The notes under the pieces: generated by a model
What the model saw: the letters and a program-made list of their open reading frames with translations, nothing else
What the model was told of the DNA's origin: nothing
The model's database searches: none
Shown: positions 1 through 64,000 of the stretch, one piece after another
Layout: every line of letters begins with the position of its first letter
Numbering within the stretch: the first letter of the stretch is position 1
NCBI GenBank assembly: GCA_937873655.1
Contig: CALMYQ010000096.1
Coordinates: 26,439 to 90,438, forward strand
Source: an uncultured Lewinella sp.
GTDB taxonomy: Bacteria; Bacteroidota; Bacteroidia; Chitinophagales; Saprospiraceae
Length of the DNA stretch: 64,000 nucleotides
Direction: 5' to 3'
Translations under genes and position numbers: made by a program

Positions 1-1
1 C

Positions 2-238
2 CATTTTATTTTTAACAGCCTGAATTCCATCACCCAAGGCCGGAAAAAATTGATCTCCGGGACGTTGAAAGACGTTGAGGAATGGTATTTTTTCAGGGCG
101 CACAACTCCCACCTGGTCAATTTGCGCCATATCCGGGAGTACATCCGGGCCGACGGCGGCTACCTGATCCTGTCCAACAAAATGACCATGCCGGTAGCCC
201 GCAACCGAAAGGATGAGCTGATGAAGCTGATCAATTGA
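2..238 (+). CDS. LytTR-type DNA-binding domain protein, 3' fragment (gene starts upstream of the window)
   Basis: The frame is open from nt 2; the listed start at 50 is a TTG inside an already open frame. Translation ...WYFFRAHNSHLVNLRHIREYIRADGGYLILSNKMTMPVARNRKDEL fits the LytTR output-domain pattern. Stop at 236-238. Confidence 0.6.
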   Translation, partial: HFIFNSLNSITQGRKKLISGTLKDVEEWYFFRAHNSHLVNLRHIREYIRADGGYLILSNKMTMPVARNRKDELMKLIN

Positions 239-1091
239 CGATGCGGAGCTGTCCGGGGTCCAGCCAAACCAGATCTCCCGGGCCGTATACCTGGGGCATA
301 GCCGGATCGACGGTCAGCTCCAGCAAGTTGTTGCCCAGCCGGCAGATCAGCCTGTCCCCTTCCCGGCGGCCATATTCCACGACTTCTGCGCACAGCAGGT
401 TGGCCGGGTTGCGGCGCTCCTGGTCCGGCAGATTAGCGGGGTGCAATTGCCCGTTTCGCATGACATATGCGCGCCCGGCCATTTTCGCGATTTCCTGAAA
501 ATCGTGGCTGATCAGCAAGGCGGCCTTCCCGGATTGACGACAGTAATTGACCACGTAGGCCTGGAGGCTCGACCGCGTCTCAGGGTCCAGCGCCGCCAAC
601 GGTTCGTCCAGCAATAAAAAATCGGAATGCTGGGCAAGGCCCCGGGCAAGGGCTACCCGCTGCGCTTCGCCCCCCGACAACAACGGCGGGAAGCGGCCGG
701 CAAGGTTCGTCAGCCCGGTCGCTTCCAGCAACTCATCCACAACGGTATCGTTTTGCTGCCGCCCCAACGCAAAGTTTATATTCTGCCGAACCGTCCAGTG
801 CGGAAACAAGGCGTAATCCTGGAATACCAATGCCGCAGCCCGCCGTTGAGGCGGCAGGTTGATCCGGGCGGCCGTATCCAGCCAGACAGCTCCCCTAAAA
901 CTGATCATCCCTTCATCCGGGCGCTCCAACCCCGATATGATCCGCAACAAGGTCGACTTGCCGCTGCCCGACTGCCCCGTTATGGCCACCAGCTCATCAG
1001 CCGCCATCTCCAGGTCAATGGATAACTCCACCCGTCCCGCAGACCTCGGCATCCGCTTTTTCACCCGGATCAGAATCTTGTCCTTGCTCAT
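231..1091 (-). CDS. ABC transporter ATP-binding protein with a C-terminal TOBE-like tail (ModC/CysA-like architecture)
   Basis: Walker A GQSGSGKST, signature LSGGEAQRV, Walker B FLLLDEPLAALD, H-loop ISHD. About 60 extra C-terminal residues. ATG at 1091. Confidence 0.85.
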   Translation of the reverse strand: MSKDKILIRVKKRMPRSAGRVELSIDLEMAADELVAITGQSGSGKSTLLRIISGLERPDEGMISFRGAVWLDTAARINLPPQRRAAALVFQDYALFPHWTVRQNINFALGRQQNDTVVDELLEATGLTNLAGRFPPLLSGGEAQRVALARGLAQHSDFLLLDEPLAALDPETRSSLQAYVVNYCRQSGKAALLISHDFQEIAKMAGRAYVMRNGQLHPANLPDQERRNPANLLCAEVVEYGRREGDRLICRLGNNLLELTVDPAMPQVYGPGDLVWLDPGQLRIVN

Positions 1092-1100
1092 GCTTTATTT

Positions 1101-1474
1101 GTCAGTTGTCAGTTGTCAGTGGTCAGTGGTCAGTGGTCAGTCGGGGTGTGGCAACGTTTCAGCTATTCAACGGGAGCGCGGGCCGTCAGGTCCGCCATGT
1201 CGGTAGCATCCGGGGTGCATTTTTACGTTTCCGGCCTGTAGGGCCGGTATGTGGTTGTCAGTTGTCAGTTGTCGGTTGTCAGTTGTCAGTGGTCAGTGGT
1301 CAGTGGTCAGTGGTCAGTGGTCAGTCGGGGTGTGGCAACGTTTCAGCTATTCAACGGCAGCGCGGGCCGTCAGGTCCGCCATGTCGGTAGCATCCGGGTT
1401 GCATTTTTACGTTTCCGGCCTGTAGGGCCGGTATGTGGTGGTCAGTGGTCGGTTGTCAGTTGTCAGTCGTAAGT
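1101..1474. repeat. Composite tandem repeat, period 184 bp, about 2 copies: GTCAGTK heptamer arrays alternating with a conserved ~110-bp module
   Basis: GTCAGTC GGGGTGTGGCAACG... starts at 1136 and again at 1320 (offset 184). Heptamer arrays at 1101-1142, 1254-1326 and 1439-1468. The module ...GGGCCGTCAGGTCCGCCATGTCGGTAGCATCCGG.TGCATTTTTACGTTTCCGGCCTGTAGGGCCGGTATGTGG occurs at about 1179-1253 and 1363-1438. A separate perfect 9-bp hairpin GCGACGCAT/ATGCGTCGC lies at 1476-1497. Confidence 0.9.
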
Positions 1475-1498
1475 AGCGACGCATGATGATGCGTCGCA

Positions 1499-1548
1499 AT
1501 CTGGCCGTCCTCCGTCCGCCATAGCTCCTCAAGAGCGGAGGCGGGCAG
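1499..1548 (-). repeat. Reverse-orientation copy of the ~45-bp module that is tandemly repeated at 15311-15454
   Basis: The reverse complement reads GCTGCCCGCCTCCGCTCTTGAGGAGCTATGGCGGACGGAGG, versus GCTGCCCGCCGTCGCTCTTGGGGAGCTATGGCGGACGGGGG at 15316. It supplies the last 6 codons and the TGA stop of the GT4 gene. Confidence 0.7.
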
Positions 1549-2677
1549 CATCACCCCCCAGTATCCTGTCATAAATCCCCATCAATTGCCGCGTCAGCGG
1601 TTCGCCTTTGAAGCGCTGGGCATATTGATAGCCTTCCCTGATCATCGTCGAGCGGTAATCCGAATCCGTCAGTACCTTTTCGATACCGGCGGCGATGGCT
1701 TCAGGGCTGGCCGGATCGATGAGGCAGGAATGGGGGCCGGCTGCTTCCGGCAAGGACGAAAGGTTGGACGTGACCACGGGTGTTTCGCTGAACAGCGCCT
1801 CGAGGATCGGAATTCCAAAGCCCTCGCCGAAGGACGGGTAGACAAATACATCGGCCTGTTGGTAAAGCGGCGGCAGGTCCGCAAAATCGGGTCGGATAAA
1901 GAGAACCCGGCCGGCCAGGTTGGCAGCTGACAGGTAATTTTTCACCTGCATCTCGTATTGACCGCCCCGGCCCACCACCACCAGCGGCAGATCGACCGAG
2001 GCGGGCAGGATTTCCAGGGCCTTTACCACCCCGAGCAGGTTTTTGCGCTCAACGATGGCGCCCACATACAGCAGATAGTCCTTCGGGAGGTTGTATTTGG
2101 CCAGCATCTGATCGATGGTGCGATTGGACCGTTCCTGCATGAAACGTTCGTTGCAGGACTGATAAACGACGCGAATCTTCTCTTCCGGAATTTCATAGTC
2201 ATTAATAATGTCCGCTTTGGTGGCCTCGCTGATGGCGATGATGCGGTCGGCGTTCCGGCAGGCATAGCGGAATTTGAGGTCGTAGATATAGCGATCGGCG
2301 GCATTGTACTGGCCGGTAAAGCGCCTGAAGAGGAGGTCGTGAATGGTGACCACCGATTTGATGCCGGTTTTTCGGATACCGACGGGAATCTCGTGGCTCA
2401 GGCCGTGAAACAGCTGGATATGGTGCTTCCGAAGGTCTTTTTTGATACCGGCTGTCCGCCACCAGGCAGGCCATCCGTGCCGGGGTTGCTGGACGGTGAA
2501 CAGGGGGCTGTTCAGAAAAAACTGGGTTTCCCCGTTTTTGACGACTTTGGGTGTGAACAGGTAGTAATCGTTCTCCGGGAAATAATTAGCCAGGTTTTGG
2601 ACCAACGTTCGGCTGTAATTTCCAAGTCCGGTAAAATTATTGAATAGTCTTTTTGCGTCGAAACCAATCCGGTACAT
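1529..2677 (-). CDS. Glycosyltransferase family 4 (GT-B fold)
   Basis: 382 aa. The C-terminal half carries the typical GT4 motif ...FVYPSFGEGFGIPILEALFSETPVVTSNLSSLPEAAG. ATG at 2677. Confidence 0.85.
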   Translation of the reverse strand: MYRIGFDAKRLFNNFTGLGNYSRTLVQNLANYFPENDYYLFTPKVVKNGETQFFLNSPLFTVQQPRHGWPAWWRTAGIKKDLRKHHIQLFHGLSHEIPVGIRKTGIKSVVTIHDLLFRRFTGQYNAADRYIYDLKFRYACRNADRIIAISEATKADIINDYEIPEEKIRVVYQSCNERFMQERSNRTIDQMLAKYNLPKDYLLYVGAIVERKNLLGVVKALEILPASVDLPLVVVGRGGQYEMQVKNYLSAANLAGRVLFIRPDFADLPPLYQQADVFVYPSFGEGFGIPILEALFSETPVVTSNLSSLPEAAGPHSCLIDPASPEAIAAGIEKVLTDSDYRSTMIREGYQYAQRFKGEPLTRQLMGIYDRILGGDAARLRS

Positions 2678-2879
2678 ACCAAGGGAGTATAGGGCTCATC
2701 CGTGTATAACCCGGTGCGGGGTCGACCGTCTTTAGCCGGCAGCCGGCCGTCTTTTGGATAAAAGCGAGGGCATGCTTACGGTAAAAAGCGCATCCGGTCC
2801 AGGGATGATCCGCGTTGCTTTTGCAAATTAAAACAATTTCCGGATCATCCCAATACCGAGTCGGCTAAACTGAAAAAGA

Positions 2880-3497
2880 TTACTGCATTTTCTCCATCAG
2901 GCGCTCCTTCATCTTCTGGAATTCCTCTTCCGAAAGAATGCCTTTCTCTTTCAGTTCGCCGATTTGCGCCAATTGCCGCAGGATCTCATCGTTGGGGTCA
3001 TCCGTTTTGGCGTACCGGTCTTTTTCACTCTTCCACTGGGCGGCTTTTTCCTTGCCCTTGCGGAGTTCTTCTTCGTAGTTGTCGCGGGCTTTGAGCGGAT
3101 CAAAATCGGAAAAATCGCCTCCCGCGCTGAAGTGCTGCTGGAAGACCTGACCAACGGCATAGGTGGACGCCCCCGACATGATGGCCATCGACAACCCGCC
3201 GAAAAGCGTGCCGATACCCGGGATGGCCTTCACCATGCTGGCGCCTACGCGGGCCAGCGTGCTACCGGTAAGCGCCGACAGGATCCCTTTGCCCGAATTT
3301 TCGGAAAAGGAAACGTCATAGACGCGCGCCAGTTGCTTGAGCATGTCGATCTGAACCGCCGTAACAGCAGCGATATCGAGGATCGGAATGGGCACCAACC
3401 CTGCGCCCATAGAGATCAGCACGTGGTTTTTGATTACTTCTTGAGATCTGTCGTATCTGGTATCCATATCAAAATAGATTTTATCGGATAAATTCAA
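2880..3497 (-). CDS. DUF697-like membrane-associated domain protein with a C-terminal SHOCT domain
   Basis: The N-terminal half, GAGLVPIPILDIAAVTAVQIDMLKQLARVY, resembles DUF697. The C-terminus LKEKGILSEEEFQKMKERLM is a SHOCT-type motif. The listed start at 3497 is TTG; an ATG alternative lies at 3467. Confidence 0.55.
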   Translation of the reverse strand: MNLSDKIYFDMDTRYDRSQEVIKNHVLISMGAGLVPIPILDIAAVTAVQIDMLKQLARVYDVSFSENSGKGILSALTGSTLARVGASMVKAIPGIGTLFGGLSMAIMSGASTYAVGQVFQQHFSAGGDFSDFDPLKARDNYEEELRKGKEKAAQWKSEKDRYAKTDDPNDEILRQLAQIGELKEKGILSEEEFQKMKERLMEKMQ

Positions 3498-3684
3498 TGT
3501 TCACAATTCAACAAAGTTACGGGGTACGCCGGTGCAAAGCCAATTCCTTGCGCTGAAATGACCGATTTTTTATACCATGTGGGATAATCTTTCGACACAT
3601 ATCCCTTTTTGGCTTCTTTTTAAATTCCCGGCTTTCCGGAAGTCCCGACCGCCGGGAAGCGGCAACCTTTCCTGTCAACTTTGT

Positions 3685-3692
3685 TATATTTG
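3685..3692 (+). promoter_or_regulatory. Candidate Bacteroidota -7 promoter box (TAnnTTTG) for the MscS gene
   Basis: TATATTTG at 3685-3692, 29 nt upstream of the ATG at 3721. It lies inside the implausible N-terminal extension of ORF 3577. Confidence 0.3.
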
Positions 3693-3720
3693 CGGGAACA
3701 GAACCGCCAACGCACCTGAA

Positions 3721-5037
3721 ATGAACCTGAACGAATTACTCGATGAAAAGGTAGTGCAGATCTTTGGTGAAGTCATCACAGTAGGTGAACTTTGCCTGTC
3801 CCTGCTGTTATTCGGCGCCTTACTGACGGTCTTCAGGCTGACTTTCAGGCGGTGGCTCACCAGGTATTTCCGGCTGGAAGAGATCTCCCTGGAAGAGCAA
3901 CGCCGTACCCGCCGCCTGACCGGCCTGATCTTCATCCTCCTGCTGGCTGCCGCTTTGTTGCCCATTACGGGCCTGAATCCGGTGCTGTACGAGGGATTCA
4001 CCTACTATTTCCGGACCTCGACGCTCGTGCTCATCCTGGCCGTCTTTTTTGCCGCGCGCCTGGCCGACCGGATCATTTCCAGGATACTGGCCCACAATTA
4101 TTCGATCAAACAGGAAGCGATGCGCAATATCGCGCCGAATGTAGAAGCTTCCCGCCCGCCCCTGCCGCCCAGGCGGATGGCGCAGCCGCTGATCTATCTT
4201 GGGGCCATTTTTTTGCTGTTCGGGATCATGGACTTCAACCTCTCCTTCACGTTCGCCACCGTGCAGTCCAGTTTTTCACAACTCCTGCAGGCCGTCATTA
4301 TCCTGGTCGGCGCACGATTCCTGGTCTGGATCGTTTCCGAACTGGCGCTGTTCCCCTATTTTCAGAACCGAAGCGTGGATATCGGCGCGCAATACGCCGT
4401 CAACCAACTGCTCAAATACGTCATCTATACCCTGGCCCTGCTTTGGGCCCTGGAAGTGGCGGGGTTGAAACTCACCCTGCTGTGGGGCGGCGCCGCAGCG
4501 CTGCTGGTCGGTTTGGGCCTGGGCCTCCAGCAAACCTTCAACGACCTCGTTTGCGGGGTGATCCTGCTTTCCGAACGAGCAGTCGAGGTCGGCGACGTCC
4601 TGGATGTGGACGGGCTGATCGGGACGGTCCGCAAGATCGGCCTGCGCACCTCGCTGGTGGAAACCCGCGACAACCGGACAGTCATCCTGCCCAACTCCAA
4701 ACTGGTTGCCGACAAGGTGGTCAACTGGAGCCACGACGAGCTCAAAGCCCGGTTCACCGTCAGCGTCGGCGTCGCCTATGGGTCGGATACCGAATTGGTC
4801 AGAAAAATATTGTTGCAAGTCGCGGAAGCCCACCCAAAATCCCTGAAAAAACCGGCGCCATTCGTTCGTTTCATGAATTTCGGCGACTCTTCCCTCGATT
4901 TCGAGCTCTTCTTCTGGTCCAGGGAATTCCTCAAGATCGAGGACGTCCGCAGCGATATGCGTTTCGAGATCGACCGGCTCTTCCGGGAAAACAACGTTAC
5001 CATTCCTTTCCCGCAACGGGATGTCTGGATGCGGTAG
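3721..5037 (+). CDS. Mechanosensitive ion channel, MscS family
   Basis: Several N-terminal TM helices followed by the conserved MscS core GDVLDVDGLIGTVRKIGLRTSLVETRDNRTVILPNSKLV. I prefer the ATG at 3721 (MNLNELL...). The 48 codons from 3577 are Cys-rich and low-complexity and contain a promoter-like box. Confidence 0.85.
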   Translation: MNLNELLDEKVVQIFGEVITVGELCLSLLLFGALLTVFRLTFRRWLTRYFRLEEISLEEQRRTRRLTGLIFILLLAAALLPITGLNPVLYEGFTYYFRTSTLVLILAVFFAARLADRIISRILAHNYSIKQEAMRNIAPNVEASRPPLPPRRMAQPLIYLGAIFLLFGIMDFNLSFTFATVQSSFSQLLQAVIILVGARFLVWIVSELALFPYFQNRSVDIGAQYAVNQLLKYVIYTLALLWALEVAGLKLTLLWGGAAALLVGLGLGLQQTFNDLVCGVILLSERAVEVGDVLDVDGLIGTVRKIGLRTSLVETRDNRTVILPNSKLVADKVVNWSHDELKARFTVSVGVAYGSDTELVRKILLQVAEAHPKSLKKPAPFVRFMNFGDSSLDFELFFWSREFLKIEDVRSDMRFEIDRLFRENNVTIPFPQRDVWMR

Positions 5038-5104
5038 GTAAAATTCTGAATGAACCATTGTTTTTTTACCCCATAAGGCCTATAAGTTCACATAAGTTTT
5101 TCAT

Positions 5105-5130
5105 TGCAATTGCGCCTCTGCGCAATTGCA
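5105..5130 (+). terminator. Perfect 11-bp stem hairpin downstream of the MscS gene
   Basis: TGCAATTGCGC-CTCT-GCGCAATTGCA, about 70 nt after the stop at 5037. It is followed by a moderately T-rich stretch, not a clean T-tract. Confidence 0.4.
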
Positions 5131-5220
5131 TTAGCTCTTCTTATCTGTCCTGATGATTCTGATGTGGTAAAATACAAGCCGAACCAGAATGGTTTGGCAA
5201 AGGGTTTTCAGGGTAAGGCT

Positions 5221-5324
5221 GTTGATCTGTTGATTTGAGCGTGATCGTATTCAAATCAACCACCGGCCGACGTAGCTTCAAAAGAGCAAAGGCGGCAAAT
5301 AACCAAATCAACGCATCAACAAAT
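5221..5324. repeat. GTTGATKT word array with a complementary AAATCAAC-type array (word-array hairpin family)
   Basis: GTTGATCTGTTGATTTGA ... TCAAATCAAC forms a 10-bp stem (5229-5238 with 5251-5260). Further complementary words CAAATCAACGCATCAACAAATC lie at 5303-5324. Confidence 0.7.
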
Positions 5325-5440
5325 CCGGCGCATCCCCGAATTTGGTTATCCGCAAGACCTTTTTCCACGCCGGCTTGTTAAATAACAATATGCCCCGCAG
5401 GAGGTCGTTATCTTTGCAGTTCAAATTACGGGTATTGAAT

Positions 5441-8400
5441 ATGAAGAAGTTTTACCTCGCATTCGGCCTGATCCTCTCGCTGGCGTTTGCCGTCCAGGCC
5501 CAGACCACTATACGGGAGAGCCTGGAATGGAGTGCAGCGCCGGTAACCGTACAGGGCCCTGAAGGCGAATACCAACAATGGTCCTTCAAAGGCGGCGCCA
5601 TCGGCGAACGCTATCCAGGCGTGCCTTTCTACAGCGCTGAAATCCCGGTCAGCGGCCCGGGATCGCTGCGGGTTACTGTTCTCGATGCCCGTTATGAAGA
5701 CCTGCCCTGGAAAGGCGCCCCCGGACAAGCCGCCATCGGCTCCGACCTGCGGTTCGAAACCCGGGTGGAACGCGATCGCCGGCAATTTTCCGGCATTGTC
5801 GCCTTCACGCCCATCATCCGCGACGGCGACCGCTACCGGCGATTGGTGGACTTCACCCTCCAGGTTACCCTCATACCGGACCAGGCCGGCGCCCCGCGCG
5901 GGCCGGTTTATGCCGAGACATCGGCCCTCGCAGACGGGGATATCTATAAAATTGCCGTGGCGGAAGACGGCGTTTACAAACTGACCTACGACTTCCTGAA
6001 AAAAGACCTCGGTATCGAGAACCTGGATCAGATCGACCCCCGCACCATCAAGATACTCGGCAACGGCGGCGGCATGGTACCGGCCTACAGCGTTGCCGAC
6101 CGGCTTGACGACCTTCAGGAAAACCGGATCGCCGTACAGGGCGAAGGCGACGGTAAATTCGATTCCGGCGATTATATCCTCTTCTATGCGGAAGGCCCCG
6201 ACAAGTGGACCTTTGATCCGGACGCCCGCACCTTTACCCTGCAGAAGAACATCCACGATGCCCGGAATTATTATTTCATCAAGATCAGTTCGGGCAACGG
6301 ACTCCGGGTTGAAGCCCGGAATAATATCCAGGCGCCGGAATTTTCAACCACCCAGTTCTCCGATTACCGCCGGGTGGAAGAAGACCGGCAAAACCTGTTG
6401 TACGACTGGACGACCACCCGCATGGGCGCCGGCCAGGATTGGTTCGGCGACTGGTTCAAGACCGCCCGGGAATATTCCTACAAAAACCTGTTCACCTTTC
6501 CCAATATCGCTACCGGCGAACCCGCTGAGGTCCGGGTGGAAATGGTCCTGCGAGCCAACGTAAGCTCCAGGTTCCAGGTCCAGGTGAACACCGGCTCCAA
6601 TCTCCAGAGTTCCCTGGCTTCCAGCACCCGCGTAGGCACTTCCAGCGACTATACCGACAGCTATGCCAACCGGGCCGCGGTGAATACGAACGTCAACCTG
6701 AGTCAGGACAATGTCGACTTCAAGGTAGCCTATCCCGTACCGGCAGGAGCCAGCCAGGAAACGGAAGGCTGGCTCGACTTTATCCAGGTCACCGCCCGCC
6801 GGAAACTGATCATGGCCGGCGACCAGATGGCCTTCCGGGATCCGGCGACACTGGATTACGGCAATGCCACCTACAACCTGCAACAAGCGGCCGACGGCAT
6901 CCTGATCTGGGATATTACCAACCCCTTGTCGCCGTTGAGCCAGCAGGCGCAGCGGAGCGGCACGACCCTGTCTTACGGCGTCGCCAATACCGGTGAATTG
7001 CAGCAGTTCGTCGCTTTCAACCCGGCGCAAACCCTGCTCAAGGCTGAAGCCGTGGGCAAGATCCCCAACCAGAACCTGCACCGGCTCGGACTTTCGCCGG
7101 TGGACATGGTGATCGTCTACCACCCGGATTTCGAGGCCGCCGCCGAAAAACTGGCCGAACACCGGCGAAGCCACAGCAACCTGACCGTTGAGACCGTCAA
7201 CGTGGCGGATATTTATAACGAATTCGCGTCCGGCAAACTCGACCCCGCCGCTATCCGCGATCTGGTTAAAATGGTCTATGATCGCTATGAGAACTTTGCC
7301 TATTGCCTGCTGGTCGGCGACGGCTCCTTCGATTCGAGGGATGTCTACGGGTTGGGCGGAAATTTCATCCCGACCTACCAGACCCGGTCGCTCAATTCGA
7401 TTTATGCCTTCCCGGCCGACGACTACTTCGGCGTGCTCAACGGCAGCAGCGCCGCCGATCCCGTACAGGGCAAGCTCAACGTATCGATAGGCCGGCTCCC
7501 GGTCAAAACCCTGGAAGAGGCGGAGCTTTCCGTTGACAAGATCATCCATTACGATACCAGCCCCAAAGCATTCGGCGACTGGCGCAACCGCCTGGTTTTT
7601 GTCGGCGACGACGAGGACAGCAGCGCCCATACCATGGACGCCGACGAGATCGCCGAAAAGGTGCTGCAAAATTTCCCCGACTTCAATGTCGACAAGCTGT
7701 TCCTGGACGCCTACCCGCAGGAAGCTACCCCCGCGGGCGACCGGTTCCCTGCAGTGAACGAAGCCATCGGCCGGTCGCTCTACCGCGGCGTGCTCGCCAT
7801 GGTCTACCTCGGTCACGGCGGCCCGAAAGGTTGGGCTCAGGAACGTGTGCTGAACATTCCGGACATCCGCGGCTGGCAAAACTACGACCACCTGACCCTG
7901 CTGGTCACGGCCACCTGCTCGTTCACCGGATATGACGACCCGTCATTCGTATCAGCGGGCGAAGAATCGTTCCTCAACCCCAACGGCGGCGCAGTGGGAC
8001 TGCTGACGACGACGCGTCCGGTTTATGCCAATGAAAATGCCTATCTGACGGAGGTGACGCTGCTCAACCTCTTCCAGCGCGACAACGGCAAGATCCTCAC
8101 GCTCGGCGACGCTTTCCGCCGGGGCAAAAATTCGAACCTGTCCAGCGGGTTCACCACCAATACCCGCAAATTTACCCTGATCGGCGACCCGGCCATGCTC
8201 ATTCCGGTGCCCAACTACGGCGTTGCGACCACCGCCATTGACAACAAACCGGTTACCGGCGGTCAACTGGACACGCTCAAGGCGCTCCAGAAGGTGACCA
8301 TCAGCGGGATGGTCCTCGATGAAACCGGCCAGCCCGCTGCCAATTTCAACGGACTGGTCTACCCCACCATTTACGATAAAAAACTGGATGTAACCACCCT

Positions 8401-9316
8401 CGGGCAGGATAAAACCAGCAAGGTCATTACCTTCAAACTGCAGAAAAGCGTCCTGTTCAAAGGAAAGGCATCCGTCACCAACGGGCAGTTCCAGTTTACC
8501 TTCGTCATGCCCAAGGACATCAATTTTGAATTCGGCAAGGGCAAGATCAGTTATTACGCCGCCGACCCGGACCAACAGCTCGACGCGGCCGGCCACTATG
8601 ACGGTGTAGTGATCGGAGGCGCTTCCGACAACGCCCTGAGCGACAAGGAAGGCCCGAAGGTTGAAGTATTTATGAATTCCGAAGGGTTTGCATTCGGCGG
8701 CATAACAGATAAAGACCCGGTCCTGCTGGTCAAACTGGAAGATGAGAACGGCATCAATGTAGTGGGCAACAGCATCGGGCACGACCTGGAAGGCGTACTG
8801 GACAAGAGCACCCAAAGTTCCATCGTCCTGAATGATTTCTATGAAGCCGATACGGACGATTACACCAAGGGTACGGTGCGCTACCCCATGTCTGCGCTGG
8901 AGGAAGGCCGCCATCAGATCCGGGTTTCAGCCTGGGATGTGGCCAACAACAACAGCGAGGGGTTCACGGAATTCGTCGTCGCTTCCTCGGAAGGGATCGC
9001 CCTGGAACACGTGTTGAACTTCCCCAATCCGTTTACCGACCAGACCTGCTTCCAGTTCGATCATAATTTTGAGAATGTCAGCCTGGATGTGCTGGTCCAG
9101 ATCTACACCATCTCCGGCAGGTTGGTTAAAACGATCGAGACCAGCATGCTGTCAGACGGCGCCCTGCGCAGGGACGACTGCATCCAATGGGACGGCCGCG
9201 ACGACTACGGCGACCGGCTGGGCAGAGGGGTCTATCTCTACAAGGTCAAAGTGCGGGCTCCGGACCTGGACCTGAAGGGAGAAAGCGACTTTTCCAAACT
9301 CGTCATCCTGAAATAA
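5441..9316 (+). CDS. porU: T9SS C-terminal signal peptidase/sortase PorU (peptidase C25 family)
   Basis: Signal peptide MKKFYLAFGLILSLAFAVQAQ at the ATG at 5441. Gingipain-like catalytic region with YLGHGGPKGW (His) and LVTATCSFTGYDDP (Cys). The C-terminus has a CTD-like fold, LNFPNPFTDQT...GVYLYKVKV. The size and the adjacent porV fit the PorU-PorV pair. Confidence 0.85.
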   Translation: MKKFYLAFGLILSLAFAVQAQTTIRESLEWSAAPVTVQGPEGEYQQWSFKGGAIGERYPGVPFYSAEIPVSGPGSLRVTVLDARYEDLPWKGAPGQAAIGSDLRFETRVERDRRQFSGIVAFTPIIRDGDRYRRLVDFTLQVTLIPDQAGAPRGPVYAETSALADGDIYKIAVAEDGVYKLTYDFLKKDLGIENLDQIDPRTIKILGNGGGMVPAYSVADRLDDLQENRIAVQGEGDGKFDSGDYILFYAEGPDKWTFDPDARTFTLQKNIHDARNYYFIKISSGNGLRVEARNNIQAPEFSTTQFSDYRRVEEDRQNLLYDWTTTRMGAGQDWFGDWFKTAREYSYKNLFTFPNIATGEPAEVRVEMVLRANVSSRFQVQVNTGSNLQSSLASSTRVGTSSDYTDSYANRAAVNTNVNLSQDNVDFKVAYPVPAGASQETEGWLDFIQVTARRKLIMAGDQMAFRDPATLDYGNATYNLQQAADGILIWDITNPLSPLSQQAQRSGTTLSYGVANTGELQQFVAFNPAQTLLKAEAVGKIPNQNLHRLGLSPVDMVIVYHPDFEAAAEKLAEHRRSHSNLTVETVNVADIYNEFASGKLDPAAIRDLVKMVYDRYENFAYCLLVGDGSFDSRDVYGLGGNFIPTYQTRSLNSIYAFPADDYFGVLNGSSAADPVQGKLNVSIGRLPVKTLEEAELSVDKIIHYDTSPKAFGDWRNRLVFVGDDEDSSAHTMDADEIAEKVLQNFPDFNVDKLFLDAYPQEATPAGDRFPAVNEAIGRSLYRGVLAMVYLGHGGPKGWAQERVLNIPDIRGWQNYDHLTLLVTATCSFTGYDDPSFVSAGEESFLNPNGGAVGLLTTTRPVYANENAYLTEVTLLNLFQRDNGKILTLGDAFRRGKNSNLSSGFTTNTRKFTLIGDPAMLIPVPNYGVATTAIDNKPVTGGQLDTLKALQKVTISGMVLDETGQPAANFNGLVYPTIYDKKLDVTTLGQDKTSKVITFKLQKSVLFKGKASVTNGQFQFTFVMPKDINFEFGKGKISYYAADPDQQLDAAGHYDGVVIGGASDNALSDKEGPKVEVFMNSEGFAFGGITDKDPVLLVKLEDENGINVVGNSIGHDLEGVLDKSTQSSIVLNDFYEADTDDYTKGTVRYPMSALEEGRHQIRVSAWDVANNNSEGFTEFVVASSEGIALEHVLNFPNPFTDQTCFQFDHNFENVSLDVLVQIYTISGRLVKTIETSMLSDGALRRDDCIQWDGRDDYGDRLGRGVYLYKVKVRAPDLDLKGESDFSKLVILK

Positions 9317-9486
9317 CAAGCGCTGAATCACATTTTTCCTAATTCGTTCTTATACTGCAATATTAAGGCGCTTTTTGCGTATCTATATTTGGCAAGGAAT
9401 TTGTTAAAAACCTTAACAATTATCCCTGTCTGATCCGGAAGCTTTTTGTTAAAAACTTAAAAAGCTGCGGATTGGCAAGCAATGAT

Positions 9487-9494
9487 TATTTTTG
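9487..9494 (+). promoter_or_regulatory. Candidate -7 box (TAnnTTTG) upstream of porV
   Basis: TATTTTTG at 9487-9494, 31 nt upstream of the ATG at 9525. Confidence 0.3.
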
Positions 9495-9524
9495 CACAAT
9501 TTTTGAAAAAGACAAGTAGACCAC

Positions 9525-10751
9525 ATGAAAAATCGAGTTTTACGAAGTGTTGGTTTGGCCCTCGGCATTGCGTTGACTTCCGTCCAGGTACAGGCCCAGT
9601 TTTGTACGGAAGGACCTAATGGTTCGCTCATCAATCCCGACGGTTCGCCCTGCATCAATACGGTAGTTACGGCCGTTCCGTTCCTGCGGATCGTTGCCGA
9701 CGCCCGTTCAGGCGCCATGGGCGATGTAGGCATGGCCACTTCCCCTGACCCGAACGCCATGCATTTCAATGCCGCCAAACTGGCTTTTGCAGAAGAAGAT
9801 GTGGCCGTATCGGCAACTTATACTCCATGGCTTCGCGCGCTGGGGCTCAACGACGTTTACCTGGCTTACCTGACCGGATATTACAAGTTGAACGAACTCC
9901 AGACCGTCGGATTCGGCCTGCGGTATTTCTCATTGGGCAGCATCCAGTTTACGGACATCAACGCCATGCCGCTGCAAACCGGCCGGCCGAATGAATTTGA
10001 AGTATCGGCCGCTTATTCCAGGAAACTGACGGATAAGTTCTCCGCCTCTATCACGGGTAAGTTCATCTATTCCAACCTGGCCGCCGGCCAGCAACTGGAA
10101 GGCGGTGAAGTCATCGAAGCGGGCCTTGCCGGCGCTGCGGATATCGGCATGTACTACCGCACCCCGATCGAAATGAACAGCGGCGAATCCAACCTCAGCG
10201 TCGGTCTGGCCGTGACGAATATCGGTTCCAAGATCACCTATACCGCCTCCACCCTGCGCGACTTCCTGCCGGCCAACTTCGGCCTGGGCGCCGCCTGGGA
10301 GCTTGAGCTGGACGACTACAACACGTTCACGCTGGCCGCCGATGTGAACAAATTGCTGGTGCCGACGCCTTGTGTCGGAAGCAAGCAGGATTGCGATAAG
10401 GACAACAACGGCGTTTCCGACCAGCGCGAAGTGCCTACCGTCCGGGCCCTGTTCTCCTCCTGGAGCGATGCCCCGGAAGGGTTCAGCGAAGAATTGAAAG
10501 AATTCAATTTCAGCTTTGGTGCGGAATACTGGTACGATAAGCAATTCGCCGTTCGCGCCGGTTATTATACCGAGAATTCGCAAAAGGGCGGCCGCAAATA
10601 TTTCACGGCGGGTCTGGGCTTGAAATACAACATCTTCGGCCTGAACTTCTCCTACCTCGTTCCGACCACCAATAACCGGAATCCGCTGGACAATACCCTG
10701 CGGTTCTCCCTGCTCTTCGACTTCGGCGCAATGGAGGGGGAAAATAAATAA
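9525..10751 (+). CDS. porV: T9SS outer-membrane beta-barrel shuttle protein PorV (LptO)
   Basis: Signal peptide followed by the conserved PorV N-terminus AVPFLRIVADARSGAMGDVGMATSPDPNAMHFNAAKLAF. Alternating beta-strand pattern to the C-terminus ...LRFSLLFDF. Lies directly downstream of porU. Confidence 0.85.
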   Translation: MKNRVLRSVGLALGIALTSVQVQAQFCTEGPNGSLINPDGSPCINTVVTAVPFLRIVADARSGAMGDVGMATSPDPNAMHFNAAKLAFAEEDVAVSATYTPWLRALGLNDVYLAYLTGYYKLNELQTVGFGLRYFSLGSIQFTDINAMPLQTGRPNEFEVSAAYSRKLTDKFSASITGKFIYSNLAAGQQLEGGEVIEAGLAGAADIGMYYRTPIEMNSGESNLSVGLAVTNIGSKITYTASTLRDFLPANFGLGAAWELELDDYNTFTLAADVNKLLVPTPCVGSKQDCDKDNNGVSDQREVPTVRALFSSWSDAPEGFSEELKEFNFSFGAEYWYDKQFAVRAGYYTENSQKGGRKYFTAGLGLKYNIFGLNFSYLVPTTNNRNPLDNTLRFSLLFDFGAMEGENK

Positions 10752-10810
10752 AACCAGTCTGCGGGTCAGGGTGTTCTCATTGATTACACCTTGGATCTCT
10801 GGCAGATTCC

Positions 10811-10903
10811 AGTCGTAAGTCGTAAGTCATAAGTCGTAAGCCAGTTGTATGGGCCCCTTATGACTTACAACTTACAACTTTACGACTTACAACTTACGAC
10901 TTA
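10811..10903. repeat. CGTAAGT heptamer array plus complementary array: long imperfect hairpin immediately 3' of porV
   Basis: Left arm AGTCGTAAGTCGTAAGTCATAAGTCGTAAG (10811-10840), 16-nt spacer, right arm CTTATGACTTACAACTTACAACTTTACGACTTACAACTTACGACTTA (10857-10903). It starts 60 nt after the porV stop, so it is a plausible terminator. Confidence 0.8.
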
Positions 10904-10934
10904 TTAAACCGCAGGATCCGACTGACTATATTTC

Positions 10935-12002
10935 ATGATCCAGAATATCCTCGTCAAGATCCTCCTCGCCCCTTTTTCCCTGTTATACGGACTGGGAGCG
11001 GCGCTGAACAGTTTCTTCTACCGGGCGGGCTTGCTCAAATCCGTCCAATTCAATTTTCCGGTCATTTCCATCGGCAATCTATCCGTCGGCGGATCCGGCA
11101 AAACGCCCCATATCGAGTACCTGATCCGTTTGCTCAAGGACTATATCAACGTCGCCACGCTGAGCCGGGGATACGGCCGCAAGACGCGGGGGTACACGGA
11201 AGTCTATTCCTACATGAATGCCGAACAGGCGGGGGACGAACCCCTTCAGTTCAAGCGCAAATTCCCGGATATCCTCGCCGTAGTTGCTGAAAACCGGGCA
11301 TTCGGCATTCCGCGGATCATTTCCGACCATCCGGAAGCGCAGCTTATCCTATTAGATGACGCCTACCAGCACCGGGCCGTCAAGCCGGGTATGAACATCC
11401 TGCTGACCGAATACGAAAAACCGTTTACCCGGGATTTTCCGCTGCCTTCCGGCAGGCTGCGGGAATGGCCGAATGCATATAAACGGGCCGACACCATTAT
11501 TGTCAGCAAGTGCCCCGAAGACCTGACGCCTGAAAAAGCAAATGCCTTGCGCAAAGAGATCGCACCCGAACCCCATCAACGGCTGTTTTTTTCCTACTAC
11601 GGCTACGGGGCGCCCTATTATATCTTCAATCCGCGTTACCGGGTCGACCTGACCCAGGATTGGGATGTGTTGCTGATCTGTGCCATTGCCAAAAAGGACT
11701 ACCTGCTGTCCTATCTCGAACAAACGGCCGCCTCGGTCAAGGTGATGGCTTATGAGGACCACCATTTCTTCGACAAGGGGGAGATCGGGCAACTGCACAC
11801 GGAGTTCCAGCGCATGGAGTCCGATAAGAAGGTGATCCTGACCACGGAAAAGGACGCCACCCGCCTGGAATTGCACCGGGAATTCCTGCTTGAAAACCGA
11901 TTGCCTATATTTGCCTTGCCGGTCGAAGTGAAATTCCATTTCGGCGAAGGGCCGGTTTTTGACCAGTACGTCAGGGATTTCCTGCTCAATTTCAAGGTAT
12001 AA
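10935..12002 (+). CDS. lpxK: Tetraacyldisaccharide 4'-kinase (lipid A biosynthesis)
   Basis: 355 aa. P-loop GNLSVGGSGKTP near the N-terminus, then SRGYGRKT and LDDAYQHR motifs typical of LpxK. Confidence 0.9.
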   Translation: MIQNILVKILLAPFSLLYGLGAALNSFFYRAGLLKSVQFNFPVISIGNLSVGGSGKTPHIEYLIRLLKDYINVATLSRGYGRKTRGYTEVYSYMNAEQAGDEPLQFKRKFPDILAVVAENRAFGIPRIISDHPEAQLILLDDAYQHRAVKPGMNILLTEYEKPFTRDFPLPSGRLREWPNAYKRADTIIVSKCPEDLTPEKANALRKEIAPEPHQRLFFSYYGYGAPYYIFNPRYRVDLTQDWDVLLICAIAKKDYLLSYLEQTAASVKVMAYEDHHFFDKGEIGQLHTEFQRMESDKKVILTTEKDATRLELHREFLLENRLPIFALPVEVKFHFGEGPVFDQYVRDFLLNFKV

Positions 12003-12006
12003 GGCA

Positions 12007-13284
12007 TTGAATCCGATACTCCGATTCCTGTATTTTTTGTTCAAGGTCACCGTCCTGACCGGGGCGCGGATCTACTATCCGGATACGGTGGTGCTGAACC
12101 GGGAGCGACTCCGGTTCAAAGGCCCCGCTTTGCTGGTATCCAACCACCCCAACACCCTGATGGATGTGCTGAATACGGCGGCCAAGGTGGATGAGCAGGT
12201 CTTTTTTCTGGCCAATGCGGGGTTGTTCTCCACCCCTTTCACCAACTGGCTGTTCAATACCCTGTACTGCATTCCCATCCAGCGGCCGGCCGATACCGGC
12301 GGCAAACCCCTGCAAAACGACGAAGCCTTTGCCCGGTGCGATGCCTTTCTGGCGGGCGGCGGTACGCTTTATATCGCGCCGGAAGGCGGCAGTGAAATGG
12401 AACGCAAACTGCGGCCCCTCAAAACGGGGACGGCCCGGATCGGCTTCAGCGCCGAATCGAAGGCGGACTACGCCCTGGGGTTGATCATCCAGCCGGTGGG
12501 CCTTTCGTACAGCAGTTTTCTGCATTGCGGCGGCCGCCTGGTGGTGAACGCCGCCGAGCCCATCCGGTTTGCCGATTTCCGGGAGGCCTATGAAAAAGAC
12601 CCGCAGGGCACGGTCCGGGAGGTAACGACCCTGATGGAAAACCGGCTCCGCGATTCGCTCATCGACACAACGGACGCAACGGAGGACGCCCTGGCCCGCG
12701 GATTGGAATCCATCCTGCAGAATGAGGAACCCCTCAAGGGCGAGGCCCGCTTCCAACGGGAAAAAGAACTGACCGTCCGTCTGGCCGCTTTTCACCAAGA
12801 ACAACCCGGCGCCTACGCCGACCTGCTGGAAAGAGCGGGTGTCTACTTTGCAACCGGGGTAAGGGATATCACGGTCAAAAACGGCGGCGGACGGCATATT
12901 TTAAGCGTGGTCGCCGGTTTAATTCCCTACCTGTACGGCTACCTCAACCACCTCCTGCCGGTCGGCATCCCAAAATGGACGGCCAGGAAACTGAACATCT
13001 ATATCGGCTACACCAGCACGGTCAAATTCGCCCTCGGTGCGCTTACCATTCCATTGTTTTATTGGCTGCAAACCCGCTTATTCTCCGCTTATTTACCGGA
13101 GTATGGGTGGGTAATTTACCTGATCTCGCTCCCGCTGTCGGCCTGGTGGCTGTGGCGGTACAACAAGATCCTGCGGTTGTGGCGGAGCGAGCGGAAATGG
13201 CGCGGCCTTTCGGGCGGGGAGCGGGAGAAGATGAAGGCGACGCGGGAGGACCTGGTGGGGTTCGTTCGGCGTTTGATGGTTTGA
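12007..13284 (+). CDS. PlsC-type (lysophospholipid) acyltransferase with a C-terminal membrane domain
   Basis: HX4D acyltransferase motif in LLVSNHPNTLMDV, plus YIAPEGG. No in-frame ATG lies near the start. The listed start at 11959 is TTG and overlaps lpxK. A second in-frame TTG at 12007 sits just after the lpxK stop and gives MNPILRFLYFLF..., so the start is uncertain. Confidence 0.7.
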   Translation: MNPILRFLYFLFKVTVLTGARIYYPDTVVLNRERLRFKGPALLVSNHPNTLMDVLNTAAKVDEQVFFLANAGLFSTPFTNWLFNTLYCIPIQRPADTGGKPLQNDEAFARCDAFLAGGGTLYIAPEGGSEMERKLRPLKTGTARIGFSAESKADYALGLIIQPVGLSYSSFLHCGGRLVVNAAEPIRFADFREAYEKDPQGTVREVTTLMENRLRDSLIDTTDATEDALARGLESILQNEEPLKGEARFQREKELTVRLAAFHQEQPGAYADLLERAGVYFATGVRDITVKNGGGRHILSVVAGLIPYLYGYLNHLLPVGIPKWTARKLNIYIGYTSTVKFALGALTIPLFYWLQTRLFSAYLPEYGWVIYLISLPLSAWWLWRYNKILRLWRSERKWRGLSGGEREKMKATREDLVGFVRRLMV

Positions 13285-13390
13285 ATGGAATTTGAGCGTG
13301 ATGAAAATTCTGTTGGCACAAAATTGTGAACGGTCTCCCTGAGAAATTTTGAACCACAAAAGAAACAAAAGATAACAAAAGTTTTAAAGC

Positions 13391-13475
13391 CGTTGATTTG
13401 CCAGGGCAAATCAACCTCCGGCGGCCATAGTCACGCCATTAGCGTAACGAAGGCGGCAGATCAACAGATCAACAT
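13391..13475. repeat. GTTGATTT-type word hairpin plus complementary CAGATCAAC words
   Basis: GTTGATTTG (13391-13399) pairs with CAAATCAAC (13406-13414). CAGATCAACAGATCAACATC lies at 13456-13475. Just upstream (about 13340-13385) is a partial copy of the CCACAAAAG-type core seen at 22603 and 37015. Confidence 0.65.
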
Positions 13476-13529
13476 CCCCGACGGCCCTTCACCCAAGTCA
13501 GGACATCTATCAAAATCCTATCTTTGCAA

Positions 13530-14648
13530 ATGCTCTTATCCTGCCTCCTCCTAACGGGCCTGATCCTCGCTACCGCTGCCCAGTTCATTCTCTGGTTGGG
13601 AGTCTATGCCCGTCTGGTCCGGTACGATCCCGACAAGGAGCCTGCCGCGGCGTCGGAAGAAGGCGTATCCGTTGTCATTTGTGCGCGCAACGAAGCGGAA
13701 AATCTGCGCAAAAACCTGCCCCATATCCTAAATCAAAACTACCGTTCCTTTGAAGTAATTGTCGTTGACGATGATTCTTCGGACGAAAGTGAAAAAATTA
13801 TTTTGTCGTTTCAAAAAAATTATCCGATATTGCGCCCAGTCTTGGTGAAAGACAAAAAGCAGCCTGGTAAGAAGGCGGCACTTTCACTAGGCATCAAAGA
13901 GGCTCGATACGATAAATTACTTTTGACAGACGCCGATTGCCGGCCCGCTTCTTCCGAATGGATCAACAGAATGCAGGCTGCTTTTACGGGGAATGTCAAC
14001 ATCGTCCTAGGTTTCGGGCCCTATCTCACCCATAGCGGCTTTTTGAACCGCTTCATACGCTTTGAGACACTTTTTACGGCTATCCAGTACCTTTCATTAG
14101 CACTCTTGGGTTTACCTTACATGGGCGTTGGCCGCAACCTTGCGTACCGCAAATCGCTGTTCGATCGGGTTGGAGGTTTCAAACGCCATGGTCACATCGC
14201 TTACGGCGACGACGATCTGTTCGTTTCCGGGGCGGCTCGCGGCGGCCAGACCGCAATTGTTTTGCAGCCCGAAGCTTTTACCTTTTCCGAGGCCAAAAGC
14301 GACTGGCGAGGTTTCTACTTCCAAAAATCGCGTCATTTGAGTGCCGGTGTTCACTACCGGCCGGTCCATCAGGCGTTGCTCGGCGTCTCGGCGGCTAGTC
14401 ATTTTCTGCACTATGCCTGCTTTGCTGCCTTGCTCCTGTCGGGGGACTATTTCCTTATGACGCTTTCCTTGTTTATTGCGAGAATGGCAGTAGTAACCTG
14501 GTTATACAGCCGCGTGTCGGAGCGATTCCGGGAGTCAAATCTCTTGCCTTGGATTCCACTTCTTGACGCTGCACTAGCACTTTATTACTTCCTGTTCTCG
14601 CCGGTATTGCTCATAAAAACCGGTAATTATACATCATGGAAGCAGTAA
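13530..14648 (+). CDS. Glycosyltransferase family 2, membrane-anchored
   Basis: VSVVICARNEAENL...FEVIVVDDDSSDES (GT2 DxD region), LLLTDADC, C-terminal TM helices. The listed start at 13524 is TTG; an ATG follows two codons later at 13530. Confidence 0.85.
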   Translation: MLLSCLLLTGLILATAAQFILWLGVYARLVRYDPDKEPAAASEEGVSVVICARNEAENLRKNLPHILNQNYRSFEVIVVDDDSSDESEKIILSFQKNYPILRPVLVKDKKQPGKKAALSLGIKEARYDKLLLTDADCRPASSEWINRMQAAFTGNVNIVLGFGPYLTHSGFLNRFIRFETLFTAIQYLSLALLGLPYMGVGRNLAYRKSLFDRVGGFKRHGHIAYGDDDLFVSGAARGGQTAIVLQPEAFTFSEAKSDWRGFYFQKSRHLSAGVHYRPVHQALLGVSAASHFLHYACFAALLLSGDYFLMTLSLFIARMAVVTWLYSRVSERFRESNLLPWIPLLDAALALYYFLFSPVLLIKTGNYTSWKQ

Positions 14649-15271
14649 GTTATAATCCCGTACTATCCCGCAAAGCGGAAGAAGATTACAAATTGGTCAG
14701 GCAGGCAGTCGCCGGAAATCAGCGCGCCTACAGCTTATTAATGGACCGATATTGGAACTCAGTGTATCAGATGATGCAACGCATGGTCAACAACCCTGAA
14801 GATGCGTGCGATCTGACCCAGGAAGCGTTCGGAAAGGCCTTTACCAAACTGGCCTTCTATGCGCCGACCTTCGCCTTCAGCACCTGGTTGTTCCGGATCG
14901 CGATCAACAACGGCATCGATTTCGTGCGCAAAAAGCGCGTCCGCTGCCTCTCGCTCGATGATCCTATCGAACCGGAAAGCGACCAGGACTACGCGGCCAG
15001 CCTCGACGCTGAAGTGCGCAACCCCGAAGAGGAGATCATCCGCCGCCAGCGGCTCAAGCTGATGCGTTCGCTGATGGATCAACTCAATGAAAAATACCGT
15101 GTCATGATAGAACTGCGCTATTTCGACGAACTCAGCTATGAAGAGATCGCCGCAGAACTTGACCTGCCGCTGGGTACGGTCAAAGCGCAGTTGTTCCGCG
15201 CCAAGGAAATGTTGTACGAGTTGTTGCAACGGCCGGGCGCCAGCGCGTATCTGGACCGGACGAGGAGGTGA
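14636..15271 (+). CDS. RNA polymerase sigma-70 factor, ECF-like (sigma-24) subfamily
   Basis: Region 2 (DLTQEAFGKAF...STWLFRIAINNGIDFVRK) and region 4 HTH (LSYEEIAAELDLPLGTVKAQLFRAKEML). Overlaps the GT2 stop by 13 nt. Confidence 0.85.
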   Translation: MEAVSYNPVLSRKAEEDYKLVRQAVAGNQRAYSLLMDRYWNSVYQMMQRMVNNPEDACDLTQEAFGKAFTKLAFYAPTFAFSTWLFRIAINNGIDFVRKKRVRCLSLDDPIEPESDQDYAASLDAEVRNPEEEIIRRQRLKLMRSLMDQLNEKYRVMIELRYFDELSYEEIAAELDLPLGTVKAQLFRAKEMLYELLQRPGASAYLDRTRR

Positions 15272-15272
15272 G

Positions 15273-15467
15273 CTGGATACCGGTATCTGGATACTAGATA
15301 CTAGATACTGGATGCTGCCCGCCGTCGCTCTTGGGGAGCTATGGCGGACGGGGGATGCTGGATGCTGCCACGCCGTCGCTCTTGGGGAGCTATGGCGGAC
15401 GGGGGATGCTGGATGCTGCCCGCCGTCGCTCTTGCAGAGCTTTGGCGGACGGTGGATGCCGGATTGG
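15273..15467. repeat. CTGGATR heptamer array followed by about 3 tandem copies of a 43-51-bp module
   Basis: CTGGATA CCGGTAT CTGGATA CTAGATA CTAGATA CTGGATG, then GATGCTG(GATGCTG)CC.GCCGTCGCTCTTGGGGAGCTATGGCGGACGGGG at 15311, 15354 and 15405. It starts 2 nt after the sigma-factor stop. Confidence 0.85.
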
Positions 15468-15781
15468 AGGCAGATTACTAAGCCCGAAGCGCAGCGCAGG
15501 GATTGGTAAGCTGAATGCCGAACTGGATACTGGAATGCCGGCTGAACGACTGATAACCGGGCATTGGCCTGGAATTGGCGATAAAAGAATATTTTTCAAT
15601 TCAAGATAGTGGGCGGATAATTATTCGTCCCTGCGGATACTGAATGCTGGATTGGTCCGACCGGGGGGATCGGATTTCTTGATCCGGCTTCGGTGTCCGG
15701 TAACCGGAACTGAATGTCCGGGCGAACTATTGAAAGGTTCATAACTACATCGTACAGCAGAAAAACCTGCGATGCAGGCCT

Positions 15782-15828
15782 GAGCCATCCGCGTATCGGC
15801 AACGACACCGGATGGCTCTTGTTGTTTT
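15782..15828 (+). terminator. Hairpin plus T-rich tail (possible plus-strand intrinsic terminator)
   Basis: GAGCCATCCG (15782-15791) pairs with CGGATGGCTC (15809-15818), a 10-bp stem with a 17-nt loop, followed by TTGTTGTTTT. The large loop weakens the call. Confidence 0.35.
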
Positions 15829-15910
15829 GAGGAGTTGAGGAATTGAGGAATTGAGGAACTGAGGAACTGAGGAATCGAATCGTTTTCGATTCCTCGATTC
15901 CTCCTCAATC
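15829..15910. repeat. GAGGAAYT octamer array plus complementary arm: hairpin abutting the stop of the SRPBCC gene
   Basis: GAGGAGTT GAGGAATT GAGGAATT GAGGAACT GAGGAACT GAGGAATCG - AATCGTTTT - CGATTCCTCGATTCCTCCTCAATC. It ends one nt before the stop codon at 15911-15913 (minus strand). Confidence 0.85.
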
Positions 15911-16411
15911 TCACGCCGTAATCACATCCGTCAACTCCAGCTTCCGGTTTCGCAGGTCGTAGCCGGTTTCCAGGACGGATTTCAGATTGGTCAGGTAAAA
16001 GATCCAGCCTTTGGAATCGCCGACGTAGTGCCGCATCATGGTAGCTTCATCCGTCGGCAGATTGCTTTCCACCAGCTCAACGATGGTTTCGCCGCATTCC
16101 GGGTAGATGGAAATCGTCACCGGGCAGTTGTGCGAAAAAGTGAACGTGAACCGATTCTCGCCGTTGGTGCTCAGCACCTTGCCTTTTTCCACCGCCGTAT
16201 CGGGATAACCGTGCCAGTAGAACACATAGGTATCGCCTTCCTGTACGGGTTCGTCTTTGCGGCGAACATCACCCGCTGCATTTTCGAAGGTGGCCTGCCG
16301 GAGGAACCAGGATTCCAGTCCGCCGGGGGTGGTAAAACACTCGAAGGCCTTTCGGATATCGGTCCGGATATTGACCCTGAGCTTGAATTCGCTCCATGGA
16401 TTGGTGTGCAT
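15911..16411 (-). CDS. SRPBCC superfamily protein (AHSA1/START-like fold)
   Basis: About 166 aa from the ATG at 16411 (MHTNPWSEFKLRVNI...). The pattern F.TPGGLESWF ... GWIFYLTNLKSVLETG is typical of Aha1-like SRPBCC proteins. The 24 upstream codons of the listed ORF are not needed. Confidence 0.7.
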   Translation of the reverse strand: MHTNPWSEFKLRVNIRTDIRKAFECFTTPGGLESWFLRQATFENAAGDVRRKDEPVQEGDTYVFYWHGYPDTAVEKGKVLSTNGENRFTFTFSHNCPVTISIYPECGETIVELVESNLPTDEATMMRHYVGDSKGWIFYLTNLKSVLETGYDLRNRKLELTDVITA

Positions 16412-16482
16412 GGTCTTTTTTAGGGCAAAGTTACCGGAATCGGGAGGGCTGCGCTTCTTCAATATGGAGAATTTTAGTTGCA

Positions 16483-16581
16483 AGTCGTAAGTCCTTAGTC
16501 GTAAGTGCGGGCCGTGAGGTCCGCCATATTGGTAGCAATCAGATTGAATATTGGGTTTCCGGCCTGTAGAGCCGGTATGTG
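16483..16581. repeat. CGTAAGT words plus a third copy of the ~75-bp GGGCCGT.AGGTCCGCCAT...CCGGCCTGTAG.GCCGGTATGTG module
   Basis: AGTCGTAAGTCCTTAGTCGTAAGT, then GCGGGCCGTGAGGTCCGCCATATTGGTAGCAATC...TTTCCGGCCTGTAGAGCCGGTATGTG. Compare 1179-1253 and 1363-1438. Confidence 0.75.
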
Positions 16582-16706
16582 ATCATGCCCGATTCACCCA
16601 ATTCAGGGCACCGTATCAAAAACCCATGAAATGGATTTCAACCGCCGTTGCGGGGCCTACAGGTATAGCGATTCGGGGCGGCCCAAACAGGAGAAGAAGG
16701 CCTGCA

Positions 16707-17609
16707 TTACAAAATGCGCAGCTGGTTGGGCGGGATACCGAAACGCCTCCGGAACAGCCCGCTGAAGGTGGACAAGCTCTCATATCCCAGGTCCTTGCAG
16801 ATATCGGAGACGGGTTGGTCGCTGTTTTCGATCCGCTCTCTGGCGCGGTCAAGACGGAGGTCGATCAGGTAGCGGTAAGGGGTTGCGCCGAAAACCTGTT
16901 TGAACAGGCGGAGGAAATGCTGGCTGTTCATCGCGGCGACCCCGGCCATTTGGTTCAGGGAGATATGCGCTTCGCAATGGGCTTCGATCCACTCCCGCGC
17001 GGCGGATAATCTGCGGAACAGTTCATTGCGGGTAGCGGGTTTGACCACCTCCAGCCGGGCAGATAATTGCAGGGCATCCGCATTTTTGACCACCCACCTT
17101 TCCAGCAAGCCGCGAACGACCGCATCGGCTTTCAATGCGCTGAAAGAAGAGCAACTTTTGCCCAACCGGATCAGCAGGCGAAGGCTTTGTTCCAGATCGG
17201 CGTCCTTGTTGGACCGGTATTCCAGCAGGGAAAAATCCGGGTTCTGATCCGGTTCGGGGCAATCCAGCAGTTGGGCATGGGATTGCACCAGGCTGCGGTG
17301 AATCGCTCCCGGCAGGGCCGAATCAAAAAACAGAAATGCGGGCGCCGTATCCTTTTCCGGGAGTGAAAACGACAGGCGGCTGCCCGAATTCACCGGCATG
17401 CAGGTAACGGCATCCAGGTCATACGGCGCCTGGTTGATCACCAGCCGGCCGCACCCCTTTTGCAGCGTCATCAGTCCGAAGGCTGAAGCGTGTTCGGGGC
17501 ATTCGTAACGGTTGATCACCCGGTCGGCAAACAGGACATGGTCGTGGAGCACCGGGACGGCATCCCGGTTGTTCGGATGATTGGGATCGGGTAATTTCTG
17601 CAGGATCAT
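16707..17609 (-). CDS. AraC family transcriptional regulator
   Basis: C-terminal double HTH: ISLNQMAGVAAMNSQHFLRLFKQVFGATPYRYLIDLRLDRARERI...VSDICKDLGYESLSTFSGLFRRRFG. Confidence 0.85.
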   Translation of the reverse strand: MILQKLPDPNHPNNRDAVPVLHDHVLFADRVINRYECPEHASAFGLMTLQKGCGRLVINQAPYDLDAVTCMPVNSGSRLSFSLPEKDTAPAFLFFDSALPGAIHRSLVQSHAQLLDCPEPDQNPDFSLLEYRSNKDADLEQSLRLLIRLGKSCSSFSALKADAVVRGLLERWVVKNADALQLSARLEVVKPATRNELFRRLSAAREWIEAHCEAHISLNQMAGVAAMNSQHFLRLFKQVFGATPYRYLIDLRLDRARERIENSDQPVSDICKDLGYESLSTFSGLFRRRFGIPPNQLRIL

Positions 17610-17660
17610 TTCTTGGCCTCAAAGGCGATTTACCCTGCTAAAGTTAGGAAAATCTCCGAA

Positions 17661-18245
17661 TTATTCCGCTGCGGTCAGCGACCTCGAAGCGATTACCGCG
17701 CGCTCCGCCTGCAGCATATGGCGATGGATATGGGCCACCAGAAACTGCAACGTATCCCCGAGCTTGAGCCGGATCACCGGCGCAATGGAGATGGGGATAC
17801 GGTTCTTGTTCAGGTCGACTGATGTTGCTGCCTGGAGGAGCTGCAACAATTCCTCCTGCTGGTCGATGAATTCGGCGAGCACGGCGCGCGGATCGGAGTT
17901 GCCGGGCATGGCGTGGCTTGCGGCCTTCAGCTTGCTCTTCAGCGCGCCGCCCTGCTTCGGTTTGATCAGGTTGGTAAACCAGGCGCCCAGCCAGCCGGAA
18001 TGAAAAACGGCAGACCCGCCTTTCCCGTTTTTCCGGCCTTTTTCAACGGCTTTCCGGATCAGCGGCAGGTAATAGCGGCCGTAGATGTTGAGGTGTTCGA
18101 GGCATTGGGCGGCACTCCAGGCCCCTTCTGCGGGTTGTTGGGACAGTTCGCGTGCCGGGAGATTTTGCCATTCGCCGATGGTTTTTTGGAGGTGCAATTC
18201 GGTTTGCAGCCGGAGGTCTTTGATGATTTGTTGCGTGCTCGGCAT
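17661..18245 (-). CDS. DinB family (four-helix bundle, metal-binding) protein
   Basis: WSAAQCLEHLNIYGRYY ... LVAHIHRHMLQAERA. The His-containing helices and the ~190-aa length are typical of DinB_2-type proteins. Confidence 0.7.
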   Translation of the reverse strand: MPSTQQIIKDLRLQTELHLQKTIGEWQNLPARELSQQPAEGAWSAAQCLEHLNIYGRYYLPLIRKAVEKGRKNGKGGSAVFHSGWLGAWFTNLIKPKQGGALKSKLKAASHAMPGNSDPRAVLAEFIDQQEELLQLLQAATSVDLNKNRIPISIAPVIRLKLGDTLQFLVAHIHRHMLQAERAVIASRSLTAAE

Positions 18246-18313
18246 GTTCGATTGTTTTTATGCTGCAAAAGTAGGCGGGTGTTCCTGACCGGTTCTTGGT
18301 AAAAACCAAGATT

Positions 18314-18925
18314 TCACAACCGGATCCTGCCGAGGAACTTGCTGAAATTGGTGGGGTCCATGCCCAGGTAATTGGCCAGGTATTTGTGGGGCACCATGGT
18401 AAGCAAATGCGGACTCCGCTTCATCAGAATGCGAAAGCGCTCTTCGGCACTGCAGGATTGCAGCTCAATCTGGCGGGTCAACACGCCTGAAAAAGCGCCG
18501 GTAAGGCCCAACCGGACCAGGCGTTCCACATCGTGGTACCGGACCATGGTTTCCTCCAGTTGCGCGAAGGTCGCCCGGAGAAAAAGGCTCGGCGTCAGGG
18601 TTTCAAACCAGTACCGCGAAGGTTGCTGCAGCAAAAATGCATCGAGGATGCCGCCGAAGGAGTAAGGGTAGGTAAAGACCAGCGTGGCGTCGCGCCCTTC
18701 CTCATTCACCGCATAAGCGCGCTGTACGCCTTCCAGCACGAAATACAGGTACCGCTCTTTTTCACCCTCCGGGGTCAGGATCTCCTTCCGGCCGGCTTCA
18801 TAGGGCTGCCAGATACCTGCAAAAACATCCCATGTCTCCTCATCCAGCGGATGAATCCGCTGGATGAGGCCGGACAAATGGGCAAGCATTTCGGCTGTCG
18901 GCATAACCTGGAAAATTGGGTTCAA
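18314..18925 (-). CDS. Crp/Fnr family transcriptional regulator (cNMP-binding domain plus HTH)
   Basis: Beta-roll region LTPEGEKERYLYFVLEGVQRAY, C-terminal HTH PHKYLANYLGMDPTNFSKFL. The listed start is TTG at 18925; an ATG alternative lies at 18904. Confidence 0.8.
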   Translation of the reverse strand: MNPIFQVMPTAEMLAHLSGLIQRIHPLDEETWDVFAGIWQPYEAGRKEILTPEGEKERYLYFVLEGVQRAYAVNEEGRDATLVFTYPYSFGGILDAFLLQQPSRYWFETLTPSLFLRATFAQLEETMVRYHDVERLVRLGLTGAFSGVLTRQIELQSCSAEERFRILMKRSPHLLTMVPHKYLANYLGMDPTNFSKFLGRIRL

Positions 18926-19075
18926 TATCCGTTAATTCCCAGGAAAAACAAAAATACAATAGCATAAGAGATGCAAAAAATGGCTATATTATTTCCTTTT
19001 TTTGCCCTTCGTACGTTGGCTTGGATAGATCTGCTATCCCAAAATTCGGGAAGATTCCTCTCACCCTCTCACTCT

Positions 19076-19891
19076 CTATTTAATCACCACCGTATCCCGC
19101 ACAACGCCCGCCGCCACAAAAAAGCCGAGTGCGCCGTTGTTGAGATTGGTCGGGATATTGGCGGGCGGCGTATCGAAAATACCGCCTTTGTACCGGGTTT
19201 CCGTCTGAACCCCCACAAAGAAATCGTAGGCCTCCTGGCTGATGTTGTATTGTTCGAAAACAAATTCGTCCTCCGGTTCGCCGCCTATGATCAGGACCTC
19301 GGCGCCGTTGATGGGACTGCCGTTCACAAATTTGTCTTCGGCGATCTCCCAGTAGGTGCGGGTCAGGTCGGTGGGTGAGTCCACCAGGAAGGCTTTCCAG
19401 AAATAGGCGTCGCCTTCGGTCGGCGGCTCCACGGTATAGAGGAGTACGGAGTATTCGGTTTCTTCGGTGTCCTCATCCTGGAAGTCGGATTTCTCGGTTT
19501 CTACCTTATCGATCGGCGCCACCTCCCGCAGGGCTGAGACGGCTTCATAGGTCTGGCCTTCCCAGTCGATGGTCAGGGTGTAGGTATGCCCGGGGATGCC
19601 TTTGACGTTATCGGCCGTCAGGTAAATCCCGGGAGAGGCTTCGGTCAGGTCAAAGGTTTCCGCGCCGTCGGTGATGCGGACCACAGCGCCCGTTACCGGT
19701 TCCGGCGGGATATTGCTGAAGTAATCGCCGGTCAGGGTCAGTTGCACCTTGTGCGCTTTGGCCTCATCGGTCAGCCAGGCGTCGACCACCAGCCGCTGGG
19801 TGTCCTCGTTGTCCAGCTTGATGTCGATGCGTTCGGTGCAGGCAGCCAGGGAAAGGGCAGCCAGGAAGAATATGAGATGTTGAAGTTTCAT
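19076..19891 (-). CDS. DUF4249 family lipoprotein (usual partner of CarboxypepD_reg-type TonB-dependent receptors)
   Basis: Lipoprotein signal MKLQHLIFFLAALSLAAC at the ATG at 19891. It lies immediately downstream of the receptor gene, and length and pattern (RLVVDAWLTD..., GHTYTLTI) fit DUF4249. Confidence 0.65.
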   Translation of the reverse strand: MKLQHLIFFLAALSLAACTERIDIKLDNEDTQRLVVDAWLTDEAKAHKVQLTLTGDYFSNIPPEPVTGAVVRITDGAETFDLTEASPGIYLTADNVKGIPGHTYTLTIDWEGQTYEAVSALREVAPIDKVETEKSDFQDEDTEETEYSVLLYTVEPPTEGDAYFWKAFLVDSPTDLTRTYWEIAEDKFVNGSPINGAEVLIIGGEPEDEFVFEQYNISQEAYDFFVGVQTETRYKGGIFDTPPANIPTNLNNGALGFFVAAGVVRDTVVIK

Positions 19892-19923
19892 GATATCTTT
19901 TTTTGAATGATCTGCCGGAGATT

Positions 19924-22257
19924 TTAAAAATGGAAATTCCACGTCACAGAAGGCAGTACCGGGAACAGATACGTTTTTTCAGCGTAGGTCTCGCCCGGTT
20001 TCTCGCTGTCTTCCTTGAAAGTGATCGTATAGGGATTGTGCCGGTTGTAGACGTTGTAGATCGAGAAATTCAGGTCCCAGAACAGTTTTCTGCCCGGCTT
20101 TTCACGGTTTTTCAGGATATAGCTGACGTCCATGCGATGGTAGTCGGGCATGCGGTAGGCATTGCGGTCCGAATACACGGGAATGACCTCGCCGTTGTAG
20201 TACAGCCTGCCGGTCGGGAAGGTCGTGGGAGCGCCGGTACCGTACACCCAGTTGAGGGAGAAAGAGCTGCGTTTGTTCAGTTCATACGTCATGACAACCG
20301 CCACGTCGTGGGTTTTGTCGTAGTCCGTGTTGTACCAGTTGCCTTTGTTGATCTCTTTGATCCTGCGTTCGGATTTGGACAGGGTATAACCGATCCAGCC
20401 GGTGAGTTTGCCCTTGTTCTTCCGGATCAGGAATTCAGCGCCGTAAGCGCGTGCTTCGCCGAAACGGAGTTCTCCTTCGAGGTATTCATTCAGGAGCAGT
20501 TCAGCGTAATCCTTGAAGTCGACCGCGTTCCGGGTCTTTTTGTAATATACCTCGATGGAGGTTTCGTACGTGTTGTTGCGGAAGTTCTGGAAATAACCCA
20601 GGGCCACCTGATCGGCGATCTGCGGCTTCACGTTGGGGGACGAAGGGAACCAGATATCCAGCGGGGAAGAGGATTGCGAGTTGGAGGCCAGTTGCATGTA
20701 CTGTACCATCCGGTTGTAGCTGGCCTTGACCGATTTGTCGTCGTCGATCTTGAGCCGCAGTCCCACCCGGGGTTCCACATTGAAATAGGAGTTGTAGACC
20801 TTTCCGGCGCCGTAGGTCGTCGAATCGGTCACCTGGTAGTTTTCGTTGTAATGGTATACGGTGGCTTTGCCCAGGTTTTGGAACAGGGAGGCCCGGATGC
20901 CGTAAGAGGCGCTCAGCGACGGACTGATCTCCTGTTCGTTCTCGATATAGACGCCGTGTTCGAGCGAGGTCGTTTCCGGGAGTTTCAGCGAGTTATAGAT
21001 CGTTTCGCTGCCGGTACCGCGTGCGTATCCCGGGGAGAAGCTGTGGCGGATGCCCTGGTAGCCGAATTTGATGCTGTTCTTCGGATTGAGGAAGTAATTG
21101 AAATCGAATTTGGCCGACAGGTCGCGGATTTTGGAATCCCATTTGAAGCCCTCCACATTGTCCTCCTGGCTGATGGCGTAGTCAAAATCGCTGTAGATGA
21201 AGGTCAGGTTGGAAAACAGCTTGTTGCTGAAGATGTGGTTCCAGCGCAGGGTGCCGGTACCGTTGCCCCACTCCACGCGCGCATTGCTGGCGCCGAACAC
21301 GTCTCTGCCGAAATAGCCCGAGAGGAACAGGCGGTCCTTCTCCGACAGCTGGTAATTGGCTTTGAGGTTGAGGTCGTAGAAATAGAGTTTCGAATCCTTA
21401 AGCGTGCTGTCGTTGTTGGCAAACAGCGGGAGGAAGGCGTCAACGTAGGTCCGCCGCCCGGAGACGATAAAGGAGCCCTTGTCCTTGACGATCGGCGCCT
21501 CCAGGGTGAGTCTGGAGGAAATGGTGCCGATACCGCCTGAGCCGCTGAATTGTTTGTTGTTGCCGTCCTTCATCCGGATATCGAGCACCGAGGAAAGGCG
21601 GCCGCCGTAGCTGGCCGGGATCCCGCCCTTGTACAGCTGTACGTCCTTGATGGCGTCAGCGTTGAATACCGAAAAGAAGCCGAGCAGGTGGGACGCATTG
21701 TACACCGGCGCTTCGTCGAGCAGCAGGATGTTCTGGTCGCTGCCGCCGCCGCGGACAAAAAAGCCGGATTGCCCCTCTCCTACCGTCTGCACGCCGGGCA
21801 GCAGCTGGATGGCCTTGATCAGGTCGACCTCGCCGAAAACGACGGGGATGGTCCTGATCTTTTCAATGGAGAGTTTTTCCTTGCTCATGGCCACCGATTC
21901 CACGTTCCGGTCTTCCCGTTCGGCGGTGACCACCACCTCATCGACGGAAATGGGCGCTTCGCCGATCTCGACATTGAGGGTCCTGTTTTCCGTCAGGTTG
22001 ACGTCCAGCATCCTGGAGGAGTAACCGATGTACGAAAATTCGAGCCGGTAACGGCCGGCGGGTAAGGTAAGCGAATAAAAACCGTAGAGGTTGGTGACTG
22101 CGCCGGCGCCGCTGACCGGTTCGAAAATGTTGGCGCCGATCAGTTCTTCGCCGGAACCGGCGTCGCTTACGTGGCCGCTGAGGGTGAATTTGGTTTCCTG
22201 GCCCCACGCCGCTTGCAGCCCTGCAGCGAGGAGGATCAATAGAGTTAGTAGACGCAT
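19924..22257 (-). CDS. TonB-dependent receptor with an N-terminal carboxypeptidase-regulatory-like domain
   Basis: Signal peptide, FTLSGHVSDAGSGEELIGANI (CarboxypepD_reg-like), plug domain (IRTIPVVFGEVDLIKAIQLLPGVQ), and a long beta-barrel ending ...LPSVTWNFHF (terminal aromatic residue). Confidence 0.9.
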   Translation of the reverse strand: MRLLTLLILLAAGLQAAWGQETKFTLSGHVSDAGSGEELIGANIFEPVSGAGAVTNLYGFYSLTLPAGRYRLEFSYIGYSSRMLDVNLTENRTLNVEIGEAPISVDEVVVTAEREDRNVESVAMSKEKLSIEKIRTIPVVFGEVDLIKAIQLLPGVQTVGEGQSGFFVRGGGSDQNILLLDEAPVYNASHLLGFFSVFNADAIKDVQLYKGGIPASYGGRLSSVLDIRMKDGNNKQFSGSGGIGTISSRLTLEAPIVKDKGSFIVSGRRTYVDAFLPLFANNDSTLKDSKLYFYDLNLKANYQLSEKDRLFLSGYFGRDVFGASNARVEWGNGTGTLRWNHIFSNKLFSNLTFIYSDFDYAISQEDNVEGFKWDSKIRDLSAKFDFNYFLNPKNSIKFGYQGIRHSFSPGYARGTGSETIYNSLKLPETTSLEHGVYIENEQEISPSLSASYGIRASLFQNLGKATVYHYNENYQVTDSTTYGAGKVYNSYFNVEPRVGLRLKIDDDKSVKASYNRMVQYMQLASNSQSSSPLDIWFPSSPNVKPQIADQVALGYFQNFRNNTYETSIEVYYKKTRNAVDFKDYAELLLNEYLEGELRFGEARAYGAEFLIRKNKGKLTGWIGYTLSKSERRIKEINKGNWYNTDYDKTHDVAVVMTYELNKRSSFSLNWVYGTGAPTTFPTGRLYYNGEVIPVYSDRNAYRMPDYHRMDVSYILKNREKPGRKLFWDLNFSIYNVYNRHNPYTITFKEDSEKPGETYAEKTYLFPVLPSVTWNFHF

Positions 22258-22602
22258 AATTTGACTTTCGGGTGATTAAGAAAACAACTTACAGATTGCA
22301 TGGAACAGCTTATACCCCTATCCGGGTTTCGTCTTTTAACCAAATATCGGATCAACATCCGGTTTTTGGAGACGAATACCCGGTATGGGGCAGCAAAACC
22401 GTCAACTGCTGCAAATGTAGGGGGGATAAACACAGTCGACCTATCCCATTGATAGGACGGAAAGATCTATTGAGTTAACGGTCATTCCCTGTTTTTTTCA
22501 CCTTTTGAAAAGCAAAAACGCGACAAAAAGTACTACACAGTTTTTTATTAAAAGAGAATGAACATAAGTCGATCCATGAGATTTGTATTTCCTATATTTT
22601 TA

Positions 22603-22811
22603 CCACAAAAGTCACAAAAGAAAACAAAAGCGATTGGTCCTGAATCCCGGCGGGATTCAGGACCAATTTAAACTTTTGTGGCCTTTTGTTTCTTTTGTGG
22701 TTTACAATAAAATCAATGGTACTCAGGATGTTCGTGCTTCTCGGTTGTTTTCCTGAAATTCCCTTGGGAAAGGCAAACAAAAAATGGCCATATTCCTACC
22801 TTTTTTATTGC
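22603..22811. repeat. MITE-like ~210-bp element, copy A: 98-bp palindromic core plus 111-bp tail
   Basis: The core CCACAAAAGTCACAAAAGAAAACAAAAGCGATTGGTCCTGAATCCCG/CGGGATTCAGGACCAAT...CTTTTGTTTCTTTTGTGG (22603-22700) folds on itself. The tail 22701-22811 matches the reverse complement of 36904-37014, roughly three-quarters identical by eye. Confidence 0.8.
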
Positions 22812-22966
22812 TATTTGTCTGGCGGCCTGGATCAATGGACTACCTAAAATCAGAAATGGCACATGTTAAAAAGCAAATAAAATGTATTGTTTCCGGATGC
22901 ATTTCGCCACAATATATTCACTCAAACAAGATCCAGTTGCTCCTACCTCTCCAACATTTTCTTTTC

Positions 22967-24115
22967 TCACTCACTAATCAGACTAAAAGCCCCGACCGTC
23001 AGAAATTCATCGTCAGGCCCGAAAGCAGCCGCATTCAGGATCTCCGCGAAGCCGTTTTCCATGCGGCCGACCTGCACCTCCTTTTTTTCGAAAGCAAGAT
23101 CATCGCCTGCCGAAGTCTTTTTCCGCAATACGTAGTATTTGTCCTCAATGCTGACGACCGACTCCTGCGGCAGCGCTTTTGCCGTTTTCCCATCTACCAC
23201 AATTTCAGCTTCAATGTACATACCCGGGGGGAACAGGGACGATTGGCTTTCGTCCGCCAGGTGGCCGTGGATATTTACGATCCGTGTAGCGGGGTCGACC
23301 GTTCTGCCGACAAGGTGCACGGAGGCTTCGTACAATTTGCCGCCGGATTCCACAGAATTGAACCGGATAAGCTGGCCTTCCTTCACCAGTTGGATGTCTT
23401 TTTCGAACACATTCAGCTCCAGGTGTACATGGTCCACATTGGTGATGGTCACGGCTACATCCGATGGGTTGAGGAACATGCCTTTGTTGGCATTCACCCC
23501 GGTAATGTACCCGCTGATGGGTGCTACGATGTTGATGGTGGACCGGAGATTCCCTTCAGACACCTGGCCGGGATCGATGTTCATCAAAGACAGTTTTTTC
23601 TTCAGCGATTCGAAACGGGCCATTGTGACGTTGTATTCAGATTCGGCCTTCAGGAAATTCTTTTGGGAGGTCACGTTGTCTTCGGCCAGCGTTTTCTGCC
23701 GCTCATAGTCCGCCTTGAGGTAGGACAGTTGCCCTTTGGCTTCGAGGTAATCCTGTTGCATGCCGACATAGTCCGGGTTCTCCAATGTGAACAGCAGCTG
23801 CCCTTTGGCCACCTTTTCCCCGGGCAACAGGCGGATATCCTTGACGTATCCGGCGAAATAAGCGCTGACGGAGGCCTGGTTCTCAGGCGGCACATCGATC
23901 ATGCCGTTGGCTTTTATCGCCTTGGAAAAAACCTGATCGGCCATTTGCCCGGTTTGCATCCCCGAGGATTCGAACTGGGCCGGAGACAAGGTGATCAGGT
24001 CTTCCGCGTCCGTTGCCGCTGCGCCGTCGGTTTCCGGCATGGTTTCCGGTTTTTTCTCCGAACAGGCCGGCAGGATCAGGACTAAAACAGCTATCAGAAG
24101 GTGGTATTTTATCAT
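22967..24115 (-). CDS. Efflux RND transporter periplasmic adaptor subunit (HlyD/CzcB-like)
   Basis: Lipoprotein-like signal (LILPACSEKK), biotinyl-lipoyl-like hairpin motifs (GYVKDIRLLPGEKVAKGQLLFTLE ... ISGYITGVNANKGMFL), and a coiled coil. It starts 18 nt downstream of the RND pump gene. Confidence 0.9.
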   Translation of the reverse strand: MIKYHLLIAVLVLILPACSEKKPETMPETDGAAATDAEDLITLSPAQFESSGMQTGQMADQVFSKAIKANGMIDVPPENQASVSAYFAGYVKDIRLLPGEKVAKGQLLFTLENPDYVGMQQDYLEAKGQLSYLKADYERQKTLAEDNVTSQKNFLKAESEYNVTMARFESLKKKLSLMNIDPGQVSEGNLRSTINIVAPISGYITGVNANKGMFLNPSDVAVTITNVDHVHLELNVFEKDIQLVKEGQLIRFNSVESGGKLYEASVHLVGRTVDPATRIVNIHGHLADESQSSLFPPGMYIEAEIVVDGKTAKALPQESVVSIEDKYYVLRKKTSAGDDLAFEKKEVQVGRMENGFAEILNAAAFGPDDEFLTVGAFSLISE

Positions 24116-24132
24116 GGCAGTTTCATGCTGAT

Positions 24133-27100
24133 TTAATTCAGAATAAATTCGGCTTCCAGCACAGCCCGGTTGTAGGCGTGCAGGTTGTCCAGATAATTCA
24201 TTTCAATGGTCTTTGCATTTTCCAGCAATTGGGTGTATTGAAAGAAGTCGATCTCGCCGTTTTGGTAGGCCTTTACCGCATTTGCAACCAGCCCGTCGGC
24301 CAGGTTTTTCCCGTTTTCGGCATAGAAGGCCAGTGCTTTTTCCAGCCGGTTGATCTCTGCCGTCAAAGCCCGGTAGCGGCTCATCAGCTGATTGCGGTAA
24401 TCATCGGCTTCGTGGCCGAGCGCCAGCACCTCCGTTTCGGCGGCGCTGATCCTGGCCTTCTGGGCGCCGAACATCAGCGGGACGGAGATCCCGGCCTGAA
24501 ACCCGGCGTACCCTTTGGCGTCGGGTCCGTTGTTGCTGCCCCTGAACAAGGTGAGGTGCAGGTCGGGCAGCAGTTTCTTTTTTTCCAGAGCGAGCGCGTT
24601 TTTGCCTGATTCGACGGCGACCTGATAATACCGGACCCCCGGGTTGGCAATGGTGTCAATTGCCGTCATTATCAGTTTTTGCATGGGTGCGTACGGAATT
24701 TCATATATCGAATCCGATTGCAGCCACTGATTGAGCGCGGCGTAAGCGTTGGCGATCTGATCCCGGGTTTGTTCCAGGCCCAGGCCGATCTCTTTTTGTT
24801 TGGTCTCAGCGGTCAATTGTTCGAGGTAGTTGGTTTCACCCACTTCGAACCTTTTGGCGGCCGCCGCTGCAAACCGGGTATAAATGCTGTCCAGATACTG
24901 ATAATGGCGTTGCACGTTCTGCCAGTAATTTATTTCATACCAGGCGCCGGTGATCTCTTTTTTCAGCCGGCGCTCCTGCACGCCGCGTTGCGCGTCCAAT
25001 AAAGCTACCTGGTCCCGGTTGACCTGCTTCTGGGCGCCGTAAACCGAGGGGAAGCGGATCGACTGGCTGAGCCCCCAGACCTTGAGCGGCAATCCGTTTT
25101 CGGCAATATTGTTCTGATCGTAATGGAAGTAGACCTGGGTTTTATCCGGATCAAAGGCCGTGTTCACCAATTGCTGCGCCTGATCGATCCGGGCGGATGC
25201 GGCTTTCAGGCCGGCGTTGCGCCGCAGGCCGATCTCAATGGCCCGCTCCAGGGTAACAGGCCCGCCTTGGGCGCCGGCCATCGCAGGTATCAGGAATAAT
25301 GGCAGCAACAGGTGCATGCCTGCTTTCCGTTTCTTCCTGGGGTGATGCCCTTTGCGATCGAAAATAGCGTACAGCACCGGAAGGATCAGCAAGGTCAGGG
25401 CCGTAGCCGTGATCAACCCGCCGACGACAACCGTTGCCAGGGGGCGCTGCACTTCCGCGCCGGCCGATGTGGATACCGCCATGGGCAGGAAGCCCAACGC
25501 AGCGGCAGCGGCTGTGAGCAGGACCGGCCGCAGACGCTGCTGGGTCCCCATGATGATCCGTTTGTTGATGTTGGTGACGCCGTGGGCCTTGAGCTCCTTG
25601 AAATGTTCGATCAATACGATGCCGTTGAGCACTGCAATGCCGAACAGGGCGATAAACCCGACCCCGGCGGAAATGCTGAACGGCAGCCCCCGCAAATAAA
25701 GCAACAATACGCCGCCGACCGAGGCCAGCGGAATGGCGCTGTAGATCATCAGCGCTTCCTTGACCGAGTTAAAAGCGAAATAGAGCAATACAAAGATCAA
25801 CACCAGTGCGATGGGCACGGCTACCATCAGCCTGGCACGAGCGCTGCGGAGGTTCTCGAACTGACCGCCGTAGGAAATGGTATAGCCTACCGGCAGTTTG
25901 ATCTGCTCATTGATGATGCGCTGTACGTCCTTGACCACCGACTCAAGGTCGCGGTTCCGCACGTTCACGCCCACAACTATGCGCCGCTTGGTATTGTCGC
26001 GCGAGATCTTGGCGGGGCCTTTGGTATAGGTGATATCGGCAAACTCGCTGAGGGGCAGCTGGCTCCCGTCGGGCAGGATAACGGACGCCGTTTCGATGTT
26101 CTCGATATCCTTCCGGTGCTCTTCGTCGAAGCGGATCACCAGGTCAAACTGCTTCTCGCCTTCGAAGACGGTACCTGCGGGCAACCCCGCAAATCCCATG
26201 CTGATCACCTTGTTGAGGTCGTCGATGTTGAGACCGTATTTGGCGATCTTTCTGCGATCATAGGCCACACTCATCTGCGGCAGACCAGCCACCTTTTCCA
26301 CCGTGATATCGGAAGCGCCGTCGACATCCTGTATGGCTTTTTCCACTTCCAGGGCCTTTTTGTACAGGACATCCAGGTCGTCGCCGAAGATCTTGACGGC
26401 CAGGTCGGCTCTCACGCCGGTAATGAGCTCGTTGAACCGCATTTCGATGGGTTGTGTGAATTCATAATCGATGCCGGGCATGATGGAAAGCGCTTCCTTG
26501 AACTTATCGGCCAGTTCATCCTTGGTCACCGCCGATACCCACTGTTTGATGGGCTTCAGTTTGATGATCACGTCGCTTTCCTCCATCGACATCGGGTCGG
26601 TCGGGACTTCAGCGGCGCCGATCCGGCTCACGACCTGCTCCACCTCCGGAAAGCCCTTCAGGATCTGTTCCATCCGGGTGGTGAGTTCGATGGTCTTGCT
26701 CAGGGAAGTGCCCGTTTTCAATACCGGCTGGATGACAAAATCGCCTTCGTCGAGGGTCGGCACAAATTCGCCGCCCATCCGGGAAAACAACCAGGCGACG
26801 GCTGCCAGCATGGCTACGCCCAGTGCCAGCACCAGCGGCTTGAACCGCAGCGCCCAGCTGATGGTGGGGCGGTACGCCCGCTCAAGGAACCGGATGAGCA
26901 TGGAAGAAATGGTCCTTTTGTCAGGGTCCGACGGCTTCAGGAACATGGAAGCGATCACCGGGATATAGGTAAAACACAGGATCATGGCCCCGATGAGCGC
27001 AAAACAAAAGACCAGCGCCATCGGCTTGAACATCTTGCCCTCCACGTTGGCCAGCGAAAGAATCGGGATGAATACGATGATAATGATCAACTGGCCGAAA

Positions 27101-28461
27101 ACCGCCGACCGCATCATTTTGGTGGCGCCGTCGTAGGTGATATCGTCTATGTGCTTTTGCTTTTGTTCCCGGTCCAGTTTCAGCAGGCGCCCGCCTTCGG
27201 CCGTTATGCGGAAGGCGATGAACTCGACGATGATGACGGCTCCGTCGATGATGATGCCGAAGTCGATGGCGCCCAGGCTCATCAGGTTGGCGTCGACGCC
27301 GAAAACGTACATCAATGACAACGCGAACAGGAGGGACAGGGGAATAACAGATGCCACAACGAGCCCCGACCGCAAATTGCCGAGCAGCAGGACCACTACA
27401 AAGATGACGATCAGGCACCCCAGGATCAGGTTTTCGGCTATGGTGAAGGTCGTTTTGCCGATCAGTTCGCTCCTTTCCAGGAAGGCGTTGATCCGGATCC
27501 CTTCCGGCAGGGACCGGCTGATCTCATCGACCCGCGCCTTGACCCGGTCAATCACGGCCTTTGAATCGGCATCCTTCAGCATCATCACCTGACCGAGCAC
27601 TTTTTCCCCTTCGCCGTTGCCGGTGATGGCGCCGAACCGGGTAGCGTGGCCGTATCCGACCTTCCCCACATCACGGATATAAACCGGGACGCCGTCCCGA
27701 TTGGCTACCACTATATTTTCGATGTCCTCAATGGAGGAAACCAGGCCGTCGCTGCGGATGAAGTAGCTCTCCTGCACCTTTTCGATGTACCCCCCGCCCG
27801 CAACGTTGTTGTTTTTTTCAAGCGCCGCATAAACATTTGAAACGGAAATGTTCATCGCCCTCAGCTGACCGGGATTGACGGCCACTTCGTACTGCTTCAG
27901 GTAACCGCCCCAGGTGTTCACCTCCACCACGCCCGGTATGCCCGATAACTGCCGCCGGACGATCCAGTCCTGGATGGTCCTCAGGTCGGTGATGGTGTAT
28001 TTATCCTTGTGTTCCTCATCCACGTCGATGATGTACTGGTAGATCTCCCCAAGGCCTGTCGATACCGGCCCCATGAACGGCGTACCGAATCCCGCAGGTA
28101 TTTTTTCCTGGGCGCTTTTGATCTTTTCCGCGATGAGCTGCCGCGGCAGATAGGTGCCCAGGTTATCCTCAAAAACGATGGTGACGACGGAAAGGCCGAA
28201 TTTGGAAATGGACCGGATCTCCCTGACCCCGGGCAGGTTGGCCATTTCAAGTTCAACCGGATAGGTCAGGAATTTCTCGACGTCCTGGGTAGCCAGGTTT
28301 CTGGAAGTGGTGATCACTTGCACCTGGTTGTTGGTCACGTCCGGCACTGCGCCGATCGGGATATGCGTCAGGGCAAACACGCCGAACCCGGCGATGCCGG
28401 CGGTGAACAACAAAACAATGAGTTTGTGACGAACGCTGTACTGTATGATTCTCTCTAGCAT
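24133..28461 (-). CDS. CusA/CzcA-type heavy-metal RND efflux pump fused in frame to a TolC-like outer membrane factor
   Basis: Residues 1-1048 are a 12-TM RND permease (MLERIIQYSVRHKLIVLLF..., typical CzcA N-terminus). At codon 1049 (nt 25317) a signal-peptide-like MHLLLPLFLIPAMAGAQG begins a ~394-aa TolC/OEP-like region (LERAIEIGLRRNAGLKAASARIDQAQ..., two alpha-helical repeats). No stop lies between the parts. Confidence 0.85.
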   Translation of the reverse strand: MLERIIQYSVRHKLIVLLFTAGIAGFGVFALTHIPIGAVPDVTNNQVQVITTSRNLATQDVEKFLTYPVELEMANLPGVREIRSISKFGLSVVTIVFEDNLGTYLPRQLIAEKIKSAQEKIPAGFGTPFMGPVSTGLGEIYQYIIDVDEEHKDKYTITDLRTIQDWIVRRQLSGIPGVVEVNTWGGYLKQYEVAVNPGQLRAMNISVSNVYAALEKNNNVAGGGYIEKVQESYFIRSDGLVSSIEDIENIVVANRDGVPVYIRDVGKVGYGHATRFGAITGNGEGEKVLGQVMMLKDADSKAVIDRVKARVDEISRSLPEGIRINAFLERSELIGKTTFTIAENLILGCLIVIFVVVLLLGNLRSGLVVASVIPLSLLFALSLMYVFGVDANLMSLGAIDFGIIIDGAVIIVEFIAFRITAEGGRLLKLDREQKQKHIDDITYDGATKMMRSAVFGQLIIIIVFIPILSLANVEGKMFKPMALVFCFALIGAMILCFTYIPVIASMFLKPSDPDKRTISSMLIRFLERAYRPTISWALRFKPLVLALGVAMLAAVAWLFSRMGGEFVPTLDEGDFVIQPVLKTGTSLSKTIELTTRMEQILKGFPEVEQVVSRIGAAEVPTDPMSMEESDVIIKLKPIKQWVSAVTKDELADKFKEALSIMPGIDYEFTQPIEMRFNELITGVRADLAVKIFGDDLDVLYKKALEVEKAIQDVDGASDITVEKVAGLPQMSVAYDRRKIAKYGLNIDDLNKVISMGFAGLPAGTVFEGEKQFDLVIRFDEEHRKDIENIETASVILPDGSQLPLSEFADITYTKGPAKISRDNTKRRIVVGVNVRNRDLESVVKDVQRIINEQIKLPVGYTISYGGQFENLRSARARLMVAVPIALVLIFVLLYFAFNSVKEALMIYSAIPLASVGGVLLLYLRGLPFSISAGVGFIALFGIAVLNGIVLIEHFKELKAHGVTNINKRIIMGTQQRLRPVLLTAAAAALGFLPMAVSTSAGAEVQRPLATVVVGGLITATALTLLILPVLYAIFDRKGHHPRKKRKAGMHLLLPLFLIPAMAGAQGGPVTLERAIEIGLRRNAGLKAASARIDQAQQLVNTAFDPDKTQVYFHYDQNNIAENGLPLKVWGLSQSIRFPSVYGAQKQVNRDQVALLDAQRGVQERRLKKEITGAWYEINYWQNVQRHYQYLDSIYTRFAAAAAKRFEVGETNYLEQLTAETKQKEIGLGLEQTRDQIANAYAALNQWLQSDSIYEIPYAPMQKLIMTAIDTIANPGVRYYQVAVESGKNALALEKKKLLPDLHLTLFRGSNNGPDAKGYAGFQAGISVPLMFGAQKARISAAETEVLALGHEADDYRNQLMSRYRALTAEINRLEKALAFYAENGKNLADGLVANAVKAYQNGEIDFFQYTQLLENAKTIEMNYLDNLHAYNRAVLEAEFILN

Positions 28462-28520
28462 ATGCAGATGGTAAGAGCCGCAAAGGTCGGGGCTCTTCCT
28501 AAAGCCCGTCTGAAGCCTTT

Positions 28521-28539
28521 CTTAAGATTCGCTTAAAAT
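28521..28539 (-). promoter_or_regulatory. CTTAAG direct-repeat box upstream of the RND pump gene (candidate OmpR-family response-regulator site)
   Basis: Plus strand CTTAAGATTCGCTTAAAAT, with half-sites 11 bp apart, 59 nt upstream of the ATG at 28461. It is 17/19 identical to the box at 30648-30666 and overlaps the sensor kinase stop codon. Confidence 0.4.
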
Positions 28540-29906
28540 TTGAGGGTAGCGACGGTGCCTTCACTGGGCAGGCTGGTCAGTGTGAAATCGGCATTGATGA
28601 ACGTGCAGGCCTTTTTTACGATGGACAGGCCGAGGCCGTTGCCGGGTATGCGCTTGTGTTTCAGGGCCTCGGAGCGGAAGAACGGCGTAAAAACGGAGGG
28701 AATGTCTTCCTGCCGTATGCCGACGCCGTGGTCTGTGATTTCACAAAAAATTTCGCCTTCCTTTTTGAACACCCTGACCTGAATGGAGGAATCGTCGAAG
28801 GAATATTTGATGGCGTTGGAAATGACATTATCCAGGATCAGGTCGATATAATAAGGATCGGATTCCACTTCCGCTTCGCCGCTGTCGTCGATATTGATCT
28901 GCAGATTTTTGCGGATGATCTCCGGTTCGTACCGCTGCAGGATGTCGTCAAGCAAGGGGACCAGCTGGATGGATTGCCGGTTGAGGCGGTCGGGTGTCTT
29001 GTCAAACCGGGCCAGCATCAGCAATTGGTCAATGGTATTGGACATGCGGTCGATCTCGGTCAGGGCGTAGGTGATCTTTTCCCGGTATTCGGCCTCCGTC
29101 CTGGGTTTCCGGATCAGGACCTCCATCGTGCCCTTGATGACGGAGAGCGGGGTGCGCAATTCATGAGAAGCGTCCGACGTGAATTGGCGCTCGCGTTCGA
29201 TGGCCTTCCCGATCCGTTCCAGCAATTCGTTGATGGAAGAGGCCAGCGTATACAGTTCGTCCTTCATTTTGGGGAGTTCGATCCGTTCGTTGAGGTTGTT
29301 CCGGGTGATCCGGTCGGCCGTGGCGGTGATCCGTGCGACCGGAGCGATGCTCTTCCCGGCCAGCAGGCGGGTGATGAAGAACAGGCTCAACAGGACGAGC
29401 GGGAACAAGGCCAGCAGGATATTCCGCAACTTCCCGATCACCATTTTGGAATCCTCCAGCGACATGGCAGCGAGCACGTATCCCCGCGTTTGCCCTTCGA
29501 AAATCAGCGGCAATTGCAACTGGCGAATGGCCTTTCCGTTGAGCATGGTATTGAAATGGTCCCCGTCCGGATCTTCCGGGTTGAATTTGAGGGCTTGCTC
29601 CTTCAAATTGGGCGACTTGTCCATCAGGTTCCCATCGGCATCAATGATCTGGATGAAAACAGGAATAACGTCCGCCTCGCGGTGTTCGCGTTCTTCCAGT
29701 TCGGCCTTGTTCAGGAAATGAATGCTGTCCCGGGTGAAGGTTAGCCCGTGCGAATGCTTGATCGCTTCATAGGAAACGGCGCGATCCAGGTTTTGGTAAA
29801 CAGTCGTCAGCACCACGGCATAAATAACCAGGAAGACCAGCGAAATGGTCACTGCCGACGCTATGAGAAAGTTTAGCGCAATCCTGTTTTTATAGCTTAA
29901 ATTCAT
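28533..29906 (-). CDS. Sensor histidine kinase (2 TM, HAMP, HisKA, HATPase_c), CusS/CzcS-like
   Basis: H-box FTSDASHELRTPLSVIKG, N-box LDNVISNAIKY, G-boxes DHGVGI and GNGLGLSIVKK. Lies downstream of the OmpR-type regulator. Confidence 0.9.
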   Translation of the reverse strand: MNLSYKNRIALNFLIASAVTISLVFLVIYAVVLTTVYQNLDRAVSYEAIKHSHGLTFTRDSIHFLNKAELEEREHREADVIPVFIQIIDADGNLMDKSPNLKEQALKFNPEDPDGDHFNTMLNGKAIRQLQLPLIFEGQTRGYVLAAMSLEDSKMVIGKLRNILLALFPLVLLSLFFITRLLAGKSIAPVARITATADRITRNNLNERIELPKMKDELYTLASSINELLERIGKAIERERQFTSDASHELRTPLSVIKGTMEVLIRKPRTEAEYREKITYALTEIDRMSNTIDQLLMLARFDKTPDRLNRQSIQLVPLLDDILQRYEPEIIRKNLQINIDDSGEAEVESDPYYIDLILDNVISNAIKYSFDDSSIQVRVFKKEGEIFCEITDHGVGIRQEDIPSVFTPFFRSEALKHKRIPGNGLGLSIVKKACTFINADFTLTSLPSEGTVATLKF

Positions 29907-29937
29907 TGCATTAATTTCCTGCTTACAAAATCCCCTC

Positions 29938-30603
29938 TCACCCTCTCACAACATACCCCACTCCCCGCACCGTCTGAATATAATCCTCATCCCCCTGCAG
30001 GTCCAGTTTCTTGCGGATGGCATTGATGTACACGTCAATAATGCCCGTATTGTATTGGAAATGGATATCCCAGACGCTTTCGATGATGCGGGTACGGCGG
30101 CAGACCTTGCCCTTGTTGCGCATCAGGTATTCCAGCAGGGCAAATTCCTTTTGGGTCAGGTGCACCTGCTTTCCGTTTTTGAAGACCTGGTGCAGCGTGG
30201 TATCCAGCGTGATGTTGCCCAGGGTGAATTGTTCGTGTTCACCCGATTTGGGGCGCAACTGCACCCGGATGCGTTCCAGCAGTTCATCGAAATGGAAGGG
30301 TTTCTTGATATAGTCGTTGGCGCCGGCCTGCAAGCCGAAGATCGTTTCCTGGACGGTATCCTTGGCGGTTAAGAAAATAACGGGTGTGTCGGCAAAGGAT
30401 TTCCTGAACTGCCGGCAGACCTCAATGCCGCTGACGCCGGGCAGCATCCAGTCGAGCAGCAGCAGGTCGTATTCGCCGGTCAGGGCCATATCCAGCCCCT
30501 GGTTGCCGTCTTCCGCCACGTCTACGGCAAAGGATTCTTCCTCCAGTCCCTGCTTCAGGAATTGGGCAATGCCGGGTTCGTCTTCCACCACCAGAATTCT
30601 CAT
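29938..30603 (-). CDS. OmpR/PhoB-family response regulator (receiver plus winged-helix), CusR/CzcR-like
   Basis: MRILVVEDEPGIAQFL...LLLLDWMLPG (phospho-acceptor Asp), C-terminal trans_reg_C LTQKEFALLEYLMRNKGKV...IQTVRGVGY. Confidence 0.9.
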   Translation of the reverse strand: MRILVVEDEPGIAQFLKQGLEEESFAVDVAEDGNQGLDMALTGEYDLLLLDWMLPGVSGIEVCRQFRKSFADTPVIFLTAKDTVQETIFGLQAGANDYIKKPFHFDELLERIRVQLRPKSGEHEQFTLGNITLDTTLHQVFKNGKQVHLTQKEFALLEYLMRNKGKVCRRTRIIESVWDIHFQYNTGIIDVYINAIRKKLDLQGDEDYIQTVRGVGYVVRG

Positions 30604-30647
30604 GGTACAAAAGTCGGCATTATTCCTTAAACGCGGATTAGGGGATT

Positions 30648-30666
30648 CTTAAGATTGGCTTAAGAT
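30648..30666 (-). promoter_or_regulatory. CTTAAG direct-repeat box upstream of the response regulator-kinase operon
   Basis: Plus strand CTTAAGATTGGCTTAAGAT, 44 nt upstream of the ATG at 30603. Same orientation relative to the downstream gene as the box at 28521. Confidence 0.4.
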
Positions 30667-30669
30667 GGG

Positions 30670-30738
30670 GAGGATTCGAAAATGCGAGGATTTGAGGATG
30701 CGAACCGAATCTTCAAATCCTCTAATGCTCGCATCCTC
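30670..30738. repeat. GAGGATTT-type word hairpin containing the stop codon of the DUF3999 gene
   Basis: Left arm GAGGATTCGAAAATGCGAGGATTTGAGGATGCG, loop AACC, right arm GAATCTTCAAATCCTCTAATGCTCGCATCCTC. The stop codon is at 30738-30740. Confidence 0.85.
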
Positions 30739-31913
30739 TACCCTTCCCCCCCCTTCCTCATCATCCGTACCGTAAACCACCCCAGCGCCAGGATCACCAC
30801 GCCCATAATGCCCCACAGCCAGTTCTTGTTGGCAAACAGCGGTTGGCGGGCGGCGGCTTCTTCCTGACGGATGTCCTCTTCGGGCCCCAGGGACAGGGAA
30901 GTGAGTTTCGCAGGGATATTGTCCTCAAAGCGGTCGATGTCGTACAAGGGCTTTACGGCATTTTGGCGCCCGTAGGCCAGGAAATAGTCGGCCGGCGTCG
31001 TAAACCGCAGGGTGAGGGTATGTTCGTAGCCCTTCAGTTCCATTTTCCCGAAATTCAACGGCATATTGTCATCGTTGTACACTACGATCCGCCATTGCCG
31101 GGAGATGGCGCCTTCGAACCGGAATTCCCGCTTTTCGAGCGAGCTCAGGGTACCGGTCGACAAGGTGGCAAAGCGATAGCGCCACCCGTTCTGGGTTTCC
31201 ACGCTGTCCCTCAGGTATTGGATGGACAAGGGGCGGTAAAAATCAAAGGTATCCGCCACATTGATCCGCAGAAAAGCGGCGGGCAAGGGCATTTTCAGGA
31301 ACAGGTCAATGACCGTTTGTTTTTCATCCTTGTCCTCCTCAATATGCGTGGAGTCAACGGCATAAGTACGGTAACTGCCCTCTACGACGGATTGTTCCCA
31401 TATCCTGGCCGTTTCCAGTTCGGGGTCGGTGTCCGTATGGACCGTAAGCCGGACGTAAGCGTATTTGGCGTCCTTGAATTTCACGCGGGTGAACCGGTAA
31501 TCGGTTATGTCATTCTCGATGGCCAGTATCCGGTAATCCTTGACGATGGTAAACCACTCCTTCTGGTCCTGGCTGCCTTCGAGGGTAATGCGCCAGTCGA
31601 AATTTTCCCGGTCAAAGTCGAATTCGATGGTATTGATGATGCTGTCGGCCGGCACTTCAAAGGTATAATAGAACCCCTGGTCGTTGGACGTCTGGTTGAT
31701 CAGGTTGAAGGGGACCTCCGTTTCCACCCGTTCATCCGCGGCCACTTTCAGGATATACGGCGCCTCGAGCGTGTCCCTGGCAGGCGTAATCCCGAACACC
31801 CGGATATCGGACAGGTCGGGCGAGAGCTTGCCGAATATTTCGTCGGGCAAAGCCAGCTTGTGCCATTGGTTTTTGATGCCTTGCAAGGGGCGCTTGTAGT
31901 GGTACTGATCCAT
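30738..31913 (-). CDS. DUF3999 family protein; N-terminus unresolved
   Basis: The body (MDQYHYKRPLQGIKNQWHKLALPDEIF ... C-terminal TM WLWGIMGVVILALGWFTV) fits DUF3999, the usual neighbour of DUF2339. The coordinates use the ATG at 31913. A signal-like ILLPFLLLPLLAGAQ lies immediately upstream with no ATG/GTG/TTG. The next in-frame ATG is at 32186. The listed 600-aa ORF (TTG at 32540) reads through repeat arrays. Confidence 0.6.
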   Translation of the reverse strand: MDQYHYKRPLQGIKNQWHKLALPDEIFGKLSPDLSDIRVFGITPARDTLEAPYILKVAADERVETEVPFNLINQTSNDQGFYYTFEVPADSIINTIEFDFDRENFDWRITLEGSQDQKEWFTIVKDYRILAIENDITDYRFTRVKFKDAKYAYVRLTVHTDTDPELETARIWEQSVVEGSYRTYAVDSTHIEEDKDEKQTVIDLFLKMPLPAAFLRINVADTFDFYRPLSIQYLRDSVETQNGWRYRFATLSTGTLSSLEKREFRFEGAISRQWRIVVYNDDNMPLNFGKMELKGYEHTLTLRFTTPADYFLAYGRQNAVKPLYDIDRFEDNIPAKLTSLSLGPEEDIRQEEAAARQPLFANKNWLWGIMGVVILALGWFTVRMMRKGGEG

Positions 31914-31952
31914 TTGGGCGCCTGCCAGAAGGGGGAGGAGGAGGAAGGGGAG

Positions 31953-32038
31953 GAGGATTTGAGGATTTGAGGATTTGAGGATTTGAGGATGCGAGGATTT
32001 GAGGATTTGTTGATTTGTTGATGTGTTGATGTGTTGAT
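31953..32038. repeat. Octamer array GAGGATTT x about 7 grading into GTTGATKT x about 4
   Basis: GAGGATTTGAGGATTTGAGGATTTGAGGATTTGAGGATGCGAGGATTTGAGGATTTGTTGATTTGTTGATGTGTTGATGTGTTGAT. It lies directly 5' of the DUF3999 coding body on the minus strand. Confidence 0.9.
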
Positions 32039-32246
32039 ATGGCCTGCCGTGCGGCACCAGGGGTTGGCGCGAAAGGTCAGCAATTCTTTTAGACCGTCCG
32101 GAGTGAAACCGTTTGGAGTTTTGTGTCAACAGGATTTTTATCCCGCACAATATGTTGAAAATCAATTTTTTATACCTTTGCGCCATTGCGAGACCCCCCC
32201 TTTTTTGAACATGCTCAGCTCTTCCTGCCAATCGGCTGCTGGCTAT

Positions 32247-32455
32247 CGAAACGCCACTTACGACTTTCGACTTACGACTTATGACTCCCCCCTGACCACT
32301 GACCACTGACAACTGACAACTGCCAATTGGCGAAACGCCACTTACGACTTTCGACTTATGACTTACGACTCCCCCCTGACCACTGACCACTGACAACTGA
32401 CAACTGCCAATTGGCGAAACGCCACTTACGACTTTCGGCTTATGACTTACGACTC
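32247..32455. repeat. Tandem repeat, unit 84 bp (12 heptamers), 2.5 copies
   Basis: Units start at 32247, 32331 and 32415. Each unit parses entirely into 7-mers: CGAAACG CCACTTA CGACTTT CGACTTA CGACTTA TGACTCC CCCCTGA CCACTGA CCACTGA CAACTGA CAACTGC CAATTGG. It ends 6 nt before the DUF2339 stop codon (32461). Confidence 0.9.
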
Positions 32456-32460
32456 CATAT

Positions 32461-34842
32461 CTAGGCTTCATCAAATATCGTGTTCTTATATTTATTGTAA
32501 AGGAACGAAATGACCAGCAATAAAACGCCGAGCGACACAAAAATGATCGTTTTGCCGATCGTGCTCAAATGGGCGATGTCGTACAGGAAGAGCTTGAGCA
32601 ATGTGATGCCGAACAGAGCGATCGCTGTAATGCGCAAATAGCCCTTGCGCCGCCAGATACCCAGCACGATCAGCAGGAGGGAATAAATGCCCCACAGGAT
32701 GCTCAGCCCCAGTTTGTAGGACTGGCCGGGATCCGCGATATCCATCCAGTGTATCCATTCGCTGCTGGCGACCCACAACAGGGTCAGGTGAAGCACTATC
32801 TCGAACGGGACCTTCAGGTTGGCGTTGATGAGCGTACGGTTCCGGATATAGCGGCCGGTGGCAAACAGCAGTCCCGCAAGAAAAGCCAGCGAGACGTAAC
32901 GGATATAGAGATTCCAGCTCCCGGCGCTGAAATATTCGGATTGCGAAGGCGTCAGGTAACTCTCCCGCAACAGGCTCAGGGCATACAACCCGCCCACAAG
33001 GAAGGACAGGATCGTCAGCGCGCTGACCACCAAATTGACAGCCGCCAGGATGCGGCTCCTGAGCCACCCCAGGTTGAGAAAAGACAGGATCGTTAAAAAG
33101 CCCATGGTATAATTCAGCATCCAGATGACCTTGTACTGGAGAAAGTCATTGTTGTAAACAGGATAGGAATAATCGTACGCATCCGGCGGCGACATCACCG
33201 CTGAACCCCAGTACAGGCCATCGAACCAGGCGTTGATCTCCACCTGCCCCGTGAAGTAGAGGGTGAGGAGGAGCATGGTTGCGAGCGCGATGCGCATGGA
33301 GGATTTGAGGATTTGAGGATTCGAAAACGCCATCCTCGTATCCTCCGATCCTCGCATCTTCGAATCTTCCCAACGAATAAAAAAGAAGGAAACGGCCACC
33401 AGGATCCCCGTCAGAAACTGCACATTCCAGAACGGCCTGACAGACTTCATCACAACCTCTTCCGTCTGGTATTGAAATTGGGGATAAAAGGTCATCCAGT
33501 CCTGCACCAGGCTGAAAAAGGCCAGGAACATGAGCGGATAGGACATTTTTTCGTACACCGGTACGTTTCTCGACCGGCCGATCCAGAACAGCAGAGCGGC
33601 CTCGGCAGCCCAGATCAGGGTCACCCAGTTTCCGTCGAGCTGAACGGGGAAAGTGAGGGTGAGGAAAACCAGCACCAGGCCCGAGACCAGGTAGAACAGG
33701 TTGCGGTCGGCCAGTTTGCCGCGGTAAATGACGGCGCTGACGATGAAGTGCACGATCGCGTTGGCCAGGGTGAACAGGCCCAAAAGCTCCGCTCCTTGTT
33801 TCTGCCCGGAAAGGATGGCGTACCCCATTCCGTAAAAGACAAACGAATTGAGCAGCAACGAAGCGATATCGCCGAAATTGAACTGCTCTTTTTGCAGCAA
33901 CTTGTACCCCAGAAAGGTGAGGTAGAATTCGATGAAAAAGACCGCCGCGAAGGTCATGGCCAGGGTGAAGTGTTTGGCGGCGTCGTATTCCAGGTTAAAC
34001 CACGACAGGAAGATCAGCCAGGTCAGCCCGAATGCGGCGTAAAAGGCCACCTTCCAGTTTTTCCGGAAGGCGATGACCAGAATGCCGGCGTTCACGATGG
34101 CCATATACGCAAACAAAAAGGCGTAATTGCCGCTGCCGTCGCTGAGCAGGAAGGGTACCCCGTACGCGCCAACAAGTCCGATCAGAACGATAACCTGTTT
34201 GTTGTAATTCAGTGCGGCCAACGCGGTGAAGACCGTAAAAAAGGCCATCAATCCGAAAGTGAGCGGTTGGGGGATCAGGTCGTAAAAACCGTGAGCCGCA
34301 AACGTGATGAAGTACAGGATGGCCATGGCCCCGCTGAGCAGCACCGCGCTGAAGTTGGGGTATTTCGCTTTCAGCCTGACCGCAAACCCAAACAGCGCCA
34401 ACCCGGCGGCATAGCCAAGGACGATGCGTGTGAGCGGACTAATCAGGTCGTGGTCGATGGCGTATTTCGCGCCGATGGCTACCCCGATCACCAGAATGGC
34501 GATGCCGATGGTAGCGATCAGGTTCTCGCCGATGAATTTCTCGATATTGGACCTGGACCGCGGCGGCCGGACCGGCGGCGGGGGTGGGAGATGCGTTTCG
34601 GGTTTTGGCGGGGCCGGTTGTTCCCACACCTGTTTCGGCAGGGGCGGCGGCTTGGGTACAGCGGGTTCCGCAGGTTTGACGGGTTCCGGTGTGGGTCCTT
34701 GCTGCGCTTCGGGTTGCCCGTAACGCAGGTATTGCACTTCTTTCGAAATGGCGTCGACCTCCCTTGAAAAGGCCTCTTGTTTTTTCAGCAATTCGTCGAG
34801 CTTGTCGAGCAGCTGTTTGATCCGGTCATCGTTTTCTGGCAT
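32461..34842 (-). CDS. DUF2339 family polytopic membrane protein
   Basis: 793 aa. N-terminal coiled-coil (MPENDDRIKQLLDKLDELLKKQEAF), Pro-rich linker, then about 20 hydrophobic helices, which is the standard DUF2339 layout. A DUF3999 gene lies downstream. Confidence 0.8.
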   Translation of the reverse strand: MPENDDRIKQLLDKLDELLKKQEAFSREVDAISKEVQYLRYGQPEAQQGPTPEPVKPAEPAVPKPPPLPKQVWEQPAPPKPETHLPPPPPVRPPRSRSNIEKFIGENLIATIGIAILVIGVAIGAKYAIDHDLISPLTRIVLGYAAGLALFGFAVRLKAKYPNFSAVLLSGAMAILYFITFAAHGFYDLIPQPLTFGLMAFFTVFTALAALNYNKQVIVLIGLVGAYGVPFLLSDGSGNYAFLFAYMAIVNAGILVIAFRKNWKVAFYAAFGLTWLIFLSWFNLEYDAAKHFTLAMTFAAVFFIEFYLTFLGYKLLQKEQFNFGDIASLLLNSFVFYGMGYAILSGQKQGAELLGLFTLANAIVHFIVSAVIYRGKLADRNLFYLVSGLVLVFLTLTFPVQLDGNWVTLIWAAEAALLFWIGRSRNVPVYEKMSYPLMFLAFFSLVQDWMTFYPQFQYQTEEVVMKSVRPFWNVQFLTGILVAVSFFFIRWEDSKMRGSEDTRMAFSNPQILKSSMRIALATMLLLTLYFTGQVEINAWFDGLYWGSAVMSPPDAYDYSYPVYNNDFLQYKVIWMLNYTMGFLTILSFLNLGWLRSRILAAVNLVVSALTILSFLVGGLYALSLLRESYLTPSQSEYFSAGSWNLYIRYVSLAFLAGLLFATGRYIRNRTLINANLKVPFEIVLHLTLLWVASSEWIHWMDIADPGQSYKLGLSILWGIYSLLLIVLGIWRRKGYLRITAIALFGITLLKLFLYDIAHLSTIGKTIIFVSLGVLLLVISFLYNKYKNTIFDEA
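33298..33369. repeat. GAGGATTT-type word hairpin lying in frame inside the DUF2339 coding sequence (24 codons)
   Basis: Plus strand GGAGGATTTGAGGATTTGAGGATTCGAAAACGCCATCCTCGTATCCTCCGATCCTCGCATCTTCGAATCTTC. It is translated on the minus strand as EDSKMRGSEDTRMAFSNPQILKSS, between two hydrophobic helices. Confidence 0.85.
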
Positions 34843-34877
34843 TGGGTTTTGGTTGGTTGGAAATTTTCGGAAAGATA

Positions 34878-34956
34878 GGGAATTTGAGGATTTGAAGATG
34901 CGAGGGTTTGAGGATTTGAGACGCCCGTTTTCAAATCAACACATCAACAAATAAAC
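34878..34956. repeat. GAGGATTT-type array followed by complementary AAATCAAC-type words, upstream of the DUF2339 gene
   Basis: GGGAATTTGAGGATTTGAAGATGCGAGGGTTTGAGGATTTGAG-ACGCCCGTTT-TCAAATCAACACATCAACAAATAAAC. Confidence 0.8.
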
Positions 34957-35012
34957 GAATTAATATTAAAAAAACATTTACTTTTTCTTTTCAAAATCAG
35001 AAAACAATTTTG

Positions 35013-35020
35013 TATATTTG
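35013..35020 (+). promoter_or_regulatory. Candidate -7 box (TAnnTTTG) in the AT-rich divergent region
   Basis: TATATTTG at 35013-35020, 147 nt upstream of the ATG at 35167, so the leader would be long. Confidence 0.25.
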
Positions 35021-35166
35021 TAAGAGACAACGGGCGCATGAAACCGGGTGTTTCACCTGCTGAAAAGCGCCCCGCCGACAACTTTTTTCTGAAGGATCAA
35101 CCCCATTTTCTAAGGACCCAGCGTATCCTATAAACTCTATTTATAACCTTTAAAACATCTTTCCTG

Positions 35167-36807
35167 ATGAGAACAGTTTGTTCAATTCTCTTCCTGACCC
35201 TCCTGTTTGCAGCCGGTTCGCTCTCCGGCCAACGGCTAACCGACAAAAGGGCGCGAATTACCTACGTCTCTCTACCCGAGAAAAAGCTACCGGACGAATT
35301 TACGACTTACTCCGTATCCATTTTCGGCAGCACCATGGTGGGCGCCGGCTACCATGCCGAATCAGCCGGAAAACTGATCAAAATGGACGGCTTCATGCGG
35401 GTCGGCTACTCCACCACTGACGGCGGCGGCCACCTCCGGATTTTTGTCAACACCGGTACCGTGTACATGGGCCGTTCGGAGTTGAAGTCAAAGAAAAACA
35501 CCGTAAAGGACAAAAAAACAGGTAAGGAAACCGTCACCTGGGAGTATTGGTACGAGATCCCTTTCCAGGCGGCGCCGACCTACAACATCTACGACCCGGA
35601 CGGGAATATCCTGGCTTCCGGCGGCGGCAACCGGAGCGAAAACAAGCGGACCCGCGTTTACAGCAACCCGACCGACCTCAACAAGAACTCCGGCCGCCTC
35701 ATTACCGAACTGAGGAAAGACTTTTCCAAAAACGCCACCGACGGGATCATTGCCGAAGTCAACACCACCCTTTCCAGATATTTTGATTTCAACAAAACGT
35801 CTGATAATCCGGAGTTTTACCTCATTGTCAACCACGATACGGAGGATAACTTCAAAAAATATTTCGAACAACTGGACACCGAGTGGAAAGCCCTGGACGC
35901 CGCTACGCCGGCCAGCGAATTAAGATCACAATTCGGCGATGCGCTGGCTTTTTACGAAAAAACGGCCGAAATGGATCCCAAAGGCGACAAAAAGCTATCC
36001 AGGGTCTTTGAAGCCGCCAATTACGACGCCGCCCTGCTGAATTTTTACCTCGACGATTTTGAAAAAGCCGTCAAGTATGCCAACAGGGTGATCGCCCAGG
36101 AAGATGGGAAACACAGGAAATCAGCTGACCTCATCGAGCGGATCCAGAAGGTAAAAGCATTAATGGATCTGCACGGCATCCATACCCTCCACTTCGCACG
36201 GGATCTGACCAATGCCATGGCCCCGTCGGCCCTGAAAGCGCTTGAAAAGGAACAGACCGAGCTCGAGAGCAAGAACAACTTGCTGGACGGCACGATCACC
36301 GTCAACGGAGAAACCGTCTCCGGCACCTTCCTGAGTGAAAAAGAATCCGGCGAGCTGGATTTCAGCCAGAAGGGAAATACCAAATTCAAGGCGCAAATGG
36401 ACGATAAGGAAACGGAATACGACCTGACGGCAAAGGAAGTATCCGCCTTTTCGATCGGCGACCGGAATTTTGTGAAAATGACCTTTTCGCCCAGCGCCAA
36501 AGGCAAATCGGAAGCCGGCACCCATATCCTTGAGGAGATCTATGCTTCCGACAAGATCAACCTGTATAAATATTACCCGTCCAGCGGGGCGTTAAACGAC
36601 GCCAAAACGGAATTTGCGTTCAGGAAAGCCGCAGAGGAAGTCCCGGTATCCTTGTATGACACGCGGTTCCTGATCCTGAAGAAAGGCCTGGCCGACTATT
36701 TCGCCGACTGCGCAGACCTGAAAGCCATGTGCGAAGGCGAAGGCTTTGAGCTCGAACAGGAAAGCCTGCTGAAGGCTGCCAGGATCTATGCGGAGGTTTG
36801 CAAATGA
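35167..36807 (+). CDS. Secreted hypothetical protein (546 aa), no family recognised
   Basis: Signal peptide MRTVCSILFLTLLFAAGSLSGQ. Coding-like composition, with a Lys/Glu/Asp-rich middle. One TPR-like helix pair (AANYDAALLNFYLDDFEKAVKYANRVIAQ). Confidence 0.7.
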   Translation: MRTVCSILFLTLLFAAGSLSGQRLTDKRARITYVSLPEKKLPDEFTTYSVSIFGSTMVGAGYHAESAGKLIKMDGFMRVGYSTTDGGGHLRIFVNTGTVYMGRSELKSKKNTVKDKKTGKETVTWEYWYEIPFQAAPTYNIYDPDGNILASGGGNRSENKRTRVYSNPTDLNKNSGRLITELRKDFSKNATDGIIAEVNTTLSRYFDFNKTSDNPEFYLIVNHDTEDNFKKYFEQLDTEWKALDAATPASELRSQFGDALAFYEKTAEMDPKGDKKLSRVFEAANYDAALLNFYLDDFEKAVKYANRVIAQEDGKHRKSADLIERIQKVKALMDLHGIHTLHFARDLTNAMAPSALKALEKEQTELESKNNLLDGTITVNGETVSGTFLSEKESGELDFSQKGNTKFKAQMDDKETEYDLTAKEVSAFSIGDRNFVKMTFSPSAKGKSEAGTHILEEIYASDKINLYKYYPSSGALNDAKTEFAFRKAAEEVPVSLYDTRFLILKKGLADYFADCADLKAMCEGEGFELEQESLLKAARIYAEVCK

Positions 36808-36903
36808 CCGGAAGGCCATTAGACCAGGCGTTTAAACCTGATTCGCGCCTAAAGACATTCCGAATTTTGGGATTGTCGACTTACCCGGGCCAACGGACGA
36901 AGA

Positions 36904-37112
36904 GCAATAAAAAAGGTAAGGATATGGCCATTTTTTGCTTGCTTTTCCTGAGGGGGAGTCTGGGAAACAGCCGAAAAGTACGAATATCCCGGGGGCTATT
37001 GATTTTATTTTGAACCACAAAAGCCACAAAAGAAAACAAAAGCCATTGGCCCTGAATCCCGGCGGGATTCAGGGTCAGTTTAAACTTTTGTGCCCTTTTG
37101 TTTCTTTTGTGG
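36904..37112. repeat. MITE-like ~210-bp element, copy B (inverted relative to copy A at 22603-22811)
   Basis: Tail 36904-37014 matches the reverse complement of 22701-22811. Palindromic core CCACAAAAGCCACAAAAGAAAACAAAAGCCATTGGCCCTGAATCCCG/CGGGATTCAGGGTCAG...CTTTTGTTTCTTTTGTGG at 37015-37112. Confidence 0.8.
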
Positions 37113-37355
37113 TAAAAAAACAGGAAAAACTCGTGTTAGGGCATCTTCCCGTCATCGGCAGCCTGATTGCCCTGATGGAAATCCTTTGGAGCCAACAAAA
37201 CAGCCGATTTTAAGCGAAAGCTTGCGGTTTTTTGCATGTTTACGCTTAAATCCAGAAATGGCTCATGGATCCTACCGTAAAAAAAGCGGCAACCCCGGAA
37301 CCCGGAATTGCCGCTCATCTATCCGTTTAACCTTTATTTTTTCAGCCCTTTCCGG

Positions 37356-37408
37356 ACTGATCACTGACAACTGTCAACTGTCAACTGACAACTGACAACT
37401 AATCACTG
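37356..37408. repeat. AACTGAC/CACTGAC heptamer array (complement of GTCAGTK) overlapping the rhodanese stop codon
   Basis: ACTGATC ACTGACA ACTGTCA ACTGTCA ACTGACA ACTGACA ACTAATC ACTG. The stop codon is at 37403-37405. Confidence 0.85.
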
Positions 37409-37714
37409 CACCATCATCTGCTGCACGCTCGTCCACGGGCCGCCGTTGTAGGCTTCGATACCGGCCTGTTTCAGCATGCCTGCTGCCGTGCCGCTGCGCA
37501 TCCCGGACGCGCAACAAGCGACCACCGGTTTGTTGTATTTTTTGATCTTCTCGATATTGCGTCCAATTTCCGTAACCGGGATATTGATCGAACCTTTGAC
37601 ATGGCCGCCGCGGAATTCGGCAGGCGTGCGCACGTCGAGAATAACAGCGCCGTTGGTCAAAGCTTCTTTGATCGGCGCGTCGTTTCCAAAAATATTCTTC
37701 AGTATACCAAACAT
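37403..37714 (-). CDS. Single-domain rhodanese-like sulfurtransferase
   Basis: 103 aa. ILDVRTPAEFRGGHVKGSINIP and active-site loop CCASGMRS. Confidence 0.85.
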   Translation of the reverse strand: MFGILKNIFGNDAPIKEALTNGAVILDVRTPAEFRGGHVKGSINIPVTEIGRNIEKIKKYNKPVVACCASGMRSGTAAGMLKQAGIEAYNGGPWTSVQQMMVQ

Positions 37715-37888
37715 GTGTTTTGTTTTTTAATGATGCAAATATCGGAGTATCGAACCCGCCTTGTCTGTGAGATTTATCACAATCGGACATTTTTTTTATT
37801 GATTGGATTTTTCGATCGCCCGAATGTTTCGATTATGCTGCCCCACGGCGAACGCTAAAAATCGGAGCAATCGAAAAAATCAACTCAA

Positions 37889-39370
37889 TTACCCCGCCCA
37901 TGCCGGCAACCCCGCTTCAAGCCCCAACACCGGAATGATGTACAGGTACAGGATCAGGGACAACAAAACGATGCTGATCAGGTTGAGCCATAATCCGCAC
38001 CTGGCCATCCGGGCGATCGTCACCCGTTCGCTGGCAAATATAACCGTATTGGTACCCGTGCCGGAAGGCAGCATAAACGCAAACGAGCAGGCAAATGCGC
38101 CGGGGATCATCAACAGCAAGGGGTTGATCTGCCCGGCCACCGCCATGGAAGCCAGCACCGGCAGAAAAATATTAGCCGTCGCCGTATTGGAATTGATCTC
38201 CGTGACAAAGATCATGACGCTCACCACAAACAACAGAATGCCCAGGGCGGGCAATTGCCCGACAAAGGACATCTTTTGCCCCAGAAATTCCACCAGGCCG
38301 GTACTGCTGAAACTTTCAGCAATGGCATAACCGCCGCCCACGATCATGACCACGCCCCAGGGAATGGCGCCCGCCGTTTTCCAGTCGAGCAGGCGTTTAC
38401 CGGGTTCATCACCGGGGATCATGAACAGGAGCAGCGCGCCCGCGATGGCCACCGTGCTGTCGTGTACGTACTTTTCGATCCCCAGCAGGGTGCTCCATCC
38501 CGGAATCACCACGTCGCCGAATGCGAAGTCCCGCCGGAAGATCCACCCCAGCGCGGTCAGTATGAATATGCCCAGTACCGCTCTTTCGCCCCGGGTCCAG
38601 CCGCCGAGCGCCTGTTGCTCCGATTCGACGATCTCCCGGCTGCCGGCAAAGTGGCCGCTGATCCTGAAATAACGGACCAGATAGAGCCAGATCACCGGCA
38701 AAAAGATCACCACCAGCGGAACCCCCATGGCCATCCAGGTGAGGAAACTGACCTGCGGAGCCGACGGAAACAGTTTTTCCACCAGACCGGCGTACACCAT
38801 GTTCACCGGAGTGCCCAGCAAAGTGGCCGTCCCGCCTACGCTCGACGAATAGGCGATGGCCAGCATCATGGCCAATCCGAAATTGCCGAGATGACCTTCT
38901 TCGCTTTCTTCCTTGGCGATGATGGCCAGGGCAATGGGCAGCATCAGCAGGGCGACGGCCACATTCGCGATCCACATCGACAACAAGGCGGTGGCGATCA
39001 TGAAACTCAGGATGATCCGGCGCCGGTCGGTCCCGATGGCCAGCATGATGCCCAGCGCGATCCGCTTGTGCAGGTTCTGCTTTTCAATGGCCTTTGCGAT
39101 CATGAACCCGCCCAGCAGCATCAAAACGTAGTTGTGTCCGTAGTTTTCGGCCGTCGCGCTCGCCGTCAGGATGCCCAGCAACGGATACAGCGCCAGCGGC
39201 ACGAACGCTGTAGCGTAAATGGGAATGGCTTCGGTGATCCACCAGATCGTCATCAGAACGGCCACCGCCAAGGCACGCTTCCCTTCCGCAGGCATTCCTT
39301 CGGGTGTCGGCAGCAGCAGGATCAGGATCAGGGCTGCGATCCCGGTCAAAAGTCCCCGGTAGTTTTTCAA
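37889..39370 (-). CDS. DASS/SLC13 family anion:sodium symporter (sulfate or di/tricarboxylate type)
   Basis: 493 aa and polytopic. Duplicated SNT-type hairpin motifs (SSSVGGTATLLGTPVN; TEINSNTATANIFLPV; MLPSGTGTNTVIF). TTG start at 39370. Confidence 0.85.
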   Translation of the reverse strand: MKNYRGLLTGIAALILILLLPTPEGMPAEGKRALAVAVLMTIWWITEAIPIYATAFVPLALYPLLGILTASATAENYGHNYVLMLLGGFMIAKAIEKQNLHKRIALGIMLAIGTDRRRIILSFMIATALLSMWIANVAVALLMLPIALAIIAKEESEEGHLGNFGLAMMLAIAYSSSVGGTATLLGTPVNMVYAGLVEKLFPSAPQVSFLTWMAMGVPLVVIFLPVIWLYLVRYFRISGHFAGSREIVESEQQALGGWTRGERAVLGIFILTALGWIFRRDFAFGDVVIPGWSTLLGIEKYVHDSTVAIAGALLLFMIPGDEPGKRLLDWKTAGAIPWGVVMIVGGGYAIAESFSSTGLVEFLGQKMSFVGQLPALGILLFVVSVMIFVTEINSNTATANIFLPVLASMAVAGQINPLLLMIPGAFACSFAFMLPSGTGTNTVIFASERVTIARMARCGLWLNLISIVLLSLILYLYIIPVLGLEAGLPAWAG

Positions 39371-39526
39371 TTCAATTCGGTTTTAGGTAACAGTTGTAAA
39401 AATTCAAAAATTAACTGTTGTAAAAATAATTATCTGAGTAACAATATTTGGAAAAATCCGGCATTTGCGCTAATCTTGGTCGAAGTTTCAGTAAAGATGC
39501 CGTAACACCCAAAAAAACAGTTCCAA

Positions 39527-42500
39527 ATGTCCATTTCCCTGGCTGCCGAAGCCGTCATATTCGCCATCAACTCAGCGATCAAAATGGGGCGCAACGCTCA
39601 ACGCGCCTATGCCAAAAGCATCAAAGCCAAAAGCATCATTCTTCCTTTGCCCAAGTTCTCGGGTCAACCCACCGGCAGCAAGGCTGCCGAATTCTTTTCA
39701 ACAGATGACCTCCGTGAAGGCGGCTTTCAGTTCCTCGAAAAGATCGAACGACTCAAAACCCTGCACGATAAATTTGACCTGCAAGGCCTCCCGACCCCGG
39801 AAGAAGAAGAATACGTCGAATACTACAAGCAGCTTTTTGAAGTCCTGCGCGAAGACCGTGAAAGCGGCTTGAGAGAAGACCGGATCGACAGCTCCGACCT
39901 CGTCGCGCTCCTGCGCATCCGGCAATGGGAAACCGGCAAAGAACCGCGCAATTCACCGGTCAAGCTCCTGGCGGGCACCCTCGTAGAGATCGGCATCGAT
40001 TATTTCAACCAGGTACCCGGGGCCCTGAACGCCCAGTCCAGCTTCGGGCAATCCATGAAGCATTTCCTGACCGCCCTGGACGACGTCAATTTTGAAGAGA
40101 TCGCCGAATTCAAGGAACTGGCCGAGCAGATCACGCCGAAACTCTTCGTTGCCGCTGCCGAAACCGTAGGCGCCCTGAGCGAACATATGGCCTCCGACCC
40201 CAAGGTGCAGCTTTTTATCCAGTCCGTCAGCAAAGGCATTGCCGACGACATTTTCGCCAGATCGCAGAGCGCTCCCGACAACAGCCCAGCGCACTGGGGG
40301 CAACTCATGCTGCGGAGCCTGATCAAAAACGGCGGAAACTACGTATTCAATACGCCCGCCGACCTGCTCAACACCAACAAAGGGGTTACCGACCTCATCC
40401 AATCCACCGGAAAGGTGCTCATGGAAGCCATCCTGGACGACCCCGACAAGCTCCACCTGAAAGACGGCTTCAATATCGACTCTCTGGACCGGCTGGTGAA
40501 AACTTCCCTGACGGTGCTGGCCGACCATCCTGAACTGGTCTCCGGGCGCGAGGGATTCCGCGATATCGTCATCGGGGTCAGCAATGCCATGGCTTCCGCC
40601 GGGATCAAAGACCGCCCCGACCTGCTCCCCGAATTGGCCCGTTCCATACTCGAACATACGGCCGGCAACCTGGACATCGTACTGGACTCCCCAAAAGCAG
40701 GTGGCAAGCACCTCCTGGTGATGACGATCCGGGAATTTCTCCAGGCGCTGACCGCCACACCGCCCCCACCCCACACGAACGGCTGGAAACCTGCACTCAG
40801 CAAGCCTCAGATCGTAGGTATCGCCCAGAATCTGCTGGATGAGGTGGTCCGGAATCCGGAATGGGTCACGGAGGTCACACACGAAAAAACCGTACTCCGC
40901 ACCGTGCTGGATGCCACCTTCAATGCATTGGCCTCCTTACCCAAAAATGAACGCCTGAACGCGGACGTGGTCGGTTTCCTCCTGCAGAACAACATCCGCG
41001 CGGTGGCCACCTGCCAGGGTTTGTGCGAAAAGATCACCCTGATGCCGGAAAACCAGGAAGTGGTCATCCTGAACAAAGGGCTGGACCTCGTCTTTTCGTT
41101 CGTTTTCACAGACAAACGGGTCAGGCCTTCCGAGCGGATCAACATGCTGACCGAACTTTCGGGGTTTATCGTCGGGAGCCTGCTGACCAAACACCCCGAC
41201 AGCCGGGGCATCCAGCTGATCGACCTGCTGCTGTTCAAGGATTCGCCGATCGATTTCTCGCACGGGTTCAACCGGCAGCTGGCCGACCAGTTCATCGATT
41301 CAGGGCTGCGCATCCTGCGGGAATACCCGGCATTGACAACCACCAGCGATCCGCTGCAACGGATTATCTCCGGTGTGGCTTCCGCCCTGGACGCCTCCAG
41401 TTTCCGGCAGCCGGGCATGTTCATGGAGCTGGCCCGCCTGACCCTCGAACATACCGGTCGCAACACCCGGTTCATCATCACCTCAGACACGGATGAACCC
41501 CGGTATCTGCTGGTTTTTGCCCTGGAAAGCCTCCTCGCCAAACTGTCCGCCAGGGAAGACAACCAGGTCTGGAGCCCGAAGCTCAACGGCGCTGAAGCAG
41601 TAAATATCGTACAGGACACCTTCGACTTTCTGTTGCAACATCCTAAAATGGTGACCGGCCCTAACCCGAAGGATACGGTTTTCAGCGCCGTGGTCAATGC
41701 TGTGTTCAACGCCCTGGCCTCCGTGCCGCCGCAACACCGATTCAGCGGAGACAGCCTCAACCGGATGCTGCAAAGTGCCTTGCGCGCTGCCGCCAGGAGC
41801 CCCGAATTGCTGTCGAAAATCAAATGGGCCTCAGGGGAGGTTGAATCGAATATCCTCAACAAGCTGCTCGACATTGTCTTCGCCTATACCTTTAACCAGG
41901 AAGCGCGGGCCGCTGACCGGATCGATACGCTGGACAACCTCATGGAATACGTCCTGGATTACATGGCTTCCAAATATTCCGACCAGCGCATCGTGATGAT
42001 CCTGCAAATGGTCCTCTACGAAGAGCCGGGATTCCGCCCGGTCCGACGCTTCCAGGCGGGCGAGGCGGAAGGACTGATCCAGGCCGCATTCAAGGTTTTT
42101 GCCGCCCGTCCTGATCTGGTAACCCGGAACGACATCATCCAGAAAATAGTGGGCGATGTAGCCGACTCGCTGAAGGCCGTCCCTGTATTTCCGCCGGATC
42201 TGTTCCGGGAGTTGGTGCGCGCAACCCTGGAAACAACCTCCGAAAACATTCACCTGCTTTCGGGTGTAACCGCAGAAAGTCCGCGTTACCTCTTGGCCGA
42301 TGCGGTCGGGCAATGCCTGCAATGCCTTTCGCAGCCCGGCGGCGATCGTTGGAAACCGGAGTTCAGGCAAGGGCTGGTATTGAGCGTGGTCAATAATGTG
42401 CTCGGCGTAGTGGTTCAAAATCCGGACTGGATAAAGAACAAGGTCGCTCAGGTAGCGCTGGAGTCCATTTTCAACTCGCTGGATGCCATTCCGGCCAAAA

Positions 42501-42871
42501 GGAGCCTGCCGCTCGAAGTGGTCCGGAATTTCATCAGCACCGGACTGAAAGCCGTATCCTTCCGGCTGCAATGGGTGGTTGAGGTGGTGAGGCAGGGCGG
42601 CAACAAGAAAAAGCTGGCCCTGAATTACGCGATGAACGGCCTTTTCCTGGAGCTCTACGACGAGAACAACCAGTCGGCCGGCACCTGGACGCTGACCCAG
42701 GGCGAGGTGGTAACGCAGGTCCTGGATCACTATCTGCAGGGGCTGTCAGATGCGCCCGTTACCCGCGAATCGGTCGACGGGTCGCTGCACATCATCCGGG
42801 AAGCCCTCGAAGACATCAATACCAATTCCGGATTCAGCATCGACGAATTGCTGATGGAGCTGGAAAGTTGA
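39527..42871 (+). CDS. Large cytoplasmic hypothetical protein (1114 aa) with three ~263-aa internal repeats; no family recognised
   Basis: No signal peptide or TM segment. Helix-favouring composition. Repeat anchors ELARSILEHTAGN (aa 369), ELARLTLEHTGRN (aa 634) and ELVRATLETTSEN (aa 895), each followed by ...W.P.L....V..I....LD.V..NP.W......K..V....V.A.FNAL...P. Confidence 0.75.
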   Translation: MSISLAAEAVIFAINSAIKMGRNAQRAYAKSIKAKSIILPLPKFSGQPTGSKAAEFFSTDDLREGGFQFLEKIERLKTLHDKFDLQGLPTPEEEEYVEYYKQLFEVLREDRESGLREDRIDSSDLVALLRIRQWETGKEPRNSPVKLLAGTLVEIGIDYFNQVPGALNAQSSFGQSMKHFLTALDDVNFEEIAEFKELAEQITPKLFVAAAETVGALSEHMASDPKVQLFIQSVSKGIADDIFARSQSAPDNSPAHWGQLMLRSLIKNGGNYVFNTPADLLNTNKGVTDLIQSTGKVLMEAILDDPDKLHLKDGFNIDSLDRLVKTSLTVLADHPELVSGREGFRDIVIGVSNAMASAGIKDRPDLLPELARSILEHTAGNLDIVLDSPKAGGKHLLVMTIREFLQALTATPPPPHTNGWKPALSKPQIVGIAQNLLDEVVRNPEWVTEVTHEKTVLRTVLDATFNALASLPKNERLNADVVGFLLQNNIRAVATCQGLCEKITLMPENQEVVILNKGLDLVFSFVFTDKRVRPSERINMLTELSGFIVGSLLTKHPDSRGIQLIDLLLFKDSPIDFSHGFNRQLADQFIDSGLRILREYPALTTTSDPLQRIISGVASALDASSFRQPGMFMELARLTLEHTGRNTRFIITSDTDEPRYLLVFALESLLAKLSAREDNQVWSPKLNGAEAVNIVQDTFDFLLQHPKMVTGPNPKDTVFSAVVNAVFNALASVPPQHRFSGDSLNRMLQSALRAAARSPELLSKIKWASGEVESNILNKLLDIVFAYTFNQEARAADRIDTLDNLMEYVLDYMASKYSDQRIVMILQMVLYEEPGFRPVRRFQAGEAEGLIQAAFKVFAARPDLVTRNDIIQKIVGDVADSLKAVPVFPPDLFRELVRATLETTSENIHLLSGVTAESPRYLLADAVGQCLQCLSQPGGDRWKPEFRQGLVLSVVNNVLGVVVQNPDWIKNKVAQVALESIFNSLDAIPAKRSLPLEVVRNFISTGLKAVSFRLQWVVEVVRQGGNKKKLALNYAMNGLFLELYDENNQSAGTWTLTQGEVVTQVLDHYLQGLSDAPVTRESVDGSLHIIREALEDINTNSGFSIDELLMELES

Positions 42872-42910
42872 CGCCTTGAACTCTTTCACTATTAACGACA
42901 AACCTAAAAA

Positions 42911-43852
42911 ATGACATACTTTAAAATAACCTTCCGAAACGCCGGTTTCATCCTCTCTTTCCTGCTTTTGCTGGCCTCTTGCAAAACCTTCAAATCCTGG
43001 GACGAGGCCCGTGAAAATTTCAGCAAAGGCGCTGTGGTCGAAATGGCTGTACGCAATACTGCAACGGAAGATCCGGGCAATTCGGCTTTCGCCAACCTGG
43101 GCGACCTCTTCCCGCACTCCGGGTTCAACAACGGCAACCTGGGCAGGGATCCCAAGGTTTTTTACCTTCAGGCCTACAAGGACATCCAGGCCGCCCTTGA
43201 AAAATCCTCAAAATTGCGGCAAACGCAGGAACGCGGCAACGCGCTGGCTATCAAGGCATTGGCCGAATGGAAGATCGACAGCCTGAACAGGGCCCGGCGC
43301 ACCGCCAACCTGGCGCTGGAGGAATTGTTGCGCGAACCCGAACGGGACCCCAGGGACGAAGCCCTCATGGAAGCCCTCCCCGGGCTCATCGCCATTGATG
43401 AAGCCTTCGAATCGGTCCAGGCCATGATCAAACCCCTGAAGGCCAAAGCCGATCAGGGTTCCAACATTTCAGCCGACGAAGGCAAATCACTGATCGCCGA
43501 TGCCAAGGCCCACTATACCCAGACCATCAAGGGCGCCGACGGCAGCCTGTTCAGCGCTTTGTCCACCCTGGAAAATGCAAAACAGCGGGGATTGCAAAAC
43601 AAGGAGATCCTGCGATACCTGGTCCTGTCGCAATTGGCGGGGCTCAACACCTGGCAGGAAGAGTTGAATGCCGTGGACAATTCTGCCAAATTGCTCGGCG
43701 TCAAACAAAACGACCCCAACCTTGCCGACTGGATCCGCAAGGAATGGACCGCCTACAGGGATGTCCGCAAGAAACACCTCGATCAGTTGGCGGAACTGCT
43801 CCCAGACGGTGAAGAAAACCCAGGCTTTATCTTTTGGAAAAAAATTCTGTAG
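42911..43852 (+). CDS. Hypothetical lipoprotein (313 aa), helical, no family recognised
   Basis: Lipobox FLLLLASC at residues 17-24. It starts 39 nt after the 1114-aa gene on the same strand. Confidence 0.7.
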   Translation: MTYFKITFRNAGFILSFLLLLASCKTFKSWDEARENFSKGAVVEMAVRNTATEDPGNSAFANLGDLFPHSGFNNGNLGRDPKVFYLQAYKDIQAALEKSSKLRQTQERGNALAIKALAEWKIDSLNRARRTANLALEELLREPERDPRDEALMEALPGLIAIDEAFESVQAMIKPLKAKADQGSNISADEGKSLIADAKAHYTQTIKGADGSLFSALSTLENAKQRGLQNKEILRYLVLSQLAGLNTWQEELNAVDNSAKLLGVKQNDPNLADWIRKEWTAYRDVRKKHLDQLAELLPDGEENPGFIFWKKIL

Positions 43853-43861
43853 ACCCGGCGA

Positions 43862-44788
43862 TCAGGAACTCAGCTTCGCATCGAAATTGACCAGTCGCAC
43901 AAACCTCGCGATCCGGTCGGTGATGTCGTTTTCCGAGAGCTCCTTCAACCTTTCAATGCCGAATTTTTCCACGCAGAAGCTGGCCATGGCCGAGCCGTAA
44001 ACCACCGCCCGTTTCATATTTTCAAAGGAAAGGTCGCCGGTTGAAGCCATGTATCCCATGAATCCGCCTGCAAAAGTGTCGCCGGCGCCGGTTGGGTCGA
44101 ATACTTCCGCCAGGGGCAGGGCCGGCGCAAAAAAGACGTTCTCCCCTTCAAACAGCAGGGCGCCGTGTTCGCCTTTCTTGATGACCAGGAATTTCGGCCC
44201 CATTTCATGGATGACCCGGGCGGCCTTCACCAGCGAATACTCCCCGGAAAGCTGGCGCGTTTCCTCGTCGTTGATGATGAGGACATCGATCTCTTTCAGG
44301 ACATTCAGCAGGCTTTCCATGGAACTGTTCATCCAAAAATTCATGGTATCCAGCGCGATGAGCCTGGGCTTTTTTTCCATTTGCCGGATCACGTCCAGCT
44401 GGATGGAAGGCGTGAGGTTGCCCAGCATAAGGAATTCGGATTTTTTGTAGGCGGCCGGTAAAACCGGATCGAAGTCCGCCAGTACGTTCAACTGGGTATC
44501 CAGCGTATCTCGGTCATTCATATTACGGTGGTACTTGCCCGCCCAGAAAAAAGACTTCTGCCCTTCCTTGATCTGGACCCCGTCGATATCAATTCCCCTG
44601 GATTGGAGAAAATTCAGTTCCGTTTTGGGAAAATCATCCCCCACCACGGAAACTATTTTGACCTGATCTGTGTAGTAGGATGCAGACAGGGCGATATAAG
44701 TTGCCGCGCCCCCGACGATCTTTTCGGCCCGGCCAAAAGGCGTTTCGACATCGTCAAAGGCAACAGTACCAACGGTTAACAAGCTCAT
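43862..44788 (-). CDS. PfkB family carbohydrate/nucleoside kinase
   Basis: N-terminal MSLLTVGTVAFDDVETPFG and C-terminal ATP/anion-hole motif DPTGAGDTFAGGF. I prefer the ATG at 44788; the 23 upstream codons are unlikely to be coding. Confidence 0.85.
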   Translation of the reverse strand: MSLLTVGTVAFDDVETPFGRAEKIVGGAATYIALSASYYTDQVKIVSVVGDDFPKTELNFLQSRGIDIDGVQIKEGQKSFFWAGKYHRNMNDRDTLDTQLNVLADFDPVLPAAYKKSEFLMLGNLTPSIQLDVIRQMEKKPRLIALDTMNFWMNSSMESLLNVLKEIDVLIINDEETRQLSGEYSLVKAARVIHEMGPKFLVIKKGEHGALLFEGENVFFAPALPLAEVFDPTGAGDTFAGGFMGYMASTGDLSFENMKRAVVYGSAMASFCVEKFGIERLKELSENDITDRIARFVRLVNFDAKLSS

Positions 44789-44881
44789 TGAAAATATTTT
44801 TATTTTTTTCGTCGCAAATATTGCACAATTATCGCGGTTGCAATAACTTTGCGCCACTCTTTTAAAAAAGGGTATTCAAAA

Positions 44882-44955
44882 GCCTCAATAGCTCAGCTGG
44901 TTAGAGCGGCGGACTGTTAATCCGTAGGTCCAAGGTTCAAGTCCTTGTTGAGGCG
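44882..44955 (+). tRNA. tRNA-Asn (anticodon GTT)
   Basis: 74-nt cloverleaf folded by hand: acceptor GCCTCAA/TTGAGGC, D-arm GCTC-AGCTGGTTA-GAGC, anticodon arm GCGGA-CTGTTAA-TCCGT (GTT at positions 34-36), variable loop AGGTC, T-arm CAAGG-TTCAAGT-CCTTG, discriminator G. CCA is not encoded. Confidence 0.9.
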
Positions 44956-44964
44956 CATAAATTT

Positions 44965-45000
44965 AAAGGGGATTCGAGAGAGTCCCCTTTTCTTTTTCTC
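44965..45000 (+). terminator. Intrinsic terminator after tRNA-Asn
   Basis: 8-bp stem AAAGGGGA/TCCCCTTT with a 10-nt loop, followed by TCTTTTTCTC. Confidence 0.55.
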
Positions 45001-45259
45001 CCAATTGACAAACTGATGTTCCAATTTTTTTGCAAAAATACATCTTACGATTTCTATATCAGTAATTGATAATCAACCCTCTAATACCAAGCCGAGCTTC
45101 AAAGAAGACCTTATCCCCATACTACTGGACAAAATGAGCAGAGGGGGCAAATCAAAGAACCAGCGAGAGCCTGAAAAGCAACGCCTTCACGCTCTCGCTC
45201 TCTCATCCTATCGGGCTCTTTTTGCCTCTTTTGTAAAAATGTCCAGTAGTGTGTCTCCC

Positions 45260-45901
45260 CTAATCCGGCAGGATCTTCACCATAATATCCTTGAAGAGCA
45301 CCTTGCTCCCGGGGTCGTGGCCCTGGAGGGCAAAAGTACCGTTGGACAGGATCCTTCCCGCCATGCTTTCCGGTCGCTCGGGGTTATTCGGCTCCGTGTA
45401 TTCCACCACGGTCTTCCCATCTACCTTGACGGTCACCTTTTTGCCCGACACCATAATATATTCCTCAAACCAGACATTATCTTTTGCAGGCGCCTCCCGG
45501 ACATCCTCAACGGCGTACAACCCGCCTGTTCTCCGCCAGTCGGTATGGGAATTATTGACCTGTACCTCGTACCCCTTGGCAGGCCAGCCTTCTGGTTGGA
45601 ACGCCGTGTGGAAATAGATGCCTGAGTTGGATCCGGGCATGGTCATGACCTGGGCTTTGAATTCGAAGTTCTTGAAATTGTGATTTCCGACCGGGCCGTC
45701 GTAAAAAAGATGGGCCCGGTCGCCGTTGGCAACGATGGACCCGTTCTCAACATGGAAGGTGGCGGGATGCTCGTTGATCTTCCAGCCGTTGAGGGTTTTG
45801 CCGTCAAAAAGGCTGATCCAGCCGCCGGATTTTGATTTGGACGTACTGGCGCAGGCCGAAAGGAAAACGGCCAGTGCGCAAAAGAGAAGCAGTCTTTTCA
45901 T
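45260..45901 (-). CDS. DUF1080 (3-keto-disaccharide hydrolase-like, concanavalin fold) secreted lipoprotein
   Basis: Lipoprotein signal MKRLLLFCALAVFLSAC. WISLFDGKTLNGWK ... FALQGHDPGSKVLFKDIMVK are the hallmark N- and C-terminal DUF1080 motifs. Confidence 0.8.
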   Translation of the reverse strand: MKRLLLFCALAVFLSACASTSKSKSGGWISLFDGKTLNGWKINEHPATFHVENGSIVANGDRAHLFYDGPVGNHNFKNFEFKAQVMTMPGSNSGIYFHTAFQPEGWPAKGYEVQVNNSHTDWRRTGGLYAVEDVREAPAKDNVWFEEYIMVSGKKVTVKVDGKTVVEYTEPNNPERPESMAGRILSNGTFALQGHDPGSKVLFKDIMVKILPD

Positions 45902-46364
45902 GGATTGTCGAACTTTAATCGGTTGCGTTCAAATAATCCGTGAATATACTCCTTTACATAAGGATAGCCGCTTTAAATAAGAAAAACCTCCCGGCAGAAA
46001 AAAAACTCGCCGGAAGGTTTCTTTTACATACACCCGACTTGGATGCATTCTGAAATCTATCTACCTGTCTACTTATGCCGTTTTTGGGATCAGCTGAATC
46101 GCTGCCGCCGGATATGAGCGACCTTTCTCTTTCAGCATCACTTTTGCGCCTTACGCCATTCCGCCCCGGACGGTCATTGCGTCCGGGCGGCATTGGCGAT
46201 ATTGGCACAACTACTTTGGTTTTTGGGATATCAATGTCGTTTCATTGATTTGATAGGACAAAGATCGGCCCGATTCCGACGGGGTGCGTCGACTCATGTT
46301 TCGAAAAGGCAGACTATTGTTTCTTTTTGGAAAAAACGATAAAAAAACGGCTTTTTTGCCGGCT

Positions 46365-47579
46365 TCAGGCCTTTATCAGGGCCTTCACGGCTTTCAGTAC
46401 GGCGTCTATTTCCTGTTCGGTGGTATAGGCGGAAATGCCCATCCGGGTGACGCCGCCTTTTTCCAGCAGCCCCAGGACCTCCACGGCGCGGATGGCATAA
46501 AAATGCCCGTCCCAGGCAAAGATCCCCCGTTCGCCCAGGAAGCGGCATACTTCTTCGGGCCGCTTGCCCTCTACCGTGAACGAAATGGTCGGCGCCCGCT
46601 TGCCGGGCCGGATATCGGGGCCGTAAATCTTGACGGGTTCCAGTTTCTCAAGCCCCTTGTAGAGCTTTTCAACCATTTTGCGTTCGTGTTCGCCGATCTT
46701 CTCCATAGCGGATACGAGGCGTTGGCGGGGCGTTTCGCCCGCTCCCTGTTCCGCGATGAATTCTATGGCCGCCTTTACCCCGGCGATTGCCGCGTGGTTG
46801 AGGGTGCCCGTTTCGATGGAATAGGGTGCGGCCTGCGCGGCAGTGCGCAGGCGGTCGGTCGGCAGCCGGTCGAGCAATCCGGGGCGGCTATAAAGGATGC
46901 CGACATGGGGGCCGTAAAACTTATAGGCGGAACAAAGCAGGAAATCACACCCCGCCGCCTGAACGTCGATGGTGAAGTGCGGCGCAAAGTGGACGGCGTC
47001 GACCAGCATCCAGGCGCCGGCGCGGTGGGTCAGATCCCTTACCTTATAGATATCGTTGATGGTGCCGCAAAGGTTGGAGGCCCAGCCCAGGGCTACCAGG
47101 CGGGTGCGGCCGCTCAGCTTGGAGGCGAGGTCTTCGTAGTTCAGCGTACCGTCGTGTTTGAGCCGGATCTCGTTCACCAGTATGCCGCGCTCGCGCAAGG
47201 CCAGCCAGGGCCCGCGGTTGGCCTCATGGTCGAGCTGGGTGATGAGAATTTCATCGCCCGGCTGGAGGAACCTGCCGATGGCCCGGCTCAGGGCGTAGTT
47301 CAGGCTGGTCATGTTCTGGCCGAAGGAAATGGTATGAGGCCCTTCGGCGCCCAGAAAGTCAGCCGCCAACCGGCGCGTCGAATCCATCACTTCATCCGTT
47401 TCCCGGGTGGTCAGGAATTGGCCGTGGGTATTGGCATTGGAGGTGCGGTAATAGTCGCTCATAGCGTTGATCACCTTGTCCGGTACCTGCGTTCCGGCAG
47501 GCCCGTCGAGGAAAATCAACGGATGGTCATTCAATTTTCTCTGTAGGGAAGGGAACTGGCTTCTGAACGGCTGATCCAT
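46365..47579 (-). CDS. Class V aminotransferase / cysteine desulfurase-like PLP enzyme
   Basis: 404 aa. FLDGPAGTQVP, HEANRGPW, and PLP-lysine context LLCSAYKFYGPHVG. Confidence 0.85.
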   Translation of the reverse strand: MDQPFRSQFPSLQRKLNDHPLIFLDGPAGTQVPDKVINAMSDYYRTSNANTHGQFLTTRETDEVMDSTRRLAADFLGAEGPHTISFGQNMTSLNYALSRAIGRFLQPGDEILITQLDHEANRGPWLALRERGILVNEIRLKHDGTLNYEDLASKLSGRTRLVALGWASNLCGTINDIYKVRDLTHRAGAWMLVDAVHFAPHFTIDVQAAGCDFLLCSAYKFYGPHVGILYSRPGLLDRLPTDRLRTAAQAAPYSIETGTLNHAAIAGVKAAIEFIAEQGAGETPRQRLVSAMEKIGEHERKMVEKLYKGLEKLEPVKIYGPDIRPGKRAPTISFTVEGKRPEEVCRFLGERGIFAWDGHFYAIRAVEVLGLLEKGGVTRMGISAYTTEQEIDAVLKAVKALIKA

Positions 47580-47916
47580 GGTTATCCTGCTTTATTTTAT
47601 GATTACTTTTATCGATTGGCAATTTTGATAAAAAAGCGCTGTATCGGTGTCACAAATTTTGAATTTTTTGAAACTTTATTTGATCAATCGAGTATAAAAT
47701 TCTAAATTTACATCAGAATTCACGACAGATAATCTACCTCCACTTTAATTAGATCTCTCCCCTTCACCCAAGCACTTATCCCTTTTACTTGATTTACAGG
47801 CAAGTATCGTGTGCTACTTATCGCTTTGCTCCTTTTGCAGTCAAAAGGGATGGTATGCGCATGTTACTTTGAACTAAGGTACTAGTCAAATTATTGGTCA
47901 CATAGTTACAACCATC

Positions 47917-50900
47917 ATGAACAGAAACATTACGCTGTGTCTGCTCTTTTTGTATGCACTGTCATTTTCTCAAAAACTTAACGGTCAGACGATCTGGCCG
48001 GGCGACGTCAATAACAACGGCATCGTCAACGGGATAGATTTTGTTTACTGGGGTTATGCATTTGAACGCACCGGCCCGGCAAGGCCGACCACCAACGCAC
48101 AATGGGCAGCTCAGACCATGCCCGCTCCCTGGACGGACAATTTCCCTGGAAACACCAACTACGCCTACGGCGACTGCGACGGCAGCGGGACCATCAATAA
48201 AGATGACCTGAACAACGCCATCCGCCAGAATTTCTGGAAATCCCACGGCAACCCTTCTACGGACAACTGGCAGGTCGGAACGCCCAGCAATCCGCCGCTG
48301 ACCATCACGCCCGTGAACGCCACGGTAGCGCCGGGCGCCCGCATCGACCTGCAGGTAGACCTCGGTACAGCCGCCAAAAAGATCACCCGTTTCCTCGGGC
48401 TGGCCTTTAAGATCAGCTATAGCGGTCAATTCGTCAAAAGCGACGCACTGGCCTTTACACCGGCGTCCAACGCCTGGTACGACCCCTCCGGCGCCGTCTC
48501 CACCAGCTTCGCCTGGGGCTCCGCCGACGCGGGCAAAGGGGAAGTGGCCGTCGTCCGCGTCAATCACCAGAACGTAGCCGGATACGGCACCCTGGGTACC
48601 CTTTCCTTTTTCCTGAAAGACAATCCGGGCGTCAATTTACCGGCCGTTTTCCATGTCACAATCGAAGGGGCTTATCTGATAGACGCCTCCATGAACATCC
48701 TGCCCCTTTCTCTTGGAGAGGCGGATGTGATCATCTCCGGCAATTCCCCCACGCCCAACTGCCCCGAAACCGTCGATCCGGTTTGCGGCAGCAATGGCGT
48801 CACCTACCTGAACAGCTGTTATGCCGAAGCAGCCGGCGTGTATGATTATACGCCCGGCGTCTGCAATCCCGGCTGTGTGGATCCCGCTCAGATCGACCCG
48901 AACGCCATTTGCACCGCCGTTTACCAGCCTGTCTGCGGTTGCAACGGCGTGACGTATGCCAACGCCTGCGTAGCCGACGCCAACGGGGTGGTTTCCTATA
49001 CCCCCGGCCCCTGCAGCGCCAATAATGACTGCTACGATCCCAACCTCGTGACAACCAGTGCGGGGACAACGATCAATTATGCCGACGGCTCCCTCAACTT
49101 CAACTGCCCGACCGCCTACCAGCCGGTTTGCGGTTGCAACGGCGTCACCTATGCCAACGCCTGCGTGGCCGAAGCCAACGGGATCACCTTCTATACGCCG
49201 GGCGCCTGCAACAGCTCTTGCGTCGACCCCTGGTCGATGGACCCCACACCCAATTGCACGTATGAATACAACCCCGTTTGCGGTTGCAACGGCGTGACCT
49301 ATACCAACGCCTGCATGGCCGAAGCGGCCGGGGTACAGTCCTGGTCGACTGGCCCCTGCGGCAGCTCCTCGCCATGGTGCGCCGAAGCCGTCAGCATTCA
49401 ATGCGGCGACTTCCTGGCCTACGAAACCAATGCGGGCGCAGGCAACCAGATCTCTTCCTATCCGGGTTGCTCAAGCTACTCTTTCCTGGGCCCCGACAAG
49501 GTGTATGTCTTCAACAAGACCACACCCGGCGACCTGCAGATCGGGCTGGAGATCCTTACGCCCAACCTGGACCTGGACCTGTTCCTGCTGCAAGGCACCT
49601 GCAGCCAGCTGACCTGTCTGAAGGCCAGCACTACCAACAACTCCCAGACCGAGAATGAGGGGATCGTCCTGGAAGACGCCCCTATCGGCACCTATTATAT
49701 CGTAGTCGACGGCCAGTTCGCCAATTCGGTCGGCAATTACCGGCTGGAACTGAGCTGCGGATACCTGGTTTGCAGCAACGCGATCGAACTGGAATGCAAC
49801 CAACCGTTCAATTACAATAATATCAACGGCGACGACAACGTCTCCCTCTACGGTTGCGGCAACGTGTACAACGTGGAGAACAACGGCCCCGAGGTCGTTC
49901 ATACTTTCACGGTGACTACGCCGGGCCAGGTAAGCGTAAACCTCACCGGCCTTTCCGCCAACCTGGAATTGTTCCTGCTCAATTCCTGCGACCGGGGCGA
50001 TTGTCTGAAATACAGCCAGAATCCCGGTAACGCCAACGAATCCGTTTCTGCCTACCTCCAACCCGGTACCTACTATGTGGTGGTGGACGGTTTCAACGGC
50101 GCGACCAGCAATTATATCCTGACAGTCAATTGCAACAGCAGCTGCAACCTGGCGCTGACCAGCGTTACCTCTACGCCTTCAGGCTGCGGTGCTAATAATG
50201 GAACCATCACCGTTACCTCTTCGGGAGGAACACCCGGGTACCTGGTCAAGTACTGGGGGCCGGTATCCGGCAGTTTCACCACTTATGCCAACTCCTGCAC
50301 CATCTACAACCTGCCCCCGGGCACCTATACCGTCAAAAAGACCGACGCCAACGGCTGCTCGGATACGGAAACCGTGACCATCTATTCGACCGGAAACCTG
50401 ACCTTCTCCGCTACGCCGACCCCGGCAACCTGCGGCATGTCGGGCAAGATCTCGGTTTACGTCTCCAACGGGTCGCCGACGTACCATGTTTACGTTACCG
50501 GCCCGGTCAACAAGAATTTCACCAGCAGCAGCAACAGCTTCAACATCAATACGCTGCCTGCCGGCACTTATACCGTTACCATTGTCGATGCCAACGGATG
50601 CTCCGCCTCCAAGCAAGTAACGATCACCTCGCAAGGCAGCAATTTCACTTTTACCGCCACGCCCAACCCGGCCGGCTGCGGCCAGTACGGGTCGGTCCAT
50701 ATCGAGACCCATTACGGCGTAGGGCCTTATGTCGTGCTGGTTTCGGGCCCGGTCAGCGGCAGCGCCAATACGAGCAACAACAGCTTCAACATCATCAACC
50801 TGCCCGCCGGCACCTACCAGATCACCCTGGAGGACTCCAATTGGTGTTCTTATTCCAAGACCGTCACCATCGGACAGTCGGCATTGGAAATCACGACCTC

Positions 50901-53900
50901 GGTAAACAACGGCATCTGCGGCCAGAACGGCGGCATCAACGTGCATATCGCCAACGGCGTTCCGCAATACAACATCTCATGGAGCGGCCCGGTCAACGGA
51001 TCGACCACCACCTCCAACAGCAATTATCTCATTCCCAACCTGCCGTCGGGTACCTACCAGATCCAGGTAGAAGACGGCAACTGGTGTTCGAATTATCTTT
51101 CTGTAACCGTTTATAATTCCGGAGGGGGGCTGGAAACTGACGTTGTCCCCATCGACGCTTCATGCGGGCAACCGGGTTCGTTGTGGATCGACATCTATAA
51201 CGGCTCGGCGCCATATCACATCCAATGGTCCGGCCCTTCCTCCGGTTATACCAACACCAATAACAACGGTTTGGACATTCCCAACCTGCCCGCCGGCTGG
51301 TACACCGTCGTCATCACGGACGCCAACGGCTGTTCCAGTTCCTCCAATATACAGATCCACTCCGGCGGCAGCCTCGGGATCAGCGTATCGGGTACAAACG
51401 GCATGTGCAACTCGGCAGGTTCCATCTGGGTATCCATCAACGGCGGCCATCCCAACTACACCGTGTCCTGGACCGGGCCGGCCAGCGGGTCAACCACCGT
51501 CGGCGGCACCGGGTATGACATTACGGGGCTGCCATCCGGCACCTATACCGTGACAGTGACCGACAGCCAGGGCTGCTCGGCCTACAAAGTAGTGGTCCTG
51601 ACCAATTCCAGCGGCACCCTGACCATACAGCCGACCATTTATCCGGCAACCTGCGAAGCGCCCGGCCGCATATGGCTGGATGTCAGCGGCGGCGCCGGCG
51701 GCCCTTACCACATTACCTGGACCGGGCCGGTCAGCGGCAATGCCTATACCAATAATTCAGGCGGTTACAATATCGAAGGCACCCCCGGCGGATCGTATGT
51801 CATCACGGCCACCGACGAGAACGGGTGCACCGCCACCAAATACGTCAATGTACCCAACTACGAGAGTACGGTAGTGGTCTCGCTCACGGCGCATGACCAA
51901 TATTGCGCCCAGAACGGGATCATTTTCGTCAGCTTCTCCGGCGGAACAGGGCCTTTCACCGTCGCCTGGAGCGGCCCCTCCTCGGGTAACTTCTCCACCG
52001 ACAGCCACAGCACCATGATACAGAACCTGGTGGCGGGCACTTACCAGGTGGTGGTTACCGATTCCCACGGTTGCTACGGCATGAATACGATCCACCTGAA
52101 TGAAAACGGCGGACTGGATATCGACCTGACCGCCGAAAACGGCAATTGCGGTGAAAACGGCGCCGTCTGGGTCGACATCAACGGCGGCGAACCTTACTAT
52201 ACCATCAACTGGAACGGGGCGGCCAGCGGCTCCATTACCCTTTCCGGTACCGGCTTCAACATCACCAATGTCCCGGCCGGCAACCTGACGGTAACCGTCA
52301 CCGACGCCAACGGATGTTCAGATGTTGAGACCGTTTATGTCGGCTCCAGCGACCTCCAGGCCTGGATTGAGGCCCAGAACGGCGATTGCGAGGAATTGGG
52401 CTACATCTACGTCGGCATCATGGGCGGCTCTCCGGCTTATACGATTACCTGGACCGGCCCTGAAAGCGGCACCCACACCGGCAACAGCACGGTCTATACC
52501 ATCGAAAATCTGTGGGAAGGCGCCTACCACGTTGTAGCTACCGACGCCAACGGCTGCTCGATAGAAACCGATATTGACGTGTATAATGACGACAATATGG
52601 ACGTGGAACTGACCGCCGAACCCGGAAATTGCGGCGAAAACAACGCCATCTGGGTTGAGATCAGCGGCGGATCGCCTGACTATACCATTGCCTGGAACGG
52701 GCCTGCCGGCGGATCAGCCACAACCTCCGGATCAGGCTACAATATCACCAATCTGCCTTCCGGCAATTATACCGTGACGGTGACCAATGAGAACGGCTGC
52801 TCCGACATCTCTACCGTTTACGTAGAGAACGACGGCAACCTGGAAGCCTGGATCGAAGCCCAGAACGGCAGTTGCGAAGAACTGGGCTATATCTACGTCG
52901 GCATCGACGGCGGTTCGGCGCCCTATACCGTCACCTGGACGGGCCCCGAAAGCGGCACCCATACCGGCAACAGCCCGATCTATACCATTGAAGAGCTCTG
53001 GGAAGGCAACTACCACGTGGTCGTAACCGACGGCAACGGCTGTACCGTGGAGGCTTACGTCGATGTGTACAATGCCGATCAGATAGACGTCCAACTGACG
53101 CCCGAAGGCGGCGAATGCGGCGGATACGGCGCCATATGGGTTGAAATCGACGGCGGGTCTCCGGATTATACCATTTCCTGGAGCGGACCGGACGACGGCT
53201 CCGTCACCACCTCCGGAACCGGCTACAACATCACCAACCTGCCGGCCGGCCAATATTCGGTAACGGTAACCAATGAAAGCGGCTGTTCGGACGCAGCTTC
53301 CGTGACCCTGCAAAGCACCGGCAACCTGGAAGCCTGGATCGAAGGCCAGAACGGCGATTGCGAGGAACTGGGCTATATCTACGTCGGCATCGACGGCGGT
53401 TCGGCGCCTTATACCATCACCTGGACCGGGCCCGAAAGCGGTACGCATACCGGCAACAGCGCGGTTTATACCATTGAAGAGCTTTGGGAAGGGGATTACC
53501 ACGTCGTGGTGACGGATGGAAACGGCTGTACCACCGAAGGGGATGTCTCCGTTCATAATCAGGGCAGCCTCAATTTCGAACTGACCGGCGTTGACGGCGT
53601 TTGCGGCGGATACGGCAGCATCGTGGTCGATATCACTTCCGGCGGACCCAATTACACCATCGAATGGTGGGGCCCCGAAGAAGGATCCACCGTCACGGGC
53701 AACGATTCCTATACCATTTGGGAACTGACCCCGGGTACTTATACGGTCAAGGTAACGAACAGCATGGGCTGCATGGAAACCGAAACCGTGACCATCGGCA
53801 ATTCAGGATCCCTGGAGGCGGTGATCGAAACCCAGAACGGCAACTGCACCCAGCAGGGTTATATCTATGTCGAGGCTCTGGGCGGTTCACCGGCCTATAC

Positions 53901-56900
53901 CGTTACCTGGACCGGACCGGAAAGCGGCACCCATACCGGCAATAATCCGGTTTACGTCATCGAAGACCTGAATGCGGGCACCTATCATGTCGTCGTAACG
54001 GATGCCAGCGGTTGTACCGATGAATCCACGGTGACGATCTACAATTCAGCCAACAACCTGGATATAGCGGCGCTGGTCACCAACGGCAACTGCAGTGAAA
54101 ACGGCCATATCGTGGTCCAGATCAGCGGCGGTTCTCCGGCTTATACCGTTACCTGGACCGGGCCGGTCAGCGGTTCCACCACCGTTAACGCCACGAGTTA
54201 CACGCTGCAAAACCTGCCTTCCGGATTTTACTACATCGAAGTAACGGACAGCAACGGCTGCACGGATGATGCCAACGCCGAGATCAACAACGGCGCAGGC
54301 GATTTTTACGCCGAACTGACGGTACAAAACGGACCTTGCGGCGGCCTTGGATCCATCTGGATCGACTTCTTCAACGGCACGCCCGGCGGCGGGTATACCA
54401 TCACGTGGACCGGCCCCTCGTCCGGGTCGGTGGGCATCTCGAACGATTTTTACGATATTCCGAACCTGACGACCGGCGAATACACGGTTACCATCACCGA
54501 GGGCGGCGGCTGCGTCTATACGGAAACCGTCTGGATTACCACCATAGTGGATAACCTCACCGCAACCGCCGGTCCTTACGGCGGCAGCTGCGACAATCCG
54601 GGCGCGATCGAGTTCTCCATCGACGGCGGTACAACGCCTTATACGATCACGTGGCAGAGCACCAACTCGCAGGGCAGCATCCAGACGAACAACCCGAATT
54701 ACCTGCTGCAGCCGCTTCCGACCGGCATTTACAACATCACGGTCAGCGATGCCAACCAATGCTCGGACAATATCAGCCTGCAGTTGTTCAATACGCCGAA
54801 CACCCTGAGCCTGGTGACCTCGCCGATCAACCCGGGTTGCGGCACATACGGCGCCATCGGCATTTCCATCAGCGGAGCGCCCGGCCCGTACCAGATCGAA
54901 TGGACCGGCCCGGACAGCAATACCGGCGCTACGAATGAGACCAACTATACCATCAATAACCTGGAAGCGGGAACGTACAACATCACCGTAACCGCAGGTA
55001 ACGGCTGTACCCGGTCCACCTCCATTACGCTGGTACCGACTTCCCAGCCGCCGATTGCCCACTTCTCCACCACGATGAACGGCCTGTCGGTGCAAACCAA
55101 TAATACCAGCTCTCCGGGCACCTACTTCTGGTCGTTCGGCGACGGCTCAACCGCTACGTCGGCCAATCCGTCCTACACCTATTGGGATGCCGGCACCTAC
55201 CAGATCTGCCTTACCGTGAACAACGGTTGCAGCACCACCCAGTACTGTCAGTACGTGGTGGTCAGCGCTCCGGAGAGCTCGGTCATTCTGAATGTAGATG
55301 AAAAAACAGCCTCAAGCGGCAGCACAGTCAACGTACCGGTCATGATCGACCATTGCAGCTCGATCGTTTCCCTCTCCGGCAGCATTGCTGTAGAGAACGG
55401 CGCAGTCGCCGCTGTCACAGGCATCATGCCGGGGGCTATCCATCCGCAATACAATCCGGCGAACAAGACCTTCAATTTCTACGACAACGGCGGTGAAGGG
55501 TTGCCGGTGACGTCCAACGAGATCCTGTTCTACATCACGGTGCAGGTAACGGGCAGTCCGGGTCAATCCACCCACCTGCGCCTGACCAGTTCGCCGCTCA
55601 TCATCGAAGTGGGCAGCATGCAGAACGGCTCGGCGGTTGTCCTGCCCTATGTTTCGATCCAGGGTTCCGTCACCGTAGGTCAGTACGCTCAGATCGCGGG
55701 CGCCGTACAAACCTATTGGAACGAAGGTATCGAGGATGCTGAAGTGGTCATTGCCGGCGAGAACTACAATACGACCGAAATGACGGATGAGAACGGCGCA
55801 TACCACATGCCCGATCTGGAAATGGGGCACGAATACCAGGTTTCGGTCGACAAGGATTCCGACCCCGCCAACGGGTTGTCCACCTACGCGCTGTTTATCG
55901 GTCAGCGGTTCATCCTCGGCATGGAGCCGGCGCAGATCACTTCGCCGTATCAGGTCATCGCCGGTGACGCCAACTGCAGCGGTTCGTTTACCACCATCGA
56001 CCTGTTCCTGATCCAGCAGCTGATCATCGGCACTACCGACCATTTTGCGCAATGCCCCTCCTGGGTGTTCGTTTCGTCGGGTAACAACCAGATGCCGGCA
56101 GCCTTCGACGCTTACAACGTATTCCCGTACAACGATCACTATGAATACATGGTCGACCACGATATGCAGTCCGATTTTGTCGGCGTCAAGGTGGGCGACA
56201 TCCTGGGGCATGCCAACCCGCACAATTTCATCGATCCGGACGACAACGGCGAGCCGCGCAACACGGAAGCGCTCAGCCTGCAGGCTGTTGACCGCCATGT
56301 GGCAGCCGGCGAAACGATCGAAATTCCGGTGACGGCCGCCAATTTCAATGAGATCGTCAGTTACCAGTTCGGCGTGGAATTCGACCCGGCCAAACTGACC
56401 TTCTCCGGTTTTGCGGCTTCCGGCAACGACGCGTTGTCCAATGTAGTGGCCGGCCTGAATGCCGTGAACGAAGGCGGCGTCAAACTGAGCTGGTTCAGTC
56501 TCAACGGTCAGGGCGTAGCCGTTAACCCGGACGAAGTGCTGTTCACGCTCAGGTTCCAGGCAACCGAAGACCTGGAAAGCCTCGGAAATGCCGTCAGGAT
56601 CGGCTCCCATTTCATCGGGGTCGAAGCTTACGACGCGTCCGGCGACCTGAAAAATGTGACGCTCAACTGGAACAGCGCCCTGACCGGCACTGCCGCTGAA
56701 GCGCCCTTCGGTTACCGGTTGTACCAGAACACGCCCAACCCGTTCGCAGAGCGCTCCGTCATCCGCTTTGACCTGCCGAAAGGCATGTACGCGGAGCTGA
56801 TCATCCGCGACAACCTCGGAAGAGTTGTCAGGAATATCACGGGCAATTTCGCAGCGGGCCAGAACGCGATAGAGATCACGACCGACGAAATCGGCGGCGG

Positions 56901-56967
56901 CGTATTCCATTACACCCTGAAAACAGCGGATTTTTCCGCTACCAGGAGTATGGTTATTATGAAGTAA
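47917..56967 (+). CDS. Giant T9SS-secreted multidomain surface protein (3016 aa)
   Basis: Signal peptide, then two dockerin-like Ca-loop segments (GDVNNNGIVNGIDF; GDCDGSGTINKDDL). A cohesin-like domain follows, then 4 Kazal-type modules, 2 PPC-like domains, 20 SprB-type ~81-aa repeats, and a PKD domain (WSFGDGSTATSANPSYTYWDAGTY). Next come a second cohesin-like domain, a CarboxypepD_reg-like segment, a third dockerin-like loop (GDANCSGSFTTIDL), a third cohesin-like domain, and a type-A CTD. Confidence 0.9.
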   Translation: MNRNITLCLLFLYALSFSQKLNGQTIWPGDVNNNGIVNGIDFVYWGYAFERTGPARPTTNAQWAAQTMPAPWTDNFPGNTNYAYGDCDGSGTINKDDLNNAIRQNFWKSHGNPSTDNWQVGTPSNPPLTITPVNATVAPGARIDLQVDLGTAAKKITRFLGLAFKISYSGQFVKSDALAFTPASNAWYDPSGAVSTSFAWGSADAGKGEVAVVRVNHQNVAGYGTLGTLSFFLKDNPGVNLPAVFHVTIEGAYLIDASMNILPLSLGEADVIISGNSPTPNCPETVDPVCGSNGVTYLNSCYAEAAGVYDYTPGVCNPGCVDPAQIDPNAICTAVYQPVCGCNGVTYANACVADANGVVSYTPGPCSANNDCYDPNLVTTSAGTTINYADGSLNFNCPTAYQPVCGCNGVTYANACVAEANGITFYTPGACNSSCVDPWSMDPTPNCTYEYNPVCGCNGVTYTNACMAEAAGVQSWSTGPCGSSSPWCAEAVSIQCGDFLAYETNAGAGNQISSYPGCSSYSFLGPDKVYVFNKTTPGDLQIGLEILTPNLDLDLFLLQGTCSQLTCLKASTTNNSQTENEGIVLEDAPIGTYYIVVDGQFANSVGNYRLELSCGYLVCSNAIELECNQPFNYNNINGDDNVSLYGCGNVYNVENNGPEVVHTFTVTTPGQVSVNLTGLSANLELFLLNSCDRGDCLKYSQNPGNANESVSAYLQPGTYYVVVDGFNGATSNYILTVNCNSSCNLALTSVTSTPSGCGANNGTITVTSSGGTPGYLVKYWGPVSGSFTTYANSCTIYNLPPGTYTVKKTDANGCSDTETVTIYSTGNLTFSATPTPATCGMSGKISVYVSNGSPTYHVYVTGPVNKNFTSSSNSFNINTLPAGTYTVTIVDANGCSASKQVTITSQGSNFTFTATPNPAGCGQYGSVHIETHYGVGPYVVLVSGPVSGSANTSNNSFNIINLPAGTYQITLEDSNWCSYSKTVTIGQSALEITTSVNNGICGQNGGINVHIANGVPQYNISWSGPVNGSTTTSNSNYLIPNLPSGTYQIQVEDGNWCSNYLSVTVYNSGGGLETDVVPIDASCGQPGSLWIDIYNGSAPYHIQWSGPSSGYTNTNNNGLDIPNLPAGWYTVVITDANGCSSSSNIQIHSGGSLGISVSGTNGMCNSAGSIWVSINGGHPNYTVSWTGPASGSTTVGGTGYDITGLPSGTYTVTVTDSQGCSAYKVVVLTNSSGTLTIQPTIYPATCEAPGRIWLDVSGGAGGPYHITWTGPVSGNAYTNNSGGYNIEGTPGGSYVITATDENGCTATKYVNVPNYESTVVVSLTAHDQYCAQNGIIFVSFSGGTGPFTVAWSGPSSGNFSTDSHSTMIQNLVAGTYQVVVTDSHGCYGMNTIHLNENGGLDIDLTAENGNCGENGAVWVDINGGEPYYTINWNGAASGSITLSGTGFNITNVPAGNLTVTVTDANGCSDVETVYVGSSDLQAWIEAQNGDCEELGYIYVGIMGGSPAYTITWTGPESGTHTGNSTVYTIENLWEGAYHVVATDANGCSIETDIDVYNDDNMDVELTAEPGNCGENNAIWVEISGGSPDYTIAWNGPAGGSATTSGSGYNITNLPSGNYTVTVTNENGCSDISTVYVENDGNLEAWIEAQNGSCEELGYIYVGIDGGSAPYTVTWTGPESGTHTGNSPIYTIEELWEGNYHVVVTDGNGCTVEAYVDVYNADQIDVQLTPEGGECGGYGAIWVEIDGGSPDYTISWSGPDDGSVTTSGTGYNITNLPAGQYSVTVTNESGCSDAASVTLQSTGNLEAWIEGQNGDCEELGYIYVGIDGGSAPYTITWTGPESGTHTGNSAVYTIEELWEGDYHVVVTDGNGCTTEGDVSVHNQGSLNFELTGVDGVCGGYGSIVVDITSGGPNYTIEWWGPEEGSTVTGNDSYTIWELTPGTYTVKVTNSMGCMETETVTIGNSGSLEAVIETQNGNCTQQGYIYVEALGGSPAYTVTWTGPESGTHTGNNPVYVIEDLNAGTYHVVVTDASGCTDESTVTIYNSANNLDIAALVTNGNCSENGHIVVQISGGSPAYTVTWTGPVSGSTTVNATSYTLQNLPSGFYYIEVTDSNGCTDDANAEINNGAGDFYAELTVQNGPCGGLGSIWIDFFNGTPGGGYTITWTGPSSGSVGISNDFYDIPNLTTGEYTVTITEGGGCVYTETVWITTIVDNLTATAGPYGGSCDNPGAIEFSIDGGTTPYTITWQSTNSQGSIQTNNPNYLLQPLPTGIYNITVSDANQCSDNISLQLFNTPNTLSLVTSPINPGCGTYGAIGISISGAPGPYQIEWTGPDSNTGATNETNYTINNLEAGTYNITVTAGNGCTRSTSITLVPTSQPPIAHFSTTMNGLSVQTNNTSSPGTYFWSFGDGSTATSANPSYTYWDAGTYQICLTVNNGCSTTQYCQYVVVSAPESSVILNVDEKTASSGSTVNVPVMIDHCSSIVSLSGSIAVENGAVAAVTGIMPGAIHPQYNPANKTFNFYDNGGEGLPVTSNEILFYITVQVTGSPGQSTHLRLTSSPLIIEVGSMQNGSAVVLPYVSIQGSVTVGQYAQIAGAVQTYWNEGIEDAEVVIAGENYNTTEMTDENGAYHMPDLEMGHEYQVSVDKDSDPANGLSTYALFIGQRFILGMEPAQITSPYQVIAGDANCSGSFTTIDLFLIQQLIIGTTDHFAQCPSWVFVSSGNNQMPAAFDAYNVFPYNDHYEYMVDHDMQSDFVGVKVGDILGHANPHNFIDPDDNGEPRNTEALSLQAVDRHVAAGETIEIPVTAANFNEIVSYQFGVEFDPAKLTFSGFAASGNDALSNVVAGLNAVNEGGVKLSWFSLNGQGVAVNPDEVLFTLRFQATEDLESLGNAVRIGSHFIGVEAYDASGDLKNVTLNWNSALTGTAAEAPFGYRLYQNTPNPFAERSVIRFDLPKGMYAELIIRDNLGRVVRNITGNFAAGQNAIEITTDEIGGGVFHYTLKTADFSATRSMVIMK
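48757..49359 (+). other. Four tandem Kazal-type (serine protease inhibitor-like) modules within the giant protein (aa 281-481)
   Basis: CPETVDPVCGSNGVTYLNSCYAEAAGVYDYTPGVC; CTAVYQPVCGCNGVTYANACVADANGVVSYTPGPC; CPTAYQPVCGCNGVTYANACVAEANGITFYTPGAC; CTYEYNPVCGCNGVTYTNACMAEAAGVQSWSTGPC. The PVCG.NG.TY.N.C core is the Kazal signature. Confidence 0.75.
50149..55047 (+). repeat. Array of 20 SprB-type repeats (~81 aa each) within the giant protein (aa 745-2377)
   Basis: Each unit fits ..C(G)..G.I.V...GG.P.Y...W.GP.SG......Y.I.NLP.G.Y.V.V.D.NGC.......V. I counted 20 units by eye. Confidence 0.85.
56713..56964 (+). other. T9SS type-A C-terminal sorting domain (Por secretion tail) of the giant protein
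   Basis: YRLYQNTPNPFAERSVIRFDLPKGMYAELIIRDNLGRVVRNITG...GGGVFHYTLKTADFSATRSMVIMK matches the canonical L.QN.PNPF ... GvY.Y.l ... K.v pattern. Confidence 0.85.
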
Positions 56968-56995
56968 ATCGTTATTTACGGTAAAGGCAAATCGA

Positions 56996-57020
56996 GAGTC
57001 ATCCGGAGTCCGGATGACTC
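56996..57020 (+). terminator. Perfect 11-bp hairpin after the giant gene
   Basis: GAGTCATCCGG-AGT-CCGGATGACTC, 29 nt after the stop. The downstream sequence ATTGCCTTCCGGTTTTC is only weakly T-rich. Confidence 0.45.
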
Positions 57021-57148
57021 ATTGCCTTCCGGTTTTCAGCATACTATGACAACACTTGCCAGGGGGATCTACATCTTCCTGGCCTGATTTTTTTCCCAAA
57101 AACCGTCCTGTTCCGGTATGGAACGGGCTTTTAACATTTTGCGATACT

Positions 57149-59047
57149 ATGAGAAAAAAGTGGTTGACTGTTTGGATCGCTTTTTTTACGGTGACATTCG
57201 GCCCAAACGCACAGACCCTTCAATTATCCCTGCCTGACCAGTCGGCGCCTGCAGGCCAGGTTGTCGACGTACCGATCTCCGTCACAGATTTCAATGAGAT
57301 CGTCAGCATGCAATTCTCCATTCAATGGGATACCGCCGTCATCCGGTACCAGTCGTTTGCGGAAGCCGACCTGGACAATGTTGCCATCGGCGACCTGCAG
57401 GCTCCGGGCGGCGTCCTGCGGCTTTCCTGGTTCGATCTGGACGGGGTGGGCAAAACCCTGCCCGACGGCAGCGCAGCCGTTATCCTGAAATACCTCGTGA
57501 CCGGCGAAATCGGCGCAACCACCCCCGTGACCATAACCGATTCGCCCCTGCCGGTGCAGATTTACCGGGCGGGCGCAGAGCCCGGATTATACGACCCGGT
57601 GGACCTGGAACAGGACCCGGGCTCCGTAACCGTCACGGGTCAGGTCACCGTCGGCATTGTCGTCGGCGATATCAGCTGCTTCGGGGCCGGCGACGGATTT
57701 GTCGACCTGACGGTTCAGGCACAGAGCGCATATACGCTGTCGTGGACAGGGCCGGACTTTAGCGCCGACACGCCGGACATTTCGGGGTTGTCGCCCGGGA
57801 CCTACCACCTGAACATTGCAGACGAAAACGGCGGCCCGCTCTATCAGCAGGATATAACCATACAGGAGCCCGCCCAGCTTTCCGCCCAAGCCGCAGTGAC
57901 CGGCCCCGATTGCTCAAGCCCGGGATCGGCATCCATCTCGGTGACCGGCGGGACAAGCCCTTATCAATTTGACCTGACCGGAACGCCGCAGCAAAGCGGC
58001 GCATTCACCGGGTTGCAACCGGGCGATTATGCGGTCACGGTGACCGATGCCCGCGAATGCACCGCATCGGTAAGCTTTACCGTTGGTGAAGGCGACTTGC
58101 CAGATGTGGATCTGGGCGGAACGCGCGCCTTGTGCCAGGGCATGCCGGTAGTCCTTTCTCCGGGTGCTTTTGCAGTTTATGCCTGGTCGACCGGGGCGGA
58201 TACGCCCGAAATTACCGTCAGCCAACCGGGCGCGTACAGCGTTACCGTCACCGACGAGGCGGGATGCCAGGCTTCGGACACGGTTACGGTTACCCAGGGC
58301 GAGCAGGTCGAACTGACGATCGAAAGCCAGTTTCACCTGATTTGCCCGGGCGATTCGATCCAGGTTGAGGTGGCCGGCGCCGACCAATACCGGTGGCTGG
58401 ATCCGGAGAGTACCCTGTCTGCAACGGACATTCCCGATCCGGTCGCTTTCCCGCAGGAAACCACCACCTATACCGTGATCGGCATGGGGCAGTGCAGCAG
58501 CGATACGATTGCCGTCAAGGTGAACGTATTCGAGAAAATGCCCGCCGGCGCCGCTCCGGATACGTGCGTGGCATACAATACGCCTGCAGAGTTGAGGGCA
58601 TTCGGCGGCGCGTTCTATGAATGGCAGCCCGCGCCGTTTCCCATCAGCGACCCGACCTCGCCCGTTGCGACCGTAGAGCCGTCCGACAGCGCCACCTATG
58701 TTGTCAGGATCACCGACGAAAACGGCTGCATCACCGTTGATTCCATGGTGGTATTGGTAGCCAACGACCCGCTTTCTTCCATCGTGGCCGTCAACATGAT
58801 CACCCCTAACGGCGACGGCAGGAACGACGTACTGGAGTTCCACGGCGCCCAGAAATTCGGGCCCAATTCCCTGAAGATCTACAACCGGTGGGGCAACCTG
58901 GTGTACCAAAAGGTGAACTACCAAAACGACGATGACCGGTTTGACGGCACGTTCAAAGGGCAACCCCTTCCCGCGGGCAATTATTACTATGTGTTGTCCT
59001 TCCGAACCGGCGAGATCAAGCAAAAACTGACCATTGTCCGGGAATAA
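57149..59047 (+). CDS. T9SS type-B CTD (gliding motility-associated C-terminal domain) protein with an N-terminal cohesin-like domain and SprB-type repeats
   Basis: Signal peptide MRKKWLTVWIAFFTVTFGPNAQ at the ATG at 57149. Cohesin-like module (VDVPISVTDFNEIVSMQFSIQWD...). SprB-type units (CFGAGDGFVDLTV...; CSSPGSASISVTGGTSPYQF...). C-terminus ITPNGDGRNDVLEF...IYNRWGNLVY...GNYYYVL is the type-B sorting domain. Confidence 0.85.
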   Translation: MRKKWLTVWIAFFTVTFGPNAQTLQLSLPDQSAPAGQVVDVPISVTDFNEIVSMQFSIQWDTAVIRYQSFAEADLDNVAIGDLQAPGGVLRLSWFDLDGVGKTLPDGSAAVILKYLVTGEIGATTPVTITDSPLPVQIYRAGAEPGLYDPVDLEQDPGSVTVTGQVTVGIVVGDISCFGAGDGFVDLTVQAQSAYTLSWTGPDFSADTPDISGLSPGTYHLNIADENGGPLYQQDITIQEPAQLSAQAAVTGPDCSSPGSASISVTGGTSPYQFDLTGTPQQSGAFTGLQPGDYAVTVTDARECTASVSFTVGEGDLPDVDLGGTRALCQGMPVVLSPGAFAVYAWSTGADTPEITVSQPGAYSVTVTDEAGCQASDTVTVTQGEQVELTIESQFHLICPGDSIQVEVAGADQYRWLDPESTLSATDIPDPVAFPQETTTYTVIGMGQCSSDTIAVKVNVFEKMPAGAAPDTCVAYNTPAELRAFGGAFYEWQPAPFPISDPTSPVATVEPSDSATYVVRITDENGCITVDSMVVLVANDPLSSIVAVNMITPNGDGRNDVLEFHGAQKFGPNSLKIYNRWGNLVYQKVNYQNDDDRFDGTFKGQPLPAGNYYYVLSFRTGEIKQKLTIVRE

Positions 59048-59063
59048 CCGGCGCCCAAATCCG

Positions 59064-59999
59064 ATGACCATGAAAAAACTATACTGGATTTTTTTATTGT
59101 TCCCGCTGCTGTCCAACGCGCAGCAACTGCCGGAACGAAGCTCCTTCTACAGCAATTCCTTCATCTGGAATCCGGCGATGACCGGCCTGTGGGATTACTG
59201 GGAACTCGGCCTCACCTATCGCCAGGAATGGCTGGGCTTCGAAGATGCTCCGGTTACCGCCACGCTCAACGTACAGTACCCGTTCCCCAAGGAGCATATG
59301 AGCCTGGGGGGATTTTTCATGCACGACAACATCAACCCCATCGTGATGAACTCTTTCGGGTTCGCCTATGCCTACCGGGTTGATCTCGGCCGGCGCCGCA
59401 CCGACCTGTTGACCATCGGCCTGATGGGTACGCTCAACCATTTCTTCGTCGACGGCAAGGAGATCGTTGTGAACGACCAGGACGACCCGCTGGTCCCGAC
59501 AGGGGAGAACAATAAATTCGGCCCCAATGCGGGGGCCGGCATATTTTATACTTCGTATGGAAAAAGCGAGTTTGAAAAGGACCGTTTTTTTGCAGGCCTG
59601 GCCGTCACGCAATTATTGCCCGGCAATATCCGGCTCGACGAATTCGGCAGCGACGCCAGTTTGAAAAGGAACATTCACGGCAATGCCATCGTCGGTGCAA
59701 GGTTCGTCAACGAGAATACGTTTATCGAACCTTCCCTCTGGATCAATTACAGCGCCGTCAATCTGCTGGACATGAACCTGGGTGTCCGCTTCGAGCGGGA
59801 AGACGCGTTCTGGGCCGGGCTCACCTATTCGACGACCCAGACCATTTTTCTCCAAACCGGGCTGGCGATGAAAAACGGATTGGCCAAGGACGGCGTTCTG
59901 CGCATCGGCGCATTGGGGTCCTTCAACGTCGGAACATTTGGCAAAGCGAGGGGTCTGGGATTCGAATTCTACGGCGCGTACAGGTTCGGCGACCTATAG
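59064..59999 (+). CDS. PorP/SprF family T9SS outer-membrane protein
   Basis: Signal MTMKKLYWIFLLFPLLSNAQQ, then FYSNSFIWNPAMTG and YRQEWLGFEDAP, the conserved PorP/SprF N-terminal motifs. It sits directly downstream of a type-B CTD gene. The start could be 59064 or 59070. Confidence 0.85.
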   Translation: MTMKKLYWIFLLFPLLSNAQQLPERSSFYSNSFIWNPAMTGLWDYWELGLTYRQEWLGFEDAPVTATLNVQYPFPKEHMSLGGFFMHDNINPIVMNSFGFAYAYRVDLGRRRTDLLTIGLMGTLNHFFVDGKEIVVNDQDDPLVPTGENNKFGPNAGAGIFYTSYGKSEFEKDRFFAGLAVTQLLPGNIRLDEFGSDASLKRNIHGNAIVGARFVNENTFIEPSLWINYSAVNLLDMNLGVRFEREDAFWAGLTYSTTQTIFLQTGLAMKNGLAKDGVLRIGALGSFNVGTFGKARGLGFEFYGAYRFGDL

Positions 60000-61363
60000 G
60001 ACAGAGCCTTCGATTGAGCTTTCTTGTTGATGGTGAAATAAAAGGTCGATCCTTTTTTGAGGTCGGAATCGATCCAGATCTCACCCTCGTATTGGCTGAC
60101 AATTTTTTTGCAGGCTGCAAGGCCGATTCCAAGCCCTTCATATTCAATCCGGTTATGAAGCCGTTTGAACAAATCGAATATGGATTGCTGGTCCTCTTTC
60201 CGGATACCGATACCGTTATCGCTAACCCTGAAAAGCCAGTATTTTTTGCAATCCCGGCCTGAAATGGTGATGGAGGGCCGGTCGTTGACATTGTACTTGA
60301 TCCCGTTGGAGATCAGATTTTGAAAAATAATGCCGAGGTGATCGGGATCGCAATCTACGACATCGGGCATGGTTTCCAGGGTTATGTCGGCGTTTTTCTC
60401 CCGGATCAGGGTTTGGATATCCTTCAGTTTTTCGCGGATGACCAATTCGGGAAGCGCATTCCCGGTTTTGGTCCCGTCCTGGTCCAATTTGGCGAATTCA
60501 AGCAATTTCTGGATCAGATTTGACATGCGATACGTGCCCTCCATGGCAAACCGGATGTATTCCTTTCCTTCATTATCCAGGACCCTGTTGTAGCGCCGGT
60601 CGATCAAACGGACATAATTCCCGATCATCCTCAGGGGTTCCTGCAAATCGTGTGATGCCAGGTAGGCAAATTGTTCAAGGTCTCTGTTGGACCTGCGGAG
60701 CGTTTCCACAGATTTTTCCAGCAACAGGGTTTTCTCCTTCATCCGCTTTTCAAGCGACTCCTTCTGCCGCCGAAGGTCCCGGATCAGGGTCGTGATGGTC
60801 GAATTGCTGGACCTCAGTTCCCGGTCATACACCAGCATAAACCCCAGAAACAGGCCCATGCCCAGGAATCCTTTATAAAAATACAGGAAAACGGCATGCG
60901 GAATCGGAGCCGGGTTGAAATAGGGCGAAAGCAAAATGATCAGGGCGGATATCATGAACAAACCGCTGTAATACCAGACGACTTTCCTGCCTTTGAAGAT
61001 ATACAGGGAGATGATGAAAAAAGAAAGAACAATAAAGGCGCTGGTCTGTACGGCATGCCCCCAAAGGGTGTAAACACTGAACAAGGCGGCCGGACTGCTC
61101 AGGCCGATATGCCAGGCCGGTTCATTGTAGCCCAACCGGTTGATCCAGAAAATGAGGACCAGCACGCCGGCGCACGTCAGGTTCATAACAACAGAAGGTA
61201 CAGAGCCTGCCGCGACGTACACAAAATGACCGGCGGCGCACGTGCCGAGCATGGAGATGACCAGCACATTCAAAAGCCGGACGTTAAATCCGTCCACAGC
61301 CTTTTTTTGTTGGCCTAACCCCGAGGTTAATACCTTCTCCAACAATTCTTGTGTCTTGTCCAT
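59969..61363 (-). CDS. Membrane sensor histidine kinase (about 6 TM, HisKA, HATPase_c)
   Basis: H-box FAYLASHDLQEPLRMI, N-box NLISNGIKY, G-boxes DNGIGI and GLGIGLAACKK. It overlaps the 3' end of the PorP/SprF gene by 31 nt (convergent). Confidence 0.85.
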   Translation of the reverse strand: MDKTQELLEKVLTSGLGQQKKAVDGFNVRLLNVLVISMLGTCAAGHFVYVAAGSVPSVVMNLTCAGVLVLIFWINRLGYNEPAWHIGLSSPAALFSVYTLWGHAVQTSAFIVLSFFIISLYIFKGRKVVWYYSGLFMISALIILLSPYFNPAPIPHAVFLYFYKGFLGMGLFLGFMLVYDRELRSSNSTITTLIRDLRRQKESLEKRMKEKTLLLEKSVETLRRSNRDLEQFAYLASHDLQEPLRMIGNYVRLIDRRYNRVLDNEGKEYIRFAMEGTYRMSNLIQKLLEFAKLDQDGTKTGNALPELVIREKLKDIQTLIREKNADITLETMPDVVDCDPDHLGIIFQNLISNGIKYNVNDRPSITISGRDCKKYWLFRVSDNGIGIRKEDQQSIFDLFKRLHNRIEYEGLGIGLAACKKIVSQYEGEIWIDSDLKKGSTFYFTINKKAQSKALSYRSPNLYAP

Positions 61364-61577
61364 AGCAAAGGGGGCCTGGAATCTGAATGTGTTCTATCTC
61401 AGATACGGAATTACGGCCAAAAGGTTATGGTATCTTGTTCAAATATTTGATTTTTTTAAATTCATAAACAGGAAGCGCCCCCGGGCTTGCTGCGGCCGCC
61501 AACGGCACGCAGGTTTCATTGCAACCAAGTGCGCATTACTTCTTAACTTTGTCTGAATGAGCCGGAGCATTTAAATC

Positions 61578-64000
61578 ATGAATCGCCTTAGGAATCCTGC
61601 CTGTTTGCTCTTCCTTTCACTGGTCTGTTCCGTCCGCATGGCGGCACAAACCGAAAACTTCCGTTTTGAACAATTGCCCGAAGAGACCGGCCTCGGCAGC
61701 GGGAGTATCAATGACATTTTGCAGGACCATAAGGGTTTTCTTTGGTTTGCCACCTGGACCGGCCTGGTGCGTTATGACGGGTACGCCGCCAGGATCTACA
61801 AGCAAGACCCCGGCAATAATTTTGCCCTGAAAAGCAACAAGGTCACCGCCATTTACGAAGACCGCCACGACCGGCTCTGGATCGGCACCAATTACTCCGG
61901 CTTTTACCTCTACGACCGCGAAAAAGAGGGCTTTATCCGCTTTTCGCACGACCCCAAAAACCGGAACAGCCTGAGCTCGGACAACGTCTGGTCCATCCTG
62001 GAAGACAGCGAAGGCATCCTCTGGATCGGCACCGAAGAAGGGCTCAACCGCTTTGACCCCGTCAGGAAAACCTTTATTTGTTATGAGAACGACCCGAAGG
62101 ATAACCGAAGCCTGAGCCACAATTTCGTCTACTCCCTCATGGAAATGCCCGATCACGCCGTCTGGGTAGGCACGGAAACCGGGCTCAACCGGCTGATAAA
62201 AGGGAAGAACGGCGGCGACGATTTCTTCATCCGGTATTCCCTTTCGCCCTACGGGCTTTCGCAGGAAGATTATTATTCGCATAATTTCATCAAATCCCTG
62301 AAGCCCGCCATCCACCGGCCCAATGCCTTCTGGGTAGGCACCAGCCTCGGTTTGAAATTGGTGGAATACGACAACGAGGACCTGAATAACCTGGAGGTGA
62401 AAACCTGGTACCACAATGCCGCCGACCCGACCAGCCTCAGCAACGGTTTTGTCAATGCCGTGCAGCCGAAAAGCAAAGACAGCTTGTGGGTAGCCACCAT
62501 CAACGGGCTGAACCTCCTGGATATTCCTTCCGGCAAATTCAAGCATTTCACTTCCGAAAGCAGGATCCCCTTCAGCCTCAACAACAATGGCATCCGGTCC
62601 CTGTATCAGGACCGGTCGGGCATTCTTTGGATCGGCACCGAAAAAGGCGTCAACAAGCTCAACCTCAACGCCAAACCGTTCCAAAGCCTGCGCCTCAACG
62701 AAAGCGACAAGACCGACCACGTCATCACCTGCGTCATCAATACGCCGGATAAGGAAGGCCTCTGGATCGGCACCCGCGGCGGCGGATTGAACTTTGTGCC
62801 GCTCGGCCCCGAAGGCCTCGACCGCCAGGGGCTGCGCTTCTACCGCCTGTCCCCGCCCCGGTTCAGCGACCAGTCCGACATCGTTTCGGACATCATGATC
62901 GACAGAAACGGATGGCTCTGGATCGCTACGCAAGGCGCCGGCATCCTGAAGGTCAAAACCTCGGAGATCCCCAGGGAAAGCGGCCCGCTCAGCAAAATGA
63001 CCCAGTACATCAAGGGCGGAGAGCGGCATAACCTGAGCGACAACTACATCATGTCGCTCCTCGAATGCCGGTCGGGCGATATCTGGCTCGGCTATTGGGA
63101 CAGCGGCCTCGACCGGTACGACCCGGTCAGGGATACCCTTTATCATTACGGCGAAACCGCCGGATTCGAAGTGGACCTGAACGCTTTTCCCGTCGTCCAC
63201 CTGATGGAAACCCAGGAAAACGGCCGGTCCTTCCTCTGGCTGGGCACCCGGGGCGACGGCGTGCTCAAATTGCAGTTCGATGAAAAGGAAAACAAGCTCC
63301 GGCTCATCGACAAATACCGGTACGACGAAAAAGATCCCTACAGGCTGAGCAACAACTTCATCAACAGTTTTCTCCCCGATCAGCAGGGCAATATCTGGAT
63401 CGGAACCGAAAACGGCCTGAACCGGCTGACCCCCGACGGCAATCCTTCACTCTATTTCTTTGAAAACAACGGCCTGGCCAACGACGCCATTCAATCAATC
63501 CTTTGCGCAGATGACAAAGAGGTCTGGGTCAGTACCCTGCAGGGGATTTCCAGGATACAACTGACCGGGGGGCAGCCAAAAATCAAAAACTTCGACGCCT
63601 TTGACGGCTTGCTGGACAATTTCTTCGACGACAATTCGGCACTCCGGACCGCCAACGGCTACTTCGTCTTCGGCGGTATCAACGGGCTGAACTACTTCAA
63701 CCCCAAAGCCATCAAAAGGGATACTATTCCGCCGGCTATCGTCATTTCCGACTTCAAGCTGTTCAACCATTCCGTTCCGGTCGGCGATTGGGGCGGCAGA
63801 AAGGCCATCCTCCAAAAAAGCATTTCCGAAACCGACCAGATCACCCTCTCCTACCGCGATAACGTCATCGCTTTCGAATTCACCGGCCTGCAGTTCAGCG
63901 AACCGCAAAAGATCCGCTACGCCTACAAGCTCGAAGGGTTTATCGAAGATTGGGTCTATACCGATGCATCCCAGCGCATAGCCCAGTATACCAATCTGCC
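61578..64000 (+). CDS. Hybrid sensor kinase N-terminal portion: two-component regulator propeller repeats plus Y_Y_Y domain (runs off the window end)
   Basis: Not in the ORF track because there is no stop in the window. ATG at 61578, and that frame has no listed competing ORF. My translation gives MNRLRNPACLLFLSLVCSVRMAAQTENFRFEQLPEETGLGSGSINDILQDHKGFLWFATWTGLVRYDGY..., with repeated ...G.LWIGT..GLNR.. units, ending ...IRYAYKLEGFIEDWVYTD (Y_Y_Y motif). Confidence 0.8.
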   Translation, partial: MNRLRNPACLLFLSLVCSVRMAAQTENFRFEQLPEETGLGSGSINDILQDHKGFLWFATWTGLVRYDGYAARIYKQDPGNNFALKSNKVTAIYEDRHDRLWIGTNYSGFYLYDREKEGFIRFSHDPKNRNSLSSDNVWSILEDSEGILWIGTEEGLNRFDPVRKTFICYENDPKDNRSLSHNFVYSLMEMPDHAVWVGTETGLNRLIKGKNGGDDFFIRYSLSPYGLSQEDYYSHNFIKSLKPAIHRPNAFWVGTSLGLKLVEYDNEDLNNLEVKTWYHNAADPTSLSNGFVNAVQPKSKDSLWVATINGLNLLDIPSGKFKHFTSESRIPFSLNNNGIRSLYQDRSGILWIGTEKGVNKLNLNAKPFQSLRLNESDKTDHVITCVINTPDKEGLWIGTRGGGLNFVPLGPEGLDRQGLRFYRLSPPRFSDQSDIVSDIMIDRNGWLWIATQGAGILKVKTSEIPRESGPLSKMTQYIKGGERHNLSDNYIMSLLECRSGDIWLGYWDSGLDRYDPVRDTLYHYGETAGFEVDLNAFPVVHLMETQENGRSFLWLGTRGDGVLKLQFDEKENKLRLIDKYRYDEKDPYRLSNNFINSFLPDQQGNIWIGTENGLNRLTPDGNPSLYFFENNGLANDAIQSILCADDKEVWVSTLQGISRIQLTGGQPKIKNFDAFDGLLDNFFDDNSALRTANGYFVFGGINGLNYFNPKAIKRDTIPPAIVISDFKLFNHSVPVGDWGGRKAILQKSISETDQITLSYRDNVIAFEFTGLQFSEPQKIRYAYKLEGFIEDWVYTDASQRIAQYTNL

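Follow-up and report, generated by a model that had tools for sequence, protein, structure and literature searches.

Tandem arrays of 7- to 9-base words in the intergenic spaces of a Flavilitoribacter (Bacteroidota) genome

The intergenic spaces of this Flavilitoribacter (Bacteroidota) genome are dense with tandem words of 7, 8 or 9 bases, often joined by their complement as a hairpin. The arrays are tandem repeats of a small genome-wide word vocabulary and lie almost wholly between genes, tight against gene ends. On balance, we think it likely that they are slippage-generated microsatellites with 7- to 9-nt units, whose orientation was filtered through selection on start and stop codons.

Word arrays in the window and in other genomes

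About 20 array loci were found in the window (the whole 64,000-nt stretch of DNA that was analysed). Every array listed in an earlier note was recovered by TRF with the word given there, at the same position or a few bases off. Our own scan of the window for arrays of at least 3 copies detected five of period 7 and two of period 8, and none in any of five shuffles; periods 4 to 6 and 9 to 12 yielded essentially no arrays. Across 124 sequences, arrays of period 7, 8 and 9 numbered 98, 216 and 38, respectively, the period-8 count being inflated because 120 of the analysed loci were chosen via an octamer search pattern. Genes at 123 loci were called crudely, by longest ORF.

The proposal that these loci form a pervasive class of short words, rather than a fixed-sequence family such as REP, ERIC or MITE, was borne out. 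Identical words were met at several loci of the window and again in relatives; the window mixes no fewer than eight unrelated words, and hairpin loops show no relation from one locus to the next. The sole Rfam match in the window was a tRNA. The class also extends beyond the window: related genomes share words, and eight contigs of one related MAG match the search pattern. Each word had been described as stop-free in one orientation only. The arrays do explain the phantom ORFs and over-long gene calls; the property itself is ordinary, being shared by 37-39% of random 7/8-mers, and the non-random feature is the orientation of the words relative to genes.

The largest arrays (1099-1474, 31953-32038, 32247-32456 and 37356-37408) are direct only and unstructured, with fold z about 0. 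The first is a 184-nt higher-order tandem duplication (x2.0; TRF period 184, 94% match), whose unit is a heptamer array plus a 112-nt module with two small GC-rich hairpins; copies of this module lie at 1178, 1362 and 16507. Within it, TRF found GTCAGTK x6 at 1099-1141 (direct, unstructured, z +0.2), which lies 7 nt upstream of an ABC-ATPase start (1091, minus strand) and has the A+C-rich sense CAACTGA/CCACTGA. GTCAGTK x10 follows at 1254-1325 (direct; TRF and own scan), and GTCAGTK x4 passing directly into CGTAAGT lies at 1438-1474 (TRF), 54 nt downstream of a GT4 stop. The third module copy follows GTCGTAA x3.4 at 16483-16580, as seen by sequence inspection. At 31953-32038, GAGGATTT x8 passes into GTTGATKT x5 (direct; TRF and own scan; unstructured, z -0.7), and the single-base grading noted earlier, from GAGGATTT to GTTGATTT to GTTGATGT, is present here. 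The sense of this array is AAATCCTC/AAATCAAC (minus strand), and it precedes the annotated ATG of DUF3999 by 39 nt. An 84-nt higher-order unit (ACTTACG x4.4 plus CTGACMA x5) is repeated 2.5 times at 32247-32456 (TRF; unstructured), beginning 6 nt past the DUF2339 stop, and ACTGACA x7 (sense TTGTCAG) at 37356-37408 (TRF) overlaps the rhodanese stop codon. Smaller arrays identified by TRF comprise CTGGATR x6 followed by a 50-nt unit x3.2 (15273-15464), which begins 1 nt past an ECF-sigma stop and whose 50-nt unit is GGATGCT x2 plus a 36-nt GC-rich hairpin module; CCTCTCAC x2.6 (19057-19077), overlapping the stop of a 271-aa ORF (orf271, minus strand); and CCCTCTCA x2.1 (29933-29949; sense GTGAGAGG), which contains the response-regulator stop codon.

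Dense arrays characterise this particular lineage. The window and L003 carry 3.8-5.4 arrays per 10 kb, against 0-0.9 in the neighbourhood of the same gene of four other Bacteroidota. Within the window, the region from 38 to 64 kb has no arrays. Arrays of GNNGATTT were found in many Bacteroidota, Acidobacteriota and Chloroflexota, in a collection scanned without control words; in viral contigs this word gave 9 matches and its permutations 14, 6 and 12, so that it was no commoner there.

Hairpins and terminator-like elements

Pairing of a word with its complement had been taken as the usual state. This holds for about half of the roughly 20 loci, the remainder, including the largest arrays, being direct and unstructured. 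The hairpin loci start at 5219, 10811, 13392, 15827, 30670, 33298 and 34878, and are joined by two elements of 9-nt words (22594-22720 and 37014-37112) that were absent from the earlier list; fold z ranges from -2.3 to -9.4. Between MscS and C25 peptidase genes, a small hairpin of GTTGATYT x2 and AAATCAAC, a GC-rich hairpin module and AAATMAMC x3.5 occupy 5219-5326 (z -2.3). The hairpin at 10811-10903 (TRF; -36.3 kcal/mol, z -6.7) has AGTCGTA x4 as its 5' arm and ACTTACR x5.7 as its 3' arm, with the PorV stop 59 nt before it and the LpxK start 31 nt after it. A single-word hairpin of GTTGATTTGCC and GGCAAATCAAC, with a GC-rich module and CAGATCAA x2.2, lies at 13392-13474 (TRF; z -3.7), 49 nt ahead of a GT2 start. 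TTGAGGAA x6 and TCGATTCC x3 form the hairpin at 15827-15910 (TRF; -34.6 kcal/mol, z -3.0), which adjoins the SRPBCC/AHSA1 stop (15911, minus strand), and GAGGATKY x4 and ATCCTCNN x4 form that at 30670-30738 (TRF; -37.4 kcal/mol, z -5.7), which overlaps the DUF3999 stop. An imperfect hairpin of GAGGATTT x5 and AAATCAAC x3 (34878-34956; TRF; z -2.8) lies 39 nt upstream of the DUF2339 start.

The earlier note suggested that the hairpins are transcription terminators. For the 7/8-nt hairpins this is highly unlikely, even though their folds are stable (-20 to -37 kcal/mol) and many directly follow stop codons. Their polarity is the reverse of that of an intrinsic terminator, with A+C-rich sequence and no U-tract after the stem, and we rejected them as classical intrinsic terminators on this ground. 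One is intragenic, and others occupy spaces between genes of the same orientation and positions a short way ahead of starts. None was flagged by a terminator scan that did flag a canonical terminator at 37284-37316 (minus strand; a GC-rich hairpin of 15 pairs, 9 of them GC, with the T-run tail TTTTTACGGT), which is separate from, and downstream of, the rhodanese array. The scan also flagged as terminator-like the core of the 9-nt-word element at 22594-22720 (CACAAAAGN x3, a GC-rich stem-loop and CTTTTGTGN x3; -56.5 kcal/mol, z -8.1), whose arm polarity is opposite to that of the 7/8-nt hairpins. Judged from its sequence, its layout of A-rich arm, GC stem and U-rich arm is that of a putative bidirectional intrinsic terminator. 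Its paralogue at 37014-37112 (-54.1 kcal/mol, z -9.4) is likewise terminator-like, lies between convergent genes and has a conserved counterpart at the orthologous position of L001 and L167.

Position and orientation relative to genes

Almost all arrays had been placed at the 3' ends of genes. There is indeed an excess at stops, with 68 of 163 arrays adjoining stop codons compared with 37.5 expected under uniform placement; start codons are abutted equally often, and the 33298-33369 array is intragenic. In the window, seven genes (ECF sigma, SRPBCC, orf271, response regulator, DUF3999, DUF2339 and rhodanese) have their stop codon next to or within an array, and arrays precede five starts, at 7 nt (ABC), 31 nt (LpxK), 39 nt (DUF3999 and DUF2339) and 49 nt (GT2).

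Orientation follows position. Among the 124 sequences, arrays within 10 nt of a stop have a G+T-rich sense in 57 cases and the opposite in 7 (p 8e-11), and where only one strand of the array carries stop triplets, the sense is that strand in 46 cases versus 8. Within 50 nt upstream of a start, the sense is A+C-rich in 89 cases versus 34, and of the arrays with start triplets on a single strand, 94 have the triplet-free strand as sense versus 32. The window arrays fit this rule at all seven stops (one near-neutral) and all five starts. Hairpins are also polarised: 49 of 57 pairs have a G+T-rich 5' arm (7 opposite, 1 neutral), by word 26 to 0 in the GATTT-word family and 23 to 7 in other words. 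This holds in every gene context, including the only four hairpins far from both gene ends, all of usual polarity.

Under the slippage reading, slipped-strand mispairing would create, lengthen and shorten the arrays; the inverted partner arms would come from intrastrand template switching (inverted duplication), and gene conversion would partly homogenise the arms. Selection would then pick the orientation that survives at each position. Beside a stop, this would be the G+T-rich sense, with stop triplets in all three frames, so that an array creeping into the gene end still terminates translation. Beside a start, it would be the A+C-rich, G-poor sense, lacking ATG, GTG and TTG and lacking structure. 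Bacteroidetes lack Shine-Dalgarno sequences and rely on low structure near the start, where AUG is depleted (PMC6847099); a structure-free leader without start codons suits this mode of initiation. Together, the two rules would yield the near-universal 5' G+T-rich/3' A+C-rich hairpin polarity in every gene arrangement. Where both arms are transcribed, long stems would form in which helices of 6-7 bp alternate with 2-nt internal loops, and such stems may protect or insulate transcripts.

The same strand rules at stops and starts could mean that the arrays are selected gene punctuation, kept because they function. A G+T-rich array would then provide all-frame stops after a gene, with a hairpin insulating or stabilising the upstream transcript, and an A+C-rich array, free of structure and start codons, would act as a leader or ribosome landing site that needs no Shine-Dalgarno sequence. 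The excess at stops, the lack of structure in direct arrays, the initiation requirements of Bacteroidetes (PMC6847099), the conserved positions of array hairpins across the window and relatives as far as L003, and the translational control that MacGregor proposed for TAACTGA repeats just upstream of starts (PMC4679880) all agree with this. However, tolerance alone predicts identical strand rules, many window genes, including all of those at 38-64 kb, lack arrays, and in close relatives the surroundings of the same genes are free of them. Some conserved sites have not kept their arm complementarity, as in the window, where the hairpin at 34878 reaches only z -2.8, and Rehm et al. found no regulatory role for heptamer repeats (PMC4692102). 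We consider a punctuation function unlikely.

Orthologous sites and published counterparts

Arrays stay at the same sites across species, with changes in copy number and word variants. Five orthologous sites have retained them, with protein identity as low as 63%. At the response-regulator stop, GTGAGAGG is present twice in the window versus 8.5 times in the L003 ortholog; at the rhodanese stop, TTGTCAG is repeated about 6-7 times in the window versus three times in L001. The hairpin site at 34878-34956, upstream of DUF2339, is conserved in L001, L002 and L003; here the window and L001 have the same 5' arm but different 3' arms, with AAATCCTC in one case and AAATCAAC in the other. Comparison of orthologous sites also showed one hairpin unit in L001 versus three in L002. 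Copy-number change between strains did not emerge: the sole same-species difference was in the 84-nt unit at 32247-32456, which may reflect assembly collapse.

The array at 33298-33369 (minus strand) proved not to be at a gene end, as had been thought. It is a hairpin of GAGGATNN and ATCCTCNN (z -3.8), in frame within the coding sequence of DUF2339 (about aa 491-515), where it is translated as EDSKMRGSEDTRMAFSNPQILKSS in a variable loop of this membrane protein. The loop word differs among three lineages (GAGGATNN, GAAGAATC/TTCCTCAG or TCACCCCC). Units of 7 and 8 nt shift the frame, so that an intragenic array could switch its gene on and off, and this raises the idea that arrays are recombination or phase-variation hot spots, or sites for a word-specific DNA- or RNA-binding factor. 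A small vocabulary reused at many loci of one genome and synteny breaks at arrays would fit. Yet the copies in this intragenic array are imperfect, and four assemblies of the species carry it unchanged, the unrelated words in the window are numerous and not G4-forming, neighbouring genes share no common function, and neither Rehm (PMC4692102) nor MacGregor (PMC4679880) found a functional pattern. We give such roles very little credence.

The 30670-30738 hairpin at the DUF3999 stop is missing, at a precise point, from the L003 spacer, which otherwise aligns; the L001 rhodanese array holds an inserted GC-rich hairpin absent from the window ortholog; and synteny between L001 and L002 breaks exactly at arrays. 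GC-rich hairpin modules recur inside arrays (1178, 1362, 16507, 15327-15428 and 1536), the window has two copies of the 9-nt-word element, which remain similar into their flanks, and two Thermoanaerobaculia loci have similar hairpin loops. These observations would suit non-autonomous MITE- or REPIN-like mobile elements with word-array inverted ends and a transposase encoded elsewhere, the arrays being landing pads for smaller GC-rich hairpins. We find this improbable. From locus to locus, the 7/8-nt hairpins have unrelated loops, and both words and arm length show continuous variation. Orthologous arrays change in situ, and no target-site duplication could be recognised. Copies of the 9-nt element are few, with its core on only two metagenome contigs, and no transposase was noticed in an unsystematic look that covered Pfam analysis of about 20 array-flanking window ORFs and the called genes of fetched loci.

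Several observations also weigh against slippage-generated microsatellites. Slippage from random seeds does not explain the reuse of a few words at many loci in one genome, or arrays of GNNGATTT across Bacteroidota, Acidobacteriota and Chloroflexota. For a filter that acts by selection alone, 26 to 0 is a very strict polarity; given that only four hairpins lie far from gene ends, an intrinsic generating mechanism may be at work. Persistence at five orthologous sites could mean that the arrays are functional.

The claim that the family is undescribed did not survive comparison with the literature. Tandem 7-nt arrays have been published for Xanthomonas and Nostoc, where they form convergent inverted pairs able to fold into stem-loops, overlap stop codons and have conserved loci of variable length (Rehm 2015, PMC4692102); they share the strand rule, convergent pairing and stop-codon overlap of the window arrays. 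TAACTGA arrays are known from Beggiatoaceae, Cyanobacteria and Bacteroidetes (MacGregor 2015, PMC4679880), one base apart from the window's CAACTGA. The window arrays belong to the same class as the cyanobacterial STRR heptamers, Xanthomonas GGGAATC, Nostoc GGGGAYT and the TAACTGA repeats. They are thus a new example of an architecture already known from Xanthomonas, cyanobacteria and Beggiatoa, not a new kind of element.

Inventory, structure and distribution of the word arrays

The window carries tandem arrays of short words, many of which lie near an array of the complementary word with which they can form a hairpin. TRF returned period-7 and period-8 arrays at every locus named in an earlier note made from the sequence, with identical words, and the raw sequence agrees. 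A self-match scan of the window found five period-7 and two period-8 arrays of at least three copies, against none in shuffled sequence, and other periods were essentially without arrays. The existence of the arrays claimed in the earlier note is confirmed by these data, and the arrays are a real and striking feature of the window. Single words recurred at many loci: GAGGATTT and GTCAGTK at five window loci each, GTTGATKT at four and CGTAAGT at three. The octamer pattern GWKGATTT matched eight contigs of GCA_964558465.1.

All intergenic spacers of the window were read for additional arrays. This revealed weak arrays of the word GTGAGAGG at 19057 and 29933, two near-identical hairpin elements built from a 9-nt word (22594-22720 and 37014-37112), and higher-order tandem units of 184, 84 and 50 nt. 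No arrays were found by this reading between 38 and 64 kb, despite several spacers of 170 to 470 nt; one array-free spacer contains a tRNA gene (44882-44955), which was the sole window match in Rfam 15 at gathering score, with no array matched. TRF also reported a 486-nt tandem repeat (3.3 copies, 73 to 79% identical) at 52360-53942, inside a 3016-aa ORF (47917-56967); it probably codes for domains that recur within a large surface protein. On a gene map produced with a codon-usage caller and Pfam, the loci of 7/8-nt words were intergenic with one exception, and a few short period-8/9 TRF matches fell within coding sequence too. The DUF2339 protein (32461-34842) matched a Flavilitoribacter sp. 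MAG protein at 100% identity; this genus is a member of the Lewinellaceae (Saprospirales, Bacteroidota).

Folding indicated that word/complement hairpins make up about half of the loci, with energies of -12 to -57 kcal/mol and fold z-scores of -2.3 to -9.4. The largest window arrays were direct only and unstructured (z of about 0). Hairpin stems consist of 6- to 7-bp helices; variation in the final one or two bases of each word splits them by internal loops of 2 nt. Small GC-rich hairpin modules of two families also were seen, always inside or adjoining word arrays, one family of the form GCGGGCCGTSAGGTCCGC...CCGGCCTGTAGRGCCGG and the other CCGCC..GCTCTTGGGGAGC..GGCGG with a shared GCCATAGC motif. 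Modules are located at 1176-1253, 1360-1437, 16507-16580 and 15318-15450 (three copies, with a reverse complement at about 1500-1545), and related sequences at 5262-5300 and 13418-13455.

Three comparison loci from other assemblies carried arrays built from words identical or related to those of the window: L001 and L002 (DUF2339 87% identical to that of the window) and L003 (63%, same gene order). Orthologous arrays in these loci and the window occupy conserved sites and vary in length and sequence. At the response-regulator stop, orthologous spacers contained GTGAGAGG 2 versus 8.5 times, and at the rhodanese stop TTGTCAG was present 6 versus 3 times. In all four sequences, the DUF2339 start is preceded at about 36 nt by an array hairpin; the window and L001 share an identical 5' arm and differ in the 3' arm, which is either AAATCCTC or AAATCAAC. 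Similar GC-rich modules were present in the L001 and L003 arrays, and the rhodanese array of L001 has an inserted 20-nt GC-rich hairpin that its window ortholog lacks. The L001 and L002 contigs encode an identical 813-aa DUF2339 protein and differ exactly at array hairpins: upstream of DUF2339 there is a single hairpin unit with a divergent 546-aa gene in L001, and there are three hairpin units with a 23S_rRNA_IVP/bAvd-like gene in L002. The arrays are therefore points of broken synteny. The window hairpin that follows DUF3999 is missing from the otherwise alignable L003 spacer.

The DUF2339 and DUF3999 genes overlap by 17 to 29 nt in four more distant Bacteroidota, in which array density around DUF2339 was 0 to 0.9 per 10 kb, versus 3.8 to 5.4 in the window, L003 and a further comparison locus (L125). 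This makes high density a trait of the lineage and the array-filled spacer of 220 to 550 nt between the two genes a derived one. The only differences among four same-species assemblies were a single 84-nt unit and N-gaps within its array; they were not accepted as strain copy-number change, being indistinguishable from assembly collapse. The N-gaps lie inside the 84-nt array of two public assemblies (L124, at 12460-12560, and L126), and pattern matches occurred at the contig ends of, e.g., L004, L015, L022, L028, L034, L078 and L080. The gaps and the many contigs ending within arrays indicate that arrays fragment short-read assemblies.

A scan of 185,579 species genomes for three units of GWKGATTT gave at least 120 stretches. 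Among the matches listed for this pattern, most were from Bacteroidota (about 27 from Saprospiraceae/Lewinellaceae, and many from Bacteroidales, Chitinophagaceae and Flavobacteriales), with 14 from Acidobacteriota, 4 from Chloroflexota, 3 from Cyanobacteria/Melainabacteria, 6 from Proteobacteria and 1 from an archaeon. In viral contigs, three copies of GTTGATTT were no commoner (9 matches) than permuted words (14, 6 and 12). The word is thus not special in viral contigs, and we claim neither that the sharing of GNNGATTT across phyla is significant nor that the word itself is special.

Placement and strand at gene starts and stops

Seven window arrays adjoin or include a stop codon, and five are located 7 to 49 nt upstream of a start codon. 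All of them obey one strand rule (7/7 at stops and 5/5 at starts). The rule was derived from 124 sequences (0.95 Mb) comprising the window and 123 further loci, 120 of which had been picked with the octamer search pattern; gene calls at these loci were crude longest ORFs, in which stops are exact and starts approximate. For arrays no more than 10 nt from the stop of an ORF of at least 200 aa, the sense strand was G+T rich in 57 cases versus 7, and where only one strand carried stop triplets, the carrier was the sense strand in 46 cases versus 8. For arrays no more than 50 nt upstream of a start, the sense strand was A+C rich in 89 cases versus 34, and where only one strand carried start triplets, the sense strand was the one free of them in 94 cases versus 32. 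G+T content and start/stop-triplet content are almost fully confounded as causes of the rule.

The arms of the hairpins were similarly ordered. With a pair taken as an array and its complement within about 90 nt, the G+T-rich arm was 5' in all 26 pairs of the GATTT-word family (26 to 0) and in 23 versus 7 pairs of unrelated words. This polarity was seen in convergent, tandem, divergent and intragenic contexts, with only four hairpins far from genes available for its assessment.

The earlier note had placed almost all arrays at 3' gene ends. Stop-abutting arrays were indeed enriched, with 68 of 163 observed versus 37.5 expected under uniform placement in the same spacer, but the word arrays are associated with gene starts no less than with gene ends. 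The enrichment was visible only in this distance-to-stop test and not by spacer class; under the crude ORF calls, Saprospiraceae spacers were alike in array presence whether divergent (11/25), tandem (26/66) or convergent (4/18). The same note had stated that each word is stop free in one orientation. We reject this as a design feature because 37 to 39% of random words share the property.

The proposal that the hairpins are terminators did not survive for the 7/8-nt words. These hairpins have A+C-rich sequence after the stem and no U-tract, the reverse of the polarity of an intrinsic terminator, and a consensus terminator scan flagged none of them. A GC stem with a U-tract was found only in the 9-nt-word element and at 37284-37316 (minus strand), a canonical terminator downstream of the rhodanese array. 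Polarity in the 9-nt-word element (A-rich arm, GC stem, U-rich arm) is opposite to that of the 7/8-nt hairpins, and the core of the element was flagged by the scan. Its copy at 37014-37112 lies between convergent genes, at an orthologous site conserved in L001 and in another comparison locus, L167. By sequence criteria, the most likely identity of this element is that of a bidirectional terminator whose tracts are periodic. A sigma-70 promoter scan was uninformative for Bacteroidota.

Arrays within and beside coding sequence

The intergenic rule has its exception in the hairpin at 33298-33369, which lies inside the DUF2339 coding sequence. Pfam aligned the entire 793-aa DUF2339 protein in one stretch, array included, and the array translates in frame as EDSKMRGSEDTRMAFSNPQILKSS. 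Alignment with 10 homologues revealed that the array lies in a variable loop, which is short in distant relatives and carries GAAGAATC/TTCCTCAG in L001 and TCACCCCC in L003. A phase-variable contingency locus would have a perfect SSR, in a coding region or promoter, whose copy number differs between strains. The copies of this intragenic array are imperfect, and the octamer array in the neighbouring spacer is identical in the four same-species assemblies, whose one difference, the 84-nt unit, may be an assembly artefact.

On the other side of that spacer, the DUF3999 gene has an ambiguous start. DUF3999 homologues start with a signal peptide, and translation of the gene is coupled to that of DUF2339 in other Bacteroidota. 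Ahead of the annotated ATG (31913), the same reading frame in the window encodes a hydrophobic stretch resembling a signal peptide (LLPFLLLPLLAGAQ). Its coding sequence is a CT-rich tract that is continuous with the AAATCCTC array (31913-31990, minus strand), with no ATG, GTG or TTG in between. The corresponding regions are at 5925-5997 in L001 and about 12620-12700 in L003; the latter has a GTG in this region and no Met where the window has its annotated ATG. Translation of DUF3999 may in fact begin at a non-canonical codon (ATC or ATT) or at a site well upstream, and part of the array therefore may be coding. An AT-rich unique segment (32060-32240, minus-strand sense) between the two array blocks of this spacer is identical in the four assemblies and may hold a new internal promoter of DUF3999.

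Arrays also affect public gene calls. One call is a 92-aa ORF across the 9-nt-word hairpin (36935-37213, plus strand, in the window; 7630-7908 in L124), and another is a 492-aa DUF3999 (12402-13880 in L003), about 100 aa of which run through arrays. Because array strands are stop free, these calls are phantom or overextended, in agreement with the earlier note's explanation of phantom ORFs. In a Caldilineaceae MAG (L074), a 2314-aa ORF at 963-5524 has many in-frame 7/8-nt arrays, which give peptides such as INQSTNQP and GLGIGDQ in apparent linkers preceding repeated ...IVAAKTGY segments. From their sequence these segments are possibly carrier-protein-like domains of a megasynthase, and the case suggests that word arrays can supply interdomain linkers.

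Relation to described repeats and possible origin

Like REP/BIME/REPIN elements and MITEs, the window arrays are intergenic, hairpin forming, locally dense and mosaic, and the small GC-rich modules embedded in them resemble REP units. Unlike these families, the 7/8-nt hairpins are without a fixed consensus, and their arms are periodic and variable in length. No shared imperfect palindrome of 20 to 40 nt was found, since loops and arm lengths differ between loci, and no RAYT transposase was detected among about 20 array-flanking window ORFs run against Pfam. MITEs were rejected because loops were unrelated between loci and no TSD was present at the presence/absence site after DUF3999. The 9-nt element likewise is not a high-copy MITE, with two window copies and its core in only two metagenome contigs. 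The earlier note's separation of the arrays from fixed-sequence families thus stands. Two further likenesses are narrower and are no more than resemblances. The SDRs of Nostoc, reportedly described by Elhai in 2008, are said to be tiny GC-rich hairpin modules nested in short-word (heptamer) arrays, and they resemble only the GC-rich modules of the window. Rickettsia palindromic elements, palindromic repeats that are tolerated in frame within protein-coding genes, resemble only the in-frame DUF2339 array. Heptamers known as STRRs were reportedly described in cyanobacteria by Mazel in 1990; that work is not known to have described the hairpin layout or a strand rule at gene ends.

A literature search for the exact word strings returned nothing relevant. 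The class of array, in contrast to what the earlier note supposed, is a described one. Rehm et al. (2015) reported the heptamers GGGAATC in Xanthomonas and GGGGAYT in Nostoc, about 90% of whose arrays are intergenic, with 70 to 75 convergent pairs per genome in Xanthomonas, few in Nostoc, and the ability of such pairs to form stem-loops (PMC4692102). The G-rich strand is coding at 0 to 50 bp after stops (overlap included) and non-coding at 0 to 50 bp before starts; the loci are retained from species to species but vary in length and sequence, and no function was found (PMC4692102). The window arrays are tandem arrays of short words with this same layout and strand rule (PMC4692102), so the class is known. 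They share with long SSRs a head-to-tail unit of 5 to 11 nt repeated beyond chance length, a bias to non-coding DNA, one word at many loci of one genome, conserved loci of varying length and sequence, convergent pairs with the G-rich arm 5', and a G-rich strand that is coding after stops and non-coding before starts. They differ from the Rehm heptamers in having many coexisting words, units of 7, 8 and 9 nt, higher-order units of 50, 84 and 184 nt, one array pair translated within a gene, and a host in the Bacteroidota (Lewinellaceae). No window word has a run of three or more G residues, as the G-quadruplex subclass of Rehm et al. does; judged by their words, the window arrays belong to the general long-SSR class, outside that subclass.

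MacGregor (2015) described intergenic TAACTGA arrays of patchy distribution in Beggiatoaceae, Cyanobacteria and five Bacteroidetes, in the last of which they are often mixed with other heptamers (PMC4679880). Their forward orientation contains stop codons, the reverse is translatable, and arrays lie a few nucleotides upstream of starts; 169 sets of direct repeats were counted in the BOGUAY genome, against a single indirect repeat (PMC4679880). Similarly, window positions 1099-1141 read CAACTGA six times, forward, 7 nt before an ABC start. The window units, however, are CAACTGA (one base off) or CCACTGA rather than TAACTGA itself, further heptamer arrays of the window follow stops in reverse orientation, and about half of its loci are inverted pairs, whereas those of BOGUAY are nearly all direct. 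The octamer and nonamer words of the window are not described for TAACTGA repeats (PMC4679880). LSSRs (Mrazek 2007, as summarized in PMC4679880) have units of 5 to 11 nt, most commonly heptamers, occur in sporadic lineages, and are proposed to arise by polymerase slippage. The window units resemble LSSRs as summarized there, and STRRs, in being short, heptamer type and lineage sporadic; that summary of the survey describes no word/complement hairpin layout or strand rule. The window arrays are an addition to a described class, not a new family, and what is new is the host lineage, the many coexisting words of 7, 8 and 9 nt, the lack of G-quadruplex words, and the in-frame array in a membrane protein loop.

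The best-supported account of the arrays is slippage and template switching, followed by an orientation filter. Arrays would grow by slippage, and inverted partners would arise by template switching. An array growing toward a stop would be harmless only if its sense strand had stops in all frames, and one growing toward a start only if its sense strand were without start codons and structure; this second filter would matter particularly in Bacteroidota, because they are without Shine-Dalgarno sequences and AUG is depleted near their starts (PMC6847099). Together, the two filters predict the hairpin polarity that was seen, whatever the arrangement of the genes. The account does not explain why a small vocabulary is reused across loci, why the polarity is so strict or why arrays persist so long at given sites, and the arrays therefore may be selected gene punctuation or the product of an intrinsic generating mechanism. 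We consider it improbable that strict polarity and small vocabulary are the signature of a dedicated generating process and not a by-product of selection. Such a process, perhaps one in which the G+T-rich strand folds back and primes itself or some other activity that extends ends, would be shared by scattered lineages of Bacteroidota, Acidobacteriota, Chloroflexota, Cyanobacteria and Xanthomonas and would build new intergenic spacers and new protein loops; its product would serve as sequence-independent gene punctuation. Examples would be the DUF2339 loop and the DUF2339/DUF3999 spacer of 220 to 550 nt, at whose site the two genes overlap in relatives.

In practical terms, arrays break assemblies, create phantom ORFs and extend gene calls, and genuine proteins can gain residues from them, the DUF2339 loop being a case. 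The published positional rules extend to unrelated 7- and 8-nt words of this lineage that are not G-quadruplex formers, which argues against G-quadruplex chemistry as the common explanation of bacterial microsatellites of the 7-nt class (STRR, LSSR, TAACTGA and GGGAATC) and points to a simple logic of start and stop codons.

Follow-up and report, generated by a model that had tools for sequence, protein, structure and literature searches.

The window analysed here, a 64,000-nt stretch of DNA from an uncultured Lewinella sp., contains a 547-nt spacer that separates a gene encoding a DUF2339 membrane protein of 793 aa (32461..34842, minus strand; PF10101 matched in one stretch over residues 105-784, E = 4.6e-80) from a DUF3999 gene of 391 aa (30738..31913, minus strand; Pfam PF13163). 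Further neighbours encode a response regulator and a histidine kinase, and every neighbouring gene is on the minus strand. In gene sense, the spacer holds an 84-nt tandem repeat of 2.5 copies (32247..32456, minus strand), then a MITE-like element of ~116 nt (32101..32216, plus strand), and then a start-side tract, C-rich in gene sense (31930..32038, minus strand), in which TRF finds AAATCCTC and AAATCAAC octamers together with a CCT run and which ends 16 nt upstream of the DUF3999 ATG. Octamer arrays also occur in frame inside the intact DUF2339 gene (33299-33369), and in the sister lineage (L001, 4571-4594) two close strains differ at the corresponding place in DUF2339 by an in-frame indel of 24 nt, or three octamers, so that arrays also make the length of a protein loop variable.

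The MITE-like element has 49 BLAST hits in the genome, and alignment reveals terminal inverted repeats (GAGnCnGTTCA...) and 8-bp target duplications. It is dispersed over many loci, unlike the adjoining 84-nt unit, and it is absent from this site in the sister species, where a gap of ~135 nt takes its place both in the Lewinellaceae MAG L001 and in L016, a metagenome contig close to L001. Another copy, of 119 nt, is present in L001 and absent from L016, and such presence and absence between relatives suggests that the family moved recently. We rejected a role for the element as a promoter because its orientation is mixed, with 26 copies toward starts and 19 toward stops.

The tandem repeat itself is sharply defined. 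TRF reports a period of 84 with 97% matches and a score of 399 over 32247-32456, as fits a bacterial minisatellite (a head-to-tail unit of ~10-100+ nt), and a separate repeat search places the unit starts at 32247, 32331 and 32415, where the preliminary description had put them. Identity by offset agrees with both searches (0.98 at 84 nt, 0.68 at 7 nt and ~0.2 at other offsets). The copies are 97-98% identical, with two positions differing between copies 1 and 2 and one between copies 2 and 3, and the 7-nt phase is unbroken across the array. None of 10,000 shuffles matched the 7-nt periodicity of one unit. In the best phase its 12 heptamers share the skeleton ACT..C., with A at position 1 in 11/12, C at position 2 in 10/12, T at position 3 in 11/12 and C at position 6 in 11/12, so that the earlier parsing of the unit into exactly twelve heptamers is sound even for the words it had called degenerate, which also hold the frame. 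The array was also said to follow directly on the DUF2339 stop, and the gap is indeed short: on the minus strand, the array starts 4 nt past the TAG. Two nested levels of duplication, of 7 bp and 84 bp, had been proposed as well, and this is corroborated by the heptamer phase, which spans the unit, and by the sister species, which has a 1.5-copy state at the same site. In the sense of the flanking genes the layout is M1-s1-M2-s2-M3, where M is a 42-nt module and s a 42-nt spacer. The preliminary description was right that this is not CRISPR-like; a CRISPR array is ruled out by the intervening 42-nt segments, which are identical to each other (s1 = s2) rather than unique.

Each 84-nt unit thus consists of one module M and one spacer of GTCAGTK heptamers. 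In gene sense, M reads GG, then four AGTCRTA-like heptamers, then the tail GTGGCGTTTCG. The three modules, all on the minus strand, are M1 (32415..32456), which is identical to the first module of L001 at 39/42 positions; M2 (32331..32372), which is missing from the ENA assembly L022/L024 discussed below; and M3 (32247..32288), which is identical to the last module of L001 at 41/42 positions and whose 3' half forms a small predicted hairpin of about -9 kcal/mol. When M1-M3 and the modules of L001 and L016 are taken together, nearly every difference between copies is a G/A exchange within the CG of AGTCGTA (versus AGTCATA), which would fit deamination at a methylated CpG. The spacers s1 (32373..32414) and s2 (32289..32330), also on the minus strand, each begin in gene sense with a palindrome, GCCAATTGGC, that overlaps the preceding module by one base (the first G of the palindrome is also the final base of that module); four GTCAGTT or GTCAGTG heptamers and a G run come next. 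The palindrome after the first module was located at 32404-32413 and again at 32320-32329 in the window, and at ~5504-5513 in L001; its symmetry is kept through paired changes, reading GCCAATTGGC in the window and GTCAATTGAC in L001 and L016.

Comparison with relatives separates the history of the module from that of the 84-nt unit. L001 is the closest genome found, with a DUF2339 protein 86% identical to that in the window, and both it and L016 carry M, a 72-nt spacer and M again at an equal distance past the DUF2339 stop. Only the two ends of this 72-nt spacer are common with the spacer in the window, and its length breaks the 7-nt phase. Between the window and the sister species the modules are identical at 80/84 positions (95%), the adjoining unique intergenic DNA at 54/87 (62%) and the third codon positions of DUF2339 at 75%. 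At the end of the DUF2339 coding sequence, the final 120 nt (32464-32583) are 98% identical to L001, third positions included, against a gene average of 87%; constraint acting locally on the nucleotide sequence, or a tract of recent exchange that extends into the first module, could account for this. The non-repeated 12-nt module tail is invariant in all seven copies seen. In the genome itself the tail, GTAAGTGGCGTTTCG, occurs three times, always at the array locus, and L001 and L016 each have it in two modules at the orthologous position. A search of 200 family genomes gave no credible context for the tail and only two matches, each with 2 mismatches, and an exact-pattern scan of metagenome contigs gave six loci, of which only L016 is truly orthologous; the remaining five match by chance, in unrelated contexts. 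The 84-nt unit is therefore not a dispersed mobile repeat of the MITE or REP-like kind, its module tail being found at a single genomic locus. In the same-genus genome G096, whose DUF2339 is 65% identical at the amino acid level, the equivalent spacer holds octamer arrays only and the module is absent. The M-spacer-M arrangement, shared by the window strain, L001 and L016, therefore predates the divergence of the two species, and the third module is more recent.

These observations lead us to consider it probable that the 84-nt repeat is a minisatellite of recent origin, an unstable duplication of higher order within the stop-side G-rich tract of the DUF2339-DUF3999 spacer. Slippage or unequal exchange over the ~73 identical nt of adjacent units (counted from the copy differences) would add and remove units of 84 nt, and the same slippage would keep the heptamer words uniform. 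The array would be transcribed as a 3' trailer or intercistronic RNA of DUF2339; that RNA would be at most a generic G/U-rich spacer or protein-landing tract, and the extra 84-nt copy would have no function of its own. The variants in M2, which is M1-like at two sites and M3-like at one, and resembles M1 at its 5' end and M3 at its 3' end, constrain the route. A single unequal exchange starting from M1-s-M3 was rejected because it predicts the opposite pattern, indicating that there was at least one later mutation or, alternatively, a deletion from a three-module state.

Slippage by itself does not account for the 95% identity of M beside neighbouring DNA that is 62% identical, nor for the invariant tail, and this hints at a function for M. 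Conservation of M between species is the sole observation in these comparisons that argues for constraint on the module itself. One reading, which we regard as possible though doubtful, takes the 42-nt M to be a functional cis-element between DUF2339 and DUF3999, acting either as a protein-bound RNA hairpin with a heptamer platform or as a DNA operator, whose copy number (2 or 3) would tune read-through into DUF3999, stability or translation in the manner of a phase-variable switch. Consistent with this reading, M has a fixed position 4 nt past the stop in three genomes, the symmetry of the palindrome is preserved by paired changes, and reporter work on Nostoc heptamer repeats suggests effects on expression (preprint 10.1101/2022.06.06.494920). 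A hairpin is also predicted in most copies of M, in which the tail pairs with the odd AGTCGAA heptamer (10 pairs, one bulge, -9 to -10 kcal/mol), while the first copy in the window folds differently. Against it, neither the module (z from +0.1 to -1.5, with the hairpin at about -1.4) nor the whole array in the sense direction (z = -1.5) folds significantly better than shuffled sequence. Rfam gave no match at E <= 1 on either strand of 31800-32600, and no intrinsic terminator (a G+C-rich hairpin with a U tract) occurs inside 32247-32456, the sequence 3' of the module hairpin being CGCCAA or CGAUAG, with no U run. Furthermore, the module is missing from the same spacer in G096, three genomes are too few for covariation, and the high identity of the end of the DUF2339 gene means that a local tract of low divergence may explain part of the conservation of M.

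The minisatellite reading also calls for instability, and the preliminary description had expected such arrays to be hypervariable. Using exact-protein look-up, we located other assemblies of the same strain. An ENA contig, k141_166393 (101,396 nt), is 99.96% identical to the window over the stretches compared, yet it lacks exactly one 84-nt unit (M2 and one spacer) and reads M1-s-M3, or 1.5 copies; there is no other indel between the two in ~9 kb, several other arrays included. Two MAGs, GCA_035327105.1 and GCA_035326925.1, have flanks 100% identical to the window and a run of 100 N that interrupts the array; in each, the gap is bordered left and right by spacer sequence, as would be expected if the spacer is present at least twice or the population is mixed. 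There are thus three modules in the window, two in the ENA contig, two in the sister species and a 100-N gap in the two MAGs, so that the 2.5 copies of the window recur in none of the others. The expectation of hypervariability therefore stands to the extent that assemblies which are otherwise almost identical are either one unit apart or interrupted at this point; the cause may lie in real polymorphism or in collapse of the array during assembly. In the sister species, alignment of L001 with L016 over 7,021 bases shows 153 mismatches, and arrays there also change in copy number between close strains, with indels of 24, 80 and 10 nt within octamer arrays; the two heptamer modules are unchanged.

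Judging from these contigs, we lean slightly toward a real copy-number polymorphism. Collapse of the ENA contig at the array is a lesser but appreciable possibility. A third reading, that the third copy is itself an artefact produced when the assembler looped once through a repeat whose true state is M-s-M, we consider unlikely. It draws on the exact M1-s-M3 structure of the ENA contig and the M-s-M structure of the sister species, and on the number of contigs in this genome that end in arrays, which is high enough (215 of the 705 non-redundant heptamer arrays lie beyond the last called gene, up to the contig end) to indicate that arrays break assembly. A simple loop, however, would not create the variant combination that M2 has of its own, and the two independent MAGs break inside the array with spacer flanking the gap on both sides.

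Short-period arrays of this kind are abundant in the genome (8.07 Mb in 282 contigs, 53% G+C), which contains ~1,560 non-redundant arrays of 7-10-nt units when at least 3 copies are required. Only 21 of the 705 heptamer arrays lie in called coding sequence. Words found at the studied locus are among the commonest, ACGACTT occurring in 123 arrays, GTCAGTT in 88 and CAGTGGT in 41. Three tandem ACTTACG words, with one mismatch allowed, matched 384 and 462 times in two congeneric genomes and 45 times in a third (G000, G201 and G096), compared with 0-12 in 38 other relatives, indicating that the array words are largely genus-specific. Heptamer arrays are enriched between convergent genes (33% versus 16% of all spacers) and depleted between divergent genes (8.5% versus 23%). 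Composite long-period repeats that embed short arrays were found at 169 loci, and at most of these the period is not divisible by 7. In kind, then, the 84-nt repeat is typical, and its one unusual trait is that heptamers make up its whole length.

The arrays also have a strand polarity that follows the ends of genes. In the left half of a spacer they have G > C on the plus strand and in the right half C > G (heptamer counts 182:46 versus 43:190, Fisher p = 4e-42), and this is seen in all four gene-orientation classes and for all four periods. Arrays closest to a stop comprise 563 that are G-rich in gene sense, with a median distance to the stop of 4 nt, and 145 C-rich ones; those closest to a start comprise 304 C-rich and 102 G-rich arrays. 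The studied locus fits on both sides, with G-rich heptamers after the DUF2339 stop and C-rich octamers before the DUF3999 ATG. Stop-codon content was rejected as an explanation for this polarity: on the start-side strand ACTGACA includes a TGA, and GTCAGTT contains no stop.

For about 20% of arrays the same spacer also contains a complementary array, and in the resulting array hairpins with loops under 100 nt the G-rich arm comes first in 74 pairs and second in 2. Some long loops enclose genes for PF05635, the 23S rRNA intervening-sequence protein, a four-helix-bundle protein with 8 hits in the genome. At least 4 of these 8 lie between an upstream G-rich array and a downstream complementary C-rich array, a configuration that surrounds 25 of 5,355 called genes overall, and 3 of the 6 loops of 400-800 nt contain a PF05635 gene. 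Examples are found at C50:35485-36100, C67:15936-16600, C178:1905-2400 and C183:4100-4700. This association, together with the fixed order of the arms, could mean that heptamer tracts are the leftover G-rich arms of a hairpin cassette enclosing PF05635 and that the 84-nt unit is a stack of such arms. We think this improbable for the studied locus, where neither heptamer word has a complementary C-rich partner (no inverted partner array was found in 31800-32600, the start-side tract consisting of unrelated octamers) and where there is no cargo gene, none of the 8 PF05635 hits being located there. Moreover, ~80% of arrays genome-wide are unpaired, other long loops contain a Spo0M-like ORF or lack recognisable content, and no insertion mechanism is known. 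A full-text literature search found nothing linking PF05635 to heptamer arrays.

The weakest reading, that the repeat encodes a genuine 28-aa repeat forming the N-terminus of a 600-aa protein, has practically nothing left to recommend it: the frame is open from 32540 to 30738 and the 28-aa periodicity noted in the preliminary description is present, but, as that description also held, the N-terminus is spurious, for the ORF begins inside the DUF2339 coding sequence and then crosses the MITE-like element and the octamer tract, its PF13163 match begins only at residue 306, and the 391-aa start (ATG at 31913, MDQYHYKRPLQG) is kept in L001 and L016 despite large upstream indels and is also the one annotated in the ENA record.

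Several known repeat systems resemble the array in part. The STRR heptamers and LTRR repeats of heterocystous cyanobacteria were reportedly described by Mazel et al. in 1990 and Masepohl et al. in 1996. STRRs are tandem heptamers that form families across the non-coding DNA of a genome, variable enough to be used in strain typing, and, to our knowledge, gene-end polarity is not part of their description. The many intergenic loci of tandem heptamers in the present genome are like STRRs in this respect; unlike STRRs, they belong to a member of the Bacteroidota, are made of other words and have a measured gene-end polarity. A second resemblance is to the mycobacterial MIRUs, VNTR loci said to have been described by Supply et al. 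in 1997, which form a dispersed family with one conserved unit. Like MIRUs, the array has a unit of tens of bases in 2-3 copies, sits in a same-strand intercistronic spacer, starts at the upstream stop codon and differs in copy number between the assemblies of close genomes. Unlike MIRUs, its 84-nt unit is confined to one locus and is built from heptamers found genome-wide.

Among published kinds, the closest are the cyanobacterial STRRs, the TAACTGA heptamers (MacGregor 2015) and bacterial VNTRs. TAACTGA direct repeats occur in marine Beggiatoaceae, some Cyanobacteria and five Bacteroidetes, and are almost all intergenic, lying in a G-poor 'forward' orientation just upstream of start codons; one Flexibacter set has the reverse orientation just after a stop, and close strains differ by indels in 7-nt steps (MacGregor 2015, PMC4679880). 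The arrays described here are likewise tandem 7-nt units that are almost all intergenic, and their orientation follows gene ends, with the G-poor strand before starts and the reverse after stops; the word AACTGAC is one base from TAACTGA. They differ from the TAACTGA repeats (PMC4679880) in comprising many words, periods of 7-10 nt, ~1,560 arrays and a larger stop-side class, and the studied locus adds an 84-nt level of repetition and a locus-specific hairpin tail. Both the words (AGTCGTA and GTCAGTK) and the host, a member of the Lewinellaceae and not of the Beggiatoaceae or Cyanobacteria, set them apart from TAACTGA and from STRR1-3.

According to Rehm et al. 2015 (PMC4692102), the intergenic DNA of Xanthomonas (GGGAATC) and Nostoc is also enriched in heptamer simple-sequence repeats, whose words are G-rich and quadruplex-forming. 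Compared with the words given there, AGTCGTA and GTCAGTT lack G runs, except for the G6 at the end of the spacer. MacGregor 2015 (PMC4679880) does not cover Saprospirales or Lewinellaceae, and a full-text literature search found no description of such arrays in either group. The array belongs to a kind that is already known but unexplained, and the conserved 42-nt module is the only feature that might raise it above the ordinary.

The polarity as a whole may be viewed at the level of RNA. Bacteroidota make little use of Shine-Dalgarno pairing. Arrays after stops would supply a G/U-rich trailer, and those before starts an unstructured, G-poor leader; this view fits both the observed polarity and MacGregor's proposal for the TAACTGA repeats. 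A bolder version, which we offer as a long shot, would make M a dedicated intercistronic control element, with two AGUCGUA heptamers as a landing platform next to the small hairpin, read by a putative heptamer-binding factor. Gain and loss of 84 nt would then switch the strength of DUF2339-DUF3999 coupling, and the polar arrays throughout the genome would represent either the binding code for this factor or PF05635 cassette arms.

By itself the locus is of little import, and under the favoured reading, that of a young minisatellite, it is a well-delimited example of short-period arrays growing into minisatellites. The array could serve as a strain-typing marker, and it carries a warning for assemblies of this group, in which many draft contigs end in arrays and this one locus has been assembled three ways. 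The wider pattern, thousands of arrays a few bases from stops and starts with a fixed strand polarity, extends over several phyla and has long been unexplained. With a conserved module, present in two or three copies between co-oriented genes, the DUF2339-DUF3999 spacer offers a testable handle on that pattern.

Follow-up and report, generated by a model that had tools for sequence, protein, structure and literature searches.

The 64,000-nucleotide stretch of uncultured Lewinella sp. DNA that we analyzed (the window) encodes a giant protein that we interpret, at a probability of roughly 55%, as a T9SS-exported fibril that shows canonical-type serine-protease-binding modules and is jointed or anchored by Ca-dependent cohesin-dockerin contacts. 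From the N-terminus, it consists of a putative signal peptide, a dockerin, a cohesin, four Kazal modules, two PPC (pre-peptidase C-terminal) domains, and 20 SprB-type repeats, followed by a PKD domain, a second cohesin, a CarboxypepD_reg element, a second dockerin, a third cohesin, and a type-A T9SS C-terminal sorting domain (CTD; Table 1). An earlier note made from the sequence alone had proposed this domain map and the assignment as T9SS cargo, and Pfam/TIGR profiles, a repeat HMM, and Foldseek bear it out nearly module by module. The protein belongs to a conserved but unstudied family.

In the organization that we propose, the base on the cell side would comprise cohesin 2 and a pedestal cassette (the CarboxypepD_reg beta-sandwich, a dockerin, and cohesin 3) directly before the CTD. 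The rod of SprB-type Ig-like repeats and the PKD domain would form the middle, while the head would combine the two PPC domains, the four Kazal modules, and a second dockerin-cohesin dyad at the extreme N-terminus. Dockerin and cohesin modules would serve as Ca-dependent protein-protein joints, most likely with the next-door protein as external partner. This neighbor bears a paralogue of cohesin 3, and its type-B CTD together with the PorP/SprF protein encoded beside it would keep it on the outer membrane.

Table 1. Features of the giant gene, its surroundings, and the T9SS genes in the window (nucleotide positions of the window).
Feature	Position	Strand	Amino acids and details	Evidence
porU (C25-type T9SS sortase)	5342..9316	+		Peptidase_C25 330 bits
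porV (T9SS shuttle protein)	9525..10751	+		PorV 183.5 bits
AT-rich non-coding region	47580..47916	+	presumed promoter region	34% GC
Putative Sec signal peptide	47917..47988	+	aa 1-24, MNRNITLCLLFLYALSFSQKLNGQ	n-h-c region read by eye from sequence
Dockerin 1	47989..48231	+	aa 25-105, two Ca-binding loops	Dockerin_1 profile, orthologue support
Cohesin 1	48295..48735	+	aa 127-273, sequence-divergent	AF2 model and Foldseek
Kazal module 1	48760..48864	+	aa 282-316, P1 = E284, 4 Cys (without C1-C5 pair)	
Kazal module 2	48874..49014	+	aa 320-366, P1 = A334, 6 Cys, CGC framework	
Kazal module 3	49030..49209	+	aa 372-431, P1 = T399, 6 Cys, CGC framework	
Kazal module 4	49219..49359	+	aa 435-481, P1 = Y449, 6 Cys, CGC framework	
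Two PPC domains	49378..50133	+	aa 488-739	PPC 54 bits, 2 stretches
Rod of 20 tandem SprB-type Ig-like repeats	50149..55047	+	aa 745-2377	repeat HMM
PKD domain	55048..55266	+	aa 2378-2450	PKD_4 58 bits
Cohesin 2	55282..55671	+	aa 2456-2585	weak profile score, family support
CarboxypepD_reg-like beta-sandwich	55684..55854	+	aa 2590-2646, first element of pre-CTD cassette	
Dockerin 2	55858..56037	+	aa 2648-2707, three helices (AF2 model)	homology to threshold-passing dockerins
Conserved beta extension (CPSWVFV...NVFPY...FVGVKVGD)	56062..56190	+	3' of dockerin 2	
Cohesin 3	56269..56676	+	aa 2785-2920	Cohesin 46.7 bits
Type-A T9SS C-terminal sorting domain	56731..56967	+	aa 2939-3016 and stop codon	TIGR04183
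Terminator-like hairpin and T-run	57058..57093	+	between giant and next gene	
Neighbor gene	57149..59047	+	632 aa from ATG 57149, signal peptide, 2-4 SprB-type repeats	
Neighbor N-terminal cohesin	57221-57544	+	paralogous to cohesin 3	
Neighbor type-B CTD (CHU_C)	58790-59020	+		CHU_C 78.6 bits
PorP/SprF-family outer-membrane protein	59064..59999	+	presumed anchor of the type-B CTD protein	PorP_SprF 150.4 bits

Module assignments from head to base

The signal-peptide position is hydrophobic in all orthologues aligned. In dockerin 1, the two loops (D30-x-N32-x-N34-G35...D41 and D86-x-D88-G89-x-G91...D97) and the helices of the AF2 model display the duplicated F-hand pattern of dockerins (D1, N/D3, N/D5, G6, and D12 plus helix). 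Both Ca loops are canonical and, like the WPG-D start, invariant among orthologues; they are split by a conserved and unusually long insert of ~44 residues, with loop starts 55 residues apart. The Dockerin_1 (PF00404) score of the giant protein itself is 18.8 bits and thus under the cutoff of 22.9, while the same region matches Dockerin_1 in 11 of 15 orthologues (best 4.3e-8) and a PDB sequence search returned dockerins as its only matches. For cohesin 1, a Pfam scan gave no match; its AF2 model (pLDDT 87.9) retrieved cohesins as 50/50 of the top Foldseek PDB matches (best 5.8e-9, target TM up to 0.80). The nine-stranded jelly-roll cohesin fold is seen for cohesins 1 and 3 (models with pLDDT ~88, Foldseek), and the top Foldseek matches of cohesin 3 are likewise cohesins (4.8e-8).

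The PPC pair, which follows the Kazal array, is the best-conserved part of the protein among orthologues (60-75% identity). The rod matches SprB (PF13573) at 43.8 bits against a cutoff of 28, and our custom HMM finds exactly 20 tandem domains in it (69-109 bits) of ~81 aa with two Cys each, of which repeats 9-16 alternate as a 486-nt super-unit of two repeats. If extended, rod and PKD domain together would measure an estimated 100 nm or so, by analogy with GhpA.

A single-sequence PDB search with the C-terminal 575 aa returned nothing, and profiles and models were needed to assign this part. Cohesin 2 alone reaches 18.6 bits and stays under the Cohesin (PF00963) cutoff of 24.1; family support comes from Cohesin matches in 12 of 13 orthologue C-termini, the PDB cohesin 2xdh (E = 0.014), and the cohesin of the neighbor protein (3e-8). 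Where the earlier note had seen a third dockerin-like loop, we find an entire, divergent dockerin at that location rather than a single loop. The first loop of this dockerin 2 is degenerate (NGLSTYAL, with D -> A at position 12) and the second is intact and canonical (D-A-N-C-S-G-S-F-T-T-I-D), so that the duplicated F-hand is retained in part, i.e., in the second loop only. For dockerin 2, the Pfam scan was negative in the giant protein and in all 13 orthologues; the module aligns with Dockerin_1 domains of the proteins P0069, P0070, P0139, and P0143 that occupy the same cassette position and score above threshold (24-30 bits), and it is the most conserved block of the C-terminus in the orthologue alignment. 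An invariant Cys of the beta extension that follows may pair with the Cys in the dockerin 2 Ca loop. Comparisons among the giant protein's own modules by hhalign were weak (doc1 versus doc3 E = 0.025; coh1 versus coh3 1.9e-4), too weak for calling the two dockerins internal paralogues. The type-A CTD (TIGR04183/PF18962) scores 52.7 bits with TIGR04183 (cutoff 23, aa 2939-3014).

Kazal modules and the case for protease binding

The Kazal array (aa 282-481, nt 48760-49359) scores 93.1 bits with Kazal_1 (PF00050) in four stretches (cutoff 21) and 83 bits with Kazal_2 (PF07648; cutoff 22.8), and it matched 45 Kazal chains in the PDB, ovomucoid at 7e-12. The alignment with ovomucoid (OMTKY3) and LDTI spans the reactive loop, with Y449 of module 4 opposite Leu18 of the ovomucoid third domain. 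The six cysteines per module that the earlier note had expected are present in modules 2-4 in a non-classical arrangement, whereas module 1 has only four. In modules 2-4, the classical helix cysteine (C5) is absent and replaced by a Cys at C3+2 ("CGC"), and the sequence pattern of none of the four modules conforms to the classical six-Cys framework (1-5, 2-4, 3-6); module 3 additionally has a 24-aa insert between C1 and C2. All orthologues keep these patterns. The CGC framework is found in nearly all bacterial Kazal matches and in none with a named eukaryotic source, and Toxoplasma and butterfly matches retain the classical C5; it is typical of bacterial Kazals, a disulfide variant of a fold that has mostly been studied in eukaryotes. 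The claim that Kazal modules are uncommon in bacteria was overstated, since one scan found relatives in ~80 species-level genomes, mostly Bacteroidota, in which the joining of Kazal to Por_Secre_tail recurs in many database proteins. Literature searches for Kazal together with T9SS or Bacteroidota turned up incidental mentions only and no characterized protein.

Across 62 orthologous Kazal modules, P3 Cys, P4' Pro, P5' Val, the CG motif, the Asn of TYxNxC, and the last Cys are invariant and P2' Tyr is found in 43, i.e., the residues supporting a canonical loop (P3 Cys, P2' Tyr, P4' Pro, and the spacer Asn) are invariant or nearly so. Among the 35 columns, variability peaks at P1 (3.20 bits), where the six commonest residues are T (16 modules), D (9), A (7), Q (6), S (6), and F (4), and K/R almost never occur. 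Hypervariability of P1 is a known pattern for canonical inhibitors (Laskowski), and tandem arrays with differing P1 residues are typical of multi-headed inhibitors. Because the loop-shaping residues are kept while P1 varies freely, the Kazal modules most likely bind serine proteases, and inhibition is plausible judging from the sequence. Binding would follow the substrate-like "standard mechanism" and involve subtilisin-, chymotrypsin-, or elastase-like enzymes rather than trypsin-like ones, either to shield the fibril and the cell surface or to catch foreign proteases. Two observations speak against inhibition: many P1 residues of the family (E, A, T, and Y here) are weak in classical Kazal inhibitors, and module 1 lacks one disulfide while modules 2-4 have a non-classical cysteine framework.

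The modules could instead be structural or ligand-binding, disulfide-rich elements as in follistatin, agrin, or SPARC that act as head spacers or in adhesion and not as inhibitors. Such a role would fit the frequent D/E/N/Q/P/G/T/S and rare K/R at P1, the four-cysteine module 1 and non-classical frameworks of the others, and the lack of a protease gene adjoining the locus, and an unconstrained surface loop would give P1 variability too. However, the canonical-loop residues (P3 Cys, P2' Tyr, P4' Pro, and the TYxNxC Asn) are conserved far beyond the needs of the fold, the nearest solved relatives (ovomucoid and LDTI) are true inhibitors, and different P1 residues stand in tandem as in multi-headed inhibitors. 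We regard a purely structural role as possible but on the whole unlikely.

Dockerin-cohesin dyads and the pre-CTD cassette

The CarboxypepD_reg-dockerin-cohesin-CTD cassette is shared with 538 protein clusters (E<=1e-30) that carry unrelated passengers, and in 120/125 diverse proteins its first three elements align as a single block whose end lies 80-132 aa before the C-terminus. A dyad of the Doc1-Coh1 type also directly precedes the CTD in P0036, P0039, P0046, P0048, P0050, and an Aureispira protein. Self- or hetero-assembly by cohesin and dockerin, as the earlier note had suggested, seems plausible from these modules, but the idea needs re-framing because the C-terminal pair is part of a generic pre-CTD cassette of hundreds of cargo families. 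Non-cellulosomal cohesins and dockerins have reportedly been covered by Peer et al. 2009.

The dyads may alternatively work in cis, with each dockerin permanently clasped to the adjacent cohesin as a rigid pedestal or cap. In that case they would form a structural element of general use ahead of the T9SS CTD that perhaps spaces the passenger from the CTD or attachment site, and not an intermolecular device. The occurrence of the cassette as one block on unrelated passengers argues for this, as do the Doc1-Coh1-type dyads directly before other CTDs and the fact that dockerin and cohesin always form an adjacent pair. Multi-domain AF2 models (pTM 0.85 and 0.83) hint that each dockerin may pack on its own cohesin, which would leave no free site. 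Furthermore, cassette carriers of the HYR family have no anchor pair within 10 kb in 3/3 genomes inspected, so the cassette does not generally need a neighbor protein; 1.27 Mb of loci mined for independent cassette carriers beside anchor pairs yielded too few cases. On the other hand, the inter-domain contact is read from pTM only, and pLDDT is low in the linker before cohesin 3. Permanent clasping would also leave unexplained why the giant family has a syntenic gene with cohesin and type-B CTD and why cohesin 2 has no adjacent dockerin. We consider it a tentative alternative to intermolecular joints and doubt that it is correct.

In the opposite direction, dyads beside the T9SS sorting domain could be a general, undescribed surface-organization device of Saprospiraceae and related Bacteroidota. 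Hundreds of cargo families would dock onto one another or onto cohesin proteins anchored by PorP, giving a non-cellulolytic, cellulosome-like coat. As the giant Kazal family has a dyad at both ends, it could bridge such coats (cell-cell or cell-prey), and its bacterial-specific "CGC" Kazal class would be displayed to trap foreign serine proteases. Taken in full, with coat, bridging, and protease trapping, this is rather speculative and improbable as a whole. No enzyme with a dockerin was found in the 64-kb window.

Neighboring genes and T9SS machinery

The earlier note had placed a cohesin in the next gene, and a profile match (34 bits) confirms it; this module shares 30% identity with cohesin 3 (E 1.5e-18; HMM 7.8e-22). 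The note missed that this gene encodes a type-B-CTD protein and is followed by its PorP/SprF partner, a known and often syntenic surface-anchoring pair. The two genes are 17 nt apart, and for type-B CTD proteins, binding to the PorP-like protein next to them has been described (PMC9143113). In at least 14 loci, the giant gene is succeeded by a gene with cohesin and CHU_C, and then by PorP/SprF wherever the locus reaches far enough (seven loci of one set and further loci), while the ~3.3 kb of downstream sequence of the Lewinellaceae loci L014 and L018 contain no anchor gene. Due to the terminator-like hairpin 3' of the giant gene, co-transcription with the neighbor pair is not assured. Upstream of the giant gene lie the 337 AT-rich bp that had been pointed out before (34% GC), in which neither a sigma-70-type nor a Bacteroidota -7 motif (TAnnTTTG) was found on the + strand. 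The Peptidase_C25 and PorV profiles also verify that porU and porV are encoded upstream in the same window, which thus holds T9SS machinery genes together with a PorP/SprF-family gene.

Could the locus be a gliding-motility system of the SprB/SprF kind, with the giant protein as a mobile adhesin carried over the cell surface? SprB, the gliding adhesin of Flavobacterium johnsoniae, is likewise a giant, repeat-rich T9SS surface protein with SprB repeats, of which the giant protein has 20; it is not known to carry any Kazal, PPC, cohesin, or dockerin module. The neighbor with its SprB repeats, type-B CTD, and adjacent PorP/SprF gene reproduces the arrangement of SprB and its PorP-like partner SprF (PMC9143113). 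The CTD of the giant protein itself is, however, type-A and not type-B, and around the locus the window showed none of the gld or spr motility genes, so that we find a gliding adhesin quite improbable.

Conservation and integrity of the gene

The giant ORF (47917..56967, + strand) starts with ATG and encodes 3016 aa with zero internal stops, and we read it as a real, intact gene for a surface protein that is predicted to be secreted. Colinear orthologues occur in ~20 Saprospiraceae/Lewinellaceae-type MAG species, and at least 16 clusters have the full architecture (2352-4242 aa), all named ones from Saprospiraceae-type MAGs. An assembly artefact or decaying gene, with collapsed repeats or separate genes fused into a chimera, deserves hardly any credence and was rejected. 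In its favor, repeat arrays are difficult to assemble, public orthologues include several split or partial ones, and repeat number differs between species. Against it, the frame is open for 9 kb, 11 complete orthologous ORFs (2782-3661 aa) from independent assemblies and at least 16 clusters share the same colinear module order, and the rod repeats, at only 65-79% DNA identity, are too divergent for collapse.

Comparison with known systems

The grappling hook GhpA of Aureispira comes from the same broad lineage and resembles the giant protein as a very large T9SS substrate with Ig-like repeats (with intramolecular disulfides in GhpA, two Cys each here), an N-terminal head (adhesive in GhpA), and a PorP homologue encoded downstream. 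GhpA differs in its 5,898 aa, its heptamers, and the PorP and PorE homologues directly after it, and the paper describing it mentions neither Kazal nor cohesin modules (bioRxiv 10.1101/2024.01.29.577165); at our locus, the giant gene and PorP/SprF are separated by the gene for another protein, which bears a cohesin. We also considered whether the giant protein is SprB or GhpA itself and rejected this.

Other FCB-group surface proteins have been linked to cohesin-dockerin pairing from sequence and modeling, partly between neighboring giant Ig-repeat genes: a T9SS-anchored scaffoldin inferred for Ca. Stygibacter (Cloacimonadota; PMC8542988) and the proposed pair Cag_2037/Cag_2038 of Chlorochromatium, which uses T1SS (bioRxiv 10.64898/2026.03.19.712371). 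These differ from the giant protein in taxa, passengers, and secretion routes, and neither study reports Kazal modules or a dockerin-cohesin cassette ahead of the CTD.

Like cellulosomal scaffoldins (CipA, ScaA/ScaB), the giant protein combines cohesins and dockerins in one polypeptide, its Ig-like beta-sandwich directly before a dockerin recalls their X-Doc dyad, the adjoining gene specifies a further cohesin protein that is presumably anchored to the cell, and its own fold matches are type I/II cohesins. Unlike in the cellulosome, no dockerin-bearing enzymes were identified here, and the predicted export is of the Bacteroidota T9SS type instead of Gram-positive SLH or sortase anchoring. The modules also deviate, with the long inter-loop insert in dockerin 1, the degenerate loop in dockerin 2, and 9-21% identity to solved cohesins in the listed matches. 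With canonical Kazal inhibitors (MEROPS I1: ovomucoid third domain, PSTI, LDTI, rhodniin), the Kazal modules have the loop scaffold C-x-P1-x-Y-x-P-V-C-G plus Asn, the tandem multi-headed array, and the hypervariable P1 in common; they differ in the missing C1-C5 disulfide of module 1, the CGC framework of modules 2-4, and a P1 that is rarely a classical specificity residue.

Implications for T9SS surface biology

The retention and arrangement of T9SS cargos on the cell surface are understood in only two cases: Porphyromonas attaches them to A-LPS, and type-B cargos are anchored by PorP-like proteins. A pre-CTD dockerin-cohesin cassette with a conserved PorP-anchored cohesin neighbor would give a third, testable retention principle and would extend cohesin-dockerin biology well beyond cellulolytic anaerobes. 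With the Kazal array, a fold otherwise studied almost only in eukaryotes gains a bacterial disulfide variant; if active, the array would be the first Kazal inhibitor displayed on a bacterial surface. In water, in sludge, and on algal surfaces, Saprospiraceae abound as degraders of protein and as predators, and a protease-binding fibril would therefore bear on how they withstand their own and others' proteases.

Architecture of the giant predicted T9SS cargo protein

The giant gene is a single ORF without interruption that begins with an ATG codon, and we scanned its product with Pfam and NCBIfam models both as a whole and in segments, applying curated thresholds (see table). All four Kazal modules, both PPC domains and the PKD domain that an earlier note had read from the sequence passed these thresholds, as did its type-A CTD, and its coordinates were right throughout to within a few codons. 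It had also counted 20 SprB repeats, and a repeat HMM built from the giant protein returned exactly this number of SprB-type units, each ca. 81 aa long and scoring 69-109 bits. Repeats 9-16 alternate, two repeats making up a super-unit of 486 nt (65-79% identical at the DNA level), and this super-period points to an array that grew by duplicating repeat pairs. The stretch directly before the gene is indeed AT-rich, with 34% GC compared to ca. 58% within the gene, and the processing genes porU and porV are both present in the window as described. The C-terminus of PorU is matched by the CTD HMM of the giant family (E 5.5e-5) and also by FlgD_ig, which is consistent with PorU bearing its own retained CTD-like domain.

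Features of the window and of the giant protein (positions in the window's own numbering)
Feature	Position (strand)	Size or number	Evidence
porU	5342..9316		present
porV	9525..10751		present
ORF	22784..24085 (+)	433 aa	no Pfam match at E<=1e-3 or 1e-4
AcrB-type RND pump with OEP	24133..28461 (-)	1441 aa, single ORF	ACR_tran 905 bits (aa 4-1033); OEP 73.7 bits (aa 1271-1440)
Histidine kinase	28533..29906 (-)
ORF	35167..36807 (+)	546 aa	no Pfam match at E<=1e-3 or 1e-4
ORF	39527..42871 (+)	1114 aa	no Pfam match at E<=1e-3 or 1e-4
ORF	42911..43852 (+)	313 aa	no Pfam match at E<=1e-3 or 1e-4
AT-rich region before giant gene		337 bp	GC content
Giant gene	47917..56967 (+)	3016 aa	ORF
Kazal modules, giant protein		4	Kazal_1 93 bits, above curated threshold
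PPC domains, giant protein		2	54 bits, above curated threshold
SprB repeats, giant protein			above curated threshold (Pfam/NCBIfam)
486-nt super-period in SprB-type array	52360..53942	3.3 copies	73-79% identity
PKD domain, giant protein		1	58 bits, above curated threshold
Cohesin above threshold, giant protein		1	46.7 bits
Type-A T9SS sorting domain, giant protein			TIGR04183 52.7 bits, cutoff 23
Inverted repeat just past giant stop codon	~56995-57030	12 bp, perfect; 1-nt loop	GAGTCATCCGGA / TCCGGATGACTC
Terminator-like hairpin between giant gene and neighbour	~57058-57093		T-run
Neighbour	57149..59047 (+)	632 aa	Cohesin 34 bits; CHU_C 78.6 bits
PorP/SprF gene	17 nt past neighbour		150 bits
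Histidine kinase	59969..61363 (-)
ORF	61617..63200 (-)	526 aa	no Pfam match at E<=1e-3 or 1e-4

Elsewhere in the window, the pump ORF contains an entire AcrB-type pump plus an outer-membrane factor domain; it is an unusual fusion of the two, or else a stop or frameshift was missed. The cohesin, dockerin and CTD modules of the giant family are absent from all five ORFs that are silent in Pfam.

Weakly scoring dockerins and cohesins

Four modules were sub-threshold or silent in the window sequence, and we examined these through orthologue alignments and structural models. The N-terminal dockerin, noted earlier as two dockerin-like loops, scored 18.8 bits against a cutoff of 22.9, and Dockerin_1 matches it in 11 of 15 orthologues (best 4.3e-8). 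Both Ca loops are canonical and invariant in the orthologue alignment (D30-x-N32-x-N34-G35...D41 and D86...G89-x-G91...D97), with an invariant W-P-G ahead of them and an unusually long conserved insert in between, and the PDB sequence matches of this segment are dockerins only.

The three cohesin-like domains are likewise supported. Cohesin 1 (aa 127-273) has no Pfam match; in an AlphaFold2 (AF2) model of aa 24-285 (pLDDT 87.9, pTM 0.85), its top Foldseek matches in the PDB were cohesins in 50/50 cases (best 5.8e-9, target TM up to 0.80). Cohesin 2 reaches 18.6 bits by itself and is supported by Cohesin matches in 12 of 13 orthologue C-termini, while its profile matches the archaeal cohesin 2xdh (E=0.014) and BLAST finds similarity to the neighbour's cohesin (3e-8). 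For cohesin 3, the modelled fold confirms the above-threshold match.

What had been described as a third dockerin-like loop lies within the best-conserved C-terminal block, ANGLSTYALFIGQRFILG...GDANC(S/N)GxFTTLDLFxIQQLIIG...CPSWVFV, for which Pfam matches were found in 0 of 13 orthologues. This block aligns with above-threshold Dockerin_1 domains of four more distant relatives (P0069 with 28.8 bits, P0070 with 30.3 bits, P0139 and P0143), and its AF2 model (pLDDT 88.4, pTM 0.83) shows the CarboxypepD_reg beta-sandwich followed by the three helices expected of a dockerin. From this alignment and the modelled helices, the dockerin homology stands, but the feature is predicted to be more than a loop, i.e., a whole divergent dockerin with a degenerate first and an intact second Ca loop.

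Kazal modules with a bacterial cysteine framework

Six Cys per Kazal module had been anticipated, which is true by count for modules 2-4 but not for module 1, which has only four and misses the C1-C5 pair. Even in modules 2-4 the pattern is non-classical: the helix C5 is absent and a Cys is found two residues past C3 ('PVCGCNGVTY'). The pattern is the same in every orthologue. Among all database matches, this 'CGC' framework occurs in nearly all bacterial proteins and in none with a named eukaryotic source, of which Toxoplasma and butterfly matches retain the classical C5.

Standard-mechanism inhibitors are recognized by a conserved loop scaffold combined with a free P1 residue, as known from Laskowski's work. 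Across 62 orthologous Kazal modules (35 columns), the P3 Cys, P4' Pro, P5' Val, C3-Gly, Thr, supporting Asn of TYxNxC, C4 and last Cys are invariant, the Tyr of TYxNxC is nearly so (59/62), and P2' is Tyr in 43. P1 is the most variable of all columns (3.20 bits), most commonly T (16), D (9), A (7), Q (6), S (6) or F (4) and almost never K/R. The window protein carries E284, A334, T399 and Y449 at this position, the last aligned to Leu18 of ovomucoid third domain. The array would most likely bind serine proteases other than trypsin and may inhibit them, but many of the P1 residues found are weak ones.

A recurrent dockerin-cohesin dyad next to the CTD

In the databases, the closest proteins are fragments with ca. 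53% identity from MAGs of Bacteroidota and Lewinella, which carry the annotation 'Kazal-type serine protease inhibitor domain-containing protein' or 'hypothetical'. Scanning one genome per species, we found the whole N-terminal architecture in ca. 20 Saprospiraceae/Lewinellaceae-type MAGs, with all modules colinear across loci. The source genome of the window is absent from this set, and by the distribution its organism would be a Saprospiraceae-like Bacteroidota. Because the repeat number varies, orthologous ORFs that are complete range from 2782 to 3661 aa. Of the clusters defined at 50% identity, at least 16 have the complete architecture (2352-4242 aa).

The cassette directly before the CTD is far more widespread. 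Using aa 2583-2935 (CarboxypepD_reg, dockerin and cohesin 3, CTD excluded) as a query against 1.84 billion representative proteins, we obtained 8,648 matches at E<=1e-3, 5,606 at E<=1e-10 and 538 at E<=1e-30. Local re-scoring of the 141 top matches found a near-complete cassette as a single block in 125, of which 120 have its end 80-132 residues (median 94) from the C-terminus in proteins of 416-5,918 aa. When ten carriers were scanned with Pfam, eight had Por_Secre_tail, and the passengers were unrelated: HYR, SprB with PKD, Kazal with PPC, an InhA-like MAM domain, and five cohesins. One large carrier family comprises HYR-domain proteins of ca. 1,270 aa (540 members in one search), mostly annotated as Saprospiraceae 'T9SS type A sorting domain-containing protein', and no gene for PorP or for a cohesin/type-B-CTD protein lies within 10 kb of three members on long contigs. 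Dyads resembling the N-terminal dockerin and cohesin 1 also directly precede the CTD in five other proteins (P0036, P0039, P0046, P0048 and P0050) and in an Aureispira MAG protein.

Together, these results mark the dyad as a recurrent unit adjoining the T9SS CTD. The giant family is unusual in having a second, N-terminal dyad as well as one more cohesin. The anchor pair of neighbour and PorP/SprF gene is tied specifically to this family and not to the cassette generally.

Two loci deserve separate mention. The Aureispira sp. protein (locus L034:8789-11383, 864 aa) is a compact relative with SprB-like Cys-rich repeats and one CGC Kazal module; here the dyad precedes the CTD and is not N-terminal. 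Of the four type-A-CTD or cassette-bearing cargos that locus L084:6574-23672 (ENA ctg317152) encodes within ca. 17 kb, two are HYR proteins, one is a DUF4331/CLIPPER protein and one is a DUF7619 protein that has CarboxypepD_reg, cohesin and CTD, so one genome can cluster several cassette-bearing cargos.

A conserved putative anchor pair downstream

The cohesin-like module previously noticed in the next gene is a Pfam match at the N-terminus of the neighbour, following a signal peptide and followed by 2-4 SprB-type repeats and a CHU_C type-B CTD. This cohesin and cohesin 3 are close paralogues (30% identity, E 1.5e-18; family HMM 7.8e-22). The giant gene precedes such a cohesin/type-B-CTD gene in at least 14 loci, PorP/SprF comes next in every locus that reaches far enough, and a class-V aminotransferase gene often lies upstream. 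Type-B CTD proteins are held on the surface by a PorP-like protein encoded alongside (PMC9143113). The two hairpins after the giant stop codon suggest that the giant gene may be transcribed apart from the anchor pair.

One of the window's two histidine-kinase genes (59969..61363) lies directly downstream of the PorP/SprF gene in convergent orientation. In some loci of Chitinophaga and Bacteroidetes (L058, L064 and L065), similar kinases sit next to Kazal genes that are unrelated.

Proposed surface assembly

Type-A CTDs direct export through the T9SS and are removed by PorU, and cohesin-dockerin pairs form high-affinity, Ca-dependent joints. With architecture, fold assignments, conservation and synteny established here, we propose that the giant protein is a T9SS fibrillar surface protein using such joints. 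Once exported, it would form an extended fibril of perhaps ca. 100 nm, scaled from GhpA (5,898 aa, 240 nm; bioRxiv 10.1101/2024.01.29.577165), with the CTD end as its base and the head of two PPC domains, four Kazal modules, cohesin and dockerin facing outward. Most likely, one of its dockerins would engage the PorP-anchored cohesin of the neighbour.

In the main rival model, each dockerin would hold its adjacent cohesin in cis and so form a structural pedestal. This is favoured by the two modules always sitting side by side, by the high pTM of the multi-domain AF2 models and by the HYR carriers without anchor genes. Identity with SprB was rejected because SprB ends in a type-B CTD and is not known to carry any of the head modules, and identity with GhpA was rejected on comparison with its description.

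Every part of the giant protein comes from a known family, and its orthologues already carry labels from public pipelines that name one domain or another. In the literature searched, we found no description of Kazal modules on T9SS cargo or of a pre-CTD dockerin-cohesin cassette. Two cases come closest: a CTD-bearing scaffoldin inferred for Cloacimonadota (PMC8542988) and, in a green sulfur bacterium, two neighbouring giant proteins with Ig repeats that were modelled as a cohesin-dockerin pair (bioRxiv 10.64898/2026.03.19.712371). The interest of the giant protein lies mainly in its generic cassette and conserved anchor neighbour, which make the hypothesis of surface assembly directly testable.
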